Below are positions 1 through 64,000 of a DNA stretch of 64,000 nt, in pieces. The DNA comes from a virus. The stretch is from IMG/VR virus record IMGVR_UViG_3300047160_036265; one strand, written 5' to 3'. The translations under genes were made by a program, and so were the position numbers. Within the stretch, counting starts at the first letter, position 1; the number at the start of each line of letters is the position of its first letter. Under the pieces are notes generated by a model. The model did not search any database and had not been told where the DNA came from. It saw nothing but the letters and a program-made list of their open reading frames with translations.

Positions 1-156
1 CCCGGTCATCAACCCATTGCAAGTAGCGTTCTGCCGCCAGCCAGTGCGCAACCCCGTCGTTGATCGGCCTGCCGGCCTTCACCCATAGGAAATAGGCGGC
101 AAGGCGGATTTCCTTCTTCGTTGGCGCAGGCAGTTTCTTGGGGGGAGACGACTCAT
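1..156 (-). CDS. partial CDS (N-terminal part; continues past the left edge), DUF2934-like small protein
   Basis: Minus-strand ATG at 154-156 and open frame to position 1. Translation begins MSRLPPKKLPAPTKKEIRLAAYFLWVKAGRPINDGVAHWLAAERYLQW, resembling DUF2934-type proteins. Confidence 0.4.
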
Positions 157-210
157 GCCTCGGCCCGCTCCTTGCACCAATTCGTTGCCATATTCTCCGC
201 TTGGTTGCCA

Positions 211-1563
211 TTATCGTGGCCGCAGCAAGGGGAAAAGGATCACATCCCGGATGCTGGCCTGGTCGGTCAAAATGGCGACCAGGCGATCAATCCCCAATCC
301 CATGCCTCCGGCGGGCGGCATTCCGCACTTCAGGGCTTCCACAAACTCCCGGTCCATGACGTGACCGCCCAGCCCCGCCTGCGCACGGAACGCCACAAGT
401 TGCGCGTCAGGATCGTTGTTCTCGGTATATCCTGGGGCGATCTCCTGCCCGGCCATCACAAACTCGAACATCTCGGCATAACCGAAGTAGTCCTTGCTCT
501 CCTTGGCCAGCGGCACTTCGGTCATCGGCAAGTGGGTCACAAACGTGGGCTGCACCAGGGTTTGCTCAACGTGCTGCTCGTAGTGGTCGTACTTCTCCTG
601 GGGATTATTGCCCGGCAGGTCTGGAATGCGCACAACCCGAAACGGCTTTTCCAGGTCGATGACCTTCCCCTGATACTCGAACTGCATCTTGTCGTACAAC
701 AGCAAGCAGCACTTGCGCACCAGGGACGCCACCAGTTCCATCATGCGTTCGTAATTTGCAAATGCGCAGTAGGCTTCGAGGGAAGTGAACTCCGGGTTAT
801 GCTTCGGGCTGATGCCCTCGTTGCGGAAGTTGCGCCCAATTTCAAAAACCTTGTCGAAGCCGCCGATGAGGAGCCGCTTGAGATATAGCTCCGGGGCGAT
901 GCGCATGTACACGGTCATGTCCAGACCGTTATAGAACGTCGTAAATGGCCGGGCCACGGCCCCGCCGGCACTGGCCTGCATGATCGGCGTCTCAACCTCG
1001 ATATAATCCATCTCGGTGAGGTACTGCCGAATACGCCGGATTAGCAGCGAGCGGTTCTTCATAACCGCCATGACTTCTGGCGTCCACAAATCCTGGTGCC
1101 GGTTCCGGTAGCGGGTTTCCTGGTCCCGAAGGCCATCCCGCTTGTCGGGGGGCGGGAGCAGGGCCTTGGAGGCAATCTCGAACTCGTTGACCCAGATGGT
1201 GATTTCGCCGGTCTGGGTAGCACACAGGTTGCCCGTAGCGACGATAATATCACCCAGGTCCAGGTTCTTGACGAGGGTTCGCAGCGTCTCGGTAAGACGC
1301 TGGTGGTCGAAGGCCAACTGGATATTGCCGCTTGAGTCGGTGAGTGTGACGAAGCCCAGCTTGCCCATGCCACGACGCAGGAGGATGCGGCCAGCCACGG
1401 TGAAGACCGGGCCGGTTTCCTTGTCGCAGTCCTCGGCGTTATAGGCGTGGCGGACGGCGTGAATCGGTGTGAAATGAGCCAGGGGGTCAAAGGAGTACGG
1501 GTCGAGGCCCAGCCCCTTGATGACTTCCAGCTTCTTGCGACGGTCTGCTTCGTGTTCAGTCAT
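211..1563 (-). CDS. lysS: lysyl-tRNA synthetase, class II
   Basis: 450-aa ORF with an N-terminal OB anticodon-binding region and class II motifs (FRNEGIS..HNPEFT, GGMGLGIDRLVAIL); full-length similarity to bacterial LysS. Confidence 0.9.
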   Translation of the reverse strand: MTEHEADRRKKLEVIKGLGLDPYSFDPLAHFTPIHAVRHAYNAEDCDKETGPVFTVAGRILLRRGMGKLGFVTLTDSSGNIQLAFDHQRLTETLRTLVKNLDLGDIIVATGNLCATQTGEITIWVNEFEIASKALLPPPDKRDGLRDQETRYRNRHQDLWTPEVMAVMKNRSLLIRRIRQYLTEMDYIEVETPIMQASAGGAVARPFTTFYNGLDMTVYMRIAPELYLKRLLIGGFDKVFEIGRNFRNEGISPKHNPEFTSLEAYCAFANYERMMELVASLVRKCCLLLYDKMQFEYQGKVIDLEKPFRVVRIPDLPGNNPQEKYDHYEQHVEQTLVQPTFVTHLPMTEVPLAKESKDYFGYAEMFEFVMAGQEIAPGYTENNDPDAQLVAFRAQAGLGGHVMDREFVEALKCGMPPAGGMGLGIDRLVAILTDQASIRDVILFPLLRPR

Positions 1564-1870
1564 GCCCCTATTCTACCGGCGACAGGGGCAGGTTGTAAAG
1601 GAAGGGCCTGCGGTCGCGCTCACGGCACGGAGGACTCGCCTCGCCAGCCGCTTACTCCCTTATTGGTTCGGGAGGAATCCCCGCTCACGTTGCGGCCCAC
1701 AACGGGCACGCCTCCAGCCGGGTAGCCTTAATCGACCCCCTTGATCGGAGAGCCGCTGCTGAGCGCTCGGCCATTGCCGGTCGCACTGGAGGAGTTTGCC
1801 AGTCCAGCATCGCGCCGACACCCGGCCCATCTCTTGGGTGAACCACACCGTCCCCCTTCTCCCTGCTCTC

Positions 1871-2092
1871 TCAAAACAGCAACAGCCCCAGGAGGAATCC
1901 ACCAAGGGTTGCAAGCGAACCCCACAGGACACCTGCCCGGAAGCCATCCTGCTGTGCCTTGTCCCGTATTGCCGTCACAATCAACGCTGACTGCATACAG
2001 CACCGTTTGGAAGGTCGAAGGGCATGGGCAGGGGTCATGGCCTCCGAGTTTTTCGTCAGGTATTTTATTGCCGTGTACGATCCTTCGTCCAC
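1871..2092 (-). CDS. hypothetical small protein with hydrophobic C-terminus
   Basis: 73-aa ORF on the gene strand; no recognisable motif. Confidence 0.25.
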   Translation of the reverse strand: MDEGSYTAIKYLTKNSEAMTPAHALRPSKRCCMQSALIVTAIRDKAQQDGFRAGVLWGSLATLGGFLLGLLLF

Positions 2093-2102
2093 GATTCACT
2101 CC

Positions 2103-2294
2103 TTATGTTTCGTAGCCGTCGTATTTCCCGTAGGTGGGCGGGCATTCTGGACAGCGCCGGGCTTTGTGCCGCTCGAAGCGAACCTTTTGGCGCTTTAAGA
2201 ATCGGTGATAGCGGCTGCCTGACCAGCCATCGGCCTGCTCGACCTTGGCTTTACCACGGCAGTCCGCCCGGCGGGTATTATTGGCCTCGTCCAT
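2103..2294 (-). CDS. hypothetical Zn-ribbon protein
   Basis: 63-aa ORF with a CxxC..CxxC-like arrangement (CPECPP, CRGK). Confidence 0.3.
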   Translation of the reverse strand: MDEANNTRRADCRGKAKVEQADGWSGSRYHRFLKRQKVRFERHKARRCPECPPTYGKYDGYET

Positions 2295-2529
2295 GTTCCC
2301 TCACCATTTCTTTGATGGCCTCGTGGCACGTCAGCGCCAGGACAACGTGCCTCCAGTGGTTGTAGCTTTCCCGGTCGATGTCCTGCCCCGCCCATAGCCG
2401 TTCGATCTCGGCATAACGCTCGGCAGCAGTAGGCAAGGCTGCCAGGGGCGGCGGAACCCAATGATTCTCCCGGCACTTGGCACAGAAGAACATCATGCCC
2501 AGGGCGGGATCATCTTTAAGGAACGCCAT
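2278..2529 (-). CDS. hypothetical protein
   Basis: 83-aa ORF on the gene strand. Confidence 0.35.
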   Translation of the reverse strand: MAFLKDDPALGMMFFCAKCRENHWVPPPLAALPTAAERYAEIERLWAGQDIDRESYNHWRHVVLALTCHEAIKEMVREHGRGQ

Positions 2530-2776
2530 TGCGTTTTGCCTTACTGCGTTCGCGCTTTTTCAATTCCTTGTGGTGCTTGACCGTCTCCTGCAACGCCTTC
2601 GCCCGCTCCTTCTTGGAGGCGTTCTTGGGTACTATACCGTCCGCCCACCACCTGATCCAGCACTTTTCGCACCAGCGGCCAGGAGCGTCGTACTCCACCG
2701 GGCGCTTGTGACAGTTTTCACACAATTCAGCCATGTTACACCGGCTTGGCGAACAAGTCCAACCAATACTCCTCAT
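2516..2776 (-). CDS. hypothetical Zn-ribbon protein
   Basis: 86-aa ORF with CENCHK..CEKC cysteine pairs and a lysine-rich tail. Confidence 0.4.
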   Translation of the reverse strand: MRSIGWTCSPSRCNMAELCENCHKRPVEYDAPGRWCEKCWIRWWADGIVPKNASKKERAKALQETVKHHKELKKRERSKAKRNGVP

Positions 2777-3182
2777 CTACCCCCAGGGCGGAAAGGCCGA
2801 TCCAGTGGAGGACTGGTGTTTCGTCCACGTCGTCCTCGAAAATCAGGTCGGTAGGAGTGCGGTCGAAAAGATGAATGATCCCCCGTGGTCCCTCGCGCTT
2901 TAGCAGCAGCCGGCAGGAACGAATTCCCTTGGGCAGCGCCAGCTTTGGGGCGTCCTCCCCGGTTGGAACCACCCATATTTCCACCAGCAAGCTATCGCCT
3001 TCAAACCTCTTCCCCAGCAATATTCGGGTGCCGACCTGGCAGAGTTTTGAAACCCCGGTGGATACCGGCCTGCCGTCCGGCCAGAAGAAGGAAAAGCCCG
3101 AATACCGAATGCGGTCGTGGGCATGGTCAAGGCAAGCGTTCCGGCGGACCTCTAAGGTTAAGCAACGTCCATGCTCAAACAA
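2736..3182 (-). CDS. hypothetical protein
   Basis: 148-aa ORF on the gene strand. Confidence 0.4.
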   Translation of the reverse strand: MFEHGRCLTLEVRRNACLDHAHDRIRYSGFSFFWPDGRPVSTGVSKLCQVGTRILLGKRFEGDSLLVEIWVVPTGEDAPKLALPKGIRSCRLLLKREGPRGIIHLFDRTPTDLIFEDDVDETPVLHWIGLSALGVDEEYWLDLFAKPV

Positions 3183-3212
3183 TGTCCTTCATCCTTCGGC
3201 CAAGGGGCGACC

Positions 3213-3407
3213 CTACATGAGCCTCCTGGGATGGAAGTTCTCCCAGAACTCCTTGGTGGAAAGGATTTCCTGGTGGTGATCGTGGTTGAGCTTGCCGCAC
3301 CACGGGCAGTACCACTCCTTCTTATCTTCAGGGGCATCTCCGATGGCCCACCACTTGCTGCAATGGTCGCACAAGAAGTGGGCGAGGTTTTCGACAATCC
3401 GAACCAT
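3213..3407 (-). CDS. hypothetical Zn-ribbon protein
   Basis: 64-aa ORF with CDHC..CPWC cysteine pairs. Confidence 0.4.
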   Translation of the reverse strand: MVRIVENLAHFLCDHCSKWWAIGDAPEDKKEWYCPWCGKLNHDHHQEILSTKEFWENFHPRRLM

Positions 3408-3409
3408 AG

Positions 3410-3482
3410 TACCCCGTAGGGGAATTGAACCCCTGTTTTAGCCTTGAGAGGGCTATGTCCTGGGCCGCTAGACGAACGGGGC
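3410..3482 (-). tRNA. tRNA-Glu(CUC)
   Basis: Canonical cloverleaf read from the reverse complement: acceptor GCCCCGU/ACGGGGU, anticodon loop CUCUCAA, T-loop GGUUCAAUUCC. Confidence 0.75.
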
Positions 3483-3680
3483 AGTCTCCTTTCATTATAT
3501 AGTCCTCCCGCCAAGACTTGCACTTGGGTTGCCTCGGTGTAGGCGAGGAGTCGTAGCTGCTGGACCACGGGAGGAATCAACGAAACCACAGAACAGGAAT
3601 CAAACAAAACACAATGAATAGGAGGCAATATATCAAGAAAAACAGCCCAATCCTTCCCCACGACATATTGCGCCCTCTAG

Positions 3681-3769
3681 TGGACCGACAGAGGAATCGA
3701 ACCTCCTTCCCTCCTGGGAGGGGCCTTATGGCGACCCAGCCAGGCGACCTACCTCTAGTCGATCAGTCC
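3681..3769 (-). tRNA. tRNA, class II (long variable arm); anticodon uncertain
   Basis: Acceptor GGACUGA/UCGGUCC, T-arm GGAGGUUCGAUUCCUC, variable-arm hairpin CCCUCC-CA-GGAGGG; 89 nt. Confidence 0.5.
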
Positions 3770-3886
3770 AAAGAAGCAGGAGAAATTAACGATAAAGGGG
3801 TTTCTTGTTGACCACCGTGCTACTGTTACACTACATCCCTCCGAAGAGAGACGCCGGATTCGCACCGGACCAGCGGTTTGGAATTA

Positions 3887-3919
3887 GAAGTAACCCTCAT
3901 CTGCACCATCCTGCTTTAG
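3887..3919. repeat. tRNA-associated repeat family A copy (GAAGTAACCC-N4-CTGCACCATCC)
   Basis: Motif lies immediately 3' of tRNA-Gln on the gene strand. A matching GGAGAAAT...GGGGTTTC half sits about 100 nt away at 3787-3815. Confidence 0.6.
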
Positions 3920-3989
3920 CTGCCCGGCAAGGAGTCGAACCTCGATCTTCACGTTCAAAGCGTGACATCCTACCTTTAGACGACCGGGC
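3920..3989 (-). tRNA. tRNA-Gln(UUG)
   Basis: Acceptor GCCCGGU/GCCGGGC, anticodon arm UCACG-CUUUGAA-CGUGA, T-loop GGUUCGACUCC. Confidence 0.7.
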
Positions 3990-4030
3990 AACATTTTTCC
4001 ATCCTACCAACAAAGACACCAGTTGTAAAG

Positions 4031-4101
4031 CTGACCCGCCTGGATTCGCACCAGGACTAGGTGATCCAAAGTCACCTGTGCTACTGTTACACCACGGGTC
4101 A
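4031..4101 (-). tRNA. tRNA-Gln(UUG), G55-type T-loop
   Basis: Acceptor UGACCCG/CGGGUCA, anticodon loop CUUUGGA, T-arm CCUGG-UGCGAAU-CCAGG. Confidence 0.65.
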
Positions 4102-4470
4102 TCACCAGACCGGCACCCCCTCCTGGTCCAGATTTAAGAACTCGTGGGGGTCAACCGGCTCAACCCCGCCCAGGATGCCAGAGGAATACAGTACCTCACC
4201 CCGCTCCTGGTGACTGCTTTCAAACCACCAACCGTCCTCGTCTTCATAGACCTTTGTTACCAGAACAATCTGGCCCAGGCTGCGGGGGTGACACGCTCCC
4301 ACCAGGCGAACGTACTCCCTTGGCCTCGGAATGTAGCCGTTCTGTGGGTTCCAGGTGCTATAGTGCCGCATGAATGACCCGACAGTTGAAGCGTAGCTGA
4401 GGCACTTTCTTGCGGTGAATGGCCTCGGCAATGTCATTACGCATTCTACCGTAAGCCCGCTCCAACGCAA
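4102..4470 (-). CDS. hypothetical protein
   Basis: 122-aa ORF on the gene strand. Confidence 0.4.
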   Translation of the reverse strand: MRWSGLTVECVMTLPRPFTARKCLSYASTVGSFMRHYSTWNPQNGYIPRPREYVRLVGACHPRSLGQIVLVTKVYEDEDGWWFESSHQERGEVLYSSGILGGVEPVDPHEFLNLDQEGVPVW

Positions 4471-4744
4471 GGGTAGTCGCCAACTGGTCGGTTGTAACCA
4501 CCGTCACCAGCATGTGTTGTGAATCAGGGGCCGGGACAACGGATTCAACGTAAGCATCCCGCAGGCAATCGTCTGCGCAGCCGGGCAGCATCAGATTGAG
4601 GGTGTCCGCCACCTGGGCGCACAGTTGCAGGGCCTTTCGGTTTATGACCTGCTTGCGACCCGCTCCGTCCCAGCGGGGGTCTTGACCGTCACCCGGCCCC
4701 CACTGCTCGCACAACGCCTCTTTTGGCGACTTGTGGAATTTCAC
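4358..4744 (-). CDS. hypothetical protein
   Basis: 128-aa ORF; overlaps the downstream ORF in another frame, so the start is uncertain. Confidence 0.35.
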   Translation of the reverse strand: MKFHKSPKEALCEQWGPGDGQDPRWDGAGRKQVINRKALQLCAQVADTLNLMLPGCADDCLRDAYVESVVPAPDSQHMLVTVVTTDQLATTLALERAYGRMRNDIAEAIHRKKVPQLRFNCRVIHAAL

Positions 4745-5277
4745 TTTTTCCTCTTCTTCTTGGGAACCGGGAGGGGCTTGGTAGCGCTCGGCGGACCAAC
4801 TATTTCATTGGGCAGCACAACATATACCAGCCCGTTCCACTGTTCTCGAAACTTCTCCTTCGACCACTTCCTTACCTTGAGGGCGTGCGTGCCGGTGTTG
4901 TCGATCACTTTGACAAAATCGCCCTCATAATGGACCAGCACCAGCACATGCCCTGGAACGCCAATGGCACAGCCGTAACCATTCTTGCAGGCCCAGCGTA
5001 TCAGGTGTGTATTATATGTTTTCTTGGGCTGAAAATAAAAGGGAATCTTCTTCGCCATCATGGCCTGGACTGCCCGATCCGGGCCAGCGCCGTGCTTATA
5101 GGCAGGATAGAGTTTGTACCCATTCGGCACCTTATTGTGCAGGCACAGCGTCGTCAGGCTGCACCACACACAACTACCATCCTTGTTCCGAATCCTATGT
5201 TCTTGTTTTACATTTACTTGTGTATCTCCTGGGGTGGCGGCAATTGTTACCGCCAGCAGCATCGCCCACATAACCAA
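4741..5277 (-). CDS. secreted protein, possible cysteine peptidase
   Basis: N-terminal signal-like hydrophobic stretch MVMWAMLLAVTIAA; CVWCSL and GYGCAIGVPGHVLVLVHYEG suggest a Cys/His peptidase; lysine-rich tail. Confidence 0.4.
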   Translation of the reverse strand: MVMWAMLLAVTIAATPGDTQVNVKQEHRIRNKDGSCVWCSLTTLCLHNKVPNGYKLYPAYKHGAGPDRAVQAMMAKKIPFYFQPKKTYNTHLIRWACKNGYGCAIGVPGHVLVLVHYEGDFVKVIDNTGTHALKVRKWSKEKFREQWNGLVYVVLPNEIVGPPSATKPLPVPKKKRKK

Positions 5278-5315
5278 GCGATCCTTTCAAATAGAGCCTT
5301 TCTATTATAAGAGGA

Positions 5316-5501
5316 TCAATCCTGCCGTTTCCGGGTGCAGTAAAAGAAAAATCCCAGGGCGACCACCAGATAGAGAATCATGAGGAGGGCGGTGACGTAC
5401 CAAGGAGCCTGAAAGATTTGGTTGCCCGTGAAGTGTGCTGCCTTGAGGCTGACAAACGCCAGCACCGAAACTGCCACGGCCTGAAACAACCGTTGTTTCA
5501 T
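5316..5501 (-). CDS. small membrane protein
   Basis: Start moved to the internal Met (MKQRLF...) so the ORF does not overlap tRNA-Cys; two predicted TM helices. Confidence 0.35.
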   Translation of the reverse strand: MKQRLFQAVAVSVLAFVSLKAAHFTGNQIFQAPWYVTALLMILYLVVALGFFFYCTRKRQD

Positions 5502-5514
5502 CACGACCCCCAAG

Positions 5515-5583
5515 AGTCTCCGGTAGGAATCGAACCTACAAAGAACGAGTTTGCAGCCCGTCCCGCCGCCTTGACACGGAGAC
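5515..5583 (-). tRNA. tRNA-Cys(GCA)
   Basis: Acceptor GUCUCCG/CGGAGAC, anticodon loop CUGCAAA, T-arm GUAGG-UUCGAUU-CCUAC. Confidence 0.6.
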
Positions 5584-5887
5584 ATTACCGTTGACCGCCA
5601 CCCCTGATCCTTTTATATGTGTCCCAGACAAGAAACAGTGTCCAGATCACGGTCCAAAGGGCGACAGCCAACAGGTATATTACAGCATCTTCGGCCTTCT
5701 CACGCCAATGATTCCAATTCATCCTCGCCAAGCATTTGCCAAAACGGGTTTTCCCCACGCATCTGCCAGAACACTCGATATTGCCAGGTCCACCCGTTCT
5801 CAGCCCACTGCCTCTCCAATATGGTCATTTCCTTGCCGCCCCTGCGGCGCAGTGCCCGCTCGCCAATCTCAAACCTCGGCTGCGGGA

Positions 5888-6166
5888 TTATCCTCCTTGT
5901 TCTAGTTTGACAGCTTTCTGTTTCCATTGCTCTTGTTCCCACTCCTTTATGTTGGAGGTTGTGACATAGTAGCGTTGGCCACAACCTAGACACCAACATT
6001 TTTCGGGGTGGAGAGCGCCGTTTTCAAGACTCCGATACATTTTTACAATACCGGGTCCAATTTGCGGGTCATAACAGTAACGGCACTGACCCTCGTGGGC
6101 GTGAAATTCGATCTCCTCCGGGGCAGCTTTATGCCGCAACAGGGTGCCGATCTTTCGCCGCTTCAT
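5888..6166 (-). CDS. hypothetical Cys-rich protein
   Basis: Start moved to the internal Met (MKRRKIG...) to avoid the tRNA-like element; CRYCYD..CWCLGCG cysteine clusters. Confidence 0.4.
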   Translation of the reverse strand: MKRRKIGTLLRHKAAPEEIEFHAHEGQCRYCYDPQIGPGIVKMYRSLENGALHPEKCWCLGCGQRYYVTTSNIKEWEQEQWKQKAVKLEQGG

Positions 6167-6184
6167 GACATTCTCCAAGTGCGA

Positions 6185-6262
6185 CCGCCGGGACTCGAAC
6201 CCAGACTTCAGCTTCCGGTAGCGCAAAGTGCATAGCTGCGTGCTGCCTACTAGGGGTTCACG
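6185..6262 (-). tRNA. tRNA-like element (acceptor pairing unresolved)
   Basis: T-loop signature GGGUUCGAGUCCC and a D-arm-like segment; a canonical acceptor stem could not be built by eye. Confidence 0.3.
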
Positions 6263-6448
6263 GGTTGGGTACTCAACAGCCTATTTCGGACGCCTACTGA
6301 CTCCTTGCTCCCATCGGCCTGTCGGCCCTTTCAGCCGCTCACGGTTTTTAAGGTTGCCCTTTGCGCTGTTACCGATGATCCTGGGGAGGGTTCGGACGGC
6401 CCTTTACTGCTGCCTTTCGACAAACCGCTACTACCTTCGCTATTCACA

Positions 6449-7102
6449 CTACGGTCGCAACAGTTTCAATCGTCTCTTTAAGGAGGAGACGCCTCCTATG
6501 TGTTCCATCAACAACTCGCTGGGGAAATACACCGGGATACGCTCGTTGGCGATAAACAAACCCACAGCCAGGTCGTATGGAAGCGAATGTTTCTCTTGGA
6601 TCAACTTCGTCAGATCATCCACCGAAACATTCTTGCCGTACACCGCTCCATTCGTACAACACCAAACGTGATGCCCCCTTTCGTCCATGTGGTCCCCGAC
6701 AAACTTATTGTACCCCTGTCCTGCCGGGTCTGAGGCCATTCCATTCTTATTGCACAAATCCAAGACCCAAGGCGTGTCCGGCAAATCCAGGTTCAGCAAC
6801 TTATCCCACCAACCTGGCGCGAAAACCACATCGTTTTCCATCACCAGGGCGCAGGTGGCTTTGGCCTGTTGCAGACAGCGGCAGTAATTGAACGCCGCTC
6901 GCTCCCAGCCCGGACGACCCTTTGGCCTGTGGAAGTGGAACTCCACAAAGCCACGATAGCGGTCAAAGTAACTGCACTTCAGTCCGTCCATCATTATATG
7001 GATTGGACAACGTACACCGCCCAGGGCCATAGTCGCCAGGGTTTCGTGTATATATTCGGGGTTCCTCTCATATCCAGAGATTATTACTTGGTCGAGTCGC
7101 AC
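6449..7102 (-). CDS. hypothetical protein
   Basis: 217-aa ORF on the gene strand with ordinary amino-acid composition. Confidence 0.5.
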   Translation of the reverse strand: MRLDQVIISGYERNPEYIHETLATMALGGVRCPIHIMMDGLKCSYFDRYRGFVEFHFHRPKGRPGWERAAFNYCRCLQQAKATCALVMENDVVFAPGWWDKLLNLDLPDTPWVLDLCNKNGMASDPAGQGYNKFVGDHMDERGHHVWCCTNGAVYGKNVSVDDLTKLIQEKHSLPYDLAVGLFIANERIPVYFPSELLMEHIGGVSSLKRRLKLLRP

Positions 7103-7262
7103 GTTTTAACAGAGTTACCGCCGGTCGTCTTCCTCGTAAGGAAGGTAGTCGTGAGCGTCCCGGTAACGCCGGCTGGCACTCTGCTGCAAACTGGCGATGG
7201 TGTCCCTGGCGGCTTTCAACTGCCTACGCAGAGAGGCAACCAGAGCCTCCAGTTCAGCGATC

Positions 7263-7682
7263 CTAGCCTCCTTGTCGCCATTCGTCTCCATCTAAATCCT
7301 TTGTGTACATGCCATAATCACACCCAGCCGTTTCCCCGGTGTAATTGATGAAGTCCACGATGATCGCCCGGTCTACCTCGTCCAGTGCCTCCTGCAAGGC
7401 TACGACCTTGGCCACAAAAGCCATTTTACCCAGGATCGTACCTGTGTGGAAATCCCCTTCCCAAAATCCCGGACTCTCCTCGCACTTCTCGACGTACTTT
7501 TCCAGGGTGTCCCTGATGCGGCTGTCGGATGGTTGCACCCCGCCACACTCGTTCATGTGCTGGTTCCTGGCAACACCGTCGTCCCGCTGGTCGAGGTAGA
7601 CGGTTATGCGTCGTTCCAGGGCAGCAATGAGGGAAGCAAAATCATGAACCTTGTCTCTCCCTGGGGGATCAAACGGATTCAT
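7263..7682 (-). CDS. hypothetical protein
   Basis: 139-aa ORF immediately downstream of the sigma factor gene. Confidence 0.45.
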   Translation of the reverse strand: MNPFDPPGRDKVHDFASLIAALERRITVYLDQRDDGVARNQHMNECGGVQPSDSRIRDTLEKYVEKCEESPGFWEGDFHTGTILGKMAFVAKVVALQEALDEVDRAIIVDFINYTGETAGCDYGMYTKDLDGDEWRQGG

Positions 7683-8362
7683 GCCACACCCATCAGCTTG
7701 CGTAAAGTCTCCAGTGCGGAGCGGTGGGCCAACTGCGCTGCCTGGCGAGTGACCTTGCGCTTGGGCCAGCGTTCCCCGATCTGCTCAAAGGTCAGCGGCT
7801 CATTGTCCTCCAAACCATAGTGCAACCGCAATACCATTTGCTCCTTGGGCGGCAGGTGCTTCATGCCTTCGTTCAGGGCCTCAATGTCAATCCAGGTGGT
7901 ATCCAGACCCACGCTCGCCACCGCCAGGGCATCGTCCACCGCCCCCTGGACCATCTTCCTGGCCCGCTGGGCAGCTTTGGCGGTCTTCACCGTATGGGCC
8001 TTCCCGTAGGGCAAGGCTTTGCCCTGCTCCAGAAAGTTGACCAGCCGGTGGGCACAGCCGGGAATGTGAATCAGGTGACGGCCCTGGGTGATGGCACGCT
8101 CCATCCCATGACGGATGGCCTTGCCGGCGTAGGCACCGTACTTGCCCAGCGACTCATCATAGAGTTCTCGGCAGGAGCGGAGCGCCACATACCCAATCTG
8201 GATGAGATCATCGAACTCCAGACCGGGGAGGCGTCCACCCCAGACCCGCCAGTACATACGGGCCAGGGTGAACACCAGGCCCATGTCCTTACATTCGGGG
8301 TGCTTTTCCAAGTCGATCTGCCCAATATCGAGCTTGTAACCCCCAGGCTTCCGTGTTGCCAT
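7679..8362 (-). CDS. sigma-70 family (ECF-like) sigma factor
   Basis: Region 2-like DDLIQIGYVALRSCRELYDESLGKYGAYAGKAIRHGMERAI and region 4 HTH LPPKEQMVLRLHYGL..LTFEQIGERW. Confidence 0.65.
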   Translation of the reverse strand: MATRKPGGYKLDIGQIDLEKHPECKDMGLVFTLARMYWRVWGGRLPGLEFDDLIQIGYVALRSCRELYDESLGKYGAYAGKAIRHGMERAITQGRHLIHIPGCAHRLVNFLEQGKALPYGKAHTVKTAKAAQRARKMVQGAVDDALAVASVGLDTTWIDIEALNEGMKHLPPKEQMVLRLHYGLEDNEPLTFEQIGERWPKRKVTRQAAQLAHRSALETLRKLMGVA

Positions 8363-8374
8363 TTTGTCGGTCCC

Positions 8375-9151
8375 TCAGTCCGAAAGTAACTCCATTTCTT
8401 CGGGCAGAAGGCCGCAGGTGGAATACCACCATTCGGGCGACTTATCCTTGTGGCGCTTCCACATGCGCTTGGCCCGATATAACGTAACTCGCCGCTTCTC
8501 CTCTTGCTCTTTGAGCCAGTCATCAAACACGAACCGCTCCGTACCGTCGAGGTATTTCAACATGCGCCGGAGCAACCGCTGGCAAATATATTCCCTGCCC
8601 TTGCAGCCCGGTTTGATGCCGTTGCGGTACATCATTTCAAGAGTGCGTACATGATCGGCAACCACAGGATGGTGGCGGATGAAAAGAGAAGTATCGTGTA
8701 TATTTTGCTTCTGCTCCACAAGAAGATGAAGGCGTTCCCAACCAAACCCCACGTCAGTAGAATGACCAAGAGGGTTGACGAGATTGCCAATTTCCAGCCC
8801 CCGACTGAAGACTTCACAGCAATGCCCGCCGATATTCCCATCAGACCACACACAATCAGGGTCATCAACAACGGGATAACCTCGTTTAACCCAAAGCTGT
8901 TTGTGGTCGGGCCGGTCGGGGTGGACATGAATGCAGTCAACTTTAATGGCGAGGTCCGTCAGCAGGCAGTGCCAAAGCTCGACGCTGATTTCGTAGTCGT
9001 TGCCGCCAAACGAAAAATTACCAAGCATCTCGAAGTAAGTGAGATGCTGGCCGTCGCCCACAAGTTCTAAATCGTTCGTGCGGACACAGGATTGCAGGGA
9101 GCCGTGCTTGCTCCCGTCTGGATTTAAGAATCTGTTCTTGACCCTCTGCAT
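8375..9151 (-). CDS. alanyl-tRNA synthetase catalytic-core-like fragment protein
   Basis: SCVRTNDLELVGDGQHLTYFEMLGNFSFGG matches AlaRS QRCVRAGGKHNDLENVG..HHTFFEMLGNFSFGDYFK; GGHCCEVF..LEIGNLV matches GPCGPCSEI..IEIWNLVF. Lacks the FTNAGM N-terminus and all C-terminal domains. Confidence 0.55.
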   Translation of the reverse strand: MQRVKNRFLNPDGSKHGSLQSCVRTNDLELVGDGQHLTYFEMLGNFSFGGNDYEISVELWHCLLTDLAIKVDCIHVHPDRPDHKQLWVKRGYPVVDDPDCVWSDGNIGGHCCEVFSRGLEIGNLVNPLGHSTDVGFGWERLHLLVEQKQNIHDTSLFIRHHPVVADHVRTLEMMYRNGIKPGCKGREYICQRLLRRMLKYLDGTERFVFDDWLKEQEEKRRVTLYRAKRMWKRHKDKSPEWWYSTCGLLPEEMELLSD

Positions 9152-9496
9152 ACCAGAGCAAATGAAGAGGGTGGAGGGATCATCGGGAATGATATTCGAG
9201 TCGATGGTGAGGGGAAACCCGAACTGCCCGAAGCGGTCCAGAACTAATTCGTAGCAAGGCGGCGCATATCTATCCTCCAGGTTAGGGTGTTATAGCACAA
9301 AAATAGTCCGGTTCAAGTCCAATAGTCCGGCACCGAAAGCCATAGTCACTGGATTAGGCTCTCTGTCATCCTTTGTGGGACTTCCCTACTCCTGTCATTC
9401 ACCCTTGCGGGATACGGTTATTCCTGACAGTTTCAAGCCAGTGAAACCAGTCCTGTACCACCCGACCAGCGGGCGGTGCCGAACGTAGGCCCTGGT

Positions 9497-9585
9497 CGGT
9501 AGGCCAGTGGGCGGTGAGGGAGTCGAACCCTCACTGAGCCGGCAGTTTTGAACCCTGCGCTCGATCTCAGCAGGCGCAATTGGTC
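9497..9585 (-). tRNA. tRNA-like element (uncertain)
   Basis: T-arm GUGAGGGUUCGACUCCCUCAC present; acceptor and anticodon arms are not canonical. Confidence 0.3.
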
Positions 9586-9622
9586 TATGACGGTCTTGCC
9601 GGTTATCAGGCTCCTGCCCGCC

Positions 9623-9979
9623 CTATTGCACCAACTTGATGAACTGGCGCTGGAGCTTGGGTATCGGACATCCCGGAAAAGACGCCCGAACTTCATCGCT
9701 GATTTCCTGCACGGGGCCGACGCCGAAGAAGGCCCACAGCCACTCCTGCCACTCCTCCTCCGTCAAGTCACGTTTGGGCGTCACCGACAAATGCCACGCT
9801 GCCTTGGTTATTGTAGGCGTGACTCGGCAGATGTCGAAGGAGAAGACAGTCTCAACGATTTGGTCGCCGTAGGCGATATTACGGGCACAGCACTCCGGGA
9901 CAATGAAATGCTTCTCCTGGTCATGGGGGTTCTGCTGGGCGACCAAGGCCATGTCGTTGGCGATTGTGCGCAAGTCCAT
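9623..9979 (-). CDS. hypothetical protein
   Basis: 118-aa ORF on the gene strand. Confidence 0.4.
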   Translation of the reverse strand: MDLRTIANDMALVAQQNPHDQEKHFIVPECCARNIAYGDQIVETVFSFDICRVTPTITKAAWHLSVTPKRDLTEEEWQEWLWAFFGVGPVQEISDEVRASFPGCPIPKLQRQFIKLVQ

Positions 9980-9982
9980 CGC

Positions 9983-10399
9983 TCACTCCTCGTGAATCTC
10001 CATGTCTTCGGAAAGGGCGATCTCCTGTTTGGTGGGGCAGTCGGCACCAAACTCGACGTAGTAGGTGCCGCCGATGATGCTGGTGTCCAGAACGCCTTTA
10101 GCGTGCTGGACCAGAGCGCCATCCTCGTCGCTGAGGTAAATGTCGGTGGCCTTGTTCTTGGCAGTCACCTTCAGCTTCTTATATTGAACGGCGTGCCAGG
10201 CTTCCTTGATGATGTCGTAGTCCCGCTCGCCGGGATTACAGGCGGTCCCACTGCTGCCGTTGAGATACCAGTGGGTCCGCCGCCCCTCCCCCTCCTCGAA
10301 ATCAACCTGGAACGAGACATCCTGTTCCAGAAGGAGACGGATAAACTCGAACAACTGGTACTTGTTGTCGCCTTCATATGCGATGCGTGCCAAGGTCAT
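9983..10399 (-). CDS. hypothetical protein
   Basis: Start set at MTLARIAYEGD, which is preceded by a GGGAGGG Shine-Dalgarno; sits downstream of the L7/L12 gene. Confidence 0.45.
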   Translation of the reverse strand: MTLARIAYEGDNKYQLFEFIRLLLEQDVSFQVDFEEGEGRRTHWYLNGSSGTACNPGERDYDIIKEAWHAVQYKKLKVTAKNKATDIYLSDEDGALVQHAKGVLDTSIIGGTYYVEFGADCPTKQEIALSEDMEIHEE

Positions 10400-10430
10400 T
10401 TCCCTCCCAACGAATTGCAGGCAGATGAGA

Positions 10431-10898
10431 TTACTTGATTGTGACAGTCGCTCCGGCGGCAGCCAGCTTCGCCTTGATCTTTTCGGCTTCTTCACGGCTC
10501 ACGCCCTCCTTGACGGTAGCGGGCGCTTTTGTGACGGCTTCCATCGACTCCTTCAGGCCCATGCCGGTAATCTCGCGCCACACCTTCACGACCCCCACCT
10601 TCTGGGTCATGTCGAGAACGCCCTCCACCACCACCGCAAACTCGGTCTGCTCTGGGGCCTTTTCCGGGGCCTGCTCTGGCTTCTGCTGGTCGGGAACGAT
10701 AAAGCCCGACGACGCCGGCTTGATGCCGTGGACTTCTTCGAGGTACTGGCTGAGGGCCACAGCCTCGGTGAGCGTGAGATTGGCGATGGCGTCACCAATC
10801 TGCACAACATCCTCGCTCCATTCATCCGGCGTGCCAATAGCGATGGAAACCCCGCCGCCCTTGTCGCCGCTGCCCTGAACTTCTGGTTCGTTCATCAA
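10431..10898 (-). CDS. rplL: ribosomal protein bL12 (L7/L12) homolog
   Basis: C-terminal domain [55 protein letters not shown] closely matches the L7/L12 CTD; N-terminal dimerisation-like helix and an Ala/Pro/Glu hinge. Confidence 0.7.
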
Positions 10899-11128
10899 TC
10901 TTCCTCCCAGCTACAGTAGTGTTTGACGGCGACGGTGAACTTCACCAAGTCGGTGTCGGAAAATAAAACCTCGTTGCCCTCAAGCAACGTGTACTTGAAG
11001 GTTTCCGAGTCGGCTTCAATCAGAATTTTGTGGCTGCCGGCAACGAGCGGGGGCTTGTTGCACTTCTTGAGGTAGTGCAGCAAGGTGGGCCACATCTCGC
11101 CAAATTTGGGGTGTTCCAGTGGGTCCAT
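10895..11128 (-). CDS. hypothetical protein
   Basis: ORF trimmed to the internal Met (MDPLEHPKF...). Confidence 0.35.
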
Positions 11129-11133
11129 CACCG

Positions 11134-11475
11134 CTACTCCGGTGTAGGATGGGGTCGATACCGCTTTTGAAATTCCGCACAGCAATATTCTTTGCAGACA
11201 TTGCAGTGCGGGCATATGTGCTTCTCGTGCTGGCAGATGGGCCAAGCATTCATTTCACACATATTGCAGTCGTACCAGTTGCACTCTCCTTCTTTGGGGG
11301 CAACGCCTATTGGGGCCATCGGCCTGCCGCAAAACTCACAGTGGCCGGGGTCGGCCCCCAGGAAGCGCTCATACCAAAGCTTCGGTGCGTCGGCCATAAG
11401 TGCGGCATCCGGGTGCTGCCCCCGGTCCTTCTGGTTGGAAGCCAGATGTACTAGCTGGTAATACCAATGCCGCAA
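11134..11475 (-). CDS. hypothetical Cys-rich protein
   Basis: 113-aa ORF with about 12 Cys and several His (CEFCGRP..CNMCEMNAWPICQHEKHICPHCNVCKEYCC). Confidence 0.4.
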   Translation of the reverse strand: MRHWYYQLVHLASNQKDRGQHPDAALMADAPKLWYERFLGADPGHCEFCGRPMAPIGVAPKEGECNWYDCNMCEMNAWPICQHEKHICPHCNVCKEYCCAEFQKRYRPHPTPE

Positions 11476-11735
11476 TATACATCGCCGTTCTCAGCGATCT
11501 TCTTGTCCTCATACGGCGAGGCAATCCGGCGGTAATATTCGAGCTTGGCACACTCCAAGGCCCCAATTACCGCATTGGCGACCTTGTAGCCGAAGGGCGG
11601 ATGCTGCCGGACATACGCCTGACACAACTGCGTTATCAGGTAGTTCAGTGTACCCTCGGTGTCGATCCCCGCCCGGCTCATGTCCTGAACCAACTGGTTA
11701 AGGCGGTCCCGTTCCTCTTCCTTGATATAAGGCAT
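11451..11735 (-). CDS. hypothetical protein
   Basis: 94-aa ORF on the gene strand. Confidence 0.4.
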   Translation of the reverse strand: MPYIKEEERDRLNQLVQDMSRAGIDTEGTLNYLITQLCQAYVRQHPPFGYKVANAVIGALECAKLEYYRRIASPYEDKKIAENGDVYCGIGITS

Positions 11736-11742
11736 CTTGCCC

Positions 11743-11985
11743 TCATTTCTTCTTTTTCAACAACCTCGAAGTCGTCACATATGCCAGCAGATCGGTCTGC
11801 AACTGCTCCACCATATCAAGCCGCCCATCATCCAGCACGTCAATCCCTGGGTAGTTGGCCTTGCAATACTCGCTCACTTCATCATTGCTGTAGAGCGAGT
11901 GGAACAGGACGGTGGAGTTGGGCAGGTCGCATATGATGCGCCGCAGGACCATCGACAGGAAGCCGTTCTTATCCATTTTTCTCAC
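11743..11985 (-). CDS. hypothetical protein
   Basis: 80-aa ORF on the gene strand. Confidence 0.4.
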   Translation of the reverse strand: MRKMDKNGFLSMVLRRIICDLPNSTVLFHSLYSNDEVSEYCKANYPGIDVLDDGRLDMVEQLQTDLLAYVTTSRLLKKKK

Positions 11986-12067
11986 CCACGACGCATGACA
12001 GAGTTAAAGCACCATGTCAACACTACCAGGAAAACCAACAAACCCAAGGCTTCCATGTCATCTCCAG

Positions 12068-12138
12068 TGCGGAATACGGGAATCGAACCCGTGCCTCGAC
12101 GTTGGGAACGTCACATTCTACCATTAAACTAATTCCGC
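12068..12138 (-). tRNA. tRNA-Gly(CCC)
   Basis: Acceptor GCGGAAU/AUUCCGC, anticodon loop UUCCCAA, T-arm ACGGG-UUCGAUU-CCCGU. Confidence 0.7.
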
Positions 12139-12144
12139 AGCAAC

Positions 12145-12375
12145 TCACGCTGGTGGTGGCAGTTGGCGCTCTTTATCCCACAGGTGGTAGCCGTAGTAAC
12201 CTAGTAACCCTGCCACCAAAGCGCCCATGACGCTTACCCACATGGGGATGTGCAAGCCGCCGATTGTCATGTCGGCTTGGAAGGCCAACCGCACCACATG
12301 CACGAAGGCCATTACCAGAAAGATGACATAGGAAATCAGCAAATATATCCGAAGCATAGCCCTCCTTAACTCCAC
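12145..12375 (-). CDS. small membrane protein
   Basis: 76-aa ORF with two hydrophobic helices. Confidence 0.4.
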   Translation of the reverse strand: MELRRAMLRIYLLISYVIFLVMAFVHVVRLAFQADMTIGGLHIPMWVSVMGALVAGLLGYYGYHLWDKERQLPPPA

Positions 12376-12384
12376 CCTTATATA

Positions 12385-12720
12385 TCAACGACGCTTTCTT
12401 TTGCAGTGAAGTTTCCGGTGACAGTTTGAGCAGATGCACCGGCACTTCTCAATCTCCGCAAGAATCTTCTCCTTTGAAACCCGGTTGCTTATCGCTGTCG
12501 CAATTTCAAAGAGCTTGGTCTTGGGGTCTTTGTGGTGAAAGTCCAGACAGGCAGCGTCATTTTCAGGACATCGCTCGCAGGTGCGCTGGCACTTCAAGTC
12601 CCAGAGCCAGTCCTGCATTGCCTTCTTTCTGGCCCGGCCCCGCTCCCGATATATTGCCTTGTTCTTCTGGTAATGATCCTTCTGAGCCTTTAACTGTTCG
12701 GCACGTTCTTTGTATGGCAT
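12385..12720 (-). CDS. HNH endonuclease
   Basis: CERCPEND..CLDFHHKDPKTK..CSNCHRKLH fits an HNH/His-Me finger; lies next to tRNA genes, as phage homing endonucleases often do. Confidence 0.55.
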   Translation of the reverse strand: MPYKERAEQLKAQKDHYQKNKAIYRERGRARKKAMQDWLWDLKCQRTCERCPENDAACLDFHHKDPKTKLFEIATAISNRVSKEKILAEIEKCRCICSNCHRKLHCKRKRR

Positions 12721-12742
12721 ACCTACATTATAGTAGGTTCAA

Positions 12743-12835
12743 CTCGTCAGGCAGGACTCGAACCTGCAACCTGGCGGTTAAGTTAAGGTCTGTCAGGACC
12801 AACAGCCGCCTGCTCTACCATTGAGCTACTGACGA
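12743..12835 (-). tRNA. tRNA-Asn(GUU)-like with about 21-nt insertion in the anticodon arm
   Basis: Acceptor UCGUCAG/CUGACGA, D-arm GCUC-AAUGGUA-GAGC, T-arm GCAGG-UUCGAGU-CCUGC; anticodon stem GGCGG/CCGCC encloses 28 nt (CUGUUGG plus a GGUC-CUGACA-GACC hairpin). Confidence 0.5.
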
Positions 12836-13035
12836 TCATGTTCTCCTTATCATCTTCTGCCCGGCTTTTTTGTCGCAATCCACATGATGCGGTCGGTGAG
12901 CATATCAATGACCACAACCACACGGGCCTCGCCCCACAGAATCAGGGCCATGTTGATAAAGGCGATGCTCACCCCTGCAAAGAAGGGTAGGATGTTCTTC
13001 TTCTTCAGCATTCCCTACCCCTCCGTGGCGACGGT

Positions 13036-13614
13036 CTACCAGCCTAGAAACTTTCGCAACTGCTCCGCAAATTCCTTATAAATCGCGCCCTCTTCATCGG
13101 TCAGATTCGTGGTGAAAGACACGTCCTTCGTTCGCAGGTTCACATGGATCGTAACTTTGGCTTTTTCGCCACGGGGCCAGGAGAAGTAATAGCCGGTGCC
13201 CCACGCACTCTTGACCCACTCCTCGAAATCCTGGTCGTCCTGCTGCATGTTGGGCGGGGCGTGCTGCCGGGCAAACTTGATGAGGCCCGGCAGGTCGTAC
13301 AACAGAATGTCAACTGGCGGGTTTGGCAGTGGCTCGCCCTGGTGCAAGCGGTTGACGGCCTCCTTCAGCACGCAGATGAACTGACCCATCCGCATCGAAC
13401 AGTTCAGCGCCCGGTCCTGGTCCTCGGCATCCAGTTGGTCATTCTCGGCATTCTTCAGGTCATACTTGCGGTAGGCGTCCGCAAGCTCAATGGCCTTCAT
13501 TAAGCCGGGGATCAAGGCCGGATCGCCAGGCGGGTTTTTGAGCTTTTCGATCTCCTGGTGCAGACGCTCGGCACGGGCATGACGAGCTTCGGTGTCATCT
13601 TTTTCACGCTCCAT
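13036..13614 (-). CDS. hypothetical protein
   Basis: Start moved to MEREKDD... because the Arg/Pro-rich extension upstream looks like a GC artefact. Confidence 0.45.
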   Translation of the reverse strand: MEREKDDTEARHARAERLHQEIEKLKNPPGDPALIPGLMKAIELADAYRKYDLKNAENDQLDAEDQDRALNCSMRMGQFICVLKEAVNRLHQGEPLPNPPVDILLYDLPGLIKFARQHAPPNMQQDDQDFEEWVKSAWGTGYYFSWPRGEKAKVTIHVNLRTKDVSFTTNLTDEEGAIYKEFAEQLRKFLGW

Positions 13615-13825
13615 GCGTGGCCTCCTCGGCGTCAAAGAGTTTGGCCTCCAACTCCTCCAACAGCAGCCGGGTCGGGGTGCCAGGGGAAAACTCGTGCATT
13701 CCCCACGGCTCGCCAGGGGGACCGTCCTTCTCATCCCGGAAGTACACGGTCAAGTCGCCCTGTTCCCATTCTACTGACAGGAATTGGGGGTTGTCAGCCA
13801 GAAATTGCTCGATGATCGGGTTCAC
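13604..13825 (-). CDS. hypothetical protein
   Basis: 73-aa acidic ORF. Confidence 0.35.
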   Translation of the reverse strand: MNPIIEQFLADNPQFLSVEWEQGDLTVYFRDEKDGPPGEPWGMHEFSPGTPTRLLLEELEAKLFDAEEATHGA

Positions 13826-14234
13826 GGGTCAGCCTGTCTGTAAGGGTGTTCTCTTCACGCGAAATCCACGCCGCAATCCAATCTACACCTTCCAGAAGCT
13901 TCAGGCAATGGTCCATGATAACTTTCAGGCTCGCCTTGCGGCAAACCCACTGGCCGCTTAGCTGGCAGATGACCAGTTGCGAGTCGCCTTTGATCTCCAA
14001 CCGGCCCTTGTAGTCCGGGTACTTCATTTTGAAATTGTGCAAGCCCCGAAGCAACCCGTACCACTCGGCCATATTGTTGGTCGCGCCTGGCCCCCGACAA
14101 ATTTCGTCGGAGGCACAGGCGACTTCGTTACCGTCCGGCCCGACCAGCCGCCAGGCACAGCGAGCTATTCCACCTGGGTTGACCGGCTGACAGGAGCCGT
14201 CGAAAAATAAAACGAACTTCTCTTCACTCGACAT
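13794..14234 (-). CDS. rnhA: ribonuclease H (RNase HI-like)
   Basis: FFDGSCQPVNPG, TNNMAEWYGLLRGL, GDSQLVICQLSGQW and WISREENTLTDRL match the RNase H catalytic DEDD-region motifs. Confidence 0.65.
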   Translation of the reverse strand: MSSEEKFVLFFDGSCQPVNPGGIARCAWRLVGPDGNEVACASDEICRGPGATNNMAEWYGLLRGLHNFKMKYPDYKGRLEIKGDSQLVICQLSGQWVCRKASLKVIMDHCLKLLEGVDWIAAWISREENTLTDRLTREPDHRAISG

Positions 14235-14445
14235 GGGAAGGCAAACCAGGAACCTTGATCCCGTCGCCTATATTTTTGGCGATTCGGGACATATGAACCT
14301 CGGCGTTCTCCTTAATACGGCGACACTTGTTGCAGTAGCGGATGTTGCAGGGGTCGTCCGTCACGATTTTCTTGTGGCACCAGCCCAGGCAATCCACTTC
14401 GTAGACGGCGACTCCATTCTTCCATCGCAAGAAGGTTGCTGACAT
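14224..14445 (-). CDS. hypothetical protein
   Basis: ORF trimmed to an internal Met to avoid tRNA-Lys; Cys-containing (CNIRYCNKCRR). Confidence 0.3.
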   Translation of the reverse strand: MSATFLRWKNGVAVYEVDCLGWCHKKIVTDDPCNIRYCNKCRRIKENAEVHMSRIAKNIGDGIKVPGLPSHVE

Positions 14446-14450
14446 GGCAG

Positions 14451-14522
14451 TGACCCCGGTGGGACTTGAACCCACAACCTACAGGTTAAAAGCCTGTTGC
14501 TCTGCCATTGAGCTACGAGGTC
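14451..14522 (-). tRNA. tRNA-Lys(UUU)
   Basis: Acceptor GACCUCG/CGGGGUC, D-arm GCUCAAUGGCAGAGC, anticodon arm ACAGG-CUUUUAA-CCUGU, T-loop GGUUCAAGUCC. Confidence 0.75.
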
Positions 14523-14835
14523 AGCGCTTCTTCGGAAGAGGCGGCGACACGGGCAACAGATGACTGCGCTGGGGATTGCCAAATTGACGCTGGTTCAACT
14601 GACGGTACAACTCATCGCACTCCTGTTGCCGAAACTCCAATTTCTTTTTCAAATCGGAGTTTTCTTGCAGAAGCTTATCGGCTTTTATTACTGCCTGGTT
14701 GTCGTTGACCACCCTGACTTCGGGGGGCGTGGGTTCAGGAACAACCCGACACTTATAACCGATAACGCCCCCGATGGCAAGCCCAAGTACCAGGCAAACT
14801 GGATACAGTGCCTTGGAAATAATCTGCCAGTTCAT
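14521..14835 (-). CDS. membrane/secreted protein
   Basis: N-terminal TM/signal segment MNWQIISKALYPVCLVLGLAIGGVIGY. Confidence 0.4.
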   Translation of the reverse strand: MNWQIISKALYPVCLVLGLAIGGVIGYKCRVVPEPTPPEVRVVNDNQAVIKADKLLQENSDLKKKLEFRQQECDELYRQLNQRQFGNPQRSHLLPVSPPLPKKR

Positions 14836-14864
14836 GCCTTATTATAGTGTGAAGTGCAAAGAAG

Positions 14865-14951
14865 TCAGGGCGGCAGGACTCGAACCTGCATCCTCCCGGC
14901 GAAAAGGCCGGTTGCTCAGCCCGTAGGTCCGAAGACTTGAGCTACGCCCCG
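14865..14951 (-). tRNA. tRNA with hairpin insertion in the D-loop; anticodon unclear (UUU/UUC region)
   Basis: Acceptor CGGGGCG/CGCCCUG, T-arm GCAGG-UUCGAGU-CCUGC; D-stem GCUC/GAGC encloses 21 nt including GUC-UUCG-GAC; the anticodon loop folds as 6 or 8 nt. Confidence 0.45.
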
Positions 14952-14952
14952 A

Positions 14953-15315
14953 TCAATAGTCGTTCTGCGGCTTGTCGTCTTTGCCCAGCTTTTCCTCTAT
15001 TTCCTTGGCGATCTCGTCCTGGCGTTCGTCACTGACCACATTGGGTCGATATTCGTGGTCGATAAACTGCACACCCCGGTCCTCCCACTTCGCCACATCC
15101 TCCACGTCCGGGCCATAGGCGGCGTCGTACATGAAGGATGTTGGCTCGCAGAGGATTTCCTTATCGCCGTTGGCGTGGTCGAAAATACAGAAATTCCCGG
15201 TGTAGGGGCCGGTGCGCTGAACCTCGATCTGCCAGCGGTCATCCAGGCGGGACCACCACACCAGCAGAGGATGCCGGGAATTATCGTCAGTCCAGGTCGC
15301 CAAGGGCTGGGACAT
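14953..15315 (-). CDS. hypothetical protein
   Basis: 120-aa acidic ORF. Confidence 0.45.
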   Translation of the reverse strand: MSQPLATWTDDNSRHPLLVWWSRLDDRWQIEVQRTGPYTGNFCIFDHANGDKEILCEPTSFMYDAAYGPDVEDVAKWEDRGVQFIDHEYRPNVVSDERQDEIAKEIEEKLGKDDKPQNDY

Positions 15316-15892
15316 CGTTCAACTCCTCGTTGATGAGCGCACTTTTGGACGGCAGAGACAGCAGGCCCTCGCCGGCCTTGGTCCCGTAGTTACCGAAGCC
15401 CTGGGCGTTGACGGCATCCCACTCCAGAGCCGCCCGCAGGCTCATGGCATTGCGCCACTTATACTTGCAGGTGTTGGCAACCGTCAGCTTCTTCCAGTGT
15501 TCCAGATCATGGATATTGTGAATCATCCCCGACCACACCGCCAGCACCGTATTGACCAACTCCTTGGAGGAAGAAAAAGTCCGGCGGTCATAGGAGTGGT
15601 TAGTGCAAACCAAACCGTGTCGTTCGGTATCGGTGGGGCAATAGCAAAGCATTGAATCCAGGGACTCCAGCGCCTCCGTTGCCAGAAACACGCACAGGCC
15701 CTTGTCATAGACGCCGTAGTAGGTGTAGGTCTTCCCCTCGATCCCGTAGTTGAGAATGTGGATCAAATACGGAAAGGCGAGGCTAACTGGCTTGCCGCTG
15801 CCTGGGAAGATGGTGCGCATCTGGGGTGGCGTCTCCAGAACCATCTGACCACGGGCCTTCGTCTCCTGGCGATACCGGACCTTGGTGGACAT
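15287..15892 (-). CDS. hypothetical protein
   Basis: 201-aa ORF. Confidence 0.45.
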   Translation of the reverse strand: MSTKVRYRQETKARGQMVLETPPQMRTIFPGSGKPVSLAFPYLIHILNYGIEGKTYTYYGVYDKGLCVFLATEALESLDSMLCYCPTDTERHGLVCTNHSYDRRTFSSSKELVNTVLAVWSGMIHNIHDLEHWKKLTVANTCKYKWRNAMSLRAALEWDAVNAQGFGNYGTKAGEGLLSLPSKSALINEELNDVPALGDLD

Positions 15893-16048
15893 TCTGCACC
15901 TTCTCTTCCGGGCATCACGGTAGGGTGGGAAGGCGGTGGAGGTTGTGGAAATACCAGAAACAACCCAGCACCACCGCCATCCCGAACAGCATTCCCAGAA
16001 AGAACACGAACCATCGAGATTTCATCTGCCCAACGCCTGTCAGCGTAA

Positions 16049-16690
16049 TTATACGCTTGGGAGGGCGATTCCGCTGCCCCCTGGGTCTTTTCCGTGATGG
16101 AGGCCGTGTTCGTCCTGAACACCAGTGGCAGGAATGCCTGTGTTGGCCCAGGACAGGCCCGGCCCGCCGTGGAGGCTGTTATAAATGTTCTGAACCAGAA
16201 GCTCGAACGCCCCGTCCGGGATGCCGCAGTGCGTGTGGTTCTGGCCGACGTAGAGCGTGAGGGTGTTGCCGCCGAAGTCCTGCTCGAACATCACCGGGTT
16301 GTTGTCGTTGGCGAGTTCCACCACCTTCTTCAAAATCGCCTCCGACAAGCCCAACTCCCGAACCTTGTCGATGAGGAAGGTGGCCTCGGCCTCGTGGTGC
16401 TTCATCAGGGCGTTGAAGCGCTGCTCCCAGGTTTTGCTCTCGTCGTCCTTGAACCGCCTGACCTTGATCCAGCCGAAACCTTCATACGGTTTGTTCATGC
16501 TTTTCTCCCGAATAAGGATTGCCTCTTTCCAGGGGCCGTTGATTTTCGGGAAACCGTACATCCGCCAGCCACCGGCGGCAGCCTCCCGACACAAACGGCC
16601 CCAGGTTTCCTCGTCATCCTTCGGGGCCGTTATTATAGCATGTTCGTGTGCCTGAATGTAGGCAATTTGAAGTTGCGTCCACTCATCCAT
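16049..16690 (-). CDS. hypothetical protein
   Basis: 213-aa ORF. Confidence 0.45.
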   Translation of the reverse strand: MDEWTQLQIAYIQAHEHAIITAPKDDEETWGRLCREAAAGGWRMYGFPKINGPWKEAILIREKSMNKPYEGFGWIKVRRFKDDESKTWEQRFNALMKHHEAEATFLIDKVRELGLSEAILKKVVELANDNNPVMFEQDFGGNTLTLYVGQNHTHCGIPDGAFELLVQNIYNSLHGGPGLSWANTGIPATGVQDEHGLHHGKDPGGSGIALPSV

Positions 16691-18206
16691 GCGGCTGTTC
16701 CTTGCCGTTATTCATGCTGGAATATTCCTTGTAGAACCGGCCCAGGCGTTTGAAAATCTTGATGGCCTCGTCCACGTTGCGACCGTGGAAGAACCGACCC
16801 TTTTGAACGACAGCGGCGCACATCGCCAGATTTCCCGGCCCCGACTGGTCGCAGATACCCGTCACCCCCAGGTCCGACACCCAGATGCGGGGATGGCTCT
16901 GCTTATAGGCCCAGCGAAGCCCGTGGTAGTCGATGACGTTCATGCCGCCGGAAGGCGGACAACAAAGCTGGTCGAGAACCCGCTTGCCGCCTTTCGCCAG
17001 GATGCGAATAACGCCCTCGGCACCGTTGCCGGAGTAGTTGGCAACTACACAGCCAGGTGCCGCTTCCACCATCGCCTTGATGGCGGCGGGGGTCAGGCCC
17101 ATGCTGCCGCTGGAGTCGATAATAACCGTGCCACCGGGCATCTTAATGCGACGGGAGAAGACCCGTTGATCCACGGCATAGCGGTGCGGGTAGCGGGGGA
17201 ACACGCCTTCGTCGGTGGCCTTCCACTTCCGCATGAACTTGCCGGTCGCCGCCAGAGGGCGGGGTGGTTCCTCCAAACGAGGTATTCCCCAGGGCTGGAA
17301 GTTGACCGTGTGTTCCGGGCTGGTCCCACGGTGGTTTTGCAAATAAGTCTCCATCATGGCCTTCACGGCGGCTGGGAGTTCATCGGGAAGCTCGTCCCGA
17401 ACCTCGCTGGGAATATCATGGATTTTCAAATCCTCCTCGCACTCGTCCCAGGCCCACTCGAAGAAGTCTTCGAGACTCATCTGGCACTTTATACCGCCAC
17501 TGCCGGTGTGCTTGAACGCTTTGCCATCGGCTTTCATGCAGCCCTTCATCGACATCCAGGCAGGTTGAGGGGCGTCGTCAACATATTGCCGGAGCCATTG
17601 CACGACCTTCACCACGTTGGCCTTCGTTGGGTCATCCCGGATGCGCTTGCGGGCCTCGATGAAGAGGCTAATCATCGGCTCACGGGCGTTCTCGAACAGG
17701 AAGTCGGGACTCAACGCCTTGCCGGTGTAGTCGGTCATCAGCAGCATCGCCAGCGTACCAGACCGCCCGTAGCTCAGGAGAAGGCCGGCGTGCTGCTCGG
17801 TGAGGAAACCGGCTTCAAGATCAAGCCCGGCTCCATTCAAGAGGTAGCTGAGGCGGTGATCGTCCACCGCCTTAAAGAGCAGCATGTCCTCGTTGGGGAT
17901 GGCACGGTCATCCCATTTGATACGGGCGATCTGCTGAAGCTTGACGTTGTGCGAGATGGGATGATCGTCCAGGGGCACGAATATCATCTTCTCATCATAA
18001 TCGACGCCGACCCGGTTTTTATCTTGGCGAATCCGCCAACCACGGCCATCCTCAAGGATTTCCGGGATTGGATAAACCCTGGCGTCCTTATTGAGAAAGC
18101 GGTCGGCCATGATCGTCTCCGTGATCGCTGGGAAATGGGCGGCGGCGAGCATCTTCTCCCGCTTGAGCCGCATCTTCTCTTTTTTGGGGCGGGGCTTCTT
18201 GCCCAT
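16683..18206 (-). CDS. vWA-domain protein (CobT-like partner of the AAA+ ATPase)
   Basis: MIDAS motif VIIDSSGSMG; immediately downstream of and translationally coupled to the AAA+ gene, like phage CobS/CobT or MoxR/vWA pairs. Confidence 0.65.
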   Translation of the reverse strand: MGKKPRPKKEKMRLKREKMLAAAHFPAITETIMADRFLNKDARVYPIPEILEDGRGWRIRQDKNRVGVDYDEKMIFVPLDDHPISHNVKLQQIARIKWDDRAIPNEDMLLFKAVDDHRLSYLLNGAGLDLEAGFLTEQHAGLLLSYGRSGTLAMLLMTDYTGKALSPDFLFENAREPMISLFIEARKRIRDDPTKANVVKVVQWLRQYVDDAPQPAWMSMKGCMKADGKAFKHTGSGGIKCQMSLEDFFEWAWDECEEDLKIHDIPSEVRDELPDELPAAVKAMMETYLQNHRGTSPEHTVNFQPWGIPRLEEPPRPLAATGKFMRKWKATDEGVFPRYPHRYAVDQRVFSRRIKMPGGTVIIDSSGSMGLTPAAIKAMVEAAPGCVVANYSGNGAEGVIRILAKGGKRVLDQLCCPPSGGMNVIDYHGLRWAYKQSHPRIWVSDLGVTGICDQSGPGNLAMCAAVVQKGRFFHGRNVDEAIKIFKRLGRFYKEYSSMNNGKEQPHG

Positions 18207-18210
18207 AGAC

Positions 18211-19398
18211 CTAAGCCTTCTTGATTTTCAAATGGTCGAGGACCGTCTTGGCGCGATCTCCGAACACGCAGGCAGCCGCCATCGAATCCCCGATCTTGTC
18301 GCGCAGACGGGCGAACTCGTTCCAGACCCGGATGGAAATGCGCCGTTGAGCGGCTTCGATGATGCCGCTGTTCTTGGCAATGGCCTGGATGTCCTTGGGC
18401 AGTTTCGCCAGAGCCGGCGGGGCCACTTCGTCAACGTGAATGCACACAGGGAAGCGGTCACGCAGGGCCGGGAGCAAGTCCTGGTCGGGATGCCCGTTCA
18501 TCGTGGCAATAACATGGAACCCCTTCACCGGCGTGAGGGTTTCATTGTTGGGCAAGGTTTGCTGGGCAATCTCGAAGTCATCCAGAAAGCCCAGGAGAAA
18601 CGTCTGGGCATCACCGGAAGCCTTCTCCAGTTCGTTCAGGACGCAGCGACAGCCGTTCCGCCAGGAAAGGATGCAGGGGCCGTCCAGCCACTTGTAGCTG
18701 CCGTCCACGATGCCGTAGTGGCCCCGCAGTTCGGCGGCGGGCGTATCGTCGGTCAAACTGACAGAGAAGACGGGCTTGCCGTTGAGGTTATTGCGGCGGG
18801 CAGCCCAGGACTTGCCAGTGCCGCTGACGCCCCAGAGGAGGATACGGTCGCACTGGCCGACTGCTTCCTCGACAAGCTCCCAGCAAGTATATTTGTCCTT
18901 GGACTTGAATTTGGCTTCCTTGTGGATGGTCCGCACGTCCTCCACCTTCTTGCCATGTTTGGAGGCCAGCTTCGCCATAATATCATCCTCGAATTGCGCC
19001 TTGAGGTTGGCTTCAGCATCCAGCCAAAGCTGCTCGTCGGCTCCTGTGGGATGTCCCTGGGTTTCCCAGGCCGTGCGAGCGAGCAAGGCGATGGCCTCCT
19101 TGGGAACCTGCATGTTCTGCAACTCGGCAAATATCTCCTGCACCAGCAAGGCATCTGCGGGCGGCAATCCACTTGAAATCGGGGGCACGTCAATAGGCAT
19201 CACCGGCACCGCCGGCACCGCCGGCACCGCCGGCATCACCGGCACCGCCGGCACCGCCGGCATGGCCGGCATCGCCATACACTGCGCCGACCTCCTGACA
19301 GGCTCGCCAGTGGCACTGTCCATGATGGCTCTCCTTTTGCGCATCGCACGACGAAGCATTTGCAACTTCTTCCGTGCCTTGTCGCCACGCTTGCTCAT
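18211..19398 (-). CDS. AAA+ ATPase, CobS/MoxR-like
   Basis: Walker A LLWGVSGTGKSW, Walker B FLLGFLDD, arginine-finger region; N-terminus carries a (PAV/PAM)n repeat. Confidence 0.7.
   Translation of the reverse strand: MSKRGDKARKKLQMLRRAMRKRRAIMDSATGEPVRRSAQCMAMPAMPAVPAVPVMPAVPAVPAVPVMPIDVPPISSGLPPADALLVQEIFAELQNMQVPKEAIALLARTAWETQGHPTGADEQLWLDAEANLKAQFEDDIMAKLASKHGKKVEDVRTIHKEAKFKSKDKYTCWELVEEAVGQCDRILLWGVSGTGKSWAARRNNLNGKPVFSVSLTDDTPAAELRGHYGIVDGSYKWLDGPCILSWRNGCRCVLNELEKASGDAQTFLLGFLDDFEIAQQTLPNNETLTPVKGFHVIATMNGHPDQDLLPALRDRFPVCIHVDEVAPPALAKLPKDIQAIAKNSGIIEAAQRRISIRVWNEFARLRDKIGDSMAAACVFGDRAKTVLDHLKIKKA
19196..19262. repeat. in-frame 9-bp tandem repeat (about 7 units, GCCGGCACC-like)
   Basis: caccggcaccgccggcaccgccggcaccgccggcatcaccggcaccgccggcaccgccggcatggccggcatcgcc encodes PAVPAVPVMPAVPAVPAVPVMP near the N-terminus of the AAA+ protein. 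Confidence 0.7.
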
Positions 19399-19580
19399 AC
19401 AAAGAGTCTTACCAAAGAATTATGCGTATGTAAAGCCGAAAGGAGATTCAGCGTTTGATTTGCCACCGCCAGACTTTGATCCATTCCCGCTCGCCGTCCC
19501 GACCTGGCACATTTATTGTTGGGCGAAGGTTCCAGAGGTTAGCCAGCCAGGGAATGCTGACTATATTGCCACTGCGGCCC

Positions 19581-19952
19581 TTATGCGGGCCGGCTATCAC
19601 TGTTACCGGAGTCGTGTTCCTCATACATCTCCTCAAGGATACGGGCCTCGTCAGGCTGGAGGATGACGGAATATACCTCAGCCATTTCCTTGGGTTTCTC
19701 GAACATGGCGAACACGTCAAGCACCTGACCCAGCACCCAGGTGCAGTGGACCCCGCCGACGTTGAAGCTGGGGTCATATTCTTCGGGCTTGGGTTTGAAT
19801 GCTTCCTTGGCAAGACGCTCAGCGTGCGCCAGGTCGTCGGCACGAATGAGACGAATGCTCTCTTCGGCCAAACGAACTTGGCCGCTTTCGTCAAGTGCCT
19901 TCATCAGCAGTTTGACGCCGAACCAGGACATGCAACATCTCCACTTTTTCAT
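19581..19952 (-). CDS. hypothetical protein, paralog of the ORF at 28427-28768
   Basis: SWFGVKLLMKALDESGQVRLAEESIRLIRADDLAHAERLAKEAF aligns with TWFVARLLFRSVSGKRVKLAEDSFRLIQASSLKAARRKAERLG of the other ORF. Confidence 0.5.
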   Translation of the reverse strand: MKKWRCCMSWFGVKLLMKALDESGQVRLAEESIRLIRADDLAHAERLAKEAFKPKPEEYDPSFNVGGVHCTWVLGQVLDVFAMFEKPKEMAEVYSVILQPDEARILEEMYEEHDSGNSDSRPA

Positions 19953-20077
19953 CCCAGGTCATCTTCGAGACACACTCCCGGTGCATTCGGGTTACACCCA
20001 GGCGAACCTCGCCGTGCTGCTCTATTATTTGCAAGAGCCTCCTGAGTATAACCTCGCACTTCTCCCTTGTCTCCAAG

Positions 20078-20151
20078 TCGGGGCGACACGATTTGAACGT
20101 GCGGCCTTCTGGTCCCAAACCAGACGCTCTTCCAAGCTGAGCTACGCCCCG
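20078..20151 (-). tRNA. tRNA-Pro(UGG)
   Basis: Acceptor CGGGGCG/CGCCCCG, D-arm GCUCAGCUUGGAAGAGC, anticodon arm UCUGG-UUUGGGA-CCAGA, T-loop GUUCAAAUC. Confidence 0.65.
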
Positions 20152-20514
20152 CTACCACCAACCATTCGCGTCGTCTTCCAACATATATACGACCTGCTCC
20201 TTAATGTTTTGCTGCAAGCCAATTATCGTTTTCATCGGCTGGCCACCACAGCAATATAAGATCGCAGGCACGTTCATGACCTGATATTTTTTGAGGAAAT
20301 CCCACAACCCTTGATCGTCAATATCCAACTCCCCAAAGGCGAAGTCACCGACGCCAGGGGCGGTTTCGGCCTCCGTGGCGATGCGGCGGAACTGCTCGGC
20401 CAATCCCTTGTGAGCATTCCACTCGGCGTCCGCCAGCAGCAGGATATAGCGCTGGGAGGCCAGGAAGGAATCCAGGTTCTCGGCGGTGACTTTGGTAATC
20501 ATTAGAAGTCCCAC
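20152..20514 (-). CDS. thioredoxin-fold-like protein (no CxxC active site)
   Basis: Beta-alpha-beta pattern with VMNVPAILYCCGGQP..IIG resembling the Trx cis-Pro region; weak similarity. Confidence 0.35.
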   Translation of the reverse strand: MGLLMITKVTAENLDSFLASQRYILLLADAEWNAHKGLAEQFRRIATEAETAPGVGDFAFGELDIDDQGLWDFLKKYQVMNVPAILYCCGGQPMKTIIGLQQNIKEQVVYMLEDDANGWW

Positions 20515-20906
20515 TCGTCATCAAGGCTTCGATAAGGGTGTTTCTTGAGATACGCCCGGCGCTCGGCCTCGTAATGCTCGCGCACAAAGCGCACAAAACG
20601 CTCGTCCGGTGGGCCAAGCATCCACAAGATGGCGTCAAGGCGTACATTCTTATATTCAGAACTCTTCATGCCCCGGAGTTGCTTTTGCACATGGGGCGGG
20701 AGACTTTTGAAAAACTCACCGGGTTTGTGGATGCGGCGGAACTCTTGGTCCTTCTGGCCGATCCAGAAGGCCCGTTCCGCCACTTCCAGCAAAGTGTCAA
20801 TGGCTGCCATAAAGGCTTTCTTACTTGTATGCGGCGCTGTTGGGTAACTTGTCCAGCATCGGGAACACCACGTTAATTGGCAGGTAGGTGTTCGGGTCAA
20901 CAGCAT
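20502..20906 (-). CDS. hypothetical protein
   Basis: 134-aa ORF. Confidence 0.4.
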   Translation of the reverse strand: MLLTRTPTCQLTWCSRCWTSYPTAPHTSKKAFMAAIDTLLEVAERAFWIGQKDQEFRRIHKPGEFFKSLPPHVQKQLRGMKSSEYKNVRLDAILWMLGPPDERFVRFVREHYEAERRAYLKKHPYRSLDDEWDF

Positions 20907-21090
20907 ACACGGCCAGCCACAGCCCTTCGGGGAAAATCACCGGCACCGGCACATCATCGCCAAACACCAGATCGCCACGGGCGCTAACCCAGGGCTTGTT
21001 AGTGGCAGTTACAACCGCAAAGGTCGAAACCGAGACTTCGGAACGGACTTTGACGGCGTAAGTATGTGAAGTAGGATTGGGTTGGGGCAT
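20821..21090 (-). CDS. hypothetical protein
   Basis: 89-aa ORF. Confidence 0.35.
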   Translation of the reverse strand: MPQPNPTSHTYAVKVRSEVSVSTFAVVTATNKPWVSARGDLVFGDDVPVPVIFPEGLWLAVYAVDPNTYLPINVVFPMLDKLPNSAAYK

Positions 21091-21297
21091 ATGTCCTCCT
21101 TGAAAGTTTAGGTCAAGGGTATGTATGCTCCACCCCTCCTTTTTCCAGCGAAGAAGCCGTGAAGACCGGGGCCTCCAGCGCCTTCCGAACCTCTATCTCC
21201 TCTGCTGCAATGACGATAGCGGGTTCCAGATTCTTCTCGGAAATCATCCCCGCCGTGTAGAGGGCGTCCACGATCAACGCCGCCAAGTCCTCGCTCT

Positions 21298-21996
21298 TCA
21301 TTTTAGCCTTTCGACCAGGGCTTCGGCCAGCCTGTCTTTCAGTTCTTTGTTCTGTTGCGGCAGCGGCCCGCCGACGAAATGGGCGTAGAGGAAGTGCAGG
21401 TTCTCCAGGCCCGCCTCGGTTGCCGTGGCCTTGCGGAGCTTCAAGCGAACGTCGTCCGGGCTGTCATCCAGAAATACGCAGCCGGGGGGCGAAGATTTCG
21501 ACATCTTCTTGTCGGGTTCCCGCAAATCCTTGACCCGACCACCCATGAGATTTGCAACGGGGATCGGATAGGTCGTCTGGAACCGGCGGTTGCAGCGATG
21601 CAGAAGCTTTCGTGCATACTGCAAGTGCTGATGCTGGTCCTCCCCGACCATGACTTCATTATACCCGGCCACATCATGAGCCATCAACACCGGGTACGTC
21701 AAAAGGTGAGCGGTGCGGCGGTCGTCGGCGCAGGATTTGAATTGCGTCATGCGCCCCAGATCGCCCATCTTGGCCAGGACGAGGAGCCGAAAATATAACT
21801 CGGCGTCAAAAACATCCTTTTGCAACCGGATGTTCTGGACGCCGAACCTCCGCAGAGTGGCCACCGACTGACTTGTGTTTTGTTCTTCGGGTGCGTGGTA
21901 ATTTGCAACCAGCACATCCGCACCCTGTTGCCCCGGCAGAATTACCGAGAAGTAATGACCCAGGTGCAGCCGCCCCGTGGGCCTAAAGCCGCACAA
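21298..21996 (-). CDS. trpS: tryptophanyl-tRNA synthetase-like, minimal (232 aa)
   Basis: HIGH-region RLHLGHY, GDLGRMTQFKSC (E. coli GELSRMTQFKDK), YPVLMAHDV, VMVGEDQHQHLQYARKLLHRCN and KMSKS all match TrpRS; about 100 aa shorter than bacterial TrpRS, mostly in the anticodon-binding domain. Confidence 0.65.
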   Translation of the reverse strand: MCGFRPTGRLHLGHYFSVILPGQQGADVLVANYHAPEEQNTSQSVATLRRFGVQNIRLQKDVFDAELYFRLLVLAKMGDLGRMTQFKSCADDRRTAHLLTYPVLMAHDVAGYNEVMVGEDQHQHLQYARKLLHRCNRRFQTTYPIPVANLMGGRVKDLREPDKKMSKSSPPGCVFLDDSPDDVRLKLRKATATEAGLENLHFLYAHFVGGPLPQQNKELKDRLAEALVERLK

Positions 21997-22026
21997 CTTG
22001 CCAAAGACGCACCATAGTATTTCTCC

Positions 22027-22494
22027 TTAGCGTGCCCCAAAGTCCTGTATGCAGTAAGATGGCGAGTTCCCACTCTGGGACACCGCCGTACCGAAGTCCC
22101 GCACATCCTTCGCCAACATATTTGCCAGGTGCGGGGGCGAGTTGACAAGTTGTTGGAACAGCTTGTTGACGGTGGCTGCCGAGAGTTTAGCGCTGTTCAT
22201 GGCCGCATTCTCCCGCAGGGAGTACCACTCGGTATATCCCGCCCGTTCGATGCGCTTGACCCAATCCACATTGTTGGCATTGTGTGGGTCGGGGCTGTTC
22301 CAGCCATAGGTGATTAAGTCCTGAACGTGGCCGGTGGCGGCGTTGGCGAGGTTGTTATTCCACCGGAGTGCGGCTCGCTTCTTCTGTTTTCGCAGGTTGT
22401 TCACCAGGGTGAACATCTGCTGCTGGAAGGGGTCGGTTGCGGCCTGCGGCGCAGGGGCGGCTTTTTCAACTTTGCGCTCAGATATTTTGTCCAT
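22027..22494 (-). CDS. CAP/SCP (YkwD-like) domain protein
   Basis: VNSPPHLANMLAKDVRDFGTAVS..C resembles the CAP-domain conserved region; basic/Ala-rich N-terminus. Confidence 0.45.
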   Translation of the reverse strand: MDKISERKVEKAAPAPQAATDPFQQQMFTLVNNLRKQKKRAALRWNNNLANAATGHVQDLITYGWNSPDPHNANNVDWVKRIERAGYTEWYSLRENAAMNSAKLSAATVNKLFQQLVNSPPHLANMLAKDVRDFGTAVSQSGNSPSYCIQDFGAR

Positions 22495-22833
22495 ATCATA
22501 TTATAGTGCTGCACCTGCCGTTATTCTCGCCCGGTGGTGTGCTACTACGCCAAAGGCAGGCACGCCGGCTGGTCAACGTACCACGGTCATTTCCTACACT
22601 TACGGGCACTCCCCTCCCACTCCCGTCTTTGGGACCGCCAGTTCAACGCCCCTACTCTCACCTGAAGAGCATTCGGAGCGGAGGTTCCTCCGTTCTGCAC
22701 GGTCGGCTTTCTCCCAGGTCATCAGACCAGGAGCGTTTTGATGATTGCGTCCACGGCATCGCAGCCGTGGTCCGGTGCCCTGTCACTCCTTAGATGGTGG
22801 CTGCTTCTAAGCCAACATTCCACCGGGCGAAAG

Positions 22834-22904
22834 TGGCGGTAGAAGGAATCGAACCTTCTTTTCTTCCTTATGAGAGAAGCGTCTTACCAATAGACGATAC
22901 CGCC
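22834..22904 (-). tRNA. tRNA-Met(CAU) (or Ile2-type)
   Basis: Acceptor GGCGGUA/UACCGCC, anticodon arm CUUCU-CUCAUAA-GGAAG, T-arm GAAGG-UUCGAUU-CCUUC. Confidence 0.65.
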
Positions 22905-22908
22905 CAAG

Positions 22909-22991
22909 CAGAGCCGTGAGGAATCGAACCCCATAGGCGTCGAAGGCCGGTGGATTTGGAGTCCACCTGATGTCCCAGCATCACCGGCTCT
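22909..22991 (-). tRNA. tRNA-Trp(CCA)-like with extra variable-arm hairpin (83 nt)
   Basis: Acceptor AGAGCCG/CGGCUCU, anticodon arm GUGGA-CUCCAAA-UCCAC, extra hairpin GGC-CUUCGAC-GCC before the T-arm. Confidence 0.5.
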
Positions 22992-23185
22992 ATTTTCTCC
23001 TGGTCGTCGCTGAACAGAGGAAGAATAGTATCAGAATTACCAGCAGTATTAGCCAAAAATCCATTATTCGTTAAGCAACTGGTCCTTGTTGTCCTTGTCA
23101 TCAGGGCCTTTCGGCTTGTCGCCCATCGCCATTATCAAAACAAATGCGACGATGATCGCCAGCAAGGCCACTACCAAAACTTCCA

Positions 23186-23431
23186 TTATCCTCCTTCCCT
23201 GGAACCCATCCAATAGTCGTCGGAATCCAGTCCCAGATGGTGATTCTTATATTCGTCCGGTTTCAACTCCACAATGCGAAAGACAGACGGCAGGTGGTGT
23301 GAATGATGGTGCGTCACGGCACCATAGTCCTTTAACCGGGCCACATCCTCATATCTCGCCCACTCACCATGCTCATCGGTGTCCGAGTCAATAAGGCGGT
23401 GGTGTTGATTTTCAAATTCGTGGATAATCAT
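23186..23431 (-). CDS. hypothetical protein
   Basis: 81-aa His-rich ORF. Confidence 0.35.
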   Translation of the reverse strand: MIIHEFENQHHRLIDSDTDEHGEWARYEDVARLKDYGAVTHHHSHHLPSVFRIVELKPDEYKNHHLGLDSDDYWMGSREGG

Positions 23432-23445
23432 GTTCCTCCTTAAAC

Positions 23446-23685
23446 CTAGAAGCCGAACTTCGCGCGTTCATGCACTTCTTTCAAGTAATTCTTGGCGTAA
23501 TCATCCACCGGCTCATAGTTCATCTGGAAAGCCCGCTCGGTGACGAAATACTCCTCACCAGCCTGCGACGTTATCAACCAGTCGCCTGGCTTACCACGCA
23601 TGATCCCCGTTGAGCCTTTTATAATCATAGGCTGCGTGATGCAAATGGCCTCGATGATTATAGGTTTTTTGCGAAACTTCGCCAT
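23446..23685 (-). CDS. hypothetical protein
   Basis: 79-aa ORF. Confidence 0.4.
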   Translation of the reverse strand: MAKFRKKPIIIEAICITQPMIIKGSTGIMRGKPGDWLITSQAGEEYFVTERAFQMNYEPVDDYAKNYLKEVHERAKFGF

Positions 23686-23721
23686 CGGCAGCCTCCTTGC
23701 CCCGATGTATATATTCGCGCC

Positions 23722-24156
23722 TTAGATAAATTGCGACTGCGGGTAGATCGCCTGGTTGTTGAAAACAAAACCCTTGGGCAACACAGGCCGATCCGGGTCG
23801 ATGGGGGACGCGACTTCGTTCCAGAACGGCTTGTCGAGGAGGCCGGGGTCGTAGTCGATGGTCGCCCCAACCAGAAATATGGCTGAGGGCTTGTCGATGG
23901 CCAACTGCAAGCCGCCCAACTCCTCCAGGTAGTGCTTTTCGGGGTCGAACTTCCTGGTCAGCGTCATGCACCAGAACATCTTCCAGGGGCCGACCGGCCT
24001 GGCGTCAATCTGAACGTAATACTCGTCGGCAGGTAGGCCACCCATCTTGGTGATTTGATTGACGGCGGCTGGTGTGATGTCTTTGAAGATCATACCCCTA
24101 TTTATCAACCTGGGGTTCGATCTTCTTGGCGGGGAAAATCTCCTCCCACGTCTCAT
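23722..24156 (-). CDS. hypothetical protein
   Basis: 144-aa ORF. Confidence 0.45.
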   Translation of the reverse strand: MRRGRRFSPPRRSNPRLINRGMIFKDITPAAVNQITKMGGLPADEYYVQIDARPVGPWKMFWCMTLTRKFDPEKHYLEELGGLQLAIDKPSAIFLVGATIDYDPGLLDKPFWNEVASPIDPDRPVLPKGFVFNNQAIYPQSQFI

Positions 24157-24412
24157 GAATGAAATCCACTACCGGCTTCCCCACCCCAAGGCAAAGGGCA
24201 AAGATCGCAAAGAATAGCACCCCGCCCAACAGCCACAAGAGGATTGCTTTCCGTCGCTCACGGCGGCGGCGGGGCGCACTCATCTCATCGAGGCGTCGGC
24301 CAATCTCCAGGTGAAAGTCGTCGTTATCTTTCAAATCAAATCCCCGGAGAGCGCCCGAAACAGCAGGATGAGGATATAACTGGCCAGGATGATGAGCATA
24401 ATGCCGCAACAC
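24098..24412 (-). CDS. small membrane protein
   Basis: 104-aa ORF with one TM helix and a basic stretch RRRERRK. Confidence 0.35.
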   Translation of the reverse strand: MLRHYAHHPGQLYPHPAVSGALRGFDLKDNDDFHLEIGRRLDEMSAPRRRRERRKAILLWLLGGVLFFAIFALCLGVGKPVVDFIHETWEEIFPAKKIEPQVDK

Positions 24413-24564
24413 CCAGGGCCACAGCCAGGCACGTCTCCTTGTGGCGCTGTTTCAGGATGTTTTGCTTCCTCCTCGGCCATCCTGAAGGACAGTATGGCAA
24501 GGAAGAAGAGGAAGGCGACGATGGCGAGACAACCAACAGTAGCCCATACTTGTTGCCAATTCAT
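24331..24564 (-). CDS. small membrane protein
   Basis: 77-aa ORF with two TM helices. Confidence 0.35.
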   Translation of the reverse strand: MNWQQVWATVGCLAIVAFLFFLAILSFRMAEEEAKHPETAPQGDVPGCGPGCCGIMLIILASYILILLFRALSGDLI

Positions 24565-24682
24565 GGCATTCCATTGCCTCCAGAAAAAAGCAAGGGGGCC
24601 GTGCTGAGCGGCCCCCTTGCTGAGCCACGCTGAGTGCCGTGACCCTGACGTACTTCCATCTTACCACCGAAAGCCAGACTTG

Positions 24683-25861
24683 TTAAGCCAAAACTTCGGT
24701 GACAACGCCCGATCCGATGGTTTTCCCACCCTCACGGATGGCGAAGTGGCTGCCCACTTCCAGGGCGATGGGCTTCTCCAGCAGAACCTCCAGGGTCGCG
24801 TTGTCGCCCGGCAGGATCATTTCGATGGGCGGCACCAGCTTCATCTCCCCGGTCACGTCCGTGGTACGGAAGAAGAACTGCGGCTTGTAGCCGTCCATGA
24901 ACGGCGTGTGCCGCCCGCCCTCTTCCTTGCTCAAGACGTAGACTTCGGACAGGAACTTGGTCTGGGGCTTGATCGTCCGTGGGGCTGCAAGCACCTGGCC
25001 CCGCTCGATCTCGTCGTTCTTGACCCCTCGCAGGAGCAAGCCGACGTTCTGGCCGGCGACCGCCTCATCAAGCGGTTGCTTGAACGCCTCGACGCTGACC
25101 ACCACGACCTCGCGCATCTCGCCCAGGCCCAGGATTTCCACCTTGCCGCCTGGCCGGATGCTGCCCTGCTCGATCTTGCCCGTCGCCACGGTGCCCCGAC
25201 CGACAATCGAGTGTACGCCTTCGACGTACATCAGGAAGGGGCGGTCCATCTTGCGCACCGGGTCCGGGATGTACGAGTCCAGGGCTTCCAGCAACTCGTT
25301 GATGCAGCGGGTGGCGTCCGGGTCGGTCGGATCGTCCAGAGCGCCCTTGGCGTTGCCACGGACCACCGGCGTCTTGTCGCCGTCGAATCCGAACTTCGTC
25401 AGAAGCTCCCTGGTTTCCATCTCGACCAGTTCGATGATTTCGGGGTCGTTGACCAGATCGACCTTGTTGATGAACACCACGATGTCAGGCACACCGACCT
25501 GACGGGCCAGCAGAATATGCTCCTTGGTCTGCGGCATCGGGCCGTCCGCAGCCGACAGCAGCAAGATCGCCCCGTCCATCTGCGCCGCACCCGTAATCAT
25601 GTTCTTCACATAATCGGCGTGTCCGGGGCAATCGACGTGGGCGTAGTGCCGCTTGGCGGTTTCGTACTGGACGTGGCTGGTGATGATGGTGACGGTTTTA
25701 TTTTCGTCACGCACCGTGCCACCCTTGGCGATGTCCTTGTAGCTTTTGACTTTCGCCAAGCCCTTCTTGGCCTGAACCGCCAGGATCGCAGCGGTCAGGG
25801 TCGTCTTCCCGTGGTCGATGTGACCAATCGTTCCGACGTTGACGTGAATCTTCTCCGACAT
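24683..25861 (-). CDS. tuf: translation elongation factor Tu
   Basis: [17 protein letters not shown] (G1), [49 protein letters not shown] (G3), NKVD (G4); full-length 392-aa EF-Tu with domains 2 and 3. Confidence 0.9.
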
Positions 25862-25973
25862 CTAACACTCCCTGGTTGCCTACAGCAACCTATTAGGGGT
25901 TTCGGCACCCTTCCGCCCAATCGTTTGATCTTTTTACCACAACGAGTGAAGCCAGAGCGGTTGGGAACCAAAG

Positions 25974-26044
25974 AGCCACCCCTGGGAATCGGACCCAGGT
26001 TTTCGCCTTACGAGAGCGACGTATTACCACTATACGAGGGTGGC
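25974..26044 (-). tRNA. tRNA-Thr(CGU)
   Basis: Acceptor GCCACCC/GGGUGGC, anticodon arm UCGCU-CUCGUAA-GGCGA, T-loop GGUCCGAUUCC. Confidence 0.65.
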
Positions 26045-26048
26045 AAAG

Positions 26049-26121
26049 TCGGGGCGGCGGGAGTTGAACCCGCAGCTTCCAGTACCCCATACTGGCGGCT
26101 TACCATCAAGCCTTCGCCCCG
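26049..26121 (-). tRNA. tRNA-Pro(GGG)
   Basis: Acceptor CGGGGCG/CGCCCCG, D-arm GGCU-UGAUGGUA-AGCC, anticodon arm CCAGU-AUGGGGU-ACUGG, T-arm GCGGG-UUCAACU-CCCGC. Confidence 0.6.
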
Positions 26122-26126
26122 ATTAG

Positions 26127-26200
26127 CAGGTGCGGCAGGAGTTGAACCTGCAACCATCCGCTTTGGAGACGGACGCTCTGCCGGGTTGAGCTACGCACCT
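26127..26200 (-). tRNA. tRNA-Trp(CCA)
   Basis: Acceptor AGGUGCG/CGCACCU, D-arm GCUC-AACCCGGCA-GAGC, anticodon arm UCCGU-CUCCAAA-GCGGA, T-arm GCAGG-UUCAACU-CCUGC. Confidence 0.7.
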
Positions 26201-26625
26201 AGAAGATAACGATACCAGCCGAGAGCCTTGGCTGTCCGTTTTCGATGACAGTTTGAACAGCGCACTTCACATTTGGCGATTTCGTCTAAGACCTCGCTCC
26301 AAGGACTTCCATGTGTCACCAGATATGAAACCGCCGCCCGCTTCTCGCCACGCACATGATCGCATTCCAAGGTGACTGGATCGCTTTCGCCGCAGTCAAT
26401 ACACGGATGCTCCAACAGATAGGCCCAATACTTCAGGCCATTTTCGACTGCTTTTTTTCTGGCTGACGCCTTAACCTTGTTGCGACGACCTTCATCCTCA
26501 TGATACATGGTCGTCCAATAAAGACGGCGACAACCTCGGCAAACCCATCTTCGACCTGTGGGGGTTTTCTCGTATTCCTCAAGGGACTTGGGGGTGCCGC
26601 ATTTCTTGCATATTCGAGTTTCCAT
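26191..26625 (-). CDS. HNH endonuclease
   Basis: CKKCG..CRGC Zn ribbon followed by ECDHVRGEK..CEVRCSNCHRKRT (HNH/His-Me finger); abuts the tRNA cluster. Confidence 0.55.
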   Translation of the reverse strand: METRICKKCGTPKSLEEYEKTPTGRRWVCRGCRRLYWTTMYHEDEGRRNKVKASARKKAVENGLKYWAYLLEHPCIDCGESDPVTLECDHVRGEKRAAVSYLVTHGSPWSEVLDEIAKCEVRCSNCHRKRTAKALGWYRYLLGA

Positions 26626-26663
26626 ACCCTATTATAGTGGTGCAAGCGGCAAAAATTACACCA

Positions 26664-26870
26664 CTATTGCCTGGGCATGAAGCCCAGGTATCCCTCGCCC
26701 CCACAGGCATCGCAGACGCCTGCGGGGGCATCATATTTCTTGGTCTGCCAGTTGTACATGCCCTCCTCCTGCTGGCCGAAGCCGCCGCAGCGCTCGCACA
26801 AGAACCGCCGGGCCTCGATCTTGCCGGTCGTTTCCCATTGCTGGAGCAGGGCTGGAGTAATCTCGATCAT
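26664..26870 (-). CDS. hypothetical Zn-ribbon protein
   Basis: CERCGGFG..CDACGGEG cysteine pairs. Confidence 0.4.
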   Translation of the reverse strand: MIEITPALLQQWETTGKIEARRFLCERCGGFGQQEEGMYNWQTKKYDAPAGVCDACGGEGYLGFMPRQ

Positions 26871-27166
26871 GACTTCAAACGGAACCCCAACATGGCGAAT
26901 GCCTCGCGCTGGCTCTTGGCCTCGCCCTGGGTGGAGGGCGACTTGATGCGGTCGGCCAGGCTGTTACGCCAGGCAAACCCGTGCGCCGTCTTGGTGACTT
27001 CTCCGTAATAGGTGCCGTCCTTGAAAATCTTCTGCGTCTTGCCTTCCTCCCGGACTTCGATGGACATGGAAACCTCGTTACTGGTCATCAATGCTGCGAT
27101 ACCCTGGGCATCGCCAGCCGTGGAAACACTCAAGCAGCAAGCCAGGCCGCAGACGCAAATTTCCAA
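26867..27166 (-). CDS. hypothetical protein
   Basis: 99-aa ORF with a hydrophobic N-terminus. Confidence 0.4.
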   Translation of the reverse strand: MEICVCGLACCLSVSTAGDAQGIAALMTSNEVSMSIEVREEGKTQKIFKDGTYYGEVTKTAHGFAWRNSLADRIKSPSTQGEAKSQREAFAMLGFRLKS

Positions 27167-27291
27167 ACTCGCGTCGGGGGATTTTCATGAGGTATTGGTC
27201 CGGTTCGCCGGTTTGCGGGCTTACCCAGGCCACATAGACAAATTTTGGCCCGATCTTCATGACTTGGTGCATTTGTCTGCCCCTCAATCAG

Positions 27292-27364
27292 TGCGGCATA
27301 CGGGAATTGAACCCGTCCCCTCACGTTGGCAACGTGATATACTCAGCCAATATACGAATGCCGC
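27292..27364 (-). tRNA. tRNA-Gly(GCC)
   Basis: Acceptor GCGGCAU/AUGCCGC, anticodon loop UUGCCAA, T-arm GACGGGUUCAAUUCCCGUA; a near-identical copy lies at 31540-31612. Confidence 0.7.
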
Positions 27365-27420
27365 AGTTCGGCAGGAGAAAAAATCGCTTAGAGTTGGCTT
27401 TAGCATTTGTGATCGGCTTG

Positions 27421-33812: not shown

Positions 33813-34396
33813 ACACGAGTCTCACTCTCGTTCACCGGCCCAGGTTCTTTCGCCACCTGAGCCGGGTCGTGCTTCGACCGATTACGGCTCAGGGCTTGCG
33901 GGGGTATTATCCCCACAACGACGTTCGGCGGCGGGCTTGCTACCCGTCGCGCACGTCGGGCGCTGTGGCTGATGCCACTGCGCCTGTTTGCCGGTAATCT
34001 GCACGAAGTACGACACGTTCATTGTCTCCTTTACCGGCGTGACCCCTTTGGTCACTACCGGCTGGAGCCGAGTTGCCTCGGCCTTGCAAGTCTCGCTGCG
34101 GGAACCACTCCCGCTATGTACTAGATACCTGAGCCGCCAAAACGGTCAGGATTTTTTCGGAAAAAACAGGTGAGGCCCTTTCGCGCCGCCCACTCTTTCG
34201 AGTTGCCCTAGCTCCTTTCGGAGACGGGGCCTTTCGCCTACGTCGCCCCGTTTTGAGCGGGTTCGACTTCGGCGTGGTGTCGGCTTGCGATTAGCGGGCC
34301 TCACCTGTTTCTACGGCATCGGTTTGTTTTTTTCCTGAGCCTCGGTCTATCGTTTCCATAGCCTTGGCCGACAGGTTTTACCTCTGCCGCAGAAGT
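33813..34396 (-). ncRNA. large structured noncoding region, candidate ncRNA (identity unknown)
   Basis: About 585 nt with no ORF over 60 aa, many UUCG/GNRA-type hairpins (cctttcgg, ctcctttcggag, gacttcggcg), and a long-range pair aaaacaggtgaggccc (about 34160) with gggcctcacctgtt (about 34297). Confidence 0.3.
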
Positions 34397-34466
34397 TGCC
34401 GGGGCTGGAATTGCACCAGCGTCTTCAGGTTATGAGCCTGATAAGGTAACTACTCCTCCACCCGGC
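34397..34466 (-). tRNA. tRNA-Met(CAU) (or Ile2), G55-type T-loop
   Basis: Acceptor GCCGGGU/CCCCGGC, anticodon arm UCAGG-CUCAUAA-CCUGA, T-arm GCUGG-UGCAAUU-CCAGC. Confidence 0.55.
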
Positions 34467-34559
34467 GATCAGTATGGCTGTTTCCAGCCGTCTATCGTAT
34501 AGTAGTCTACCACCCCCGATTTTGTCAACACCTTTTTGAGTTTTTTCCAGATTCTTTTT

Positions 34560-36383
34560 TCAGGCCCGCCAGCCCTCAATCTTCGTGACGGTGAAGGACT
34601 CGCCCTGGCGGTGGCCTTCTCCTTCCACCCCGTCCCAAGCATCATACGCCAGCAGCCCCCGGCACGTCAAGTCCAAATAATGGCCGGTCTTGAACCCGAT
34701 GGTCAAAAAGGTGATCTCCCGCCCGCCAACCGTGTGGTGCCGCCCCGTGGCAATCAACCCCCGGAATCGTCTCCCGTCGAAGTAGCAATTTGGCATAAAC
34801 CTATTACTGATCCAGTAGTTGCGCTTACGGTACTGATGCCAGCCGTCGCCCTGGGTCTTGTCCGGCTTGCTGTTGGTGAGACGGTCGCCCTCCAGGTGCC
34901 AGAATCCGCCCTGGCCGAAGTTTTCCAGCTTCAGGCCCTCGTACTTGGCCTCCTGAACGTGGACCCAGGGCCGGTACATGCTGGCGGCGTGGTTGAGGGC
35001 GGCGAGCCAGAACTTCTGCCGCTGGCGGGTCTTTTCGTAGGCCAACGCCCAGACCAGATAGCCGTAGGCGGTCGCGTGGGCCTTGCAAAAGCTGTAGAGG
35101 GCGTAGTAGGACAACTCCTTGACGATCTTGGGCCAGTCCGGGAGATACTGGATGCGGACGGCGAAATCCTTGATGGTGTTCTCGTCCTCCTTGGCGAAAC
35201 CCCGGCGGTAAACCTCGGCCTCACTCTCGGAGCAGATCAGCAACTCCCGAATTAGGTTGATCCCGTCCTCATCAAAGACGAGATGCCCCTTGGTGGAGCG
35301 GGTTTGCCGCCAGGTTTCCAGGGCATCGAGCTTTCTGCCGTCAGCAGATGGCACGGGCCGAATCAGGGCCAGGGCGGTAATGATGTCGGAGCGGCAGCGG
35401 ACGCTCAGTGCCCCGCACAGCTTTCGCTGGGCCGGGGATTCGGCAAAGGTCACGCCCCAGGTGTCGCCCTCATTAAAGAGGCGCACCGTGTCGTCGTCCT
35501 CTTCCGGGTAGTCGAGCAAGGGGCGGGTAGCCAATGCGGTCCACTGCGCCAGGCCCCGGTTGCAGAGCAGGTCGATCTTGTGGAGGCCGGCGGCTTCTAC
35601 CTCGTCCTTGTCCAGATGGATATGGTCGTCTTTTATTTTCAGATCGGGAGGCACATGGTCATCGAATATTACGATGCCGCCGCAGTGCTGGGCATTGAGG
35701 CGAACTGTTCCTTCCAGTTCTCCGGCACGCCGCAAGATGGCTTCGGCCTTGTCGCCAGCAATCTTCTCCAGGTCGAAGCCACGGGGCAGGAAGTGATGAA
35801 AGCCAGCTTCACGGAGAGCCTGGCGGATGGCGGAATCCCGGCGGTAGCGAATCTTGGTGGAGATGCGGGCGACACGCCCAGGGTACTTTTCCTTGACCCG
35901 CTCGATCACTTCATCCCGGCGGTTATAAGGGAAGTCGATGTCGATGTCGGGCAAATCCTGGCGGCGCTCGTGCATGAAGCGGGCGAGGCAGAAACCGTGC
36001 TGGATGGGGTCGAAATCGGTGATACCCATGAGGTAGCAGACCAAGCTGCTGCCCGCCGACCCACGGGTGATATGCGGGATGTCATCGGCCAGGTCGAGTA
36101 TTTCCCGGACCTGGGAGAAGACATTTGCAAAACCGAATCGCTGGATCAACTCCAGTTCATGCTTTAGCCGACTTTCGTATTCAGGACCGGGCGGGAGTCG
36201 GCGGCGGAACGGCAACATGAGCCGGACTCCATTTTCACTGGCTGTTCTTCCAGAACTTCCGGGCGTGATGGACCTTTGCCAGCGCCTTGCCCACGTCCGC
36301 AAGGGCCTTGGCCTCATCGGGCTTGGCCCAGGCGAACGGCTTCTTATTCGGGGTTTCCTCGTACTCCCTTTGCAGGTACTCAT
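34560..36383 (-). CDS. dnaE: DNA polymerase III alpha (DnaE)-like catalytic fragment lacking the PHP domain
   Basis: GSAGSSLVCYLMGITDFDP, LPDIDIDFPYNRRDEVIERVKEKYG, HCGGIVIF match DnaE palm/fingers; the N-terminal 80 aa are Ser/Arg/Pro-rich instead of a PHP domain, and the C-terminus stops after the fingers. Confidence 0.65.
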   Translation of the reverse strand: MSTCKGSTRKPRIRSRSPGPSPMRPRPLRTWARRWQRSITPGSSGRTASENGVRLMLPFRRRLPPGPEYESRLKHELELIQRFGFANVFSQVREILDLADDIPHITRGSAGSSLVCYLMGITDFDPIQHGFCLARFMHERRQDLPDIDIDFPYNRRDEVIERVKEKYPGRVARISTKIRYRRDSAIRQALREAGFHHFLPRGFDLEKIAGDKAEAILRRAGELEGTVRLNAQHCGGIVIFDDHVPPDLKIKDDHIHLDKDEVEAAGLHKIDLLCNRGLAQWTALATRPLLDYPEEDDDTVRLFNEGDTWGVTFAESPAQRKLCGALSVRCRSDIITALALIRPVPSADGRKLDALETWRQTRSTKGHLVFDEDGINLIRELLICSESEAEVYRRGFAKEDENTIKDFAVRIQYLPDWPKIVKELSYYALYSFCKAHATAYGYLVWALAYEKTRQRQKFWLAALNHAASMYRPWVHVQEAKYEGLKLENFGQGGFWHLEGDRLTNSKPDKTQGDGWHQYRKRNYWISNRFMPNCYFDGRRFRGLIATGRHHTVGGREITFLTIGFKTGHYLDLTCRGLLAYDAWDGVEGEGHRQGESFTVTKIEGWRA

Positions 36384-37066
36384 CCACCCACTGCTTGTAG
36401 CTTTTCATCTTGCATCGCCTTCAGGTCTTTCTCGACCTGCTTCTTGGTATAGATGCTTTTCTGGCCGGCTACCCGTTTCCGCAGGTGCAGCTTGGCCCAT
36501 TTGACGGCATCCTTATACTCCTTGCGATGCCAGTGAATTAACGCCATACGGTAGCGGGCGTCATTGAGGATGGACCCCGCCTTGGAGTAGCCCTCGCCGC
36601 AAGGATCGACGGTCGCCATGTAGCGGAGGCCAAATTTCAACATTTGCCGGAAGACAATCAGGGCCACGTCCAGCGCCCATTTGATGCTCTTCTCTTCCTT
36701 GGCCTGCCGCCGGCCCCACATATCGAGGGCGGTCGCGTAATACCACATGGACAGCGGGCATTCGGGGGTGATGTCCACGGCACGCCACGCCCACCGCACC
36801 GCCAGGTCGTATCTGTATTGTTCGTAGTAACAGCAGGAGAGACAGGCCATGAGCCAGTGGCTCTTGGGGTGTTTGCGGAGGAACTTGCGGATGACTCGGA
36901 TGGCTTCCTGATACTCGTCGTCCCGGATGAGACGGCTTACCAGGGCGCTGTCATAGTGCGGTTGGTCCTCGTAGAACATGGTGTCATCGGAGTCCTCCCC
37001 GGCACCCCAGGGAGGAACCCCGTAGACATATTCCTCAGCCTTGTTCTCCGATGATGCCTTCTTCAT
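36380..37066 (-). CDS. TPR-like repeat protein
   Basis: Repeated W/Y-rich helical hairpins (AIRVIRKFLRKHP..WLMACLSCCYYEQYRYDLAVRWAWRAV..WYYATALDMWG). Confidence 0.45.
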   Translation of the reverse strand: MKKASSENKAEEYVYGVPPWGAGEDSDDTMFYEDQPHYDSALVSRLIRDDEYQEAIRVIRKFLRKHPKSHWLMACLSCCYYEQYRYDLAVRWAWRAVDITPECPLSMWYYATALDMWGRRQAKEEKSIKWALDVALIVFRQMLKFGLRYMATVDPCGEGYSKAGSILNDARYRMALIHWHRKEYKDAVKWAKLHLRKRVAGQKSIYTKKQVEKDLKAMQDEKLQAVGG

Positions 37067-37322
37067 CCCGCACCTGCGCCTTCAGCCCAGCTTCGCCCAG
37101 GTCTTTGTAGGTCATGCACTCCTCGCCGGGGTAGGTGATCTGGATGTTTCGCTCGTCCACCCGCAGCAGGCGGACCCGCTTGCCGTTGGCCATCGTCCAC
37201 GACATCTTCCAGAAGCCACCCTCGATGAACTTCTCCAGGGCCTCTTCGCATTTTTCAAAATAGCGAAGCTCACCCGTGTCGTTGCCCGCCTCGTCCTGTG
37301 CCCGCAGTTGGTAATCGCCCAT
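37035..37322 (-). CDS. hypothetical protein
   Basis: 95-aa ORF. Confidence 0.4.
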   Translation of the reverse strand: MGDYQLRAQDEAGNDTGELRYFEKCEEALEKFIEGGFWKMSWTMANGKRVRLLRVDERNIQITYPGEECMTYKDLGEAGLKAQVRDEEGIIGEQG

Positions 37323-37500
37323 CTTGCCCTCGTCGGTTTACAGCCCACAGCGCTCCTACCCCAATTATAGCGGCGACCGCCGCCGCAATAACCAGGGCGT
37401 TCCATCCGATGAAATAGAAGCCAATCCCTAGCAAAACGCTGAGAACTATAAACGCGAGGACATATTGACTGGCGATGGCCTGGCCCATTTGACGCTCGAA
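37270..37500 (-). CDS. possible small membrane protein (start uncertain)
   Basis: C-terminal part of a 166-aa frame: Zn-ribbon-like CVKCHQ..CAEC then two TM helices. The upstream part overlaps the RRM gene in another frame through the Gly-codon-rich stretch. Confidence 0.25.
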   Translation of the reverse strand, partial: FERQMGQAIASQYVLAFIVLSVLLGIGFYFIGWNALVIAAAVAAIIGVGALWAVNRRGQDGRLPTAGTGRGGQRHG

Positions 37501-37597
37501 TGCCTGGAGCCGCTTACGCTTCTCCAGGCATTCGGCGCAGATCGAGGCACCGCAATAAACGGTGACGGCTTCGCGCTGGTGGCACTTGACGCAGGGG

Positions 37598-37927
37598 TTA
37601 GTACCCGCCACGGCGACCCCCGCCCCCGGAGCGACGACCACCGCCGCCGCCGCCCCCACCGCCCCCGCCGCCACGGTCTTCACGAGGCCGGGCCTCATTG
37701 ACCGTGAGGGTACGGCCATCCACCTGGGTGCCGTTGAGGCCGCTGATGGCGGCGGACGCCTCGGAGTCACTGGTCATTTCCACGAAGCCGAAGCCCTTGG
37801 ACTTGCCAGTATCACGGTCCATGATGACCTGGGCGGACTGGACCGTGCCGTACTCCGCAAAGGTGTTTCGCAGGTCGGCGTCTGTGGTTCCATACGACAG
37901 GTTGCCGACATACAGTTTCTTACCCAC
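37598..37927 (-). CDS. RRM-domain glycine-rich RNA-binding protein
   Basis: RNP2 KLYVGNL and RNP1 KGFGFVEM with spacing typical of cyanobacterial/plant glycine-rich RBPs; C-terminal GGGGGGGGGGGGGRRSGGGGRRGGY. Confidence 0.7.
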   Translation of the reverse strand: MGKKLYVGNLSYGTTDADLRNTFAEYGTVQSAQVIMDRDTGKSKGFGFVEMTSDSEASAAISGLNGTQVDGRTLTVNEARPREDRGGGGGGGGGGGGRRSGGGGRRGGY

Positions 37928-37956
37928 TCTCAGTCTCCTTCATTTTGAGGTTTCGA

Positions 37957-38583
37957 TCACCTAACAACAGCCTTGCTGTTATATGCCTCCTCTTCCTCCA
38001 CCATCCGGTCGATCATCTCGATCACACGTTTGCGGGGAACGCCGACGCGAAGCATGGCATGGCACATCAACTCGGTTGCCGTCCGCCACGGAAGCCACCC
38101 ATCGGTTTCGCAACCCTGGTGGCCATTGTAGGTCTTGGCGGCGGTTTCCAGATAATGGCGCAAACACTGCCCATCATCCTTTTGGAAATTGTACGGTTCG
38201 GTTCGCTTATCTGTAAAGCAAATCCAGGGCATTTTCTTGTTCTTGTCGCTGGGGCCGATAACATAAAAATGCTTCACGACCCACTTGCACCGCTGGCGAA
38301 TCTCGGCGTCTGGATTATGGCGTACCTCCCATTCTAATTGCGGTACGATCTTGAGGCCGTCTTTCCCCGTCACCTTCTTCTTCAGCTTGAGTGTCGCGTC
38401 CTCGCGCACCTTGAAGCTATCATGGCCGGTGAGCTTGATGAGCTTGAGAGTGTGCTGGTCGGCGGGCGGATTTAACAGGGCGACCCACAACAATACGGAC
38501 GCAAAGGCTTCCACGATCTCTCCTCCATGAAAAAAGGCAGCCGGGGCTGTGGGTTGCCTTCCCCGCCACAGGGTCGGCATTTT
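37957..38583 (-). CDS. hypothetical secreted/membrane protein
   Basis: Start set at MPTLWRG... downstream of rpsL; hydrophobic VEAFASVLLWVALL segment. Confidence 0.4.
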   Translation of the reverse strand, partial: KMPTLWRGRQPTAPAAFFHGGEIVEAFASVLLWVALLNPPADQHTLKLIKLTGHDSFKVREDATLKLKKKVTGKDGLKIVPQLEWEVRHNPDAEIRQRCKWVVKHFYVIGPSDKNKKMPWICFTDKRTEPYNFQKDDGQCLRHYLETAAKTYNGHQGCETDGWLPWRTATELMCHAMLRVGVPRKRVIEMIDRMVEEEEAYNSKAVVR

Positions 38584-38626
38584 ACAGTCTCCCCGGCTGC
38601 CTTGCTCTCCAATTGGGAAGGCGGCT

Positions 38627-39001
38627 CTACTTGCTCTCCTTCTTGGCTCCATATTTTGAGCGGGCTTGTTTACGGTCGGAAACCTGGGCGGCGTCCCGGT
38701 TGCCACGGATAATGTGGTACTTGACGCCTGGCAGGTCACGGACGCGACCACCCCGGATCAGGACAATGGAGTGTTCCTGAAGGTTGTGGCCCTCGCCAGG
38801 AATATAGGCGGTGACTTCGAGGCCGTTGGAGAGGCGCACACGGGCCACCTTCCGCTGTGCCGAGTTGGGCTTCTTCGGCGTGCGGATGCCGGTGAACGTG
38901 ATGACGCCCTTCAGTTGCGGACGGCCCTGAAGGGAACGCACTTTGTTCTGCCGCTTCTGAGGGACACGGGGCTTGCGAACAAGCTGATTGATGGTCGGCA
39001 T
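38627..39001 (-). CDS. rpsL: ribosomal protein uS12 (S12)
   Basis: [80 protein letters not shown] is near-identical in pattern to bacterial RpsL. Confidence 0.85.
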
Positions 39002-39265
39002 TATCGCTGCTTCCTGCGCTTCTGTTTCTTCTTGGTTGGCTGTTGGTTGCGTTTGTTAAGGTTCTCTTTAGGGCGGACACGCGCCCTGTGCGCCCACTGC
39101 GCTCAGAGGGAACCCTTGAAGTGTTTATACCAGATAGGGGGAGCCTCCGACAAGACCATGTTCGGGTTAATTCCGGCTGGAAATCCCGATCAGGCTCATC
39201 GTGGTCCTCCTATATCCCCGCAGGGGTCGCCAGGGCTTCGCAAAGTTGCCTGGTCTTCCTGCGGG

Positions 39266-39517
39266 TTAAGCCAACGCACCCCTCGGTATCAGAGAATACC
39301 GGCGTTGCGTTTGAACATCATTGTCCTGCATCGCTACGAAGCCTTCTTTTATCAGCTTACGCAGCGTTTGACGCAGGCTCCTCGAAACGTCGAGGGATTT
39401 TGTTTTGTACTGACCGCTCTTGACCAATTCAAGAACACCGCCGACAATATCCACGAACCGCAACCCTTGCGGGCCAGCGTTTCCCAATACAGTCAGAATG
39501 GCGTTCTTGCTGGTCAT
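39266..39517 (-). CDS. small winged-helix-like DNA-binding protein (H1/H5-like?)
   Basis: 83-aa basic ORF with the helix-turn-wing pattern ILTVLGNAGPQGLRFVDIVGGVLELVKSG..LRKLIKEGFV; weak. Confidence 0.35.
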   Translation of the reverse strand: MTSKNAILTVLGNAGPQGLRFVDIVGGVLELVKSGQYKTKSLDVSRSLRQTLRKLIKEGFVAMQDNDVQTQRRYSLIPRGALA

Positions 39518-39704
39518 TCTTATTTCCCTGCGACTGGCCCCTCTCTGCGGGTCAAGTCAGGGGCATGAAACCGTTTCACCTGTTTGAATAACAGGCTTAT
39601 CCAGAGATTGTCAGTCGCCGGTCCCAGCCGAGTCCCTTCAGGCGAACCCGTTGGGACACTAGGCTGGTTTTGTGGCCCCCGGCGAACCAGGGGCTTTTTG
39701 GGAG

Positions 39705-39775
39705 GAAGTGATGCTGGAATCGAACCAGCTTTTCTCCGTTATAAGCGGAGTGTATTACCAGTATACTAATCACTG
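39705..39775 (-). tRNA. tRNA-Ile(UAU)? #2
   Basis: Acceptor CAGUGAU/AUCACUU (6 of 7), D-arm GUAU-ACUGGUA-AUAC, anticodon arm CUCCG-CUUAUAA-CGGAG, T-arm GCUGG-UUCGAUU-CCAGC. Confidence 0.5.
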
Positions 39776-39860
39776 CCGGCCTTTGGTGTTACCACCACTG
39801 GCGTCACAGGAGTTGCACCTGTAGGCTTGCGCCCGTTACCTCAACTCGGCCAGAGGCCAA

Positions 39861-39888
39861 GGCTGGTTTATCGTCTTAGCCCAGGACG
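39861..39888. repeat. hairpin motif family B copy
   Basis: ggctggtttatcgtcttagcccaggacg. Confidence 0.6.
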
Positions 39889-39986
39889 AGAGTAGAATAA
39901 CGCCCCACTCTCCGGCTTGCCTGTTTGTGGAGTTGGCCACCCCTCTGCGTTTTTACCTGCCGCAGACCAGGCTAGTTCCACCGAAG

Positions 39987-40058
39987 TGTGTCTGGCTCGG
40001 AATCGAACCGCCGCTACCGTCTTATGAGGACGGCGTGCTGCCTTTACACCACAGACAC
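39987..40058 (-). tRNA. tRNA-Met(CAU)-like (weak T-stem)
   Basis: Acceptor GUGUCUG/CAGACAC, D-arm GUGUAAAGGCAGCAC, anticodon arm CCGUC-CUCAUAA-GACGG. Confidence 0.4.
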
Positions 40059-40061
40059 CGG

Positions 40062-40146
40062 GGGTGGATTCTCGTCTTACCCCAGGACGGTGGAGGAGTT
40101 TAACGTCATTCCCAGGACGGGGGTGGTTTATATCTTACCCCAGGAT
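40062..40146. repeat. two hairpin-family-B copies with covarying stems
   Basis: gggtggattctcgtcttaccccaggacgg and gggtggtttatatcttaccccaggatcgg. GGGTGG/TTACCC replaces GGCTGG/TTAGCC, a compensatory change. Confidence 0.55.
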
Positions 40147-40153
40147 CGGTCAG

Positions 40154-40226
40154 TTGCGGGTGGAGGAATCGAACCTCCGTCAATGGCTCATGAGGCCATC
40201 CTGGGGCCACTCCAGTGCAACCCGCA
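40154..40226 (-). tRNA. tRNA-Met(CAU)
   Basis: Acceptor UGCGGGU/ACCCGCA, anticodon arm AUGGC-CUCAUGA-GCCAU, T-arm GGAGG-UUCGAUU-CCUCC. Confidence 0.55.
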
Positions 40227-40227
40227 G

Positions 40228-40422
40228 TCAAAAATCAAAACGATCCAGGCCGCTCTCGGCCTCGATACTAGGGTTCACCGCCTCCTCGGCCACCTGGCTG
40301 TCCATTATCGCCGCCAGGGCGTAATGGCTCATGTGTTCCCGAACCACCTGAACCTGCTGGGGCGTCAACTTGGGATCGCACTGCTCCTGAATGCGGGCGA
40401 TCTCTCGGTCGAGGAAACGCAT
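40228..40422 (-). CDS. hypothetical small protein
   Basis: 64-aa ORF with an AAGGAG Shine-Dalgarno 7 nt upstream. Confidence 0.45.
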   Translation of the reverse strand: MRFLDREIARIQEQCDPKLTPQQVQVVREHMSHYALAAIMDSQVAEEAVNPSIEAESGLDRFDF

Positions 40423-40444
40423 CCTTGCTCCTTGAAAATAAAAG

Positions 40445-40548
40445 TGCGGCGGGATGGATTTGAACCACCGACCTACGGGCTAATAACCCGTTGCTCCTTG
40501 AACACTCGCCCCGAAGGGTAGGTGTTGTCTTCGCTGAGCTACCGCCGC
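40445..40548 (-). tRNA. tRNA with about 28-nt hairpin insertion in the D-loop; anticodon loop UUAUUAG
   Basis: Acceptor GCGGCGG/CCGCCGC, T-arm GGUGG-UUCAAAU-CCAUC; D-stem GCUC/GAGC encloses 39 nt including CCC-UUCG-GGG; anticodon arm ACGGG-UUAUUAG-CCCGU. Confidence 0.45.
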
Positions 40549-40626
40549 ATATCGCCCGCACCGGCTGGCTGTCTGCTAATCCAGCGTTTATCTAATCACC
40601 CCTAGAGCGGAGCCATCCACGGCATT

Positions 40627-40663
40627 CGTGAGAGCTACTTCGCCTGCGATTGCTCGCAAGAGG
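40627..40663. repeat. repeat family C copy (GTGAGA..TCGCCTGCGATTGCTCGCAAGA)
   Basis: cgtgagagctacttcgcctgcgattgctcgcaagagg; related copies at 41481-41534 and 51385-51438. Confidence 0.5.
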
Positions 40664-40858
40664 ATAATCGCCCACGATCAGCCAGTGCATCCCCGCATTC
40701 CAGGCACCAACTTGAGGGCTTTCGCTTCACCGGGGCTTTGACCCCCGCAGCCACGGGCGAGTATCAAGCCCTGTGGCTGGGCTGCTCCTTCCGGCCTGAC
40801 CCGGTGCCACAGGTTTCTGTCCAGACAGCGATTTAACTCAACTGCGCCGGCACAGAAG

Positions 40859-40952
40859 TACGGAGGGATGGAGTTGAACCACCGACCCTTAGTGCGCTGA
40901 CAAGGTTGCCCTCGCCCCGCTTTCCAATGCTCTGCCGTTGAGCTACCTCCGC
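40859..40952 (-). tRNA. tRNA with about 22-nt extra sequence between D- and T-arms; anticodon unresolved
   Basis: Acceptor GCGGAGG/CCUCCGU, D-arm GCUC-AACGGCA-GAGC, T-arm GGUGG-UUCAACU-CCAUC. Confidence 0.4.
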
Positions 40953-41039
40953 ATAAGGCGGGTTGGGTATCCCTACCCGCCCCTTTCATGTAGAATCCAA
41001 TCTTCTCTTCTTGAGTCTTCTTCTTCACCCTCTCAGCGG

Positions 41040-41068
41040 GCTGGTTTTTCGTCTTAGCCCAGGACACC
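41040..41068. repeat. hairpin motif family B copy
   Basis: gctggtttttcgtcttagcccaggacacc. Confidence 0.6.
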
Positions 41069-41171
41069 ACTCCAGCTTATTCGGCCCGGATACCCTGTCC
41101 AGGGCGTAACAACCTCCCTGGAACATCCTGCCGTGACCCAGCAAGCTGGGAATTTCGCCTGCGTGGACTTG

Positions 41172-41200
41172 GGTTGGTTTCACCACTTAACCCAGGTGGG
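41172..41200. repeat. hairpin motif family B copy (covarying GGTTGG/TTAACC)
   Basis: gggttggtttcaccacttaacccaggtggg. Confidence 0.55.
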
Positions 41201-41480
41201 GTCTTTCACAAGCAGAATCAAACTTCTCATTCCCACAGGCAGCGGGGTTACTTACGAAGTGTCCCAATACATGGCTTGCGCCTACCTCCTGGGTTAAATC
41301 GGTGAAGTAGCCCCACGCCTGCACCGCCCAGCCCGAAGGCCGGGGAAATTAGCGGCTGGAGTTGCGGGTGGATTACCACCATGTTAGAAGGAGGGGTGGG
41401 GGCGGTCGATGGTTCGGCCTTACTGTGAAGCTCGGCTCGGTTCTCTACTGGCCCCCACACCCACGCGCCTGCGATATTAT

Positions 41481-41534
41481 GGCGTGAGAAGTGTGTCGCC
41501 TGCGATTGCTCGCAAGAACGCCTTTGCTCACGCC
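41481..41534. repeat. repeat family C copy
   Basis: ggcgtgagaagtgtgtcgcctgcgattgctcgcaagaacgcctttgctcacgcc, an imperfect palindrome GGCGTGAG...CTCACGCC with an inner GCGA-UUGC-UCGC hairpin; directly 3' of the 279-aa ORF. Confidence 0.55.
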
Positions 41535-41540
41535 ATTTTC

Positions 41541-50989: not shown

Positions 50990-51440
50990 ATATTCGGGCA
51001 GGGGTCTTTCTTTTGCGTTTGAAGTAACCCTGGCCTGCACCTACCCCCATTATGTATTGAAACCGGAGAAATATTCGGGCAGGGGCTTTCGTTGTGATTG
51101 AAGTAACCCTGACCTGCACCTTCCGGTTATGTTCTCGAATACGAGGGCGGGAGAAATAGTCGCTGCGAGTGTTTTTCAAAACCATTTTCTGAAGTAACCC
51201 GCAACTGCACCGTCCCGCCAAGTACCCCCGCCAGGAATTGAACCCGGCCTTCAACGTCCGAAGCGTTGCGTGCGATGCCGACACACTCCGGGGGCAAGAA
51301 TCTCTGGAGATATAGACGACCAGGGGCTTTTCGACATTAGTGGTGTTGAAGTAACCCTAGCCTGCACCTTCCAGAGAGTATTGGGGCGTGAGAAGTAGCT
51401 CGCCTACGATTTCTCGCAAGAACCCTCTCGCTCACGCCGA
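50990..51440. repeat. tandem array of four repeat-family-A units (about 85 bp each) with two embedded tRNAs and one repeat-C copy; candidate Y-RNA-like or tRNA-derived small RNA array next to rsr
   Basis: GAAGTAACCC-N4-CTGCACC at 51021, 51100, 51191 and 51348, each preceded by the GG(A/C)GAAATA(T/G)TCG..GGG..TTTC half; sits directly downstream (on the gene strand) of the Ro60-like gene. Confidence 0.55.
51223..51295 (-). tRNA. tRNA-Arg(UCG)
   Basis: Acceptor GCCCCCG/CGGGGGU, D-arm GUGUGUCGGCAUCGCAC, anticodon arm CAACG-CUUCGGA-CGUUG, T-arm GCCGGGUUCAAUUCCUGGC. Confidence 0.6.
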
Positions 51441-51441
51441 G

Positions 51442-51513
51442 TACCCCGTGCGGGAATTGAACCTGCTCTTTTACCTTCGGAGGGTAACGTGCTGTCCGGC
51501 ACACTCACGGGGT
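51442..51513 (-). tRNA. tRNA-Arg(CCG)
   Basis: Acceptor ACCCCGU/ACGGGGU, D-arm GUGUGCCGGACAGCAC, anticodon arm UUACC-CUCCGAA-GGUAA, T-arm GCAGG-UUCAAUU-CCCGC. Confidence 0.6.
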
Positions 51514-51569
51514 ATTGTTGCCCGACCCCCACAGTATATAGCAGGGATCGGGCAGTTGTCAAGGGTTGT

Positions 51570-53483
51570 TTAGGCGATCTTGTACTTCGCCCGCAGGACT
51601 TCCAGCGGCGGCACTTCCTTGGCCTCGCCCTGCTCCTGCTCGCCCAGGCCCTCGCAGTCAGCGATGATGTTGACCAGCTTCTCCGACCAGCCGGACAGCA
51701 GGTGGGTCTGCTTGTCGGTCGGCTTCACCTGAGCCTGGCCGTGGCCGTTCAGGTTGATGCTGTACACCTTGCACTGCGCGTTGACCTTCTGGCGGTAGTC
51801 GGCGCACATCGACTGCACGCTCATCCCCTTGAAGTGGTCCTTGCCGCCGTGGCACAGGTTGGCGTTCCCCTGCGTGTAGCAGCAGAAGTCACTCATGATG
51901 ATGATGCGGTCAACGTGGAGCTTCTTGTCCGTGATGTCCTTGAGGCCCCACCACAGACCCGTCTCCGTGCCGCCGCCCACACCACCGCCGTAGCGGTTGC
52001 TGCCCAGGCCACCGTGGGTCTTCGGGTCGTCGCTCTGGGCGCACTTCTTCACCTGCTCGTGGATCGCCAGGCAGGTGTCAGCCTGGCTGAACGGCACCCA
52101 CACCAGCATGTCACCGAACACGCCGATCTTCACGCGACGGCCCAGCTTCTTCGCCAGGACGGCCATCAGCATGTTGCCGGCGTCGGCAACCACCAGCCGG
52201 GACTTGGCGCTCGTGGCGCAGCCCGTGGCCGAACCGGAGTTGTCCGTCAGGACCACCGTGATGCCCGGCAAGTCGGCAATGTTGTTGCACGCCTGGTCCA
52301 GCTTCAGGTCGATCACCGTCTTGGCTTCCGTCGTGGAAACCTCGTTCTTGGCGGTGAACCACCGGAACGGAAGCTGCACAGAGTCTTCCTTGCCCTGAAG
52401 CTTCTCGTAGACCTTGCTCCACAGAGCATCGCTGATCTTGGCCTGCTCGAAGTTGCGCAGGTTGCGGGTAAGGGCCATCTCGCCCATCATCGGGATGCAC
52501 AGTTCCCAGACTTCCTTGCTGGAACCCAGGTGCGACAGCACGTTCTCCCAGGTCAGACCGGCCAGGCGCAGGAAGTCCGGGGTCACGCCCAAGGCCGGGA
52601 GGCCCTGCGCAGCCACGTCCTTCTTGTCGAGGCCGAAGAACTTCTTCCGGGCCTGGAGCAGCGGCGACGAGTTACCGTCCACCACGCCGTTCACCAGGAA
52701 GTCGAACAGGCTCTTGGACACGGGCCAGCCCACGTCCTTGTTCTGCTCGTGTTCGCCCTGCTCGTCCTGCACCTTCACAGTGACGGTGCTGATGCTGCCG
52801 GCCTTGGCCAGCTTCTTGTGCTTGGAGCCACGGAGCATCTTCAGCAGGTCGGCGTAGTTCGGGCGCTCCGTGGTGTCGTACTTCAGGATTTCGTATTCCG
52901 AGAACCGGGCGATGGCGGCGCACAGCGCCTTGCGCAGCGCGTGCGGCAGCGCACCCTTGTGGCGTGGCTTCGAGCGCTGGTACAGGTGGCGGAAGGCCGC
53001 AAACACCTGGAGCGGTTCATCGGCACGGTCCATGATCCGTGGGCCGTACTTGGCCAGGAACGGACGGGTCTTCTCGTTCGCCGCAGCGACCACCAGCATC
53101 ATCTGCGGGGTGGTGCGCAGGCGCAGGCCCTCCGTCTTGTCGCGTGCCCAGGACGCGATAATGAACAAGTCTTCCGGGTGATCGCCCTTGGCGACCGCCT
53201 GAGCCGTCTCGATGACTTCCTGGGCCTGCTCGGTCAAGCCGACCTCGTTGACGATCTTGGACTCGATGCGCCCGACCGTGGTAAGCTCCGTGATGAAAGC
53301 TTCATAGTCACGGTTGGAGTCGTAATACTTCGGCTCGTTGAAGAACCCGCCGCCGATGGTGTGCATCAGCTTCACGGCAGGGTCGTTGATCTCGTAGGCA
53401 ACGCCTGGAACATGCTTGTGGGCCACCTGCTCCTCAGCAGCAGCCTTGTGGACATCCTTCTTCTCGAAAGCGAACTTGGACAT
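51570..53483 (-). CDS. rsr: Ro60/Rsr-like protein (TROVE + vWA domains)
   Basis: Start at MSKFAFEK, preceded by GGAGAGGAGAG. IGGGFFNEPKYY resembles the Ro60 GSEGGTYY segment; helical-repeat N-terminal region; C-terminal vWA with MIDAS ITVVLTDNSGSATG; about 640 aa. Confidence 0.5.
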   Translation of the reverse strand: MSKFAFEKKDVHKAAAEEQVAHKHVPGVAYEINDPAVKLMHTIGGGFFNEPKYYDSNRDYEAFITELTTVGRIESKIVNEVGLTEQAQEVIETAQAVAKGDHPEDLFIIASWARDKTEGLRLRTTPQMMLVVAAANEKTRPFLAKYGPRIMDRADEPLQVFAAFRHLYQRSKPRHKGALPHALRKALCAAIARFSEYEILKYDTTERPNYADLLKMLRGSKHKKLAKAGSISTVTVKVQDEQGEHEQNKDVGWPVSKSLFDFLVNGVVDGNSSPLLQARKKFFGLDKKDVAAQGLPALGVTPDFLRLAGLTWENVLSHLGSSKEVWELCIPMMGEMALTRNLRNFEQAKISDALWSKVYEKLQGKEDSVQLPFRWFTAKNEVSTTEAKTVIDLKLDQACNNIADLPGITVVLTDNSGSATGCATSAKSRLVVADAGNMLMAVLAKKLGRRVKIGVFGDMLVWVPFSQADTCLAIHEQVKKCAQSDDPKTHGGLGSNRYGGGVGGGTETGLWWGLKDITDKKLHVDRIIIMSDFCCYTQGNANLCHGGKDHFKGMSVQSMCADYRQKVNAQCKVYSINLNGHGQAQVKPTDKQTHLLSGWSEKLVNIIADCEGLGEQEQGEAKEVPPLEVLRAKYKIA

Positions 53484-53568
53484 GATGACTCTCCTCTCCA
53501 ACTCAGCAGGGACCAGAGATAATATCGGCAGGAGTCCCGGCCCATAACAATAGGGCCGGTAAAACGGT

Positions 53569-53593
53569 GAAGTAACCCCCACCTGCACCTTCC
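53569..53593. repeat. repeat family A copy upstream of rsr
   Basis: gaagtaacccccacctgcaccttcc. Confidence 0.55.
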
Positions 53594-53770
53594 GGTCGGT
53601 CGAATGTTCTAGGCTACTTCACTATACGCAGGATGCAGCCTGTTGTAAACTACTTTTTTGAGAACCTTGGGTCTTGTCTCAATTTTCCCCAGCACATGGG
53701 CCGGGATTTATATGGTAGTGCGGGCTTTTCAAAAATTCAAGCCGACGTGCGATTATTTTGGGAAATATTT

Positions 53771-54193
53771 TCAGGTGATCTTCGACACCAGCGAATGACG
53801 GTGTTTATCGCACCACTTCTCACCGTCCGCATCTTGCCAGAGCGCCGGCTCGGAACAGCCGTGTTTATGGCAAGGCACTTTCGCTATTTCGCCCAGGACT
53901 TGACTGGTGATTTCCTCGACGCCGGAATAACCCTCCGGGTAGTTATAATGATGCCCGGTGGTGTAATCCGGCTCCAGCGTGGCCTCCACCTGCTTGCCCT
54001 GATACAGCCACACCCGCACCTGGGGAACGTAGGCGTTGTCCGCATAGGCCCCGGCCCGCACCTGCATCTTGGTGTTGGGCGGAAGCTTCTGCAATATGCG
54101 GATCAACTCGTCCGCCGTCATCTCCTCCTTGTCGAGAGGAAAATCCGGGTGGGGCTGCTTGGGAAGATCGCGCTTGCTCATAATGTCACCCAA
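53771..54193 (-). CDS. hypothetical protein
   Basis: 140-aa ORF; Cys/His cluster CHKHGCSEP..WCDKHRH at the C-terminus. Confidence 0.45.
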   Translation of the reverse strand: MGDIMSKRDLPKQPHPDFPLDKEEMTADELIRILQKLPPNTKMQVRAGAYADNAYVPQVRVWLYQGKQVEATLEPDYTTGHHYNYPEGYSGVEEITSQVLGEIAKVPCHKHGCSEPALWQDADGEKWCDKHRHSLVSKIT

Positions 54194-54347
54194 CCCCGGC
54201 GCAAGGCCGCTAGGAGTTCTTCATCGCTAACATAACCGGGGTCGGTGTGACCGGCGGCGATGTAGCAGAAGTTGGCAAATACCTGGCCGAAGGTCTGGTC
54301 GGGGCGCTCAGCCCAGCGGGTCGCCAGGAGTGCGAGGATTTCATCTT

Positions 54348-54641
54348 TCATCGTCGCTTCCCCTTCTTGGCGGCGTCCACTGCTTTTGCCCTGGCGATGA
54401 TGCCCTCGGCAATGGCAATCTTCCGCCCCAGGTTCTCGTGCATCCGCTTGGCCTCGTCCAGCGTCAGGACCATATGCTCGAAGCCCATCTGCGGGGGCAG
54501 GAAATAGCCGCTACGGATGTAGCTCTCCACCTGGCGTCGTTCCCGCAGCGGCAGGTTGAAGACCCCTGGCCGGCGGCGGTTGTTCCTGATGAGGACAACG
54601 TACATCGGGTAGGGGTTCGCTTTTTTCTTGCGTTTCGTCAC
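54348..54641 (-). CDS. hypothetical basic protein
   Basis: 97-aa ORF. Confidence 0.4.
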   Translation of the reverse strand: MTKRKKKANPYPMYVVLIRNNRRRPGVFNLPLRERRQVESYIRSGYFLPPQMGFEHMVLTLDEAKRMHENLGRKIAIAEGIIARAKAVDAAKKGKRR

Positions 54642-55021
54642 AGCGGCCTCACGAAATGCCGTACTATCGGCATGGTAATCGGATGCCCCTTCAGGCGTTC
54701 GGCCATCTCCTTGGCCTTCTGGCGGGCTTCCGGGGCGCAGAGGATTTCGTAAAAGTCGCCGCTCCCGGCGATCAACTCATGGAGGAGCCAGTACACTTCC
54801 TCGTCGCTGATCTCACTGCCGTCCCGCTTGGAGCAGGAAACGTGAACGGTTGCCGGCTGGTGTTCATTGGCCTCGTTGTAGTTGACCGTCACCTTGAGGC
54901 GGCGGAAGACATTTTCAAAACAGATGCCGTTGACGGGCAGCGGTATGCCGTGGCGGAAGACCAACCAGCCCTCGCTTATATCTGTCCGAATATACGGATC
55001 AACCTTATTGGGGATCATACG
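54638..55021 (-). CDS. hypothetical protein
   Basis: Start set at MIPNKVDPY... Confidence 0.4.
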   Translation of the reverse strand, partial: RMIPNKVDPYIRTDISEGWLVFRHGIPLPVNGICFENVFRRLKVTVNYNEANEHQPATVHVSCSKRDGSEISDEEVYWLLHELIAGSGDFYEILCAPEARQKAKEMAERLKGHPITMPIVRHFVRPL

Positions 55022-55026
55022 CCCTC

Positions 55027-55437
55027 CTATGTCACTAAAATGGGCGGTAGTTCCACCGGCTCCCCCTGTTCGTCCAACTTGACGGCGTGTTTGTAAAACG
55101 TGGTGACTTCGGGGTTGATGCGGTGGCCATCGTCCAGCCACTCCACGAAGATGCGAGACATCGCGCCCTGGGGCTTCATGGCCCGAAAGATGCCGAACCG
55201 GCCACCAATGTTGTAGTTGGGATGGGTGGGCGCACCCGGCAGCATGTAGAAGAACTCACCGTCCGTCCAGTTGGCCCGCACCCAATTGTAGAGTGCCTGG
55301 ATGTAGCGGCCCTTGCGGATTTTGTCCTGCAAGATGTCCTCGGCCAGTGGTCGGGGTGCCCTGGGACGGATCGGCTTGGTGTCCGGGTGTGCGTACCAAG
55401 GCACGGTTGCGGCGTTGAACGACTTCTTGCTGCTCAT
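55027..55437 (-). CDS. hypothetical protein
   Basis: Start set at MSSKKSFNA... Confidence 0.45.
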   Translation of the reverse strand: MSSKKSFNAATVPWYAHPDTKPIRPRAPRPLAEDILQDKIRKGRYIQALYNWVRANWTDGEFFYMLPGAPTHPNYNIGGRFGIFRAMKPQGAMSRIFVEWLDDGHRINPEVTTFYKHAVKLDEQGEPVELPPILVT

Positions 55438-55439
55438 GT

Positions 55440-55655
55440 TCACCCCACAGGGTAGCGTTTGACTACTTCCCCCTGGCGATTGACGATCTGAACTTCGTCG
55501 GCACCGTTGTATACGATGCGGGGGCCGTACCATTTCACCACTTTCCGCTCGGCTTCCTCCAGGCTGTCGGCCTCATCAACCAGGATGGTATCCTCGCCCG
55601 ACTCCTCGAAGGTATCCCAATGGTAAATACCGAACGCCTTTTTATGCTCCATCAT
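55440..55655 (-). CDS. hypothetical protein
   Basis: Start set at MMEHKKAFG... Confidence 0.4.
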   Translation of the reverse strand: MMEHKKAFGIYHWDTFEESGEDTILVDEADSLEEAERKVVKWYGPRIVYNGADEVQIVNRQGEVVKRYPVG

Positions 55656-56037
55656 GGGTAGCCGTCTCCGGCCACGACTGTTCCAGGTCCGGTCGTGGCG
55701 AAAATGCAAAAAACCGCCCGTCAAATAAGCCGAACCGCACCTGGATGCCCGGCAAATTGGCAAACGTGCAGACATACACTCGGCAAGGCACGGGCGAATT
55801 CGCCAGCCACCACTTTAACATTTTGTAGCCGATACCCATGAAGGTATCGTGATAGGTTTCGCTGTCAGCAGCCCCGTGAACCGTGCGAATCAGCGAATGC
55901 TCAATGTACATCCACCGGCCCGACTCCGGGTGAACCCACAGCGCCCAATCATTCTTGTCCGTTGGAAATGGCAAAATCGACGTGGGCCACTCCAAAGCAT
56001 CATGTATCGCCGCCTGCACCGTTGGGTCGCTTGCCAT
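55642..56037 (-). CDS. hypothetical protein
   Basis: 131-aa ORF. Confidence 0.45.
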   Translation of the reverse strand: MASDPTVQAAIHDALEWPTSILPFPTDKNDWALWVHPESGRWMYIEHSLIRTVHGAADSETYHDTFMGIGYKMLKWWLANSPVPCRVYVCTFANLPGIQVRFGLFDGRFFAFSPRPDLEQSWPETATHDGA

Positions 56038-56105
56038 GATAGTCGCCCAAGGGAAAATGGTAGTACCTTGCGACTATGCTACGGAAAACCGTCAACCATT
56101 GTAAA

Positions 56106-57320
56106 CTACCGAGTGACGTAGACCGACGCCTTCCCCTCCATGTTGCTGTCCTGCACCTGCCAGCCCTGGGCAACGATCTGATCCCGCACCGCATCGGCCT
56201 CGGCCCACTTCCGTTCGTCCCGTAGCGCAGCCCGCCGTGCGGCCAGTTCCTTTATGTCCTGCGGCACTTCATAATGTTCGACCTTGAATCCCAGCACGTC
56301 CGCCATCATCTTCGACGGCTCCCGGTGCAACTCGGCCAGGGCCACCGGCGTATTCAGGTCTTCGTCCATCGCCTCGATAAAGCCCTTGGTCATTCCCTCG
56401 GCGGGGGCGTTCAGAAGTTTATTGCGCAGGCTGCGCCACTGCAAATAGCACTGGTGGAAGCCGTACTGGTCGAGCGGCTGGCGATAATGGGCCTGAAGAA
56501 TCCAAAATCGCAGCATGTTCGGGTCGATCTGCTGCGCCCGCAGGTCGCGCAAATAAATAGCGTTGCCCTCGGACTTGCCCATCTTCTTGCCACGATTTTC
56601 AACAAAACCGTTGTGCAGCCAAATGGCGGCGAGCGGCTTGCCAATCAGCGATTCGCTAATAGCGATCTCGTTCTCATGGTGGGGGAATATCAGGTCGCAG
56701 CCACCGCAGTGAATATCGACGCTGCCGCCCAGCAACTCCTTGATAAAGACGGCGCACTCGGTATGCCAGCCTGGCCGACCCGCCACGAACATCTTCTTGT
56801 CCTCCTGGTTATTCTTCCAGAGGTAGAAGTCCTCGCAGGTCGTGTGGCCGGACAACTGGCCGTAGTTTTTGAAATTCTGACCGTGGAAGCGCACTCCATC
56901 CGCAACTTCGTAGGCCAGGCCCTTGACCAGCATCTCATTGACCCAGCCGGCCATCGCCCAGAAATACTTGGTCACACGGGGGTAGGCGTCAGCCCGCTGG
57001 ACGTTGAGCCAGTCGAAGTCCTCGAAATAAGAATCAATGTACTTGTCGCCCACCTGCTCGCAGGTGCAATGGTCCTGGCGGGCACGCTCGATGATCTTGT
57101 CGTCAATGTCCGTGAAGTTCTGGACGTACTTCACGGGGCGACCACGAAACTCCAGCCACCGACGCAGCACGTCCCAGGTGATGTACGACCGGGCATGGCC
57201 AATATGGCAGTAGTCATACGGTGTTACACCGCAGGCGTAAACCTGGAGCGCCCCATTGAGGATGCCGATATTGGGCAGGAAGTCAAGTTGCTTGGTCAGC
57301 GTGTTATAAAGCCGGATCAT
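56106..57320 (-). CDS. cysS: cysteinyl-tRNA synthetase
   Basis: YACGVTPYDYCHIGHARS (HIGH), DIHCGGCDLIFPHHENEIA, KMGKSEGN (KMSKS), FIEAMDEDLNTPVAL match CysS throughout; 404 aa. Confidence 0.85.
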   Translation of the reverse strand: MIRLYNTLTKQLDFLPNIGILNGALQVYACGVTPYDYCHIGHARSYITWDVLRRWLEFRGRPVKYVQNFTDIDDKIIERARQDHCTCEQVGDKYIDSYFEDFDWLNVQRADAYPRVTKYFWAMAGWVNEMLVKGLAYEVADGVRFHGQNFKNYGQLSGHTTCEDFYLWKNNQEDKKMFVAGRPGWHTECAVFIKELLGGSVDIHCGGCDLIFPHHENEIAISESLIGKPLAAIWLHNGFVENRGKKMGKSEGNAIYLRDLRAQQIDPNMLRFWILQAHYRQPLDQYGFHQCYLQWRSLRNKLLNAPAEGMTKGFIEAMDEDLNTPVALAELHREPSKMMADVLGFKVEHYEVPQDIKELAARRAALRDERKWAEADAVRDQIVAQGWQVQDSNMEGKASVYVTR

Positions 57321-57559
57321 TCCTGCACCATGAATAAACGAGGGCCATGCCCGTAGCCCAGCTTGCGAATGTTGTCGGCCTGCGTCCAGGCATTGCCCAG
57401 CGCCAGGTCTGTCACACCCTCATCGGAATAGTGCAGCCGCACCCCGACGTAGCCATTGACTTCTTCAAGTTGGAGAGCGGCAAGGTCATGCCGCCTCCAA
57501 CCTACCGAATAAGCGTGACGCTCAAGTTCCTTGATCGCCACGCCGATAAAGAGGATCAT
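57317..57559 (-). CDS. hypothetical protein
   Basis: Start set at the internal Met MILFIGVAIKELE. Confidence 0.35.
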   Translation of the reverse strand: MILFIGVAIKELERHAYSVGWRRHDLAALQLEEVNGYVGVRLHYSDEGVTDLALGNAWTQADNIRKLGYGHGPRLFMVQE

Positions 57560-57858
57560 GATGGTCCCTTCTTCTCGAACTTCGTGCCGACCTGCCAATC
57601 GCCGGTGAAACGGGGCGAACGGCGCACCAGGGTGATGGTGTTGCCGTCGCGTTCCCACACTGCCCGCTCGCCCTGTTCATCCAGCAGGACGTACCGAACA
57701 GTGGGGTACGGGGCATCGAGGGGTTCCTCAATATCCTGTACCCACTGTTCGGCTTGGTAGTCGTAGTCAATATCATTGACCCGACCCGCCAGAGTGTTGC
57801 CCGGTTCATTGTCGTGGATTTCGAGAATCATGGGGTTCCTCGTATTCCGGCGGCACAA
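57556..57858 (-). CDS. hypothetical protein
   Basis: 100-aa ORF. Confidence 0.4.
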   Translation of the reverse strand: MCRRNTRNPMILEIHDNEPGNTLAGRVNDIDYDYQAEQWVQDIEEPLDAPYPTVRYVLLDEQGERAVWERDGNTITLVRRSPRFTGDWQVGTKFEKKGPS

Positions 57859-58057
57859 ACTCCTCGCCGGTCAGGTAAAAGATGGCAGACTGCAACACCC
57901 GCAACTGACTTTCTTCCACGGTGACATATTCCTCATGTTCGAGGACAGTGCCTTTCAGGCCGTGCTTGCGGATATGGCCCAAGGACAGGGCCTTGTACGC
58001 AGCCATGTACTTCAAGCCATTGACGCAATCTTCCTTGCTTTGCCGTTGTTCGTCCAT
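57806..58057 (-). CDS. hypothetical protein
   Basis: Start set at MDEQRQSKED... Confidence 0.35.
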   Translation of the reverse strand: MDEQRQSKEDCVNGLKYMAAYKALSLGHIRKHGLKGTVLEHEEYVTVEESQLRVLQSAIFYLTGEEFVPPEYEEPHDSRNPRQ

Positions 58058-58065
58058 GTAGCACC

Positions 58066-58203
58066 CTACCGGGTCAGAAAATAGAGGGCGACGAAGAACA
58101 CCGCCAGCACGATCATGGGAATGTACCAGTACCGGGACAGCCACTTCTGCCAGGCGGGTAGCTTTTCCCACTCTTCGGGGGTCATGGGGTCGATGAGCCT
58201 GCC
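58066..58203 (-). CDS. small membrane protein
   Basis: MGRLIDPMTPEEWEKLPAWQKWLSRYWYIPMIVLAVFFVALYFLTR with a single TM helix. Confidence 0.35.
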   Translation of the reverse strand, partial: GRLIDPMTPEEWEKLPAWQKWLSRYWYIPMIVLAVFFVALYFLTR

Positions 58204-58205
58204 CA

Positions 58206-60281
58206 TCACAGCATCCTCTTCAGGTCGTCCAGGGAAAGCTGCGGAATGCCCAATTCCTGGGCCTTCTGCTGCTTGGAACCGGCGTCCGTGCCGACCACAA
58301 CGTAGTCGGTCTTCTTGGACACGGAGCCGCCGCACTTGCCGCCCAGGTCTTCCACGGCCTTCTGCCAGTGGTCCTTGCCCTCCGGGAAGCCGCCGGTGAA
58401 CACAAACGTCTTCCCGGTCAACTTGCCGGTCTTGGGCAGCACCGGCTCGACGTGCTGGAGCAGGTCATCGACCAGCCGCCCGTGCCGGCGGAACCAGTCG
58501 TAGAGAATCTGGGCAGTCTTCTCGCCCACTTCCTCCACGTCCTCCAACTGCTGCACCGTGGCGGTGCGAATATAGTCGAGGCTGCGGAAGTGACTTTCCA
58601 GCGCCCGCCCGGCGCTCTTGCCTGCCGTGGGGATGCCCAGGCTGGCGAGGAACTGCCACAGCGGAACCTTGTGCTTCTGCTTCGCCGCCTTCTCGATGGC
58701 GTCCGACAACGGCTGCTTCCCCTTGATCTTGTCCGGGGCGTCGATCATGTGGATACGAGCCACGACAAGGAACTGCGAGCGAAACTCCTTCTTGGTGTTG
58801 TGCGGGTCTTCGCCATCCAGCTTGATAAGGTCCGCCACCTGCAAGGTGTAGAAGTCCGCCGGCCCCTTGACCAGCTTGGCCTCATATAATTTGCCCACCG
58901 TCGCGTCCGACAGACCCTTGACGCCGAAGGTGGTCAGGTAATGGCACAGGCCCGCCACCGCCCGCTCCCCACAATAGTCGTTGGGGCAGAACAGCGATTC
59001 CTTGTTGTCGTCGCCGGTGCGAACACTGAGCGGATAGGCACAGGTCGGGCAGTTCTTGGGCCAGGGGAAGGTGGTCTGGCCCCGGACGACCTTGTGGCAC
59101 TTGGGGATGATCTTCCCTGACTTGATGACTTCGATCTCGGTGCCGACACCGATCTTGTTCTCGTTGATATATCCGTAGTTGTGGCCCGTGCAGCAAGTGA
59201 CACTGGTGCCGGCCAACTGGACCGGATTTTCAAAAATCAAAACCGGGGTCACATGGCCGGTCCTGCCGACGTTCAACTCGAACGCCTTGATACGGGCGAT
59301 AGCGATTTCCTCGGAGAACTTCCAGGCGATCTTGCCCTTGGGGTTGCCGTTGGGGGAATTGCCGTGGGTGCCAAGCTGCTCCTGGTCCTCCAACTCCGAC
59401 ACGGACACCACCACGCCGTCCACTTCGTAGTCCAGGGTCGGGGCCAGCTTCTCCATCATGGCCAGGTCTTCGTAGCGGAAAGGGCGAACCTGGACATAGG
59501 GAATGCCCAGGGTCTTGGCGCACCACTTGGCCCGCTCGATCTCGTTCTTGTAAGGCGGGTTGGCGAGGCCGAAGATGGAGTAAGCGCTGAAGGACAGCTT
59601 GCGGTCCTTGGTGATGGTGGGGTCGGTGAACTGGCGGATGCTGCCGGTGGCGTAGTTGCGTGGGTTGGCGAAGGTCTTCTCACCCCTGGAGGCAAGCTCG
59701 GCGTTCAACTTTTCAAAAACGCTCTTCTTGCAGACGATCTCGCCCCGGATGCAGCAGGAAATACTGATGGGCAGGGTGGTAGGCACGCCCTCGACGTACT
59801 GGATATTTTCCGTCACGTCCTCGCCGTTGATGCCGTCACGAGGCCGTAGGCCGGCGCGAATCAGCTTGCCGTGCTGATAATAGATGGCGACGGCCACGCC
59901 GTCCCACTTGAATGCCTGGACATATTGCCGGCCCCGGCGCTTCTCGTCATAGGTCAGAGCGCTGTCGCAGTTGCCCAGCCACTCGTTCAGGGCCTCCTCG
60001 CGCTCCTCCAGCGGCCCGATGGCCTTGGAGATGCTGGTCATGGGCGGATAGTGCTTGACCTTTTTGGCCGCACCGTCGAAGTCCGCCGATGAAGGCTTCT
60101 TCAACTCCTTGGAGTCGGGGCGAATCGTGGCCAACCGCTTCACCAGCAGGTCATATTCCGGGTCTGCGACCACCACCTTGGTGTCGGGGTGGATGCAGGG
60201 TTCGCCCTGCTCGTAGAGGTTGTCCAGGTGACGCTTGATGCGCTCCAGGTCGTTCGCTTCTTGGGCCAGGTCAACGGTCAT
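58206..60281 (-). CDS. ligA: NAD-dependent DNA ligase
   Basis: Adenylation motif FKWDG (KxDG), OB fold, Zn finger CPTC..CPNDYC, HhH repeats, and a C-terminal BRCT (KTFVFTGGF..GGSVSKKTDYVVVG); 691 aa. Confidence 0.85.
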   Translation of the reverse strand: MTVDLAQEANDLERIKRHLDNLYEQGEPCIHPDTKVVVADPEYDLLVKRLATIRPDSKELKKPSSADFDGAAKKVKHYPPMTSISKAIGPLEEREEALNEWLGNCDSALTYDEKRRGRQYVQAFKWDGVAVAIYYQHGKLIRAGLRPRDGINGEDVTENIQYVEGVPTTLPISISCCIRGEIVCKKSVFEKLNAELASRGEKTFANPRNYATGSIRQFTDPTITKDRKLSFSAYSIFGLANPPYKNEIERAKWCAKTLGIPYVQVRPFRYEDLAMMEKLAPTLDYEVDGVVVSVSELEDQEQLGTHGNSPNGNPKGKIAWKFSEEIAIARIKAFELNVGRTGHVTPVLIFENPVQLAGTSVTCCTGHNYGYINENKIGVGTEIEVIKSGKIIPKCHKVVRGQTTFPWPKNCPTCAYPLSVRTGDDNKESLFCPNDYCGERAVAGLCHYLTTFGVKGLSDATVGKLYEAKLVKGPADFYTLQVADLIKLDGEDPHNTKKEFRSQFLVVARIHMIDAPDKIKGKQPLSDAIEKAAKQKHKVPLWQFLASLGIPTAGKSAGRALESHFRSLDYIRTATVQQLEDVEEVGEKTAQILYDWFRRHGRLVDDLLQHVEPVLPKTGKLTGKTFVFTGGFPEGKDHWQKAVEDLGGKCGGSVSKKTDYVVVGTDAGSKQQKAQELGIPQLSLDDLKRML

Positions 60282-60768
60282 CGTCTTCTCCCACGGGTTT
60301 TAGTTTCAAGCCCAGGGCCTTCGCCCTTTTTTCAATTTGCCGGCGGGCTTCCTCGGTTGCCTTATTGCGAGTCACTGCGGCCCACTCGGCAAATTCCTTC
60401 TTCGTTGCTTCCGGCAAGAAGAGTTTCTTCGGCACCCAAAAATGGTGACAACGGCTTCGCGCCGGCGCACCCGGACACCCCTCTGATTCGTCAAAGCTGC
60501 TGACTTCCGCACCCTTCCAGTCGGTGGCGATGGTCAGCATCACATATTCATCGGAGCGGACGAAGGCGGATTTGACATCCATCTTGTGGCCGGTGCCACG
60601 GTAGCAGCGCAGGCGTGGATATTCCTCGTCAAAGTCGTCCGGCCCCAGGGGGCTTTTCCCTGGCTTGTCCAGAACCTCGAACAGCCAACGGACGAACGGC
60701 GATTTCCGCACCGCATCCTTGGCTTCCTTCTCGGCCTGGTTCCATGCCTGGATTTTCTCAAGGATCAT
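60271..60768 (-). CDS. hypothetical protein
   Basis: Start set at MILEKIQAW... Confidence 0.45.
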   Translation of the reverse strand: MILEKIQAWNQAEKEAKDAVRKSPFVRWLFEVLDKPGKSPLGPDDFDEEYPRLRCYRGTGHKMDVKSAFVRSDEYVMLTIATDWKGAEVSSFDESEGCPGAPARSRCHHFWVPKKLFLPEATKKEFAEWAAVTRNKATEEARRQIEKRAKALGLKLKPVGEDDDR

Positions 60769-60769
60769 A

Positions 60770-61183
60770 TTAGTTCCTGCTCTCGCCCCACCGCCGCAGC
60801 TTTTCCGGCCACTTGCTCTGGTCACGGTTGCGCTGGAAATATTCGTGCATCTTCACCAGCAGGTCGCCGTCGATGAGGAAATTGCCGCCCTTCACGAGAT
60901 CATCCAATGCCTCCGGCGTGCGGGCGGGTTCCTCCAGGTAGATCACCCGATACCCCACCTTTTCAGCGCAACGCTCGGTCAGGATGGCGATTTCCCCTTC
61001 ATGGTCGTAGAGGGGATGCTCGACCACAGCCGTCAGGGTGTGCGCCTCCTTGTCCACCTGATAGGCGACCCCGCAGTTGGGAAACACCATCACCCCGCCG
61101 TTGGTCAGCAGGGCGATGGTGTTGCGCATCCAGTTGATCCAGCCCGGTTCAAGAGGCTGGATGCGGTAGGGATTGGTTTTCAT
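60770..61183 (-). CDS. hypothetical protein
   Basis: 137-aa ORF. Confidence 0.45.
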   Translation of the reverse strand: MKTNPYRIQPLEPGWINWMRNTIALLTNGGVMVFPNCGVAYQVDKEAHTLTAVVEHPLYDHEGEIAILTERCAEKVGYRVIYLEEPARTPEALDDLVKGGNFLIDGDLLVKMHEYFQRNRDQSKWPEKLRRWGESRN

Positions 61184-61224
61184 ACTCCTACCATACCGGC
61201 GATGGAGTTGGGTTGTAAAGGAAA

Positions 61225-62382
61225 CTAAATCCCGCCGTGGGGCTTTTCCGGTTGGGCGCAGCGCTGGAGATATTCCTTCCAGCGACCCCGCTCGAAGAAT
61301 TCCACGGCGTCACAGAACATGACGCCGCAGCGAGCGGCGAAGGTCTTGTCGGTGGTCATATCGCCCACCATGACCACCCGCCGGGGGTCCAGCTTGTATT
61401 TCTCGATCCAGTGGACGCCCATGCCCGGCATGGGCTTGCGACAGTAACAGGTGATGGGGGGAACACGGTGCGGGCAGTAGCCGATCTCGATGTCCACCCC
61501 CAGCATGTCGTTGGTGCGCTCGAAGCAGGCTACGGCGTCTTCGTGGGACAACTCGCCCTTGGCGATGGCCGACTGGTTGCTGGCTCCCAGGAGGCGGAAG
61601 GCGTGCCTCTCGAATTCCTTGAGGACTTCGCTGCGCCCGTTGAGGGTTTCCACGTCGTCGGGGTGGGTTGGCCATTTGTTGCCGGCGCGAGAGCGGCGCA
61701 GGCAGCCGTCGTAGTCCAGCCACAGGCCCTTGTTGTTGTAGCCGGTGGGGCGGCGGACGAAGGGCACCGTGGTGATGTCTGTGAAACCTTCGCTCTTTTC
61801 CGGCTTCTGGTAGTCCTTCCGGTAGGCGAAGAGGACGGCGGGAGGGAAGAGGTTGGGATCACGAGCCGCCTTGATTTCCTCTGGCGAGAGAATCTTGCCC
61901 TTCTTCTCCATCATGCGGGTGCAGGCGTTGTACTGGCTGTCCTCGATAGAGGTTCCCATGACCACAGCGTTGACTGCGAGGCCGTGCTTCCTGCCCAGGT
62001 CGATGAAGGGCTTGCGGCTGGCCCTGGTAGCGAACAGGTTGTCGAGAACGAACGTACCCTGCCCGCCCATGATATAGTTTTCCAGCGGGTGCAGAAGGTC
62101 GTCCACCTTGCCGCTCATCACGTCCCGGTTGAGACGGACGTAGCCCCGTTTAACGTAGTCCTGGGTCACGGTGGTCTTGCCGCTGGCCGGGTAGCCCAGG
62201 ACCAGGACGATCTCGGAGGGCAGGTGCCTCGACTTGGGAGCGGGGGAAGCAGCCATTTCGGTCTTCTTCTGGACGGTGGTGGTGGGTTTCGCCATGATGG
62301 TCCTTTGCAAAGTAAGAGTTGATGCTACTCGTCTTCCTCGTCCTTCTTGGGCGGCAGGGGCTTGGGCTGGACCTTCTGCCAC
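61225..62382 (-). CDS. polynucleotide kinase / 3'-phosphatase (Pnkp-like)
   Basis: N-terminal P-loop kinase VLGYPASGKTT; C-terminal HAD phosphatase motifs WLDYDGCL (DxDG), GASNQS, VMVGDMTTD. Confidence 0.6.
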   Translation of the reverse strand: MAEGPAQAPAAQEGRGRRVASTLTLQRTIMAKPTTTVQKKTEMAASPAPKSRHLPSEIVLVLGYPASGKTTVTQDYVKRGYVRLNRDVMSGKVDDLLHPLENYIMGGQGTFVLDNLFATRASRKPFIDLGRKHGLAVNAVVMGTSIEDSQYNACTRMMEKKGKILSPEEIKAARDPNLFPPAVLFAYRKDYQKPEKSEGFTDITTVPFVRRPTGYNNKGLWLDYDGCLRRSRAGNKWPTHPDDVETLNGRSEVLKEFERHAFRLLGASNQSAIAKGELSHEDAVACFERTNDMLGVDIEIGYCPHRVPPITCYCRKPMPGMGVHWIEKYKLDPRRVVMVGDMTTDKTFAARCGVMFCDAVEFFERGRWKEYLQRCAQPEKPHGGI

Positions 62383-62747
62383 TCCTCGAACAGATATGTC
62401 TCCTGGTTCACACCCCCATCGTTCTCGGCCACCCAGCGTTCCCCCAGAGTCAACATGACGCTCTGTGCTTCGGGCAACTGGCTTTTGGAGTAGTCGTAGC
62501 CCGCCAGCAGGTCTTCGCTGAGGGGCTTCTCGCTGTCGGCGTACTCATCGTGGGAAATACCGAGTAAGACCCGGCCTTCCCAGCGGCGACCGCTATATTT
62601 CAGGCCCAGGTAGTAGCGGTTGCGGCCCTCCACCGTGAGGTAGGCGCGTGGCGGGGTTCCCAGATCAATATACAGCCCATAAGTTTCCCATCGCCCACGG
62701 ACCAGCACACAGCCGTAGAGCTTGTCGTGCCGTTCCAGACGCTTCAT
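62325..62747 (-). CDS. hypothetical protein
   Basis: 140-aa ORF with a Lys/Glu/Asp-rich tail. Confidence 0.4.
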   Translation of the reverse strand: MKRLERHDKLYGCVLVRGRWETYGLYIDLGTPPRAYLTVEGRNRYYLGLKYSGRRWEGRVLLGISHDEYADSEKPLSEDLLAGYDYSKSQLPEAQSVMLTLGERWVAENDGGVNQETYLFEEWQKVQPKPLPPKKDEEDE

Positions 62748-62749
62748 GA

Positions 62750-63127
62750 TTACTGCTCGCTTGCGTGTTCGGCGTCGGCCTTGTCCCGGAGAATGTAGCC
62801 CAGCTTGTCGGCCAGCATCTTGAGAAGTTGATACTGGACCGGCTCCGTGTTATGGCGAAAAGCCAGCACGCTGCCCAGGACGGTGACGCAGTTGCCGCCG
62901 ACCGCACAGAGTACGGAATAGTCGGCGTGATGCTGCTCGACCACCGTGGCGGCGTTGGCGTTGTTGCCAGAGGAAATGTCAATGCCCCGCCCGTCATCGG
63001 GGCGCAGGTTCAAGTCCCTGATCGCCTGAGCGACCTTCTTGCCGAAGTCCTTGTCGTTCTCAATGGCGTGTAGGGCGTCATTGAGAACGATCATGGTTGT
63101 GTTGAAACCCACGTCATCGTCCCTCAT
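62750..63127 (-). CDS. hypothetical protein
   Basis: Start set at MRDDDVGF... Confidence 0.4.
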   Translation of the reverse strand: MRDDDVGFNTTMIVLNDALHAIENDKDFGKKVAQAIRDLNLRPDDGRGIDISSGNNANAATVVEQHHADYSVLCAVGGNCVTVLGSVLAFRHNTEPVQYQLLKMLADKLGYILRDKADAEHASEQ

Positions 63128-63328
63128 TGAGAAGTGCCTCGACAATTTGCGGGAGGCGAACGACCTTGACGATCTTGCCTGCCCGCTCCTTTCCATCTTC
63201 CTTCAGAGCAGCGGCGAACGCCTCCTCCTGAGTCTCAAAGTCCATCGAATAGATGGTCCCGGACATGAGGTTGAGAATGCGGAACACCTTCCGTGCCCCG
63301 CAATAAACGACGGTTTCGTAGATGAAGT

Positions 63329-64000
63329 TCACGGGGTTATTTCCGGGCCAGTTTTCCGCTGGGACGGGCGACGATCCTCGTCGGTCTTTTTGTGGGCCTC
63401 GGTCCAACCGGGCATCTTCTTCGCCATCCACTTGCGAAGGTCATCCATGCTCCACGGCTTGAAGTCGTGCTTGTCCACGCCGATGTCGAGCGTCAGGTTG
63501 TCGCCCCGCTCGTCCTCGTCAAAGTACAGGCCGTGGACATGGCCGTACAGCATCCAACTTCCCTTGTGGGAGCGGTCCCAGGCCCGCATCGGGTAGTGGT
63601 TGAGGAAAATCCACTGCCCATCCACGTTGATGAGGGTCTGATCCTGCACCTGATTGAACAGGGGCCGGTACGAAGAATCGTCGTGGTTGCCCCAGATCAG
63701 GTTGATGGTCTGGCAGTTGATGCGGTCACGAAGCTCACGCGCACGCCGGAGATCGTGGCCCCAGAAGGCATCGCCGCCGTGCCACAGGATGTCATCCCGG
63801 CCCACGCGAGCGTTGATGTTGTCGATCATGACGGAGTTCATCCAGTCGATGGACTCCGGGGAAATGCGCACCTTATGCGGCTCGATCCGCCCAGCATCCG
63901 CCATCGCCATGAGTTCGATTTCACGGCTGTTGACGAAGGGACGACGGCAATATTTGATGATATTGCCGTGGTCGAAGTGCGTGTCTGCGATAAACCAAGT
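63329..64000 (-). CDS. calcineurin-like metallophosphoesterase (partial; N-terminus lies beyond the right edge)
   Basis: The frame stays open upstream of the annotated Met to the window end: ..TWFIADTHFDHGNII (motif I), WHGGDAFWGHD (II), GNHDD (III), GHVHG. Confidence 0.6.
   Translation of the reverse strand, partial: TWFIADTHFDHGNIIKYCRRPFVNSREIELMAMADAGRIEPHKVRISPESIDWMNSVMIDNINARVGRDDILWHGGDAFWGHDLRRARELRDRINCQTINLIWGNHDDSSYRPLFNQVQDQTLINVDGQWIFLNHYPMRAWDRSHKGSWMLYGHVHGLYFDEDERGDNLTLDIGVDKHDFKPWSMDDLRKWMAKKMPGWTEAHKKTDEDRRPSQRKTGPEITP

What the first reader, a model, noticed from the sequence alone, without database searches (positions are those of the whole stretch)
211..1563. Three intact aminoacyl-tRNA synthetases (LysRS-II, CysRS, minimal TrpRS) plus an AlaRS-core fragment in the same element
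lysS (211-1563), cysS (56106-57320) and a 232-aa TrpRS-like protein (21298-21996) retain HIGH/KMSKS or class II motifs and look functional. The TrpRS is about 100 aa shorter than bacterial enzymes. Alongside about 58 tRNA genes this is a partial, self-contained aminoacylation repertoire.
Basis: partly seen in the sequence, partly recalled or inferred. Interest (0 to 1): 0.7.

Follow-up and report, generated by a model that had tools for sequence, protein, structure and literature searches.

The report
Megaphage synthetase set with frameshift-gated TrpRS
A roughly 670-kb soil phage carries compact lysyl-, cysteinyl-, tryptophanyl- and alanyl-tRNA synthetase genes among about 50 tRNA genes, which is a known habit of huge phages, but its shrunken TrpRS gene can apparently be read only after a +1 ribosomal frameshift at a tryptophan codon, which looks like a built-in sensor of charged tRNA-Trp.

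Summary
All four genes exist, all on the minus strand. LysRS (211-1563) passes NCBI's lysS cut-offs. CysRS (56106-57320) scores just under its cut-off but keeps HIGH, KMGKS and the residues aligning with the known zinc ligands. The 232-aa TrpRS-like ORF (21298-21996) and the AlaRS "fragment" (8375-9151, conserved frame open to 9289) are not debris. Each belongs to a conserved family of miniaturised enzymes found on 100-673 kb viral contigs, including published 635-735 kb Mahaphage genomes, and not seen above 38% identity in 185,579 cellular species genomes. tRNAs number 48-52, not 58. Cognate tRNAs for Lys, Cys, Trp and Ala are present with the identity elements I expect for bacteria. A huge phage with aaRS genes and tRNAs is already known (Al-Shayeb 2020).

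The new point is the TrpRS start. The annotated TTG is not a conserved start. In 10 of 10 lineages the only SD-ATG lies one base out of frame and opens ATG..GTG-NNN-CTT-TGG followed by an early stop. The TrpRS frame begins right after CTT_T and has no start of its own. This copies the prfB CUU_UGA cassette with the cognate Trp codon in place of the stop, suggesting autoregulation by Trp-tRNA charging. The AlaRS-like gene has an out-of-frame leader ORF with a conserved Ala codon; its mechanism is unresolved.

The parts
211..1563 (-). Class II lysyl-tRNA synthetase, 450 aa, ordinary ATG start. It lacks about 35-45 aa of the insertion between motifs 2 and 3.
   Evidence: above the lysS equivalog cut-offs; PDB alignment: FRNEG and GMGLGIDRL kept; the deletion is shared by phage-type relatives; identical in three other assemblies.
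8375..9289 (-). Mini-AlaRS-like gene. The called ORF is 8375-9151 (258 aa). The conserved frame stays open to 9289 and encodes the N-terminal region that relatives also encode, but has no canonical start there.
   Evidence: AF2 model pLDDT 88. Foldseek top hits are AlaRS catalytic fragments, TMq 0.75-0.80.
9244..9278 (-). SD GGAGGA (9278-9273), then ATG 9267-9265 opening a 7-codon leader ORF (MRRLATN*, Ala codon GCT 9255-9253, stop TAG 9246-9244). It sits in the +1 register relative to the AlaRS frame.
   Evidence: The same arrangement occurs in 11 further related loci.
21298..22002 (-). Mini-TrpRS coding frame. GGC 22002-22000 is the first codon after the proposed shift; the stop is at 21298-21300. 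The annotated TTG start is 21996-21994.
   Evidence: AF2 pLDDT 91. Foldseek to bacterial TrpRS gives TMq about 0.8. dN/dS about 0.09.
21983..22028 (-). Proposed +1 frameshift cassette: SD AAGGAG 22028-22023; ATG 22015-22013; GTG CGT; shift codon CTT 22006-22004; Trp codon TGG 22003-22001; zero-frame stop TAG 21985-21983.
   Evidence: 10 of 10 lineages carry RGGTG-NNN-CTT-TGG.
56106..57320 (-). Cysteinyl-tRNA synthetase, 404 aa, ordinary ATG start, with a compacted CP and C-terminal region.
   Evidence: nearest cluster representative is 403 aa at 49% identity, aligned end to end.
22908..22991 (-). tRNA-Trp(CCA), 84 nt, G73. A second copy lies at 26126-26200.
30829..30900 (-). tRNA-Ala(GGC) with G3:U70 and A73. 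Missed by default ARAGORN.
14450..14522 (-). tRNA-Lys(UUU), A73. Further tRNA-Lys genes at 29108-29183 (CUU) and 31954-32027 (UUU).
5514..5583 (-). tRNA-Cys(GCA), U73. A second copy lies at 33655-33739.
14864..14951 (-). tRNA-Leu(GAG). From my own knowledge, this anticodon type reads CUU and is the slipping tRNA in prfB-type shifts.
   Evidence: Any role here is inference only.
3409..51513 (-). tRNA gene island of 48-52 genes, interleaved with small ORFs and translation genes: EF-Tu 24683-25861, bL12 10431-10898, weak RbfA-like 4358-4744.

Best explanation
The window is part of the translation-gene island of a roughly 670-kb soil megaphage. The phage is related to the published Mahaphages, and its host is possibly a planctomycete. 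It encodes two compact but canonical synthetases (LysRS, CysRS) that most likely charge phage and host tRNAs. It also encodes two heavily miniaturised enzymes (a TrpRS of about 238 aa and an AlaRS core of about 290-300 aa) that belong to conserved megaphage-specific families. Both most likely still activate their amino acid and act on acceptor stems. The mini-TrpRS gene is expressed by recoding. Ribosomes start at the SD-ATG at 22015, read ATG GTG CGT CUU, and shift +1 on CUU_U when the next codon, UGG, is slow to be read. They then continue as GGC AAG UUG UGC... to give MVRL-GKLCGFRPTG.... Because UGG is read only by charged tRNA-Trp, the product of the enzyme's own reaction, the cassette would work as a negative-feedback sensor, as prfB does with RF2 and UGA. 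Shown: the genes, their families, purifying selection, the conserved cassette, and the lack of any in-frame start. Inferred: the frameshift itself, its dependence on Trp-tRNA charging, and the enzymatic activities.
For: Phage origin:
- The exact LysRS and TrpRS proteins lie on one 669,797-bp contig.
- Relatives sit on IMG/VR contigs of 78-533 kb.
- Orthologues of the two mini-enzymes occur inside tRNA arrays of the curated 635-, 642- and 735-kb phage genomes (PMC7162821).
- The best cellular matches among 185,579 species genomes are only 30-38% identical.

Functionality:
- HMM scores support the assignments.
- Residues invariant in 55 homologues are H34, M105, D108, G118, D120, Q121, H124, and KMSKS is kept in at least 90%.
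- dN/dS is 0.086 for the unsaturated pair L005/L006.
- Both AF2 models are confident and match TrpRS and AlaRS catalytic fragments.
- Cognate tRNAs carry G73, U73, A73 and G3:U70.

Frameshift:
- 10 of 10 lineages have an SD 4-8 nt before an ATG that is one base out of frame, then (0-2 codons) GTG NNN CTT TGG and a stop 0-6 unconserved codons later.
- The TrpRS frame has a stop 0-7 codons upstream of the shift site in at least 7 lineages and no start codon.
- The Leu codon taken as the start in the window is CTT, CTA or CTC in 6 of 10 lineages.
- The Ser codon just after the site uses all four TCN codons, which are synonymous only in the TrpRS frame.
- TTT is invariant although the window's genes use TTC for 71% of Phe codons and CTT for 10% of Leu codons.
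- Only 14 of the 120 best database members have an ordinary N-terminal ATG; gene callers truncate the rest.
- CUU_U is the most efficient RF2-type shift site, and RF2 has an SD-like stimulator upstream of it (PMC5009743).
Against: - No experiment and no proteomic or ribosome-profiling data exist.
- UGG is normally read quickly, so the shift may be inefficient or constitutive rather than regulated.
- The SD-like GGUG is only 4 nt long.
- The TrpRS-like protein lacks about 70 aa of the anticodon-binding domain, including the last 50 aa, and scores far below the trpS equivalog cut-off, so tRNA charging is unproven.
- A minority of family members (14 of the 120 best clusters, plus L008 and L016) have a plain in-frame ATG and no cassette, so recoding is not essential to the family.
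- No structural phage gene lies inside the window.
- The host assignment rests only on the nearest neighbours of LysRS.
Confidence: 0.62

Rival explanations
1. There is no frameshift. The SD-ATG opens a genuine short upstream leader ORF, and the TrpRS is initiated separately at the Leu codon of LCGF (TTG in the window) or another near-cognate codon, by translational coupling or reinitiation. The leader's Trp codon could still make this a stalling-type sensor.
For: The window (TTG) and L014 (TTG) have a usable start. L005 and L228 have CTG. The AlaRS-like family shows real coupling motifs in some lineages: TAATG in L019, TGATG in L028, GTGA in L026.
Against: Six of 10 lineages have CTT, CTA or CTC at that codon. 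The residues G-S/D-K between CTT_T and LCGF are conserved with synonymous variation in the TrpRS frame, so they are translated in that frame. CTT and TTT are invariant at synonymous sites, against the window's codon bias. The leader stop position varies from 1 to 7 codons after the site, so there is no fixed stop-start overlap.
Confidence: 0.15
2. The mini-TrpRS and mini-AlaRS are not tRNA-charging enzymes. They only activate Trp or Ala (aminoacyl-AMP) for another acceptor such as a carrier protein, a small molecule or a tRNA-like RNA, or they act as tRNA-binding decoys or regulators.
For: Both lack large parts of the tRNA-recognition apparatus. The TrpRS-like protein has lost about 70 aa of the anticodon-binding domain. 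The AlaRS-like protein has no editing or C-Ala domains and only a compacted helical domain. Scores are far below the trpS equivalog cut-off. From my own knowledge, free-standing aaRS-like adenylating enzymes are known.
Against: Both genes sit inside tRNA arrays next to cognate tRNAs in phages ranging from 30% to 57% GC. Catalytic and KMSKS residues are conserved. A viral AlaRS lacking editing and C-Ala domains charges tRNA-Ala and microhelices (PMC10036535). A cognate codon in each gene's leader fits a link to charged tRNA levels.
Confidence: 0.25
3. The short TrpRS and AlaRS genes are decaying remnants of genes captured from a host (pseudogenes), and the out-of-frame ATG reflects an old indel.
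For: Their length is about 70% (TrpRS) and about 35% (AlaRS) of cellular enzymes. Canonical in-frame starts are missing.
Against: Hundreds of homologues of the same short length were found: 1182 and 382 hits. The families persist from 86% down to 33% identity, dN/dS is about 0.09, and there are 25 and 39 invariant columns. The models are confident. The same one-base offset with the same heptamer occurs in 10 lineages.
Confidence: 0.03
4. The window is chromosomal or plasmid DNA of a bacterium rather than phage DNA.
For: No capsid, portal or terminase gene lies in the 64 kb. Some homologues are filed under bacterial MAG names, for example Planctomycetota. The window gave no megablast hit in INPHARED.
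Against: Eighty-three of 94 predicted genes are on one strand, and most have no Pfam or PHROG family. There are about 50 tRNAs in 48 kb. The window contains no rRNA. Relatives are IMG/VR viral contigs and curated circular Mahaphage genomes. The family is absent from species-representative cellular genomes.
Confidence: 0.05

Closest known systems
Translation-gene repertoires of huge phages (Al-Shayeb et al. 2020, PMC7162821)
   Same: Genome above 600 kb, dozens of tRNAs, several aaRS genes, EF-Tu and a ribosomal protein. Orthologues of the mini-TrpRS and mini-AlaRS occur in the published 635-, 642- and 735-kb genomes.
   Different: GC is 57% against about 30-32% in L008 and L009. The source is soil metagenomes, and the LysRS neighbours are planctomycete rather than Bacteroidetes. 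The main text of that paper has no occurrence of the word 'truncated', and none of the passages I read describes miniaturised enzymes or recoded starts.
prfB (RF2) autoregulatory +1 programmed frameshift, CUU_UGA_C with an upstream SD-like stimulator
   Same: A short zero-frame ORF; shift codon CUU followed by U; an SD-like element (GGUG) 3 nt upstream of CUU; an early zero-frame stop; the functional protein entirely in the +1 frame. The slow A-site codon is read by the molecule whose supply depends on the gene product.
   Different: The A-site codon is a sense codon (UGG) rather than a stop. The shift is at codon 4-6 instead of 26. The stimulator is weaker. The gene is an aaRS in a phage. No experimental evidence exists.
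Ty1 / ABP140 +1 frameshift at CUU_AGG_C (hungry sense codon)
   Same: tRNA-Leu slips from CUU to UUN while a slowly decoded sense codon waits in the A site (PMC5009743).
   Different: In Ty1 the slowness comes from a rare tRNA, and the ratio is largely set rather than feeding back on the product. The 2016 review states that no examples are known of hungry-codon frameshifting producing functional trans-frame proteins specific for starvation conditions.
Tupanvirus mini-AlaRS (PMC10036535)
   Same: [quoted passage not shown]
   Different: TuAlaRS keeps the full aminoacylation domain, that is, the catalytic plus tRNA-recognition domains. The phage protein is only about 290-300 aa, and its model aligns in compacted form along the 441-aa E. 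coli catalytic fragment. The host domain is different, and activity is untested.
Leader-peptide control with cognate codons (trpL, pheM, hisL); named from my own knowledge
   Same: A short leader ORF with a codon for the amino acid handled by the downstream gene: Trp for TrpRS, Ala for AlaRS.
   Different: Classical leaders act through transcription attenuation, using several cognate codons and terminator/antiterminator hairpins. Here the leader overlaps the coding start in another frame, and Rfam found no known leader element in the window.

Membership tests
Class II lysyl-tRNA synthetase (lysS) | N-terminal OB-fold anticodon-binding domain plus class II D/K/N catalytic core | tested here: met
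   PF01336 58.7 bits (residues 55-130) and PF00152 259 bits (147-446).
Class II lysyl-tRNA synthetase (lysS) | Score above the curated equivalog cut-off | tested here: met
   TIGR00499 458.5 against 427.6; NF001756 497.9 against 468.
Class II lysyl-tRNA synthetase (lysS) | Class II motifs 2 and 3 | tested here: met
   FRNEG and GMGLGIDRL align with solved LysRS and with cellular LysRS. An insertion of about 35-45 aa between them is deleted.
Class II lysyl-tRNA synthetase (lysS) | Lysylation of tRNA-Lys | not testable with these tools
   Needs enzyme assays.
Cysteinyl-tRNA synthetase (cysS) | Class I catalytic domain with HIGH and KMSKS | tested here: met
   PF01406 302 bits. HIGH and KMGKS are visible in the alignment to 8qhp.
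Cysteinyl-tRNA synthetase (cysS) | Zinc ligands of the cysteine pocket (E. coli C28, C209, H234, E238; numbering from my own knowledge) | tested here: met
   yaCgvtpyd, gwhteCav and fpHhEne align with the same residues of solved CysRS.
Cysteinyl-tRNA synthetase (cysS) | Score above the curated equivalog cut-off | tested here: not met
   TIGR00435 333.1 against 340, a narrow miss caused by about 60 aa of deletions.
Cysteinyl-tRNA synthetase (cysS) | C-terminal anticodon-binding domain | tested here: inconclusive
   DALR_2 26.4 bits over 19 residues; CysS_C 16.7 bits against a cut-off of 23. Some full-length hits align to residue 392-394.
Tryptophanyl-tRNA synthetase (trpS) | Class Ic Rossmann core with HIGH-type and KMSKS motifs and the GxDQ motif | tested here: met
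   PF00579 99.5 bits. HLGH, KKMSKS and GEDQHQH are present. G118, D120, Q121 and H124 are invariant and KMSKS is kept in at least 90% of 55 homologues.
Tryptophanyl-tRNA synthetase (trpS) | Trp-pocket residues (B. stearothermophilus M129, D132, H43; numbering from my own knowledge) | tested here: met
   M105, D108 and H34 are invariant and align with LMAADI and DQHA of solved or cellular TrpRS.
Tryptophanyl-tRNA synthetase (trpS) | Score above the curated equivalog cut-off | tested here: not met
   TIGR00233 97.2 against 176.75.
Tryptophanyl-tRNA synthetase (trpS) | Complete helical anticodon-binding domain and C-terminal helices | tested here: not met
   Internal deletions of 13 and 8 aa and loss of the last 50 aa or so relative to Salmonella TrpRS. 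Only three helices follow KMSKS in the model.
Tryptophanyl-tRNA synthetase (trpS) | TrpRS fold | tested here: met
   The top 50 Foldseek PDB hits are all TrpRS chains (one a design built on that scaffold), TMq 0.69-0.84.
Alanyl-tRNA synthetase (alaS) | Class II AlaRS aminoacylation domain | tested here: met
   PF01411 76 bits against 30.3. Foldseek to E. coli, human and A. aeolicus AlaRS catalytic fragments gives E about 1e-15. R67, D176, G178, G180, E182, R183 and N166 are invariant and W145 nearly invariant.
Alanyl-tRNA synthetase (alaS) | [quoted passage not shown] | tested here: not met
   The protein ends after a few helices (258-301 aa against about 875). No editing or C-Ala match was found.
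RF2-type autoregulatory +1 frameshift cassette | Shift site CUU_U with the functional ORF in the +1 frame and no start of its own | tested here: met
   10 of 10 lineages. In-frame stops lie just upstream in at least 7.
RF2-type autoregulatory +1 frameshift cassette | Early zero-frame termination after the site | tested here: met
   The stop comes 0-6 codons after UGG, and the sequence between is not conserved.
RF2-type autoregulatory +1 frameshift cassette | A-site codon is the stop UGA read by the gene's own product | tested here: not met
   The codon is UGG (Trp). The analogy is functional only: it is read by Trp-tRNA, the product of the enzyme's reaction.
RF2-type autoregulatory +1 frameshift cassette | SD-like stimulator 3 nt upstream of CUU | tested here: inconclusive
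   GGUG is invariant at that spacing, but it is only 4 nt long and overlaps conserved codons.
RF2-type autoregulatory +1 frameshift cassette | Frameshifting demonstrated and responsive to the sensed factor | not testable with these tools
   Needs reporter assays or mass spectrometry.
Huge phage of the Mahaphage kind | Genome above 500 kb with a shared gene set | tested here: met
   669,797-bp contig. Orthologues occur in LR745206 and LR756501-3.
Huge phage of the Mahaphage kind | Placement by terminase or capsid phylogeny | not tested
   No structural gene lies in the window, and the rest of the contig could not be read.

The most novel reading that the evidence does not exclude
Megaphage mini-synthetase genes are switched on by the shortage of their own product. 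For TrpRS, a +1 programmed frameshift at CUU_UGG is triggered when Trp-tRNA-Trp is scarce. The AlaRS-like gene is probably controlled by a related leader-ORF device built around an Ala codon. This would be the first natural case of 'hungry sense-codon' recoding used as a sensor, and the first aaRS known to be autoregulated in the way RF2 is.
Probability: 0.4. Interest if true: 0.85.

Novelty: new variant of a known kind. Interest (0 to 1): 0.68.

Why it matters
aaRS genes and tRNAs in a huge phage are textbook by now, so that part alone is ordinary. Two things go further.

First, the largest known phages keep conserved, drastically shortened TrpRS and AlaRS cores. These are natural test cases for how little protein is needed to charge a tRNA, a question so far approached with engineered 'urzymes' and one giant-virus mini-AlaRS.

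Second, the TrpRS start looks like the RF2 frameshift switch rebuilt around the cognate sense codon. The 2016 recoding review says no natural example is known of hungry-codon frameshifting that yields a functional product. A 45-nt cassette that reports Trp-tRNA charging would be directly testable in E. coli and useful as a sensor.

There is also a practical point. Gene callers mis-start or truncate about 90% of this family (106 of the 120 best clusters), so database entries for these proteins are wrong at the N-terminus.

Tried and rejected
- Megablast of 20 kb against INPHARED gave no match. tblastn of a 507-aa ORFan gave no match.
- PHROGs on 10 ORFans gave only phrog_33218 and a phosphoesterase.
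- Most 'phage' hits to LysRS, TrpRS and AlaRS in INPHARED are bacterial contigs filed as phage, so I discounted them.
- Exact look-ups of P0001 and of the right-end gene were not on record, so the rest of the 669,797-bp contig could not be read and no virion gene could be shown.
I did not inspect them. Only one listed contig (L117) is one already known to carry the gene, so I take most to be chance matches to a 15-mer.
- The metagenome scan with the AlaRS alignment used patterns that were too generic and returned mostly ordinary cellular AlaRS; only L027-L030 were useful.
- I looked by eye for a -1 slippery site, or a consistent P-site re-pairing, in the AlaRS leaders and found none. Termination-reinitiation explains L019, L026 and L028, and weakly those with ATA, ATT or CTG, but not L021, L022, L233 or L234.
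- I first read the window's AlaRS start as CTG 9280, replacing the ATG of MEDRYAPP in relatives. This remains possible.
- dN/dS between the window and L004-L006 is saturated at synonymous sites, so only L005/L006 is informative.
- The extra mini class II aaRS-like gene of L229 has no homologue in the window.
- BFVD holds no phage relative of the mini-TrpRS.
Full report

The three ORFs are at the stated coordinates, all on the minus strand. Their GC by codon position (about 0.60/0.37/0.78) matches the other 83 minus-strand genes I predicted from that signal.

- **LysRS (211-1563).** Pfam gives PF00152 at 259 bits plus the OB anticodon-binding domain PF01336. It exceeds the curated lysS cut-offs: TIGR00499 458.5 against 427.6, and NF001756 497.9 against 468.
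- **CysRS (56106-57320).** PF01406 at 302 bits, but TIGR00435 at 333.1 just misses its cut-off of 340.
- **TrpRS-like (21298-21996).** PF00579 at 99.5 bits, but TIGR00233 at 97 is far below its cut-off of 176.75.
- **tRNAs.** ARAGORN finds 48. Rfam finds 45, four of them additional. The count is therefore about 50-52, not 58.
- **Resequencing.** The lysS gene is base-for-base identical in three other assemblies from different samples.

**2. What element is this?**

- The exact LysRS and TrpRS-like proteins are both on record on a 669,797-bp contig.
- Homologues of the TrpRS-like protein (53-86% identical) lie on contigs of 511-673 kb and on IMG/VR viral contigs of 78-511 kb.
- The AlaRS-like family lies on viral contigs up to 533 kb and on contigs of 568 and 669 kb.
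- Both families have orthologues at 32-34% identity in the curated huge-phage genomes LR745206 (634,780 bp), LR756502 (642,428 bp) and LR756501/3 (735,411 bp). There too they are short ORFs embedded in tRNA arrays. Genomes of 634, 636, 642 and 735 kb are the four largest reported by Al-Shayeb et al., and that paper places its largest genomes in the Mahaphage clade (PMC7162821).
- A scan of one genome for each of 185,579 bacterial and archaeal species found nothing closer than 30-38% identity, and those hits look like ordinary cellular TrpRS.
- The window has no rRNA, and most of its genes have no Pfam or PHROG family.
- It also carries EF-Tu, ribosomal protein bL12, a weak RbfA-like protein, a Ro60/TROVE protein, a polynucleotide kinase/phosphatase-like protein, an NAD-dependent ligase, two sigma-70-like proteins and a ThiF-JAB pair.
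- I conclude that it is a megaphage and not a chromosome. The caveat is that no virion gene lies in the 64 kb and the rest of the contig could not be read.
- The nearest cellular LysRS sequences (44-51% identical) are from Tepidisphaeraceae and Phycisphaerales. That is a weak hint of a planctomycete host.

**3. The two canonical enzymes**

*LysRS.* It aligns end to end with solved bacterial LysRS and keeps FRNEG (motif 2) and GMGLGIDRL (motif 3). It lacks about 35-45 aa of the insertion between these motifs. About 20 relatives of 424-470 aa show the same shortening, and bacterial enzymes do not.

*CysRS.* It keeps HIGH, KMGKS and the residues that align with the zinc ligands of solved CysRS. 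It is about 60 aa shorter than usual, through small deletions in the CP and C-terminal regions. Its nearest cluster representative is 403 aa long and aligns over the whole length.

Both genes start at ordinary ATG codons.

Cognate tRNAs are present:
- three tRNA-Lys with A73;
- two tRNA-Cys with U73;
- two tRNA-Trp with G73;
- one tRNA-Ala(GGC) with G3:U70 and A73, found once ARAGORN's threshold was relaxed.

Reading these as bacterial identity elements rests on my own knowledge.

**4. The two mini-enzymes are conserved families, not debris**

*TrpRS-like.*
- It has 1182 database hits at E below 1e-5, and the best 120 clusters are 200-286 aa long.
- In an alignment of 55 members, H34, M105, D108, G118, D120, Q121 and H124 are invariant, and KMSKS is present in at least 90%. 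These positions align with residues I know as the Trp-pocket and catalytic residues of bacterial TrpRS.
- The one pair of relatives that is not saturated at synonymous sites gives dN/dS = 0.086.
- The AlphaFold model is confident (pLDDT 91). Its 50 best PDB matches are all TrpRS chains (one a design built on that scaffold), with TM 0.69-0.84 normalised by the query.
- Against Salmonella TrpRS, the missing 100 aa comprise about 17 aa of small deletions in the Rossmann/CP1 part, 13 and 8 aa inside the anticodon-binding domain, and the last 50 aa or so.

*AlaRS-like.*
- It has 382 hits, with lengths of 255-310 aa.
- There are 39 invariant columns, including the R67, D176, G178, G180, E182 and R183 positions.
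- The model is confident (pLDDT 88). It aligns along the whole 420-441-aa catalytic fragment of E. coli AlaRS in compacted form (TMq 0.75-0.80).
- It has no editing or C-Ala domain.
- A giant-virus AlaRS without those two domains does charge tRNA-Ala and microhelices (PMC10036535). The phage protein is smaller still.

Whether either mini-enzyme charges tRNA is inference.

**5. The start of the TrpRS gene: the main new finding**

Upstream of the annotated TTG (21996), the TrpRS frame stays open for ten codons back to the TAA of the preceding gene. It encodes G-E-I-L-W-C-V-F-G-K and contains no start codon.

A good Shine-Dalgarno sequence (AAGGAG, 22028-22023) lies 7 nt before an ATG at 22015-22013. 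That ATG is one base out of register. From it the reading is ATG GTG CGT CTT TGG CAA GTT GTG CGG CTT TAG.

I collected DNA for ten independent lineages: the window, L004, L005, L013 (the same contig as L229), L014, L227, L228, L230, L231 and L232. All ten show the following:
- an SD 4-8 nt before an ATG in that same register;
- then 0-2 codons, then GTG NNN CTT TGG;
- a stop 0-6 codons later, with no conservation of what lies between;
- the TrpRS frame running on from the base after CTT_T as G-(S/D)-K-(x)-L-C-G-F-R-P-T-G.

Evidence that the TrpRS frame is translated from just after CTT_T:
- In at least seven lineages the TrpRS frame has a stop within 0-7 codons upstream of the site. In L004 and L231 a TGA overlaps the leader ATG itself. 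No in-frame initiation is therefore possible.
- The Leu codon that the window's ORF call uses as its start is TTG in only two lineages. It is CTG in two and CTT, CTA or CTC in six.
- The Ser codon two codons after the site appears as TCT, TCG, TCC and TCA. These are synonymous only in the TrpRS frame.
- By contrast, CTT and TTT never vary, although the window's genes use TTC for 71% of Phe codons and CTT for only 10% of Leu codons.
- Gene callers struggle with this family. Of the 120 best clusters, only 14 have an ordinary M-x(1-4)-[IL]-C-G start. Another 73 are called from internal codons, 21 from the Leu codon, 12 carry a fortuitous upstream extension that reads ...WCVFG..., and one has a longer upstream extension.

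The simplest reading is an obligatory +1 frameshift on CUU_U, giving MVRL|GKLCGFRPTG... (238 aa in the window).

**6. How it most likely works**

The cassette has the architecture of prfB. It has a short zero-frame ORF, CUU followed by U, an SD-like element (GGUG, invariant) 3 nt upstream of CUU, an early zero-frame stop, and the whole functional protein in the +1 frame.

The recoding review of Atkins et al. calls CUU_U by far the most efficient RF2-type shift site. It describes how low RF2 slows decoding of the A-site UGA and raises frameshifting (PMC5009743).

Here the A-site codon is UGG, the only Trp codon, read only by charged tRNA-Trp. That makes it like Ty1's CUU_AGG_C, where a slowly read sense codon drives the same tRNA-Leu slip.

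The inferred circuit is this. When Trp-tRNA-Trp is plentiful, UGG is read and the ribosome terminates after a 5-11-residue peptide. When it is scarce, for instance because the phage's own tRNA-Trp genes outrun the available TrpRS, the ribosome pauses, slips, and makes TrpRS.

The same review states that for hungry-codon frameshifting producing functional trans-frame proteins 'no examples are known'. My full-text search for 'programmed frameshift' together with 'tryptophanyl-tRNA synthetase' returned no paper.

- Shown: the conserved cassette and the lack of any alternative start.
- Inferred: that the shift occurs, and that it responds to charging.
- Limits: distant family members, including the published 642-kb phage (L008) and L016, have a plain in-frame ATG (MKYLIGIQPTG, MKTIVGIRPTG). 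The device therefore belongs to a subclade, much as not all prfB genes use frameshifting.

**7. The start of the AlaRS-like gene: related, but unresolved**

In the window the conserved frame is open from 9289 and encodes the N-terminal region that relatives also encode (...RYAPPCYELVLDRFGQFGFPLTIDSNIIPDDPSTLFICSG-MQ). It has no ATG, GTG or TTG before Met 9151.

An SD (GGAGGA) followed 5 nt later by ATG (9267-9265) sits in the +1 register. It opens ATG CGC CGC CTT GCT ACG AAT TAG.

Twelve loci, including the published 635-kb phage, have such an out-of-frame ATG leader of 4-12 codons, and in nearly all of them a Shine-Dalgarno-like purine run precedes the ATG (the AT-rich L009 is the exception). 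Each has an Ala codon at codon 4-6: MSQRDA*, MNTRDA*, MNSQDAY*, MKRLDAF*, MSPLNA*, MTERKAQ*, MTLHSAPLM*, MYQLNAIR*, MLGALRA*, MLEA*, MSQREAHKR* and MRRLATN*.

- In three loci the leader stop overlaps a canonical in-frame start: TAATG, TGATG and GTGA. That points to translational coupling.
- In the others only ATA, ATT or CTG, or nothing, is available. Reaching the main frame from the leader would need a -1 shift, and I could not find a consistent slippery site for one.
- Forty-four of 120 database members are called from the internal Met.
- In the window's closest relatives an in-frame ATG (MEDRYAPP...) exists where the window has CTG 9280. A CTG start is therefore an alternative for this particular genome.

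I report this as an unexplained but clearly non-random feature: each of the two mini-synthetase genes has a leader ORF carrying its cognate codon.

**8. Verdict**

The finding as written is real but largely ordinary. Huge phages with up to 67 tRNAs and up to 15 aaRS genes are published.

What raises the interest is the conserved miniaturisation of two synthetases across the largest known phages and, above all, the RF2-like cassette built on the cognate sense codon.

My estimates are about 0.75 that a +1 shift is needed to express the gene, and about 0.4-0.5 that it acts as a charging sensor.

Noticed in passing
window 9244-9278 (-); also L009, L018-L022, L026, L028, L029, L233-L235: The AlaRS-like genes are preceded by an SD-ATG leader ORF in the +1 register (4-12 codons) that always holds an Ala codon at codon 4-6. 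In most lineages the main frame has no canonical start. Three lineages show stop-start overlaps (TAATG, TGATG, GTGA).
   Followed up: partly
window 10431-10898 (-), 24683-25861 (-), 4358-4744 (-): Phage-encoded ribosomal protein bL12 (PF00542 and PF16320), a full three-domain EF-Tu (392 aa), and a weak RbfA-like protein (23 bits, below cut-off) sit in the same island as the synthetases.
   Followed up: partly
window 51570-53588 (-), 58206-60281 (-), 61225-62382 (-): A Ro60/TROVE-domain protein lies directly downstream of two tRNA-Arg genes (51222-51513). With an NAD-dependent DNA ligase and a kinase/HAD-phosphatase protein (PNK-like), this is a possible RNA quality-control or repair module. 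I did not search for a Y-RNA-like partner.
   Followed up: no
window 29738-29809 (-); L004 6201-6296; L005 9236-9310 and 9408-9480; L006 2030-2104: These are tRNA-like genes with abnormal anticodon loops. The window copy has an 8-nt loop, ACUUUAGA, which ARAGORN calls 'Lys|Stop'. Relatives show 2- and 4-base 'anticodons'. They are possible suppressor or frameshift-related tRNAs.
   Followed up: no
window 22908-22991, 33655-33739, 12743-12835, 40859-40952 (-): These tRNAs are unusually long: tRNA-Trp 84 nt, tRNA-Cys 85 nt, tRNA-Gln 93 nt, and a 94-nt Rfam tRNA hit that ARAGORN models with a 22-nt intron. By my reading, the first three carry extra sequence in the variable region, which is unusual for these isotypes.
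   Followed up: no
window 34560-36383 (-): A 607-aa protein with only the NTPase and finger domains of DNA polymerase III alpha (DnaE). No other DnaE domain family was matched.
   Followed up: no
window 43049-44996 (-); L004 165-1798; L005 394-1098: A ThiF-like (E1-like) gene sits next to a JAB-domain protein. Homologues of both lie upstream of the TrpRS/tRNA island in L004, and of the ThiF-like gene in L005 (43-52% identity).
   Followed up: partly
L229 2422-3147 (614,480-bp contig): A relative carries a further miniature class II synthetase-like gene (241 aa, PF00587 tRNA-synt_2b) two genes downstream of its TrpRS-like gene. The window has no homologue.
   Followed up: partly
IMG/VR contigs 3300049215_000771 (532,729 bp) and _000772 (134,115 bp); L017 and L004/L010: The closest IMG/VR relatives of the AlaRS-like and TrpRS-like genes come from one sample on two contigs. 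Their lengths sum to 666.8 kb, close to the 669.8-kb source contig, so they may be one genome split in two.
   Followed up: no
window 7679-8362 (-), 47105-47668 (-); 19581-19952 and 28427-28768 (-): Two sigma-70-like proteins (regions 2 and 4, weak scores) and two DUF4288 paralogues lie within the island.
   Followed up: no
L001 8124-11969 (beyond the left end of the window): The same phage continues past lysS with a DUF2934 protein and two more tRNA genes, tRNA-Arg(UCU) and tRNA-Arg(CCU). The tRNA island therefore extends outside the window.
   Followed up: partly

Follow-up and report, generated by a model that had tools for sequence, protein, structure and literature searches.

Y RNAs are small non-coding RNAs that are bound by Ro60 (Rsr), a ring-shaped RNA-quality-control protein. 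The YrlA class (Rfam RF02553) is encoded beside rsr, the Ro60 gene, and nearly all YrlA candidates of Chen et al. (2014) lie within 4 kb (PMC4201824). Phage Ro60 proteins accompanied by Y-like RNAs have been documented in 22 phages (PMC4201824), and the Ro60 of Thermus phage phiLo binds Yrl1, Yrl2 and host PNPase (PMC12135203). Here we describe ten elements in a 64-kb window (the whole stretch of DNA analysed, 64,000 nucleotides, probably from a ~670-kb phage) that are very probably Y RNA genes, of the YrlA type and of minimal forms, transcribed with tRNA and Ro60 genes. In sequence the family is a divergent form of a known RNA class, and an unusually expanded one; because it scores under the YrlA threshold and carries GGUGCAG instead of GNCGAA, we regard it as a variant of known Y RNAs.

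A ten-copy repeat with a covarying fold

A pattern search of the window for GAAGTAACCC-N4-CTGCACCRTCC, allowing up to three mismatches, returned exactly 10 matches, all on the plus strand (positions 3887, 27478, 28917, 32210, 32680, 51021, 51100, 51191, 51348 and 53569), as compared to none in 100 dinucleotide-preserving shuffles. The ten-copy repeat claimed in a preliminary description is thus real, and nine of its positions stand as given there, the other (27477) being one nucleotide out. A second conserved half, said to be usually present 50–100 nt away, is found in all ten copies at 25–115 nt from the core; it reads GGAGAAATA..CG..GGG on the plus strand and CCC..CG..UAUUUCUCC on the minus strand. 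All ten copies are antisense to the plus strand and share their strand with 48 or more tRNA genes. Scoring every window position with two covariance models (R1 and R2) yielded only these ten copies and one weak eleventh:

41241–41333, minus strand: degenerate candidate (R1 16.6 bits, E 0.04; R2 18.3 bits, E 0.009)

This candidate reads GGUGCAG-GCGU-GGGGCUACUUC ... GGCGCAAGCC ... CCCCGCUGCC, lacks the 3' CG-NNUAUUUC loop and has a fold z of −1.9; it is not established as an eleventh, degenerate member of the family.

Read on the minus strand, each copy gives an RNA of 68–161 nt folding in a fixed order: firstly, a closing stem, P1; secondly, an internal loop with an invariant GGUG; thirdly, P2, a 9-bp helix with an invariant bulged A; and lastly UACUUC and a variable distal module. 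The distal module is a short hairpin in seven copies and, in two to three (28917, 3887 and partly 27478), a YrlA-type, tRNA-like arrangement of T-arm, closed acceptor and D-arm. The 3' loop of the family is U-rich and ends in C, and this C, GGUG, the bulged A and UACUUC are each invariant in 36–37 of 37 copies.

P1 covaries among copies (GCAGGA/UCCUGC, GACCGGA/UCCGGUC, GGGGGU/ACCCCC, CUCUGGA/UCCAGAG, GGCGGGA/UCCCGCC). When the seven short copies were aligned with MAFFT, 97.1% of pair cells were paired, as compared to 33–51% with partners slid, and both sides had changed in 8 of 15 pairs; across 37 copies (window plus 12 other loci) the values were 97.3%, 36–50% in register-shifted controls, and 14 of 15. 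RNAalifold of 20 long copies, aligned with MAFFT and with no fitting to any model, recovered P1, P2, the T-arm, the acceptor-like stem and the D-arm, with compensatory changes at 22 of 32 predicted pairs. Pair counts from alignments A4 and A5, which were fitted to the model structure, are inflated, whereas A1 and A7 are free of such fitting. G-U accounts for ~10% of pair cells in the 37 copies; because read from the opposite strand these cells would turn into A-C mismatches, the minus strand is the RNA sense.

Covariation, to which the preliminary description had looked for a decision, is therefore present, with helices supported by RNAalifold: the closing stem that it noted in some copies occurs, covarying, in all ten, and its four variable nucleotides are variable indeed, being covarying P2 base pairs. 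Neither ARAGORN nor Rfam called a tRNA in any of the ten copies, so fragmentation of a single duplicated tRNA does not explain them. What survives of the suggestion of tRNA-derived pseudo-tRNAs is the tRNA-like module of two to three copies, as in YrlA; the other seven have none.

Five copies flank a Ro60 gene

Half of the copies lie within ~600 nt of a Ro60 gene, on its strand; the other five are 18–50 kb from it. The Ro60 region holds the following features:

53621–53649, minus strand: sigma-70-like promoter match TTTACA-17-TATAGT (consensus match only, 10/12)
53511–53597, minus strand: candidate Y RNA copy c53569, short form, 87 nt (R1 61.4, R2 54.7 bits)
51570–53483, minus strand: predicted Ro60/Rsr orthologue, 637 aa (TROVE ring and vWA domain, DxSGS MIDAS motif)
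51533–51562, minus strand: sigma-70-like promoter match TTGACA-18-TATACT (consensus match only, 11/12)
51441–51513, minus strand: tRNA-Arg(ccg) (ARAGORN and Rfam, 45.8 bits)
51301–51377, minus strand: candidate Y RNA copy c51348, short form (R1 72.8, R2 59.1 bits)
51222–51295, minus strand: tRNA-Arg(tcg) (ARAGORN; Rfam 40.0 bits in an E-value scan of the region)
51146–51219, minus strand: candidate Y RNA copy c51191, short form, 74 nt (R1 82.4, R2 68.2 bits)
51061–51128, minus strand: candidate Y RNA copy c51100, short form, 68 nt, tandem (R1 76.4, R2 65.2 bits)
50976–51053, minus strand: candidate Y RNA copy c51021, short form, last of the tandem (R1 76.0, R2 58.8 bits)

The 637-aa ORF matches Pfam TROVE (E 5.5e-23), phrog_850 'RNA-binding protein' (E 1.3e-22) and, by phmmer, phiLo Ro60 (9KOP/9L5Y; E 2.6e-9), its best PDB sequence match, with the MIDAS motif aligned. 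A Foldseek search of the PDB with its AlphaFold model (pTM 0.82) placed Ro60 structures in all of the top 13 positions (1YVP, 2I91, 2NVO, 9KOP and human Ro60 among them; E 5e-15 to 1.6e-9), and only Ro60 structures were matched at E ≤ 1.6e-9. By its TROVE match and predicted fold, the protein is a Ro60/Rsr orthologue. The preliminary description had offered small RNA genes as one reading, and structured RNAs with heavy covariation beside a Ro60 gene bear it out.

Upstream of the Ro60 gene, c53569 (P1 GACCGGA/UCUGGUC; P2 GGUGGGGG/CUCCUGCC) ends 27 nt before the start codon, and the promoter match at 53621–53649 ends ~24 nt upstream of this copy. The second promoter match falls after the Ro60 stop codon and before tRNA-Arg(ccg), which heads the downstream tRNA/Y RNA cluster; a sigma-70 consensus scan of the Ro60 region gave 3 sites as compared to 1.0 expected. 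Within the cluster, tRNA-Arg(tcg) has a copy on either side: c51348 ends 5–6 nt upstream of it and c51191, whose MFE fold (−30.6 kcal/mol, z −3.9) shows P1 and P2, begins 2 nt 3' of it. A ribosome-binding site and then small ORFs follow c51021.

Copies are embedded in tRNA arrays

The five copies distant from the Ro60 gene are:

32635–32708, minus strand: candidate Y RNA copy c32680, short form, 74 nt (R1 82.0, R2 65.4 bits)
32169–32238, minus strand: candidate Y RNA copy c32210, short form, 70 nt (R1 74.8, R2 64.0 bits)
28787–28947, minus strand: candidate Y RNA copy c28917, long YrlA-type form, 161 nt (R2 61.1 bits)
27368–27508, minus strand: candidate Y RNA copy c27478, long form, 141 nt (R2 62.6 bits; fold z −3.6)
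3774–3916, minus strand: candidate Y RNA copy c3887, long form, 143 nt (R2 60.6 bits; fold)

Between two tRNA-Gln(ctg) genes, c32680 leaves gaps of 1 and 3 nt. Copy c32210 sits between a tRNA detected by Rfam only (32245–32306) and tRNA-Glu(ttc), and is alone in having G changed to U within GCAG; a C-to-A change in the partner strand compensates for it, giving a U-A pair. The parts of c28917, which comes after tRNA-Ile(gat), are a V hairpin, T-arm, closed acceptor-like stem, D-arm and extra GCAA hairpin; its MFE fold shows the V/T/acceptor-stem/D elements, RNAalifold of the 20 long copies gives the same arms, and it scores 28.2 bits (E 0.0017) with the Rfam YrlA model, under the gathering score of 69. 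Copy c27478 (R1 59.6 bits under default filters and 43.2 bits unfiltered) combines a T-arm with two GCAA hairpins and lacks the D-arm; it lies between tRNA-Thr(ggt) and tRNA-Gly(gcc), and L080 and L095 each carry an orthologue. Copy c3887, which has tRNA-Gln(ttg) on one side and a tRNA-like gene called by Rfam on the other, shows a T-arm that is divergent, an acceptor-like stem capped by UUCG and a D-like arm; its orthologue in L081 shows compensatory changes in the acceptor-like stem.

The element had been described as directly following a tRNA 3' end. This is true of six copies, five of them 1–3 nt 3' of an ARAGORN tRNA gene and the sixth, c32210, ~6 nt after the Rfam-only tRNA; what precedes the remaining four is a further copy, a hairpin RNA or a site resembling a promoter. 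Five copies stop 3–6 nt short of a following tRNA gene, which ARAGORN calls in four cases and Rfam alone in the fifth (the tRNA-like gene at 3681–3769, after c3887). Of 144 copies, 34 have a same-strand tRNA gene no more than 10 nt away, the family again adjoins tRNA genes at 0–9 nt in other huge-phage contigs, and equally tight junctions recur in phage tRNA arrays L008, L028, L045, L082 and L091. Junctions on both sides are what speaks for structured tRNA trailers or spacers, cis punctuation that would aid RNase P/Z or a phage enzyme and be functionless once released. We judge this very unlikely: the element is missing from most tRNA–tRNA junctions of the window, tandem copies have no intervening tRNA (51061–51219), and neither invariant single-stranded nucleotides nor a YrlA-type module would be needed. 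Moreover, bacterial copies flank rsr in loci without a tRNA gene (L016, L018, L024), and with none within 6 kb, which also makes the processing signals of the preliminary description unlikely as a primary role.

Relatives flank Ro60 genes in bacteria and other phages

Relatives of these Y RNA candidates flank Ro60 genes and share their strand, both in bacteria (Planctomycetota and Acidobacteriota) and in further huge-phage contigs; in planctomycete genomes and a second huge-phage contig (~669 kb), rsr is directly flanked by copies. Among 80 metagenome loci fetched with a window-derived 21-mer, a sample biased towards that motif, 52 held a covariance-model match; tblastn found a TROVE gene in 17 of these 52 as compared to none of the 28 without a match. 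All 34 matches in these TROVE loci were on the TROVE strand (median distance 217 nt), and in four loci scored as TROVE-lacking by tblastn a divergent TROVE+vWA_Ro60 ORF adjoins the array. In GTDB genomes, TROVE was present in 19 of 29 true loci and 0 of 51 false ones. Many relatives, like two to three window copies, have a YrlA-type module whose elements run V, T-arm, closed acceptor stem, D-arm. Bacterial relatives score 32–42 bits with the Rfam YrlA model, below threshold, and no copy in the window or in 18 bacterial loci reaches its gathering score; canonical bacterial GNCGAAN0-1G is absent from the 5' side in 37 of 37 copies examined.

The upstream position is common, with 24 of the 34 matches in TROVE loci placed there, and no terminator-like site separates c53569, with its promoter-like site upstream, from the Ro60 start codon 27 nt beyond. 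Copy 53511–53597 and its bacterial equivalents could on these grounds be mainly a cis autoregulatory leader bound by Ro60 and not trans-acting. This is highly improbable as a general account, since it leaves nine other copies and those downstream of rsr unexplained; being compatible with Y RNAs, it is also no true alternative.

Each paralogue keeps its location in sibling phages, and its substitutions there are compensatory; in L044 and L129, for example, P1 of c51348 changes from CUCUGGA/UCCAGAG to CGCUGGA/UCCAGCG. Ten dispersed copies with P1 as a terminal inverted repeat, tRNA-like arms in three and the resemblance of c51100 and c51021 to a recent tandem duplication might suggest duplication or transposition of a miniature mobile element, or of decayed tRNA pseudogenes, across the tRNA array. 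Such an origin, which the preliminary description had entertained as spread of a mobile unit, is scarcely credible given the constancy of position in sibling phages, the lack of target-site duplications in the flanks of all ten copies, P1 and N4 that vary between copies yet remain complementary, and conserved blocks equally conserved beside rsr in distant bacteria (Planctomycetota and Acidobacteriota); tRNA-like sequence is absent from seven copies and none is called a tRNA.

Comparison with known systems

Theta ribozymes (minimal HDV-like; PMC10879173) are likewise small structured RNAs directly adjoining phage tRNA genes, and although the position of our elements 3' of CCA-less phage tRNA genes and their invariant unpaired nucleotides recall self-cleaving RNAs that cut their own 5' end to free the upstream tRNA 3' end, this reading is hardly tenable: theta ribozymes form a nested double pseudoknot with a catalytic C in J4/2 and are linked to suppressor tRNAs, whereas the window family is linked to Ro60 genes, its covariation-backed helices are strictly nested with the 5'-most strand pairing with the 3'-most, which excludes that pseudoknot, its short copies match no Rfam ribozyme family even at E ≤ 10, and many copies in the window and in bacteria have no preceding tRNA.

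The Y RNA reading has a close counterpart in YrlA (Rfam RF02553; PMC4201824; bioRxiv 10.1101/312249). Both are encoded beside rsr/Ro60 on the same strand, occur in phages, and have 5' and 3' ends forming a stem with an asymmetric internal loop; the conserved UA of YUAY after the stem is present here as U-U-A-C (PMC4201824; bioRxiv 10.1101/312249), and the long window copies share the V hairpin/T-arm/closed acceptor-like stem/D-arm order. By contrast, GGUGCAG and a bulged A form the 5' motif here where YrlA has GNCGAAN0-1G, UACUUC is invariant here, as is a U-rich 3' loop with C at its end, RF02553 scores are 28–42 bits as against a gathering score of 69, and most copies (7 of 10 in the window) have no tRNA-like module. 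The window also holds 10 copies in 64 kb; several are fused with tRNA arrays at a distance of tens of kb from rsr.

Like our window, phiLo (PMC12135203; PDB 9KOP, 9L5Y) encodes a Ro60 with Y-like RNAs upstream; however, it has two Yrls with a CGAA motif and not ten RNAs with another motif, and the two Ro60 proteins are distantly related (E 2.6e-9). Metazoan Y RNAs and Deinococcus radiodurans Yrn1 share with the family a terminal stem with a conserved bulged helix, a modular build of Ro60-binding stem and variable effector module, and several paralogues per genome. The vertebrate Ro60-contacted GGUCCGA (quoted in PMC4201824) has G, G, U and C in common with GGUGCAG (4 of 7), a resemblance only. 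Metazoan Y RNAs differ in lacking the UACUUC block and in being independent Pol III genes.

A possible Ro60 particle in infection

We propose that the RNAs are probably cut by tRNA-processing enzymes from polycistronic precursors shared with tRNAs; the gaps are only 0–4 nt to the upstream tRNA and 2–9 nt to the downstream one. A tRNA 3'-end endonuclease (RNase Z or E) would cut at the upstream tRNA and RNase P at the downstream tRNA. The released RNAs would then probably be bound by the element's own Ro60, for which the invariant GGUG-C[A]G helix is a putative docking site, and the distal modules, which vary and are either tRNA-like or a minimal hairpin, may gate the cavity of Ro60 and/or link the protein to an effector such as host PNPase. 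A RYPER-like complex with host PNPase has been demonstrated for phiLo, and the window system may use the same mechanism. The proposed particle would work alongside a large set of tRNA, aaRS, EF-Tu and PNKP genes. The outcome may be a RYPER-like RNA surveillance or degradation particle, active during infection.

Structured RNAs are encoded by a ten-copy repeat

The motif GAAGTAACCC-N4-CTGCACCRTCC matches the window at ten positions, all on the + strand, and had no match in 100 dinucleotide-preserving shuffles (0/100). The positions agree with those of the preliminary description, except that 27477 becomes 27478. All tRNA genes of the window, 48 by ARAGORN and a few more by Rfam, lie on the − strand, so the repeat must be read as its reverse complement. 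Read in this orientation, all copies have the same order of parts: a closing stem, P1 (6–9 bp); one variable nucleotide; GGUG; and the 5′ strand of an inner helix, P2, in which C[A]G, N4 and GGG pair with CYC, N4′ and CG to form 9 bp, with one A bulged out. Next come UUACUUC, an insert that varies among copies, a stretch rich in A and the 3′ strand of P2, and each copy ends with NNUAUUUC and the 3′ strand of P1. The four nucleotides described earlier as variable are indeed so, but because N4 pairs with N4′ they form the middle of helix P2.

When pairing was quantified in the seven short copies, aligned by MAFFT, 97.1% of cells in the 15 base pairs of P1 and P2 could pair, as compared to 33–51% in slid controls with partners moved by 1–3 columns; eight of the 15 pairs vary on both sides. 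In a model-fitted alignment of 37 copies from 13 sources, these values were 97.3% against 36–50% in slid controls, with 14/15 pairs varying on both sides, and 36–37 of the 37 copies share, without change, GGUG, the A bulge, U-A-C-U-U-C and the final C of the 3′ loop. RNAalifold, run on 20 long copies aligned by MAFFT with no model fitting, predicted P1, P2, a T-arm, an acceptor-like stem and a D-arm, with covariation at 22 of 32 pairs, some of it in the acceptor-like stem of the tRNA-like module. In GGUG, it also paired the two leading Gs, as G-C and G-U, with the (U/C)C before the 3′ strand of P1. That the whole of GGUG pairs with the U-rich 3′ loop was considered and rejected, being unsupported across copies beyond these two Gs.

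R1, a covariance model built from the seven-short-copy alignment and scored at every window position, returned only the ten copies (30–82 bits) and one weak candidate. R2, a second model built from 107 copies, none from the window, recovered all ten at 55–68 bits (E-values of these models are rough). Together, these data show that the repeat encodes structured RNAs on the − strand, with conserved single-stranded nucleotides.

The weak candidate for an eleventh member (41241–41333, −; R1 16.6 bits, R2 18.3 bits) reads GGUGCAG-GCGU-GGGGCUACUUC, a hairpin GGCGCAAGCC and then CCCCGCUGCC. It has neither the 3′ CG-NNUAUUUC loop nor a clear P1, and overlaps an ORF (41248–41775) to which no Pfam family matched.

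Seven window copies span 68–87 nt, with a distal hairpin that is short or absent, and no tRNA-like arm was found in them. The other three span 141–161 nt:

c28917: fold with a V hairpin, T-arm GGGUUCGAUUCC, closed acceptor-like stem, D-arm UAGCUCAGUGGUAGAGC and an extra GCAA hairpin
c3887: divergent versions of the arms seen in c28917
c27478: a T-arm, its only part of the tRNA-like module, and two GCAA hairpins

Among 34 distinct long relatives, the T-loop motif is present in 29 and the D-arm motif in 24.

A predicted Ro60 gene lies among the copies

Y RNAs are defined by binding to Ro60 and, in bacteria and phages, typically lie beside its gene, rsr, on the same strand. Both are conserved from bacteria to humans, in whom Ro60 is a lupus and Sjögren autoantigen; to our knowledge, the bacterial and viral roles of Y RNAs and Ro60 are poorly understood. 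Four lines of evidence, from sequence and from a structural model, identify a 637-aa ORF of the window as a Ro60 (Rsr) orthologue: firstly, it matches Pfam TROVE (E 5.5e-23); secondly, its residues 106–610 match the PHROG annotation 'RNA-binding protein'; thirdly, phmmer aligns it with Ro60 of Thermus phage phiLo (9KOP/9L5Y), including the vWA MIDAS motif DxSGS; fourthly, the 13 best PDB matches of its AlphaFold model (pTM 0.82) are all Ro60 (Xenopus 1YVP/2I91, human, Deinococcus 2NVO and phiLo; E 5e-15 to 1.6e-9), the next match having E 0.017. The local order, 5′ to 3′ on the − strand, is:

53649–53621, −: promoter-like site, followed by c53569 and then the Ro60 gene
51570–53483, −: Ro60/Rsr ORF
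51562–51533, −: promoter-like site TTGACA-18-TATACT, between the Ro60 gene and tRNA-Arg(ccg)
3′ of the second promoter-like site, −: tRNA-Arg(ccg), a 63-nt hairpin, c51348, tRNA-Arg(tcg)
3′ of tRNA-Arg(tcg), −: c51191, c51100, c51021, then small ORFs

Five copies thus have the Ro60 ORF within about 600 nt, on the same strand, and the other five sit inside the tRNA array, 18–50 kb off. The copy in the Ro60 leader, between promoter-like site and gene, may have a cis-regulatory role as an additional function.

The 63-nt hairpin RNA (51378–51440, −; GGCGUGAG...GCUACUU-CUCACGCC; MFE −27.6 kcal/mol, z −3.5) has a family-like CUACUUC block without GGUGCAG. It is kept in two identical assemblies (L020, L021) and absent at the exact spot in the sibling phage L129, and so looks like a strain-specific insertion.

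The RNA family is linked to Ro60 genes across phyla

Relatives were retrieved with a window-derived 21-mer from the conserved core, which biases the retrieval. Six IMG/VR contigs have true copies, in arrays of 2–5; one five-copy array stops 86 nt before a Ro60 gene, and on a 343-kb contig, copies are fused to tRNA-Phe genes. At least 118 stretches were found in metagenome contigs, and 52 of the 80 fetched have a covariance-model match. In GTDB genomes 29 of 80 loci were true, with arrays of up to 5–6 copies, mostly in Planctomycetota (Gemmataceae, Isosphaeraceae, Thermoguttaceae, Ca. Kuenenia) and also in Acidobacteriota; the cultured Zavarzinella formosa DSM 19928 (Gemmataceae) carries the family.

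TROVE was detected by tblastn in 17/52 metagenome loci with a model match and in 0/28 without, and the TROVE loci hold 34 copies, every one on the strand of TROVE and a median of 217 nt from it. Four loci that tblastn scored as TROVE-less have a divergent TROVE+vWA_Ro60 ORF adjoining the array. Variants of the RNA motifs, for example GGUGAAG and UUCCUUC, lie beside the divergent TROVE at L101. The corresponding GTDB counts were 19/29 true loci and 0/51 others. Copies lie directly 5′ and/or 3′ of a Ro60 gene, on the same strand, in bacterial (L016, L018, L024) and phage-like (L019, L022) loci, and Ro60-adjacent same-strand copies also occur in L006 and L010. At L016 (a 2.79-Mb Planctomycetota contig, 1700–8100), a long Y RNA precedes rsr and a short one follows it; the neighbours of rsr are RtcA (RNA 3′-phosphate cyclase) and an RNase II/R gene, a classical RNA-repair neighbourhood. 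Homologues of the window Ro60 (50–58% identity) are common in Planctomycetota MAGs and several-hundred-kb contigs. These data show that the family is linked to Ro60 genes across phyla. At one further locus, L023 (JGI 3300009594; Ro60 51% identical), R1 had no match at E < 0.001 within 10 kb either side of Ro60; its Y RNAs have either diverged beyond the model or are placed elsewhere.

Nine IMG/VR contigs (L002–L004, L007, L009, L011–L013, L015) and many genome contigs with the 21-mer in unrelated contexts were rejected, having neither a model match nor TROVE. In these nine and in metagenome contigs L094 and L100, all related viral contigs without a covariance-model match or a Ro60 gene, the 21-mer GGTGCAGACTTGGGTTACTTC is exact within a longer conserved stretch. 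Its match there is unrelated or due to chance, and misleading for a pattern-only search.

A 669,797-bp contig has a recorded Ro60 protein identical to that of the window, so the window probably comes from a phage or phage-like element of ~670 kb; phage origin is something we infer, because structural genes are absent from the window. A comparison with phage databases, proposed in the preliminary description, was made by megablast of 27000–34000 against INPHARED; the sole match was a 73-nt tRNA, and for this region there is therefore no close cultured relative. A search of IMG/VR by exact peptide words found no relatives of the Ro60 protein.

A probable Y RNA subfamily missed by the Rfam YrlA model

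In the YrlA subfamily of Y RNAs, the stem that binds Ro60 carries GNCGAAN0-1G and is accompanied by a conserved YUAY and by a tRNA-like module of T-arm, acceptor stem and D-arm (PMC4201824; bioRxiv 10.1101/312249). Phage examples of Y RNAs are known in 22 phages (PMC4201824), Ro60 of Thermus phage phiLo binds two Yrl RNAs and host PNPase (PMC12135203), and TROVE genes have been noted in jumbo phages (PMC7824862). Like YrlA, the window family adjoins rsr and has a terminal stem with an asymmetric loop and a conserved UA (the U-A of YUAY, in 36–37 of 37 copies). Its long form keeps the YrlA module order; the tRNA-like module of YrlA is found in this form only and is lacking in the seven short window copies.

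Unlike YrlA, the family lacks the GNCGAA motif and falls below the Rfam gathering score. G.CGAA is present in the 5′ part of none of 37 copies, and GGUGCAG occupies that position. At gathering score, Rfam called only tRNAs across the whole window and no YrlA (RF02553, threshold 69 bits), and E-value scans returned nothing for the short copies; the best sub-threshold YrlA match in the window was 28.2 bits (28807–28927, one long copy). Bacterial relatives scored 32–42 bits against RF02553, below 69, and no YrlA was called at gathering score in 18 loci holding family copies. Covariation supports the terminal stem P1, the invariant GGUG, and P2 with its invariant bulged A. GGUGCAG with a bulged A looks more like the bulged helix of vertebrates (GGUCCGA), a resemblance and not an identity.

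From sequence and structure, we class the ten elements as Y RNA genes, with predicted binding to Ro60. The earlier suggestion of small RNA genes is upheld in this more specific sense, given the covarying structure and the linkage to Ro60 genes.

Copies abut tRNA genes

Six copies begin 1–6 nt 3′ of a tRNA and five stop 3–6 nt 5′ of the next, gaps measured mostly from ARAGORN genes (the tRNAs before c32210 and after c3887 are Rfam-only). The preliminary description, which had every element directly following a tRNA 3′ end, therefore holds for six copies and not for the remaining four. Junctions of a few nucleotides were found for 34 of 144 copies, in phage tRNA arrays only. Such placement recalls the processing signals proposed earlier, or a structured spacer, a reading contradicted by bacterial loci that have the family and no tRNA genes.

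The copies could also be tRNA pseudogenes or a spreading mobile unit. Derivation from tRNAs fails for the seven short copies, which have no tRNA-like arm, and keeps some footing in the tRNA-like arms of the long three; none of the ten overlaps a tRNA call (48 by ARAGORN, 45 by Rfam). Mobility of a MITE-like kind is contradicted by the lack of target-site duplications and of direct repeats in the flanks, by copies that differ all along P1, N4 and the distal module, and by orthologous positions that are conserved: in sibling phages L044 (88% identity) and L129 (83%), each paralogue is in place, with compensatory substitutions. An HDV-like or theta ribozyme (PMC10879173) is contradicted by topology, the covarying helices being strictly nested, with the 5′-most strand pairing with the 3′-most rather than forming a double pseudoknot, and by the absence of any Rfam ribozyme family at E ≤ 10 across 50800–53700; the hammerhead was excluded alongside it on topology, flanks and distribution.

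The window also codes for class I and II aminoacyl-tRNA synthetases or fragments, EF-Tu, sigma factors, a NAD-dependent ligase and a PNKP-like kinase/phosphatase. Several of its features merit listing:

3681–3769, −: Rfam-only tRNA-like gene with a 19-nt anticodon-loop insert that may be an intron
29738–29809, 30830–30900, 32245–32306 and 40859–40952, −: further Rfam-only tRNA-like genes, missed, like the first, by ARAGORN
12743–12835 (93 nt, 'Gln'), 22908–22991 (84 nt, Trp) and 33655–33739 (85 nt, Cys): unusually long ARAGORN tRNAs
8375–9151, −: part-profile ORF, AlaRS N-terminal piece, 258 aa
21298–21996, −: part-profile ORF, Trp/TyrRS piece, 232 aa
34560–36383, −: part-profile ORF, DNA Pol III alpha piece, 607 aa
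58206–60281 and 61225–62382, −: NAD-dependent DNA ligase and PNKP-like protein (AAA_33 + PNK3P/HAD), 5–9 kb upstream of the Ro60 gene

Splitting, truncation or interruption by an intron or intein may explain the three part-profile ORFs. The ligase and Ro60 genes are also syntenic in the phage-like contigs L019, L022 and L023, which suggests a nucleic-acid repair neighbourhood.

Discussion

Y RNAs are a known kind of RNA, in phages as elsewhere. What is new here is a widespread sequence variant missed by the curated model, some members of which may already be in the supplementary lists of Chen et al. 2014; minimal forms without the tRNA-like module; the expansion to ten conserved paralogues in the window; and the physical incorporation of these RNA genes into the tRNA operons of huge phages, a few nucleotides from the tRNAs.

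We propose that these Y RNAs would be co-transcribed with tRNAs and rsr and released by the tRNA 3′-end endonuclease and RNase P. The encoded Ro60 would then dock on the GGUG/C[A]G/UACUUC core, and, on the model of RYPER and phiLo, the distal module may gate it or tether it to a partner such as host PNPase. It is conceivable, if rather unlikely, that the ten paralogues form a phage adaptor set, matured by the tRNA machinery in tRNA operons, in which each distal module steers Ro60, together with host PNPase or another effector, towards a different set of RNA targets. Such a set might survey or repair the 50+ tRNAs of the phage itself, destroy structured RNAs of the host or evade RNA-targeting defences; were it real, Ro60-Y RNPs would be a programmable part of huge-phage translation takeover.

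The locus defines a widespread Y RNA subfamily, with a GGUG / bulged A / UACUUC core, in Planctomycetota, Acidobacteriota and huge phages, and most paralogues do without the tRNA-like module. It supplies a concrete consensus by which such RNAs can be annotated and a maturation route, via RNase P and RNase Z, that is open to testing, with Zavarzinella formosa DSM 19928 as a cultured entry point to the family. Within the translation-related gene set of very large phages, it constitutes a candidate RNA-surveillance module.

What the first reader, a model, noticed from the sequence alone, without database searches (positions are those of the whole stretch)
8375..9151. Stand-alone AlaRS catalytic-core-like protein lacking motif 1 and all C-terminal domains
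The 258-aa ORF aligns to the AlaRS region around ..RCVRAGGKHNDLENVG..HHTFFEMLGNFSFGDYFK.. and GPCGPCSEI..IEIWNLVFMQ, but starts after the FTNAGM segment and ends before the tRNA-recognition, editing and C-Ala domains. It could be a truncated pseudo-synthetase, a tRNA-binding decoy, or a domain that aminoacylates a non-tRNA substrate. About 340 nt of noncoding leader lie upstream.
Basis: partly seen in the sequence, partly recalled or inferred. Interest (0 to 1): 0.65.

Follow-up and report, generated by a model that had tools for sequence, protein, structure and literature searches.

The report
Miniature phage AlaRS with frameshifted start
This huge-phage gene encodes a roughly 297-residue, stripped-down alanyl-tRNA synthetase that keeps every catalytic residue, and its translation appears to need a -1 ribosomal frameshift at an alanine codon, which would let the gene sense the supply of its own product.

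Summary
The ORF and its AlaRS similarity are real (Pfam PF01411, E=2e-26). "Lacking motif 1" is an ORF-calling artefact. The frame stays open 46 codons upstream of ATG 9151, and those codons encode the AlaRS N-terminal helix and motif 1.

The product (~297 aa) models confidently (pLDDT 89) as a miniaturised AlaRS aminoacylation domain: a trimmed catalytic core plus a trimmed tRNA-recognition bundle. There is no editing or C-Ala domain. Eight Ala/ATP-site residues are invariant in 32/32 relatives.

The family has over 500 metagenomic members. It sits in tRNA arrays of huge phages, often beside tRNA-Ala with G3:U70. The window has one such tRNA.

The upstream extension has no in-frame ATG/GTG/TTG start. 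A GGAGG-ATG lies in the +1 frame, followed by "C CTT GCT" and a stop. Thirty-five loci across deep clades share this design: an out-of-frame start, then "X XYZ GCN" with an invariant Ala codon. Seven lineages also have a stem-loop 4-5 nt downstream.

Best reading: a working mini-AlaRS made by -1 frameshifting at a "hungry" Ala codon, giving RF2-like feedback. The frameshift is inferred from sequence, not demonstrated. The ~330-nt upstream leader is a conserved structured RNA of unknown function.

The parts
9274..9278 (-). Shine-Dalgarno GGAGG. It lies 6 nt upstream of the out-of-frame ATG and 14 nt upstream of the shift site.
   Evidence: Read from sequence. Conserved at nucleotide level in window, L001, L003, L041, L042, L046 and L047 even where the flanking sequence has diverged. 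The 14-nt spacing falls in the 9-14 nt range reported for SD stimulation of -1 frameshifting (PMC5009743).
9244..9267 (-). 0-frame mini-ORF ATG CGC CGC CTT GCT ACG AAT TAG (MRRLATN*). It is in the +1 frame relative to the AlaRS-like frame.
   Evidence: Equivalent mini-ORFs of 3-20 codons occur in 35 loci.
9253..9259 (-). Proposed -1 shift site C CTT GCT. The P-site Leu codon CTT re-pairs to CCT, and the A-site codon is Ala GCT.
   Evidence: All 35 class-B loci have an 'X XYZ GCN' motif. In 34 of 35, X equals the first base of the P codon, and the A-site codon is always Ala.
8375..9256 (-). -1 frame ORF (TGC...TGA). It gives 293 codons and, with the MRRL leader, a predicted 297-aa mini-AlaRS.
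   Evidence: Synonymous-type substitutions versus L001 in the 9152-9256 part show that it is translated in this frame.
9152..9256 (-). N-terminal helix, first strand and motif 1 (..IIPDDPSTLFICSG).
   Evidence: Aligns to AlaRS residues 9-43. Modelled as H2-10 and E15-18.
8684..9253 (-). Trimmed class II catalytic core. R69 equivalent at 9082-9080, N212 equivalent at 8785-8783, D235 equivalent at 8755-8753.
   Evidence: hhalign probability 99.6-99.9 to AlaRS. Equivalents of R69, W170, E209, N212, V214, D235, G237 and R242 are invariant in 32/32 relatives. The AGGKH (K73) loop and three surface insertions are deleted.
8378..8683 (-). Trimmed helical tRNA-recognition domain (VVADHVR..PGCKGREYICQRLLRRM..WWYSTCGLLPEE).
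   Evidence: pLDDT 90-96. Foldseek alignment spans ~400 columns of the 441-aa E. coli fragment, TM 0.80-0.83. Greedy hhalign reaches AlaRS residue 414.
9319..9514 (-). Core of a conserved structured leader RNA of unknown function.
   Evidence: More conserved than the CDS between relatives. Four distinct sequences give 51 predicted pairs, 6 of them with compensatory double changes. No Rfam family matches.
9509..9623 (-). Hairpin GGGCGG/CCGCCC carrying an inserted tRNA-like module (T arm at 9516-9532).
   Evidence: The insert is absent in L047. ARAGORN does not call it as a tRNA or tmRNA. It has G3:C70, not G3:U70.
30830..30900 (-). Phage tRNA-Ala(GGC)-like gene with G3:U70 and A73, the presumed substrate. 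Its anticodon would read the GCU sensor codon by wobble.
   Evidence: Rfam tRNA 48.6 bits. Sequence read. ARAGORN missed it (C33).

Best explanation
The locus encodes a miniaturised but catalytically complete alanyl-tRNA synthetase of about 297 aa. It comprises a trimmed class II catalytic core plus a trimmed acceptor-stem recognition bundle, with no editing and no C-Ala domain. It belongs to the translation toolkit of a huge phage whose host is probably a Planctomycete.

Proposed mechanism:
- The enzyme makes Ala-AMP and transfers alanine to tRNA-Ala through the acceptor stem. The phage carries its own G3:U70/A73 tRNA-Ala.
- Ribosomes start at the SD-ATG at 9267, which is out of frame.
- After MRRL, the peptidyl-tRNA-Leu sits on CUU with the Ala codon GCU in the A site.
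- If Ala-tRNA-Ala arrives quickly, translation stays in the 0 frame and stops three codons later.
- If the A site stays empty because charged tRNA-Ala is scarce, the P-site tRNA slips -1 (C CUU to CCU). The still-engaged SD 14 nt upstream would help this. The ribosome then reads the synthetase frame.
- Output therefore rises when Ala-tRNA-Ala falls, which is negative feedback with the logic of RF2 (prfB).

Shown by the data: homology, fold, conserved active site, family distribution, absence of an in-frame ATG/GTG/TTG start, and the conserved out-of-frame start with the X XYZ GCN motif.

Inferred, not shown: that frameshifting occurs, its direction, its dependence on Ala-tRNA, and tRNA charging activity.
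For: Enzyme:
- Pfam PF01411 E=1.9e-26; hhalign probability 99.6-99.9 to AlaRS 9-414.
- AF2 model pLDDT 89.4, pTM 0.85; Foldseek TM 0.80-0.83 to the E. coli, human and A. aeolicus AlaRS aminoacylation fragments.
- Equivalents of R69, W170, E209, N212, V214, D235, G237 and R242 are invariant in 32/32.
- The N303 equivalent is Asn in 16/32 and the D400 equivalent is Asp/Glu in 21/32.

Family and context:
- 553 homologues, mostly 257-320 aa.
- 38 IMG/VR loci, many on contigs over 100 kb and up to 608 kb, embedded in tRNA arrays and often next to tRNA-Ala with G3:U70.
- The window also encodes 48 or more tRNAs, an Asp/Asn/Lys-type aaRS, CysRS, EF-Tu and L7/L12, plus a G3:U70 tRNA-Ala.

Recoding:
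- In the window the synthetase frame is closed by TAA 12 codons upstream of the shift site and has no ATG/GTG/TTG.
- 24 loci have no in-frame start at all, and in several the in-frame stop lies inside the SD spacer.
- 35 loci from clades as low as ~33% identical have an SD-start in the +1 frame, then 1-4 codons, then X XYZ GCN. The motifs are G GAC (13), C CTT/CTA (8), T TTA/TCC/TCT/TTC (8), A AAC (3), G GAA (2) and C AAA (1).
- The overlapping synthetase-frame codon is always NGC. It is CGC even in AT-rich phages, and TGC or AGC elsewhere. So the invariant is the 0-frame Ala codon, not a residue of the protein.
- L008 has an in-frame GTG and has lost the Ala codon.
- The 21 class-A loci start with an in-frame ATG; where compared (L014 against L033), that Met aligns one residue after the shift codon.
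- A stable stem-loop starts 4-5 nt after the Ala codon in L005, L006, L010, L020, L031, L033 and L045, with z from -2.8 to -5.9.
- The sensor codon is not a rare one: GCC is 58% and GCT 13% of Ala codons here.

Literature:
- SD sequences stimulate -1 frameshifting at 9-14 nt, and one SD acts as both initiator and stimulator in an IS element.
- For hungry-codon frameshifting yielding functional trans-frame proteins, 'no examples are known' (PMC5009743).
Against: - There is no experimental or proteomic evidence for the frameshift or for aminoacylation.
- The P-site re-pairing is imperfect in most motifs. GAC to GGA, CUU to CCU and UCC to UUC each have a non-Watson-Crick middle position, and one locus (C AAA GCA) breaks the X=first-base rule.
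- The window clade lacks a downstream stimulatory hairpin (z=+0.8).
- SD-to-site spacing is 9-19 nt across loci and therefore not always in the 9-14 nt range.
- The window has an in-frame CTG at 9280-9278. Two relatives have ATG (L042) or TTG (L041) there, so some direct initiation is possible.
- In the window the residues at the two G3:U70-recognition positions are Cys and Ser, not Asn and Asp.
- The K73 loop, implicated in handling the tRNA 3' end in E. coli AlaRS, is deleted family-wide.
- The many loci are not phylogenetically independent. There are about 6 distinct motif types and about 14 distinct mini-ORFs.
Confidence: 0.55

Rival explanations
1. Same mini-AlaRS and same -1 frameshift, but the shift is a constitutive, fixed-efficiency device. 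It would keep synthetase output low or couple it to a leader peptide, and it would not sense Ala-tRNA. Under this reading the Ala codon is retained for another reason, for example a GC-rich context or a poor competitor in the A site.
For: Strong downstream hairpins with a 4-5 nt spacer in seven lineages and upstream SDs are classic constitutive -1 stimulators (PMC5009743). Most known -1 sites are not regulatory.
Against: It does not explain why the A-site codon is Ala in 35/35 loci of an alanine enzyme while the overlapping codon varies among Arg, Cys and Ser. tRNA-Ala cannot re-pair in the -1 frame, so slippage needs an empty A site, which makes efficiency intrinsically dependent on Ala-tRNA arrival.
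Confidence: 0.2
2. The protein activates alanine but transfers it to something other than canonical tRNA-Ala. Candidates are a tRNA-like RNA such as the module in its own leader, a tmRNA-like RNA, a carrier protein or a small molecule.
For: The K73 loop and much of the tRNA-recognition domain are deleted. The G3:U70-reading positions are Cys and Ser in the window. A tRNA-like module lies directly upstream. A tmRNA lies 2 kb from the homologue in L005. Precedents exist: aa:carrier-protein ligases (PMC9437257) and AcmF (PMC12945691).
Against: The leader module has G3:C70 and is absent from most family loci. The family is embedded in tRNA arrays next to G3:U70 tRNA-Ala genes. No carrier-protein or biosynthetic genes are nearby. 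The Tupanvirus mini-AlaRS also lacks the Asn/Asp pair yet charges G3:U70 substrates (PMC10036535). An Ala-codon sensor makes most sense if the product is Ala-tRNA-Ala.
Confidence: 0.12
3. There is no frameshift. The out-of-frame SD-ATG mini-ORF is a regulatory uORF, and the synthetase frame is initiated separately. Initiation would be at a non-canonical codon (CTG 9280 in the window) or by termination-reinitiation.
For: An in-frame CTG (window, L003, L046), TTG (L041) or ATG (L042) sits just 5' of the SD. A TGATG stop-start overlap with an in-frame ATG exists in L046.
Against: 24 loci have no in-frame ATG/GTG/TTG. Several, such as L056-L063 and L045, have an in-frame stop 2-3 codons before the out-of-frame ATG and no near-cognate codon after it. 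L001 and L047 have CCG or TCG at the 'CTG' position. The position of the 0-frame stop is not conserved, whereas the Ala codon is. This reading also does not explain the X XYZ pattern or the hairpins at a 4-5 nt spacing.
Confidence: 0.1
4. The protein is an inactive remnant or decoy: a pseudo-synthetase that binds tRNA-Ala, or an Ala-tRNA-dependent transferase like AcmF, without activating alanine.
For: It is very small, lacks the K73 loop, and scores far below the alaS equivalog cut-off (96.5 against 457 bits).
Against: Eight Ala/ATP-site residues are invariant in 32/32, unlike AcmF, which has lost them (PMC12945691). Purifying selection is evident across hundreds of homologues.
Confidence: 0.03

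Closest known systems
Bacterial AlaRS aminoacylation domain (E. coli AlaRS 1-441/461; PDB 3hxu; A. aeolicus 1riq)
   Same: Same fold (TM 0.80-0.83). Motifs 1-3 are present, and R69, W170, N212, D235 and G237 equivalents are all kept. The PSNEGRGYVLRRIIRR-type helix and a DTYGFP-like helix are retained. The origin is bacterial-type: TIGR00344 is the best NCBIfam hit.
   Different: About 150 residues shorter. The AGGKH (K73) loop, three surface insertions of the core and roughly half of the helical domain are deleted. It ends near residue 414. There is no editing or C-Ala domain. It is a free-standing gene.
Tupanvirus mini-AlaRS (TuAlaRS, 461 aa; PMC10036535)
   Same: [quoted passage not shown] It comes from a virus that carries its own tRNA-Ala with G3:U70.
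   Different: [quoted passage not shown] This family is ~165 aa smaller, is of bacterial type, occurs in phages, and has a recoded start. TuAlaRS activity is demonstrated; this family's is not.
Nanoarchaeum equitans split AlaRS alpha subunit (PMC11392972; discussed in PMC10036535)
   Same: [quoted passage not shown]
   Different: The archaeal alpha subunit works with a beta subunit that supplies the rest. No partner gene is evident here.
AcmF, AlaRS-like Ala-tRNA-dependent transferase of ascamycin biosynthesis (PMC12945691)
   Same: A truncated AlaRS-like protein with only the aminoacylation and tRNA-recognition regions.
   Different: AcmF lacks most ATP- and alanine-activation residues (N219Q, D232E). 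This family keeps them all. There is no biosynthetic cluster context.
RF2 (prfB) autoregulatory +1 frameshift (PMC5009743)
   Same: A short ORF1, and a shift at a codon whose decoding depends on the gene's own product. An SD acts as stimulator, and a 0-frame stop follows shortly after. The feedback logic is the same.
   Different: The direction is -1, not +1. The sensed codon is a sense (Ala) codon rather than a stop. The SD doubles as the initiation SD. The site lies within the first 3-6 codons.
dnaX / IS911-type bacterial -1 frameshifting (PMC5009743)
   Same: An upstream SD at 9-14 nt (14 nt in the window). A downstream stem-loop at 4-5 nt in seven lineages. IS911 also uses one SD for both initiation and stimulation.
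   Different: There is no tandem X XXY YYZ heptamer. Only the P-site tRNA can re-pair, so an empty A site is required.
Leader-peptide attenuation of aaRS and amino-acid operons (e.g. pheST; my own knowledge, not checked here)
   Same: A tiny leader ORF with cognate codon(s) reads out charged-tRNA supply at the ribosome.
   Different: The output here would be a change of reading frame into the enzyme itself, not transcription antitermination.

Membership tests
Alanyl-tRNA synthetase (class IIc; Pfam PF01411, NCBIfam TIGR00344) | Class II motifs 1, 2 and 3 and the Ala-AMP pocket (R69, W170, N212, D235, G237, motif-3 Arg) | tested here: met
   All are present in the window and invariant in 32/32 relatives. 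Motif 1 lies upstream of the called ATG.
Alanyl-tRNA synthetase (class IIc; Pfam PF01411, NCBIfam TIGR00344) | Full tRNA-recognition domain with the Asn303/Asp400 pair that reads G3:U70 | tested here: inconclusive
   A trimmed helical domain is present. The positions are Cys and Ser in the window. Across the family they are Asn in 16/32 and Asp/Glu in 21/32. The C-terminal part of the alignment has low confidence.
Alanyl-tRNA synthetase (class IIc; Pfam PF01411, NCBIfam TIGR00344) | Editing domain and C-Ala domain | tested here: not met
   The ORF ends at the equivalent of residue ~414. AlaRS 462-876 has no similarity anywhere in the window.
Alanyl-tRNA synthetase (class IIc; Pfam PF01411, NCBIfam TIGR00344) | Score above the curated equivalog cut-off | tested here: not met
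   TIGR00344 gives 96.5 bits against a cut-off of 457. The Pfam domain cut-off (30.3) is met with 93.2 bits.
Alanyl-tRNA synthetase (class IIc; Pfam PF01411, NCBIfam TIGR00344) | Alanylation of tRNA-Ala | not testable with these tools
   Needs biochemistry. Context only: G3:U70 tRNA-Ala genes lie nearby.
Viral mini-AlaRS (Tupanvirus type) | Intact catalytic plus intact tRNA-recognition domains (~460 aa), with no editing or C-Ala | tested here: not met
   The product is 297 aa and both domains are trimmed. Only the absence of editing and C-Ala is shared.
AcmF-type AlaRS-like aminoacyl transferase | Loss of ATP/alanine-activation residues (e.g. N to Q, D to E) | tested here: not met
   The N212 and D235 equivalents are invariant Asn and Asp.
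Autoregulatory frameshift genes (RF2-type logic) | A short ORF1 whose continuation in the 0 frame depends on decoding a codon served by the gene product | tested here: met
   The Ala codon is at the shift site in 35/35 class-B loci, and the 0-frame stop follows 0-15 codons later. This is met at sequence level only.
Autoregulatory frameshift genes (RF2-type logic) | Frameshifting demonstrated and responsive to product level | not testable with these tools
   No expression data are available.
Classical -1 PRF (X XXY YYZ plus downstream structure) | Tandem slippery heptamer | tested here: not met
   Only the P-site codon can re-pair. tRNA-Ala cannot pair with NGC.
Classical -1 PRF (X XXY YYZ plus downstream structure) | Stimulator at the proper spacing (3' stem-loop at 5-9 nt, or 5' SD at 9-14 nt) | tested here: met
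   In the window the SD is 14 nt 5' of the site. Stem-loops start 4-5 nt 3' of the site in seven other lineages. The window clade has no 3' structure.
T-box riboswitch (for the leader RNA) | Match to the Rfam T-box model, with Stem I/specifier architecture | tested here: not met
   No T-box hit at E<=10. The only resemblance is a 9-nt identity, GGGUGGUAC, to the T-box core, which I recalled from memory.

The most novel reading that the evidence does not exclude
The GCN codon in the first few codons is a hungry-codon sensor. -1 frameshifting into the synthetase frame occurs only when the ribosomal A site waits for Ala-tRNA-Ala. The phage therefore makes its minimal, editing-free AlaRS in inverse proportion to charged tRNA-Ala. 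This would be the first natural case of an aminoacyl-tRNA synthetase autoregulated by cognate-codon frameshifting, and of hungry-codon frameshifting producing a functional protein. It would sit on the smallest natural AlaRS known.
Probability: 0.45. Interest if true: 0.92.

Novelty: new variant of a known kind. Interest (0 to 1): 0.85.

Why it matters
1. A ~295-aa protein that retains the whole alanine-activation site and a remnant of the acceptor-stem reader would be the smallest natural AlaRS module. It is about 165 aa shorter than the Tupanvirus mini-AlaRS. It would bear directly on how little protein is needed to read the G3:U70 'operational code', and on minimal or orthogonal translation systems.

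2. A conserved out-of-frame start followed by 'X XYZ GCN' in 35 loci points to a programmed -1 frameshift gated by the enzyme's own product. The 2016 recoding review states that no natural example of productive hungry-codon frameshifting is known (PMC5009743). This locus makes that idea directly testable with a 60-nt reporter.

3. Public gene calls for this family are systematically wrong. They either truncate at the Met in motif 1 or extend to spurious GTG/TTG starts. That is why the gene looked like a fragment.

4. It adds to the evidence that huge phages regulate, and do not merely carry, their own translation components.

Tried and rejected
- **Sequencing error or pseudogene at the start.** Rejected: the same arrangement occurs in dozens of independent assemblies, and the upstream in-frame part shows synonymous-type substitutions.
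- **TAA read-through by the UUA-anticodon tRNA at 29738-29809.** This would start the frame at an upstream GTG or ATG. Rejected: TAA terminates many good ORFs here, and the upstream frame is not conserved in L001, L046 or L047.
- **Group I intron, tmRNA (standard or permuted), RNase P RNA, Y RNA or T-box for the leader.** ARAGORN and Rfam give nothing at E<=10. The tRNA-like part has G3:C70. The permuted-tmRNA pairing fails in L001.
- **Leader as a necessary part of the gene.** Rejected: L003 and L041-43 have the same MRRLA cassette without it, and my covariance model finds it only in the window.
- **+1 frameshift, T4 gene-60-style bypass, or stop-codon-dependent slippage.** The frame relation is -1 everywhere. 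Bypass would skip conserved residues. The position of the 0-frame stop is not conserved.
- **Tandem slippage.** tRNA-Ala cannot re-pair in the -1 frame.
- **Generalisation to the neighbouring GluRS/GluQRS-like ~300-aa genes in L041 and L042.** They have ordinary starts.
- **Full alaS reconstituted from neighbouring frames.** There is no editing or C-Ala similarity in the window.
- **Searches that returned little.** A single-protein scan of viral contigs and two exact DNA-pattern scans found nothing, or only L003's contig.
- **PHROGs.** There is no dedicated family, only a weak hit to an 897-position profile of unknown function.
Full report
**Observation**

The 258-aa ORF at 8375..9151 on the minus strand exists and is AlaRS-like. 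Pfam PF01411 gives E=1.9e-26, NCBIfam alaS gives 96.5 bits, and PDB AlaRS catalytic fragments give E~1e-16.

The same frame stays open to a TAA at 9292-9290. Codons 9256-9152 read CYELVLDRFGQFGFPLTIDSNIIPDDPSTLFICSG. HMMER, hhalign and tblastn all align this stretch to AlaRS residues ~9-43, which are the N-terminal helix, the first strand and motif 1. The called Met is the Met of FTNAGM.

Comparison with the 83%-identical relative L001 shows mostly synonymous changes in this upstream stretch, so it is translated in this frame. Nothing in the window resembles the editing or C-Ala domains, and the downstream gene is a sigma-like factor. A broken full-length alaS is therefore excluded.

**The protein**

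An AlphaFold2 model built on 32 relatives is confident (pLDDT 89.4, pTM 0.85). Foldseek places it on the AlaRS aminoacylation fragments of E. coli, human and A. aeolicus, with TM 0.80-0.83 normalised to the query. The alignments span about 400 columns of the 441-aa fragment.

It is therefore not just a catalytic core. The last ~100 residues are a shortened version of the helical tRNA-recognition domain. This includes the VIADHIR...PSNEGRGYVLRRIIRR segment. In a greedy profile alignment it also includes a WWxTxG(I/L)LPEE helix opposite LYDTYGFPVDL (low confidence for that last part).

Mapped onto E. coli numbering, the equivalents of R69, W170, E209, N212, V214, D235, G237 and the motif-3 Arg are invariant in 32/32 family members.

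The deleted parts are:
- the AGGKH loop that holds K73;
- three surface insertions of the core;
- roughly half of the helical domain.

The two positions that read G3:U70 in canonical AlaRS (Asn303 and Asp400; PMC10036535) are Asn in 16/32 and Asp/Glu in 21/32 relatives. In the window they are Cys and Ser. The Tupanvirus mini-AlaRS also lacks this pair and still charges G3:U70 substrates (PMC10036535). AcmF, the other known truncated AlaRS-like enzyme, has lost its activation residues (PMC12945691). This family has not.

**Family and context**

The word-indexed search found 553 homologues. Most are 257-320 aa, and sources name them alanyl-tRNA synthetase or "alanine--tRNA ligase-related protein".

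A profile scan of IMG/VR returned 38 loci, many on contigs over 100 kb and up to 608 kb. One is in the published 635-kb phage LR745206.1. The genes are typically embedded in tRNA arrays, frequently beside tRNA-Ala genes that carry G3:U70 and A73. Relatives found in genome collections are on contigs binned with Planctomycetota/Pirellulales MAGs, which suggests the host range.

The window itself is a translation island. It has 48 ARAGORN tRNAs, a class II Asp/Asn/Lys-type synthetase, CysRS, EF-Tu, L7/L12 and Ro60. It also has a tRNA-Ala(GGC)-like gene with G3:U70 and A73 at 30830-30900, seen by Rfam but not by ARAGORN.

**The start problem**

In the window the synthetase frame has no ATG, GTG or TTG between the TAA and the motif-1 Met. 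A perfect GGAGG (9278-9274) followed 6 nt later by ATG (9267-9265) lies in the +1 frame. It opens ATG CGC CGC CTT GCT ACG AAT TAG.

The 30-nt block GGAGGATAGATATGCGCCGCCTTGC is conserved at every third position in relatives whose flanking coding sequence and base composition have diverged.

I then examined every locus I could fetch.

- **Class A, 21 loci.** These have an ordinary in-frame ATG. Where compared (L014 against L033), it aligns one residue after the site described below.
- **Class B, 35 loci.** These come from clades as little as ~33% identical to the window protein. They have a start codon in the +1 frame, usually with a GGAGG. It is followed by 1-4 codons and then the pattern X XYZ GCN:
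  - G GAC GCN (13 loci)
  - C CTT/CTA GCY (8)
  - T TTA/TCC/TCT/TTC GCC (8)
  - A AAC GCA (3)
  - G GAA GCN (2)
  - C AAA GCA (1)
  
  A 0-frame stop follows 0-15 codons later.

Twenty-four of the class-B loci have no in-frame canonical start. In the Planctomycete-binned group and in LR745206.1 the synthetase frame is closed by a stop only 2-3 codons before the out-of-frame ATG. Initiation in the synthetase frame is not possible there.

The synthetase-frame codon overlapping the site is always NGC. It is CGC even in AT-rich phages, and TGC or AGC elsewhere. What is conserved is therefore the 0-frame alanine codon, not an amino acid of the enzyme.

L008 has an in-frame GTG and has lost the Ala codon.

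In seven lineages a stable stem-loop begins 4-5 nt after the Ala codon, with z from -2.8 to -5.9. By eye, L031 differs from L033 and L045 by a compensatory change at the base of this stem. In the window clade there is no such hairpin, but the SD lies 14 nt 5' of the site. That is inside the 9-14 nt range in which SD pairing stimulates -1 shifting. There is also precedent for one SD acting as both initiator and stimulator (PMC5009743).

**Mechanism proposed**

Ribosomes initiate at ATG 9267 and make MRRL. With tRNA-Leu on CUU in the P site, the A site shows GCU.

tRNA-Ala cannot re-pair in the -1 frame, so slippage must occur while the A site is empty. The P-site tRNA moves from CUU to CCU. Across loci, the first position is kept and the middle position changes only by a transition. 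The ribosome then reads UGC UAC GAA... to the TGA at 8377-8375 and yields a 297-aa enzyme.

Fast arrival of Ala-tRNA-Ala keeps the ribosome in the 0 frame, and it terminates three codons later. The codon used is not rare: GCC is 58% and GCU 13% of Ala codons in the window's genes. Slowness would therefore come from low charging, not from low tRNA abundance.

This is the logic of RF2 autoregulation, applied to a sense codon and a synthetase. It is inference from sequence. No expression data exist.

**Caveats**

- Re-pairing is imperfect in most motifs.
- One locus breaks the X rule.
- SD spacing ranges up to 19 nt.
- The loci are not independent. There are about 6 motif types and about 14 distinct mini-ORFs.
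- The window has an in-frame CTG at 9280. This position is ATG or TTG in two relatives but CCG or TCG in two others. It might allow some direct initiation.

**The leader**

The true intergenic stretch (9293-9622) is a conserved structured RNA. Four distinct sequences share a ~196-nt core (9319-9514). It has a long-range helix and several helices with compensatory changes.

Upstream of the core is a GGGCGG/CCGCCC hairpin. In three of the four sequences it carries a ~105-nt tRNA-like insert with a canonical T arm.

It matches no Rfam family. It is not called as a tRNA or tmRNA. It is absent from other loci that have the same MRRLA cassette. I could not assign a function. A 9-nt identity to the T-box core (GGGUGGUAC) is noted as a lead only.

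**Comparison and novelty**

The protein is a new and much smaller variant of AlaRS. It fails membership of the alaS equivalog (no editing or C-Ala domain; 96.5 against 457 bits). It also fails membership of the Tupanvirus-type mini-AlaRS (its domains are not intact) and of the AcmF type (its activation residues are kept).

The held literature lists no stand-alone catalytic AlaRS paralogue of this kind (PMC9437257, PMC7824862). It gives no frameshifted synthetase gene. It states that productive hungry-codon frameshifting has no known natural example. The literature search covers only the held open-access library, so prior description elsewhere cannot be excluded.

**Verdict**

The feature is real and mis-described. 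It is most likely a functional minimal AlaRS of a huge phage, expressed through a conserved -1 frameshift at an alanine codon.

Noticed in passing
window 9293-9622 (-): A conserved structured RNA lies between the upstream 118-aa ORF and the mini-AlaRS start cassette. The core at 9319-9514 has compensatory changes in four relatives. It contains GGGUGGUAC, identical to the T-box core. No Rfam family matches, and it is absent from other loci carrying the same cassette.
   Followed up: partly
window 9509-9623 (-): A tRNA-like module (T arm GAGGGTTCGACTCCCTC, acceptor-like GGGCGG/CCGCCC with G3:C70, no anticodon arm) is inserted into a hairpin that is plain in relative L047. Its architecture recalls tmRNA or Y-RNA tRNA-like domains. 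The window also encodes Ro60.
   Followed up: partly
window 30830-30900 (-): A tRNA-Ala(GGC)-like gene with G3:U70 and A73 but C33 instead of U33. Rfam detects it at 48.6 bits and ARAGORN misses it. It is the only tRNA-Ala seen in the window.
   Followed up: partly
window 29738-29809 (-): A tRNA-like gene whose anticodon loop reads CUUUAGA, giving anticodon UUA, complementary to the UAA stop. TAA is nevertheless used as an ordinary stop in the window's long ORFs.
   Followed up: partly
window 12743-12835 and 40859-40952 (-): Unusually long (93-94 nt) tRNA genes that ARAGORN, in intron mode, models with 21-35 nt insertions.
   Followed up: no
window 211-1563, 10431-10898, 24683-25861, 51570-53588, 56106-57320 (-): A translation island: a class II Asp/Asn/Lys-type aaRS, a ribosomal L7/L12 homologue, EF-Tu, a Ro60/TROVE protein and CysRS, together with at least 48 tRNA genes, all on one strand.
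   Followed up: partly
L003 6879-7160; L041 3693-3977; L042 5903-6187; L054 3777-4058: In several relatives a 93-94 aa four-cysteine (CxxC...CxxC) protein gene directly follows, or overlaps the stop of, the mini-AlaRS. No homologue is in the window. It could be a partner protein.
   Followed up: partly
L041 339-1226; L042 4094-5011: A ~300-aa catalytic-domain-only GluRS/GluQRS-like gene (PF00749) sits immediately upstream of the mini-AlaRS in relatives. It suggests a wider set of miniaturised synthetase-like genes in these phages. These genes have ordinary starts.
   Followed up: partly
L005 9045-9393: A phage-encoded tmRNA (tag DKSYAFLG*) lies about 2 kb downstream of the mini-AlaRS homologue. 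tmRNA is an AlaRS substrate.
   Followed up: no
public protein records P0001, P0042, P0110, P0116 and others: Gene callers start this family at the Met inside motif 1 (giving 257-262 aa) or at distant GTG/TTG codons. This is a systematic mis-annotation that follows from the out-of-frame start.
   Followed up: yes

Follow-up and report, generated by a model that had tools for sequence, protein, structure and literature searches.

Can a tRNA gene of a bacterial virus carry an insert that enzymes cut out of its transcript, or do the hairpins that interrupt such genes stay in the RNA for good? The question is raised by four loci in a 64,000-nt stretch of IMG/VR record IMGVR_UViG_3300047160_036265 (source contig reported as 669,797 bp), which is referred to here as the window and represents the part of a huge phage genome that holds its translation genes and tRNA island. 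Enzyme-catalysed tRNA splicing is, to our knowledge, regarded as an archaeal and eukaryotic trait, and self-splicing group I introns are the only tRNA introns that we know of in bacteria and phages.

A preliminary description placed tRNA genes with short hairpin insertions at 12743-12835 (t1), 14865-14951 (t2), 40445-40548 (t3) and 40859-40952 (t4). All four loci are found there, on the minus strand, and folding gives each of them a cloverleaf with intact acceptor and T arms and an extra hairpin, as had been proposed. Both t1 and t2 were recovered unchanged from independent metagenome assemblies (L041, L042, L054) and are therefore not assembly artefacts. The phage is present in samples ENA ERZ27257208, ERZ27262824 and ERZ27264556 and JGI 3300012971 and 3300016341. 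Introns, permanent expansions and pseudogenes had been offered as explanations of the four loci together; the loci are better divided, since they do not represent one phenomenon. The intron option agrees with t1, in which the exons are 99% and the insert 48% conserved and removal of the insert restores the loop CUGUUAA, and it does not agree with t2, t3 or t4. Permanent expansion suits t3 and t4, since a relative preserves both hairpins through compensatory changes. Decay is disfavoured for t1, t3 and t4 by the pattern of sequence conservation, and t2 is left as the locus with an aberrant anticodon loop and without an ortholog in the relative. We give about an even chance to the joint reading in which the t1 insert is a hairpin mini-intron that is cut out and the ends rejoined, t3 and t4 are selected tRNA-like expansions, and t2 is a lineage-specific, probable non-decoder.

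The interrupted anticodon loop of t1

The t1 gene (12743-12835, minus strand) was delineated with Rfam, minimum free energy (MFE) folding and ARAGORN -i as a tRNA-Asn(GUU) gene with a split anticodon loop, the precursor being 93 nt long and 72 nt without the insert. It scores 59.8 bits against the Rfam tRNA model (RF00005, gathering threshold 29 bits), and its MFE structure is the cloverleaf (z = -2.7), with the acceptor stem UCGUCAG/CUGACGA, D stem GCUC/GAGC, anticodon stem GGCGG/CCGCC and T arm GCAGG/CCUGC; the phage-specific acceptor strands are UCGUCAG/CUGACGAG. The 5' exon (12803-12835) comprises the acceptor 5' strand, the D arm, the anticodon stem 5' strand and C32 U33 G34, and is the same in the window and in relative L045. 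The 3' exon (12743-12781) comprises U35 U36 A37 A38, the anticodon stem 3' strand, the variable loop, the T arm, the acceptor 3' strand and G73, and its sole difference from L045 is an A to C change in the variable loop.

In the MFE fold the anticodon stem encloses 28 nt, as first reported. The content of this loop had been given as CUGUUGG plus a GGUC...GACC hairpin, which counts GG twice; it is in fact CUG, a 21-nt insert and UUAA. Single-deletion enumeration placed the insert, UU-GGUC-CUGACA-GACC-UUAAC, at 12782-12802 on the minus strand between G34 and U35, with its hairpin at 12787-12800. Because of a UU repeat, this boundary is ambiguous by up to 2 nt and possibly lies 1-2 nt further 3'.

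Removal of the 21 nt yields CUGUUAA, which is precisely the loop of cellular tRNA-Asn genes that have these arms and no interruption. Such genes were found in eight cellular genomes; their D arm and GGCGG-CUGUUAA-CCGCC arm are the same as in t1 and their T arm is near-identical, and no interrupted copy occurs among them with a search pattern that permitted 7-37-nt loops. The pair U1:A72 and G73 are shared with the other Asn tRNAs of the window but not with its Lys tRNAs. By its loop, U1:A72, G73 and arms, t1 is, on sequence grounds, a tRNA-Asn(GUU) gene, with charging by asparagine as a prediction; a candidate AsnRS is the class II synthetase encoded at 211-1563 of the window. The intron mode of ARAGORN, proposed earlier as a check, returned the same identity, Asn(gtt) with a 21-nt intron; its intron calls for t2 and t3 break the D arm or acceptor stem. 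In default mode ARAGORN calls t1 Gln-UUG, a reading that breaks the D arm or acceptor stem kept by the simpler one, and miscalls the t1 ortholog as Pro. A Lys(CUU) reading (CU + CUUAA), permitted by the window variant alone, was rejected because the relatives cannot yield Lys, the body carries U1:A72 and G73, and its counterparts in cellular genomes are Asn genes. The window also has two tRNA-Asn(GUU) genes that carry no insert, and t1 is therefore dispensable for decoding.

Searches of JGI metagenomes for t1 gave three variants and no more; IMG/VR gave no carriers, and GenBank phages gave ordinary tRNA matches only. The three variants amount effectively to two independent lineages. All modules share one plan, namely 2 nt, a 4-bp stem with the loop C(U/A)GACA, and 5 nt. 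The orthologous module reads AA-GGGU-CAGACA-ACCC-GCGAA in L045-L048 and L055 and GA-GGGC-CAGACA-ACCC-GCGAA in L053. In both forms it lies between C32 and U33, two positions further 5' than the 34/35 site of the window (which may extend up to 36/37). Between the window and the related lineages, 71 of 72 exon positions are identical against 10 of 21 in the insert (Fisher p = 6e-8), and in these same genomes ordinary syntenic tRNAs are 81-97% and a neighbouring protein about 67% identical. Each of the three variants has an insert of 21 nt. Covariation across related genomes, also named earlier as a check, is seen in the stem (GGUC/GACC vs GGGU/ACCC), and the loop is conserved.

When single deletions were enumerated, CUGUUAA was the sole canonical loop obtainable in all three variants, and the only hairpin-relative geometry giving one same mature loop in each of them was 2 nt plus 5 nt. 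A geometry of 3 plus 4 nt also gives canonical loops, but these differ, the window yielding a Lys loop and the relatives an Asn loop with A32. The hairpin-ruler rule rests on one comparison, because there are effectively only two lineages. An identity of the module as a repeated element (MITE- or REP-like) was rejected, as no other convincing copy of the t1 hairpin was found within the window, in which six hairpins with a CNGACA loop were observed against 2.7 +/- 1.7 expected.

Proposed removal of the t1 insert and alternative explanations

From this comparison we infer that the t1 insert behaves as an intron set by its own hairpin, and that it is removed in the following way. The gene would be a working tRNA-Asn(GUU) gene carrying a self-contained 21-nt hairpin module, which would be excised from the transcript and the halves rejoined to give the normal loop CUGUUAA; the spliced RNA is predicted to read GGCGGCUGUUAACCGCC across the junction, with ...GCAGGCGGCUG joined to UUAACCGCCAGG.... 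The cuts would be set by the hairpin of the module rather than by the tRNA body, one falling 2 nt before the 4-bp stem and the other 5 nt after it, and because they are so set in this proposal, sites at 34/35 and 32/33 would still give the same mature tRNA. Cleavage by a protein endonuclease, then end healing and ligation, would be the likeliest chemistry, that is, a pathway of the RNA-repair type with enzymes from the phage or the host. That a bacterial virus has protein-dependent splicing of a 21-nt hairpin mini-intron, recognised by its stem-loop and cut according to this 2-nt and 5-nt rule, is put forward tentatively, its chances being below even. The mini-intron would be able to occupy different phosphodiesters of the anticodon loop. 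It may be mobile at the RNA level, and by its presence the phage tRNA may be held inactive up to the point of maturation by phage or repair enzymes.

A candidate healer is encoded in the window. The gene at 61225-62382 (minus strand) encodes a polynucleotide kinase/3'-phosphatase with an N-terminal kinase and a C-terminal HAD phosphatase (Pfam AAA_33, PNK3P, HAD) and a partial match to NCBIfam TIGR01663; it is a possible end-healing enzyme. In the approximately 50 window ORFs scanned with Pfam, NCBIfam and PHROG, no RNA ligase, splicing endonuclease, RtcB or Tpt1 was detected; an RNA ligase is encoded by a distantly related huge phage. A putative RNA-repair associate of 279 aa is encoded at 41541-42380 (minus strand), directly upstream of the RNA block that contains t3 and t4, as judged by its homologs and gene neighbourhood. 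Its homologs run into the thousands, and those of the best matches that carry a name come from Planctomycetota; the protein gave no match in Pfam, NCBIfam, PHROG, PDB or a fold search. The homolog in Limnoglobus roseus adjoins genes for Hen1, R2K and Pnkp (kinase-phosphatase-ligase), and the one in a 587-kb phage contig adjoins insertion-bearing tRNAs.

The explanation that competes best, though we consider it rather unlikely, is that nothing is spliced and that t1-t4 are all permanently expanded tRNA-like non-coding RNAs that function without loss of the hairpin; they would be scaffolds, decoys for host nucleases that attack tRNAs, ligands of a synthetase or of Ro60, or signals for processing. 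This phage clade is indeed rich in tRNAs and tRNA-like RNAs with clearly retained extra hairpins: variable-arm hairpins are retained in Trp, Cys, Asn, Lys, Phe, Met and Ile tRNAs, long hairpins replace anticodon arms in L003, L006 and L036, and an armless tRNA-like RNA lies at 27586-27665. The redundancy of t1 with two normal Asn tRNAs, the TROVE/Ro60 gene of the window and a weak YrlA-like match in a related island point the same way. A functional expanded loop should, however, hold its geometry, and GUU precedes the hairpin in one lineage but follows it in the other; in the insert, only 48% of positions are conserved. That all seven canonical loop nucleotides are kept, so that one 21-nt deletion gives CUGUUAA, is unexplained unless the loop is reconstituted, and a match to YrlA or Y RNA is absent on all four loci.

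It is quite improbable that the loci are pseudogenes, in which small hairpin elements were inserted into tRNA genes that are now decaying. The 8-nt anticodon loop of t2, which has no ortholog in the relative, would agree with decay, and so would an approximately 50-nt hairpin element, distinct from the t1 hairpin, that occurs three times in the window. Two of its copies are absent from the orthologous L049 sites, and hairpin insertions therefore do occur in such RNA islands. Decay would not spare exons while the insert diverges, and yet the t1 exons are kept at 71 of 72 positions across lineages in which the neighbouring protein and other tRNAs diverged to the extent given above; t3 and t4 show about 97% identity and carry compensatory changes.

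The t1 insert could also be an archaeal/eukaryal-type intron with a bulge-helix-bulge (BHB) motif, cut by an EndA/Sen-like endonuclease whose gene lies in another part of the phage genome; we regard this as very improbable. A length of 21 nt is typical of archaeal tRNA introns, and pairing between anticodon and insert, common in archaeal/eukaryal-type pre-tRNAs, is found in the window variant (GUU/AAC); that the relatives lack it counts against the preferred reading. Two opposite-strand 3-nt bulges, 4 bp apart and holding the splice sites, cannot be drawn in either variant. The window variant has an internal loop CU/UUAA, a 3-bp helix and then a UU bulge on the 3' strand only; the L045 variant has the hairpin alone, and no choice of boundary puts both sites in BHB bulges. 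The sites are 34/35 and 32/33 instead of 37/38, the surrounding genes are bacterial-type (Pol III alpha, NAD-dependent ligase), and an endonuclease domain is absent from the scanned ORFs. Removal by RNA catalysis, through self-splicing or a small self-cleaving ribozyme, is likewise exceedingly unlikely: it would agree with the self-splicing group I nature of the known bacterial and phage tRNA introns, but 21 nt is an order of magnitude below group I/II size, t1 gave no hit to a ribozyme or any other family of Rfam with the cutoff relaxed to E <= 10, and the conserved bases are those of the 6-nt loop only.

Relation of the t1 insert to known tRNA introns and repair systems

Splicing of the t1 insert, as preferred here, can be compared with several known systems. 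The earlier judgement that such features are unusual for bacterial or phage tRNAs holds, yet tRNA introns of huge phages had already been reported: in Lak megaphages, 'enigmatic' tool-predicted introns were described in anticodon loops (Devoto et al. 2019, PMC6784885); they are conserved among samples and unclassifiable by Rfam, were left unexplained in mechanism, and one of them may itself encode a tRNA. The t1 insert fits this general description, as both intervene in the anticodon loop of a huge-phage tRNA. The Lak example used for comparison is 93 nt long and predicted at the canonical position 37/38 of tRNA-Tyr, whereas the t1 insert, found in tRNA-Asn, is a hairpin of 21 nt that sits at 34/35 or 32/33. 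The t1 phage belongs to a GC-rich lineage unrelated to Lak, and here comparative evidence bears on hairpin-relative cuts. By its sequence, the t1 insert looks like a new kind of mini-intron, shorter and differently placed than that Lak example.

Archaeal and eukaryal tRNA introns, removed by EndA/Sen and RtcB or Trl1, are also short anticodon-loop inserts that require nucleotide-precise removal, and their cut-heal-seal chemistry is the most plausible one for t1 too. Unlike them, the t1 insert lacks a bulge-helix-bulge, is not at 37/38 and occurs in a bacterial virus; the shift of its position among orthologs speaks against cuts measured from the tRNA body. Introns of group I are self-splicing ribozymes of at least 200 nt with a P3-P9 catalytic core, for example in cyanobacterial tRNA-Leu. 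They have been found in tRNA-Asn and tRNA-Asp of Patescibacteria (PMC13011429). Like the t1 insert, they sit in the anticodon loop of bacterial-type tRNA genes, tRNA-Asn included; a group I identity of the t1 insert was rejected, 21 nt being too short and matches to intron or ribozyme families being nil at E <= 10. In phage T4, PrrC cuts the anticodon loop of tRNA-Lys, and Pnkp and Rnl1 then repair it; T4-type Pnkp is a phage relative of the Trl1 healing domains. As in the model for t1, the loop is broken and resealed by phage enzymes, and a Pnkp-type enzyme is encoded in the window. The difference is that T4 mends a single host-inflicted nick and removes nothing, and no Rnl-type ligase is present in the window ORFs scanned.

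The Lak introns have been unexplained since 2019, and t1 is a minimal, tractable case, with a 93-nt substrate and a 21-nt insert. Its two natural variants, in which the insert is shifted by 2 nt and the mature product is the same, make the hairpin-measured cut rule testable. If the proposal is true, t1 would be the first case of enzyme-catalysed, non-group-I tRNA splicing in the bacterial world, and its splice-site rule would be unlike both the BHB rule and the eukaryotic body-ruler rule. Phage RNA-repair enzymes would be tied to tRNA maturation, which bears on the origin of Trl1-type pathways, and tRNA finders in bacterial mode would miscall such genes, as in the Gln and Pro calls above.

Loci t2, t3 and t4 and other structured RNAs

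Locus t2 (14865-14951, minus strand) is a tRNA-like gene by Rfam and MFE folding. Its D stem GCUC/GAGC encloses 21 nt with the hairpin GUC-UUCG-GAC (14927-14936), as described before. The preliminary description had overlooked its anticodon loop of 8 nt (CCUUUUCG), or of 6 nt with C:G closed. The gene scores 40.4 bits against the Rfam tRNA model with relaxed filters and was missed by the whole-window scan; it is identical in L041 and absent from the syntenic site in L045. The readings Leu-GAG (ARAGORN default) and Lys-UUU with a 22-nt intron (intron mode) were rejected, as they break the D arm or acceptor stem. We consider t2 lineage-specific and probably non-decoding, being either a pseudogene or a young tRNA-like RNA.

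Locus t3 (40445-40548, minus strand), delineated by MFE folding and comparison with L049, is a tRNA-like module with a perfect 7-bp acceptor stem and a D stem GCUC/GAGC enclosing 39 nt, again as described before. This D loop contains a 26-nt hairpin with a UUCG cap (40501-40526). The anticodon loop, UUAUUAG, is already of 7 nt but has the unusual anticodon AUU. ARAGORN and Rfam give a poorer 68-69-nt reading inside t3 (30.9 bits against the Rfam tRNA model); the 69-nt Asn-AUU of ARAGORN's default mode and the Asn-GUU with a 14-nt intron of its intron mode both break the D arm or acceptor stem and were rejected. About 97% of t3 is identical in L049, where the hairpin of the D loop shows a compensatory change from A:U to G:C.

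Locus t4 (40859-40952, minus strand; Rfam tRNA 45 bits, MFE fold) is a tRNA-like module with a long hairpin as its anticodon arm (40889-40927; UUGG-AAA-GCG-G-GGCGAGG-GCAA-CCUUGUC-AG-CGC-A-CUAA), in which the 4-bp stem UUGG/CUAA encloses a GNRA-capped hairpin of 31 nt. No single deletion, as read from the sequence, gives a canonical anticodon loop with U33. The locus is about 97% identical in the relative; in L049 the distal stem is changed on both strands, and a GNRA-type cap (GCAA to GUAA) and the remainder are kept.

Both modules belong to a conserved block of about 1 kb without a credible ORF (40445-41470, minus strand), defined by alignment with L049/L050, in which t4, an SRP-RNA helix-8-like hairpin and t3 were found. 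The block is 85.7% identical over 1039 aligned columns, which include two window-specific insertions, and near-identical elsewhere. Rfam gave no family for it except tRNA and a partial Archaea_SRP, and searches for Y RNA, SRP RNA, RNase P, tmRNA and large ornate RNA gave nothing above threshold. The SRP-like hairpin (40771-40812) represents helix 8 only and scores 25.5 bits against Archaea_SRP, with a gathering score of 96.5. The sequences of t3 and t4 suggest conserved, covarying tRNA-like modules that are probably non-decoding, and a permanent structured expansion of a tRNA-like RNA fits them better than an intron. They would be tRNA-derived structural modules with permanent, selected hairpin expansions in a non-coding RNA block, and their probable roles would be RNase P/Z processing handles or protein-binding, Y-RNA-like scaffolds.

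A TROVE (Ro60-like) protein is encoded at 51570-53588 (minus strand; Pfam TROVE, 5.5e-23), and bacterial TROVE/Ro60-like proteins bind tRNA-like Y RNAs (PMC4201824). Y RNAs (YrlA, Yrn1), the tRNA-like domain of tmRNA and the T4 stable RNAs resemble t3, t4 and the RNA at 27586-27665 in having tRNA-like acceptor, T or D features. As in Y RNAs and tRNA mimics, the anticodon region is replaced or the D region expanded in these three loci, which, as Y RNAs do, share the genome with a Ro60/TROVE gene. In Yrn1 the 'anticodon arm' is closed and ends in a 6-nt loop; Y RNAs carry a GNCGAAN0-1G motif and share a strand with the Ro60 gene, at a distance of no more than about 4 kb (PMC4201824). Unlike Y RNAs, t3 and t4 are separated from the TROVE gene by about 11 kb, the motif is approximated only in t3 (AGCGAAG), and YrlA and Y_RNA models gave no match to t2-t4 at E <= 5-10.

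Further members, absent from the preliminary description, were noted in the window. The RNA at 27586-27665 (minus strand), detected by a custom scan and folding, consists of an acceptor stem, a T arm and one composite central arm without an anticodon loop; its ortholog in L055 (12622-12691) is 84% identical, with the inner hairpin replaced. The acceptor/T-arm scan also raised raw candidates at 32830-32974, 30446-30594 and 3682-3764, which are not counted as tRNA-like RNAs. The tRNA-like RNAs found here suggest that the tRNA fold serves huge phages as a general scaffold for other RNAs. Extra variable-arm hairpins are present in tRNA-Cys(GCA) (33655-33739, minus strand, 85 nt; ARAGORN structure, Rfam tRNA 52.1 bits) and tRNA-Trp(CCA) (22908-22991, minus strand, 84 nt; ARAGORN structure, MFE), the latter with an ortholog in L045 (3952-4034) that is 90% identical. 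Together with the Asn, Lys, Phe, Met and Ile tRNAs here and in relatives, they resemble class II tRNAs and allo-tRNAs; the long variable arm is carried here by tRNAs that are class I in cells, and the feature of t1-t4 is a different one.

The tRNA-Asn gene at 12743-12835

Four aberrant tRNA loci had been claimed in the preliminary description: 12743-12835, 14865-14951, 40445-40548 and 40859-40952. All are on the minus strand. Folded without constraint, each gave a cloverleaf in which a 7-bp acceptor stem and a canonical T arm are accompanied by one extra hairpin, and the counts reported for them (a 28-nt anticodon loop, D loops of 21 and 39 nt, and about 22 extra nt, respectively) are correct. 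Independent assemblies repeat the sequences. The Rfam tRNA model scored the first, second and fourth loci at 59.8, 40.4 (with the speed filters relaxed) and 45.0 bits. For 40445-40548 the programs favour a poorer 68-nt reading; in the 104-nt reading the acceptor stem is perfect, and U8-A9 and the D stem GCUC/GAGC are present. Introns, permanent expansions or pseudogenes had been offered for all four loci alike; of these, the intron suits the first as a candidate and permanent expansion the third and fourth, and the second may be a pseudogene or a young tRNA-like RNA.

ARAGORN in intron mode reads 12743-12835 (93 nt) as tRNA-Asn(GUU) with a 21-nt intron. The loop is not CUGUUGG plus a hairpin, as first described; its 28 nt consist of CUG, a 21-nt insert (12782-12802) and UUAA. 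Related phages were reached through the protein adjoining this gene, which is about 67% identical, with gene order kept, in the database contigs L045-L048 and L055; a third lineage is represented by contig L053. The tRNA body at the syntenic site is the same in every one of these, likewise with a 28-nt "loop". With the insert in brackets, this loop is CUG(UU-GGUC-CUGACA-GACC-UUAAC)UUAA in the window, C(AA-GGGU-CAGACA-ACCC-GCGAA)UGUUAA in the L045 type and C(GA-GGGC-CAGACA-ACCC-GCGAA)UGUUAA in L053. The exons match the relative at 71/72 positions versus 10/21 for the insert (Fisher p = 6e-8); identity is 81-97% for other syntenic tRNAs compared between the two phages. Two pairs of the insert stem are altered on both strands between lineages.

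All single deletions leaving 7 nt were enumerated in the three variants, and CUGUUAA is the sole canonical loop attainable in all of them. Cutting 2 nt 5' and 5 nt 3' of the 4-bp stem is the sole hairpin-relative geometry giving an identical mature loop in 3/3 variants. Canonical loops also result from the 3+4 geometry, but they differ: Lys CUCUUAA in the window and Asn AUGUUAA, with A32, in the relatives. A pattern permitting loops of 7-37 nt, run against 185,579 species genomes, matched eight cellular tRNA-Asn genes from Chloroflexota, Phycisphaerae and Kofleriaceae. Their D arm is that of the phage gene, their T arm is almost identical to its counterpart there, and their anticodon arm reads exactly GGCGG-CUGUUAA-CCGCC; none of the eight is interrupted within the loop lengths allowed. 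The phage gene has U1:A72 and G73, as in the other Asn tRNAs of the window and different from its Lys tRNAs. The exon and insert conservation, the restoration of CUGUUAA, the cellular Asn twins and U1:A72/G73 together argue that this is a selected gene, the product of which would be sensible only with the 21 nt taken out. The insert is a self-contained module placed at different phosphodiesters by lineage, at 34/35 in the window and at 32/33 in the relatives.

Identity and possible removal of the insert

A group I intron was ruled out for the insert, and so was a dispersed repeat, its hairpin having no other convincing copy in the window. Neither variant forms a bulge-helix-bulge (BHB) or sits at the canonical position 37/38, and no Rfam ribozyme or other family matched the insert. 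Sequence comparison makes the gene a strong candidate for a phage tRNA carrying a mini-intron of neither the group I nor the BHB type. Whether the 21 nt are removed from the transcript we judge to be about an even chance. The predicted cuts keep a fixed spacing to the hairpin rather than to the body of the tRNA; therefore, a hairpin-reading endonuclease is proposed. It would recognize the insert hairpin, with the conserved loop C(U/A)GACA as the obvious putative recognition element, and cutting would be followed by anticodon-loop healing and sealing. A polynucleotide kinase/phosphatase is encoded in the window and an RNA ligase by a distantly related huge phage; scanning about 50 window ORFs turned up neither a nuclease nor an RNA ligase.

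"Enigmatic" introns in the tRNAs of Lak megaphages, among them a 93-nt insert at position 37/38 of a tRNA-Tyr, were reported with the claim that introns in phage tRNAs were previously undescribed (Devoto et al., PMC6784885). Introns are unmentioned in the 2020 huge-phage survey, and full-text searching of the later literature found no mechanism for them. Compared with the Lak introns, the insert described here is much shorter and off the canonical position, and there is comparative evidence for a putative hairpin-defined excision rule. It adds a variant to the enigmatic Lak-type tRNA introns.

tRNA-like RNAs with expanded arms

The locus at 14865-14951 recurs unchanged in another assembly of this phage and has no ortholog at the relative's syntenic site. 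Its anticodon loop, CCUUUUCG, has 8 nt, a feature missing from the preliminary description. The locus is possibly a young tRNA-like RNA, possibly a copy in decay.

The loci at 40445-40548 and 40859-40952 are conserved tRNA-like RNAs within a block of about 1 kb (40445-41470, minus strand) that has no credible ORF. Against the relative L049/L050 the block is 85.7% identical over 1039 columns; these include two window-specific insertions, outside which the sequences are near-identical. Its 5' part of about 520 nt (40953-41470) matches no Rfam family and ends in a GC-rich hairpin directly ahead of 40859-40952; the block probably comprises one or more uncharacterised structured RNAs. In 40445-40548, a pair of the D-loop hairpin is kept by a double change from A:U to G:C in L049. 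The anticodon loop is a regular 7 nt with anticodon AUU, the D loop lacks GG, and the anticodon stem and T loop are what we take to be initiator-like. In 40859-40952, the anticodon arm is a long hairpin (40889-40927) whose distal stem differs from L049 on both strands with a GNRA-type cap kept, and no single deletion reaches a U33-containing loop. Based on the compensatory stem changes, the odd loop features of the former and the lack of a U33-restoring deletion in the latter, we read both as probable structural modules derived from tRNA and permanently expanded. They may act as processing handles for the RNAs on either side or as scaffolds that bind protein. The Rfam test gave no Y-RNA membership for these two loci or for 14865-14951.

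The same block holds a hairpin at 40771-40812 (minus strand; CCUGUGGC-ACC-GGGUCAGGCCGGAAGGAGCAGCCC-A-GCCACAGG), kept in L049, which matches only helix 8 of SRP RNA (Archaea_SRP, 25.5 bits, local E ~1e-3); the remaining parts of an SRP RNA are absent. Helix 8 is the protein-binding domain of SRP RNA.

Directly upstream of the block, a gene for a 279-aa protein (41541-42380, minus strand) is also present in contigs L056 and L057. Homologs of the protein number in the thousands, and those of its best matches that carry a name are from Planctomycetota; no recognisable domain or fold was found in it. The homolog gene in Limnoglobus roseus adjoins the RNA-repair genes Hen1, R2K and Pnkp. In a 587-kb phage contig the neighbours of the homolog are tRNAs bearing large insertions in the D loop, along with a weak match, inside the tRNA cluster, to the bacterial Y RNA family YrlA (L057 7739-7829, 27.1 bits versus a gathering score of 69). 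The gene lies beside aberrant tRNA-like gene clusters in two huge-phage lineages.

Hairpin gain and the translation island

Extra variable-arm hairpins occur on Asn, Lys, Phe, Met, Cys, Trp and Ile tRNAs of the window (22908-22991 and 33655-33739, minus strand) and its relatives (L001 13058-13141 and 17717-17806; L005 6658-6746; L022 4526-4611 and 6841-6926; L051 11710-11800; L070 969-1063). In cells these tRNAs are class I. In a family of tRNA-like genes from huge-phage contigs of IMG/VR (L003 2046-2155; L006 3939-4049; L036 6845-6949), a 35-43-nt hairpin forms the anticodon arm; in L003 and L006, AGUACCC...GGGGAA beside the stem (an AGUA...GAA motif) resembles a loop-E/sarcin-ricin-type motif. 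Four tRNAs of two other huge phages (L057 7442-7564, 7599-7723 and 9095-9218; L009 9730-9873) have D-loop insertions of about 45-50 nt sharing CUUGGAC-N6-7-GUCCC ... CUUACAAAC, and two of the four keep canonical anticodon loops (CUCGUAA, CUAAUAA).

A GNRA-capped hairpin element of about 50 nt, CGUGRGC...CUUGCGAGCAAUCGCAGGCGA...CUCACG, has three copies in the window (40627-40676, 41483-41532 and 51387-51436, all on the minus strand), always on the transcribed strand in tRNA/ncRNA spacers. The first two are missing from the orthologous L049 sites, and the element may be a small mobile hairpin. Since this element varies by lineage and many tRNAs bear extra hairpins, these RNA islands commonly gain hairpins, and all four features could have arisen in this way. 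A conserved 80-nt RNA between tRNA-Thr and tRNA-Ile (27586-27665, minus strand; L055 12622-12691) has an acceptor stem, a T arm and one composite central arm without an anticodon loop, and its inner hairpin is unlike between lineages. An acceptor/T-arm scan gave three further putative candidates of 83-149 nt, each combining an acceptor-like stem of 7 bp with a T arm (32830-32974, 30446-30594 and 3682-3764, minus strand).

The window is a huge-phage translation island. All its credible genes lie on the minus strand, GC is 55-60%, and 48 tRNA genes were found by ARAGORN (45 Rfam tRNA matches). Interspersed among them are genes for EF-Tu, ribosomal proteins L7/L12 and S12, an RbfA-like protein, CysRS, a class II synthetase, a Trp/Tyr-synthetase fragment, a DNA polymerase III alpha fragment, NAD-dependent ligase, a TROVE/Ro60 protein and a polynucleotide kinase-type kinase/3'-phosphatase. 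One protein of the window has an identical counterpart recorded on a 669,797-bp contig, and relatives of the EF-Tu are on tRNA-packed IMG/VR contigs of 188-533 kb. A planctomycete host is a possible, weakly supported reading, hinted at by one gene family common to Planctomycetota and by a tRNA-Asn core common to Phycisphaerae and Chloroflexota.

Adjacent genes at 43049-44996 (minus strand) encode ThiF/E1-like and JAB-domain proteins, a pairing repeated in L049 and L057 that looks like a ubiquitin-like conjugation/deconjugation module of the phage. Bacterial Y RNAs are usually located just downstream of the Ro60 gene on the same strand; here two tRNA-Arg genes (CCG, UCG; 51222-51513, minus strand) begin 57 nt downstream of TROVE/Ro60 on its strand. 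The D arm of the tRNA-Arg(CCG), GUGC-CGGACA-GCAC, has a form like that of the tRNA-Asn insert hairpin.
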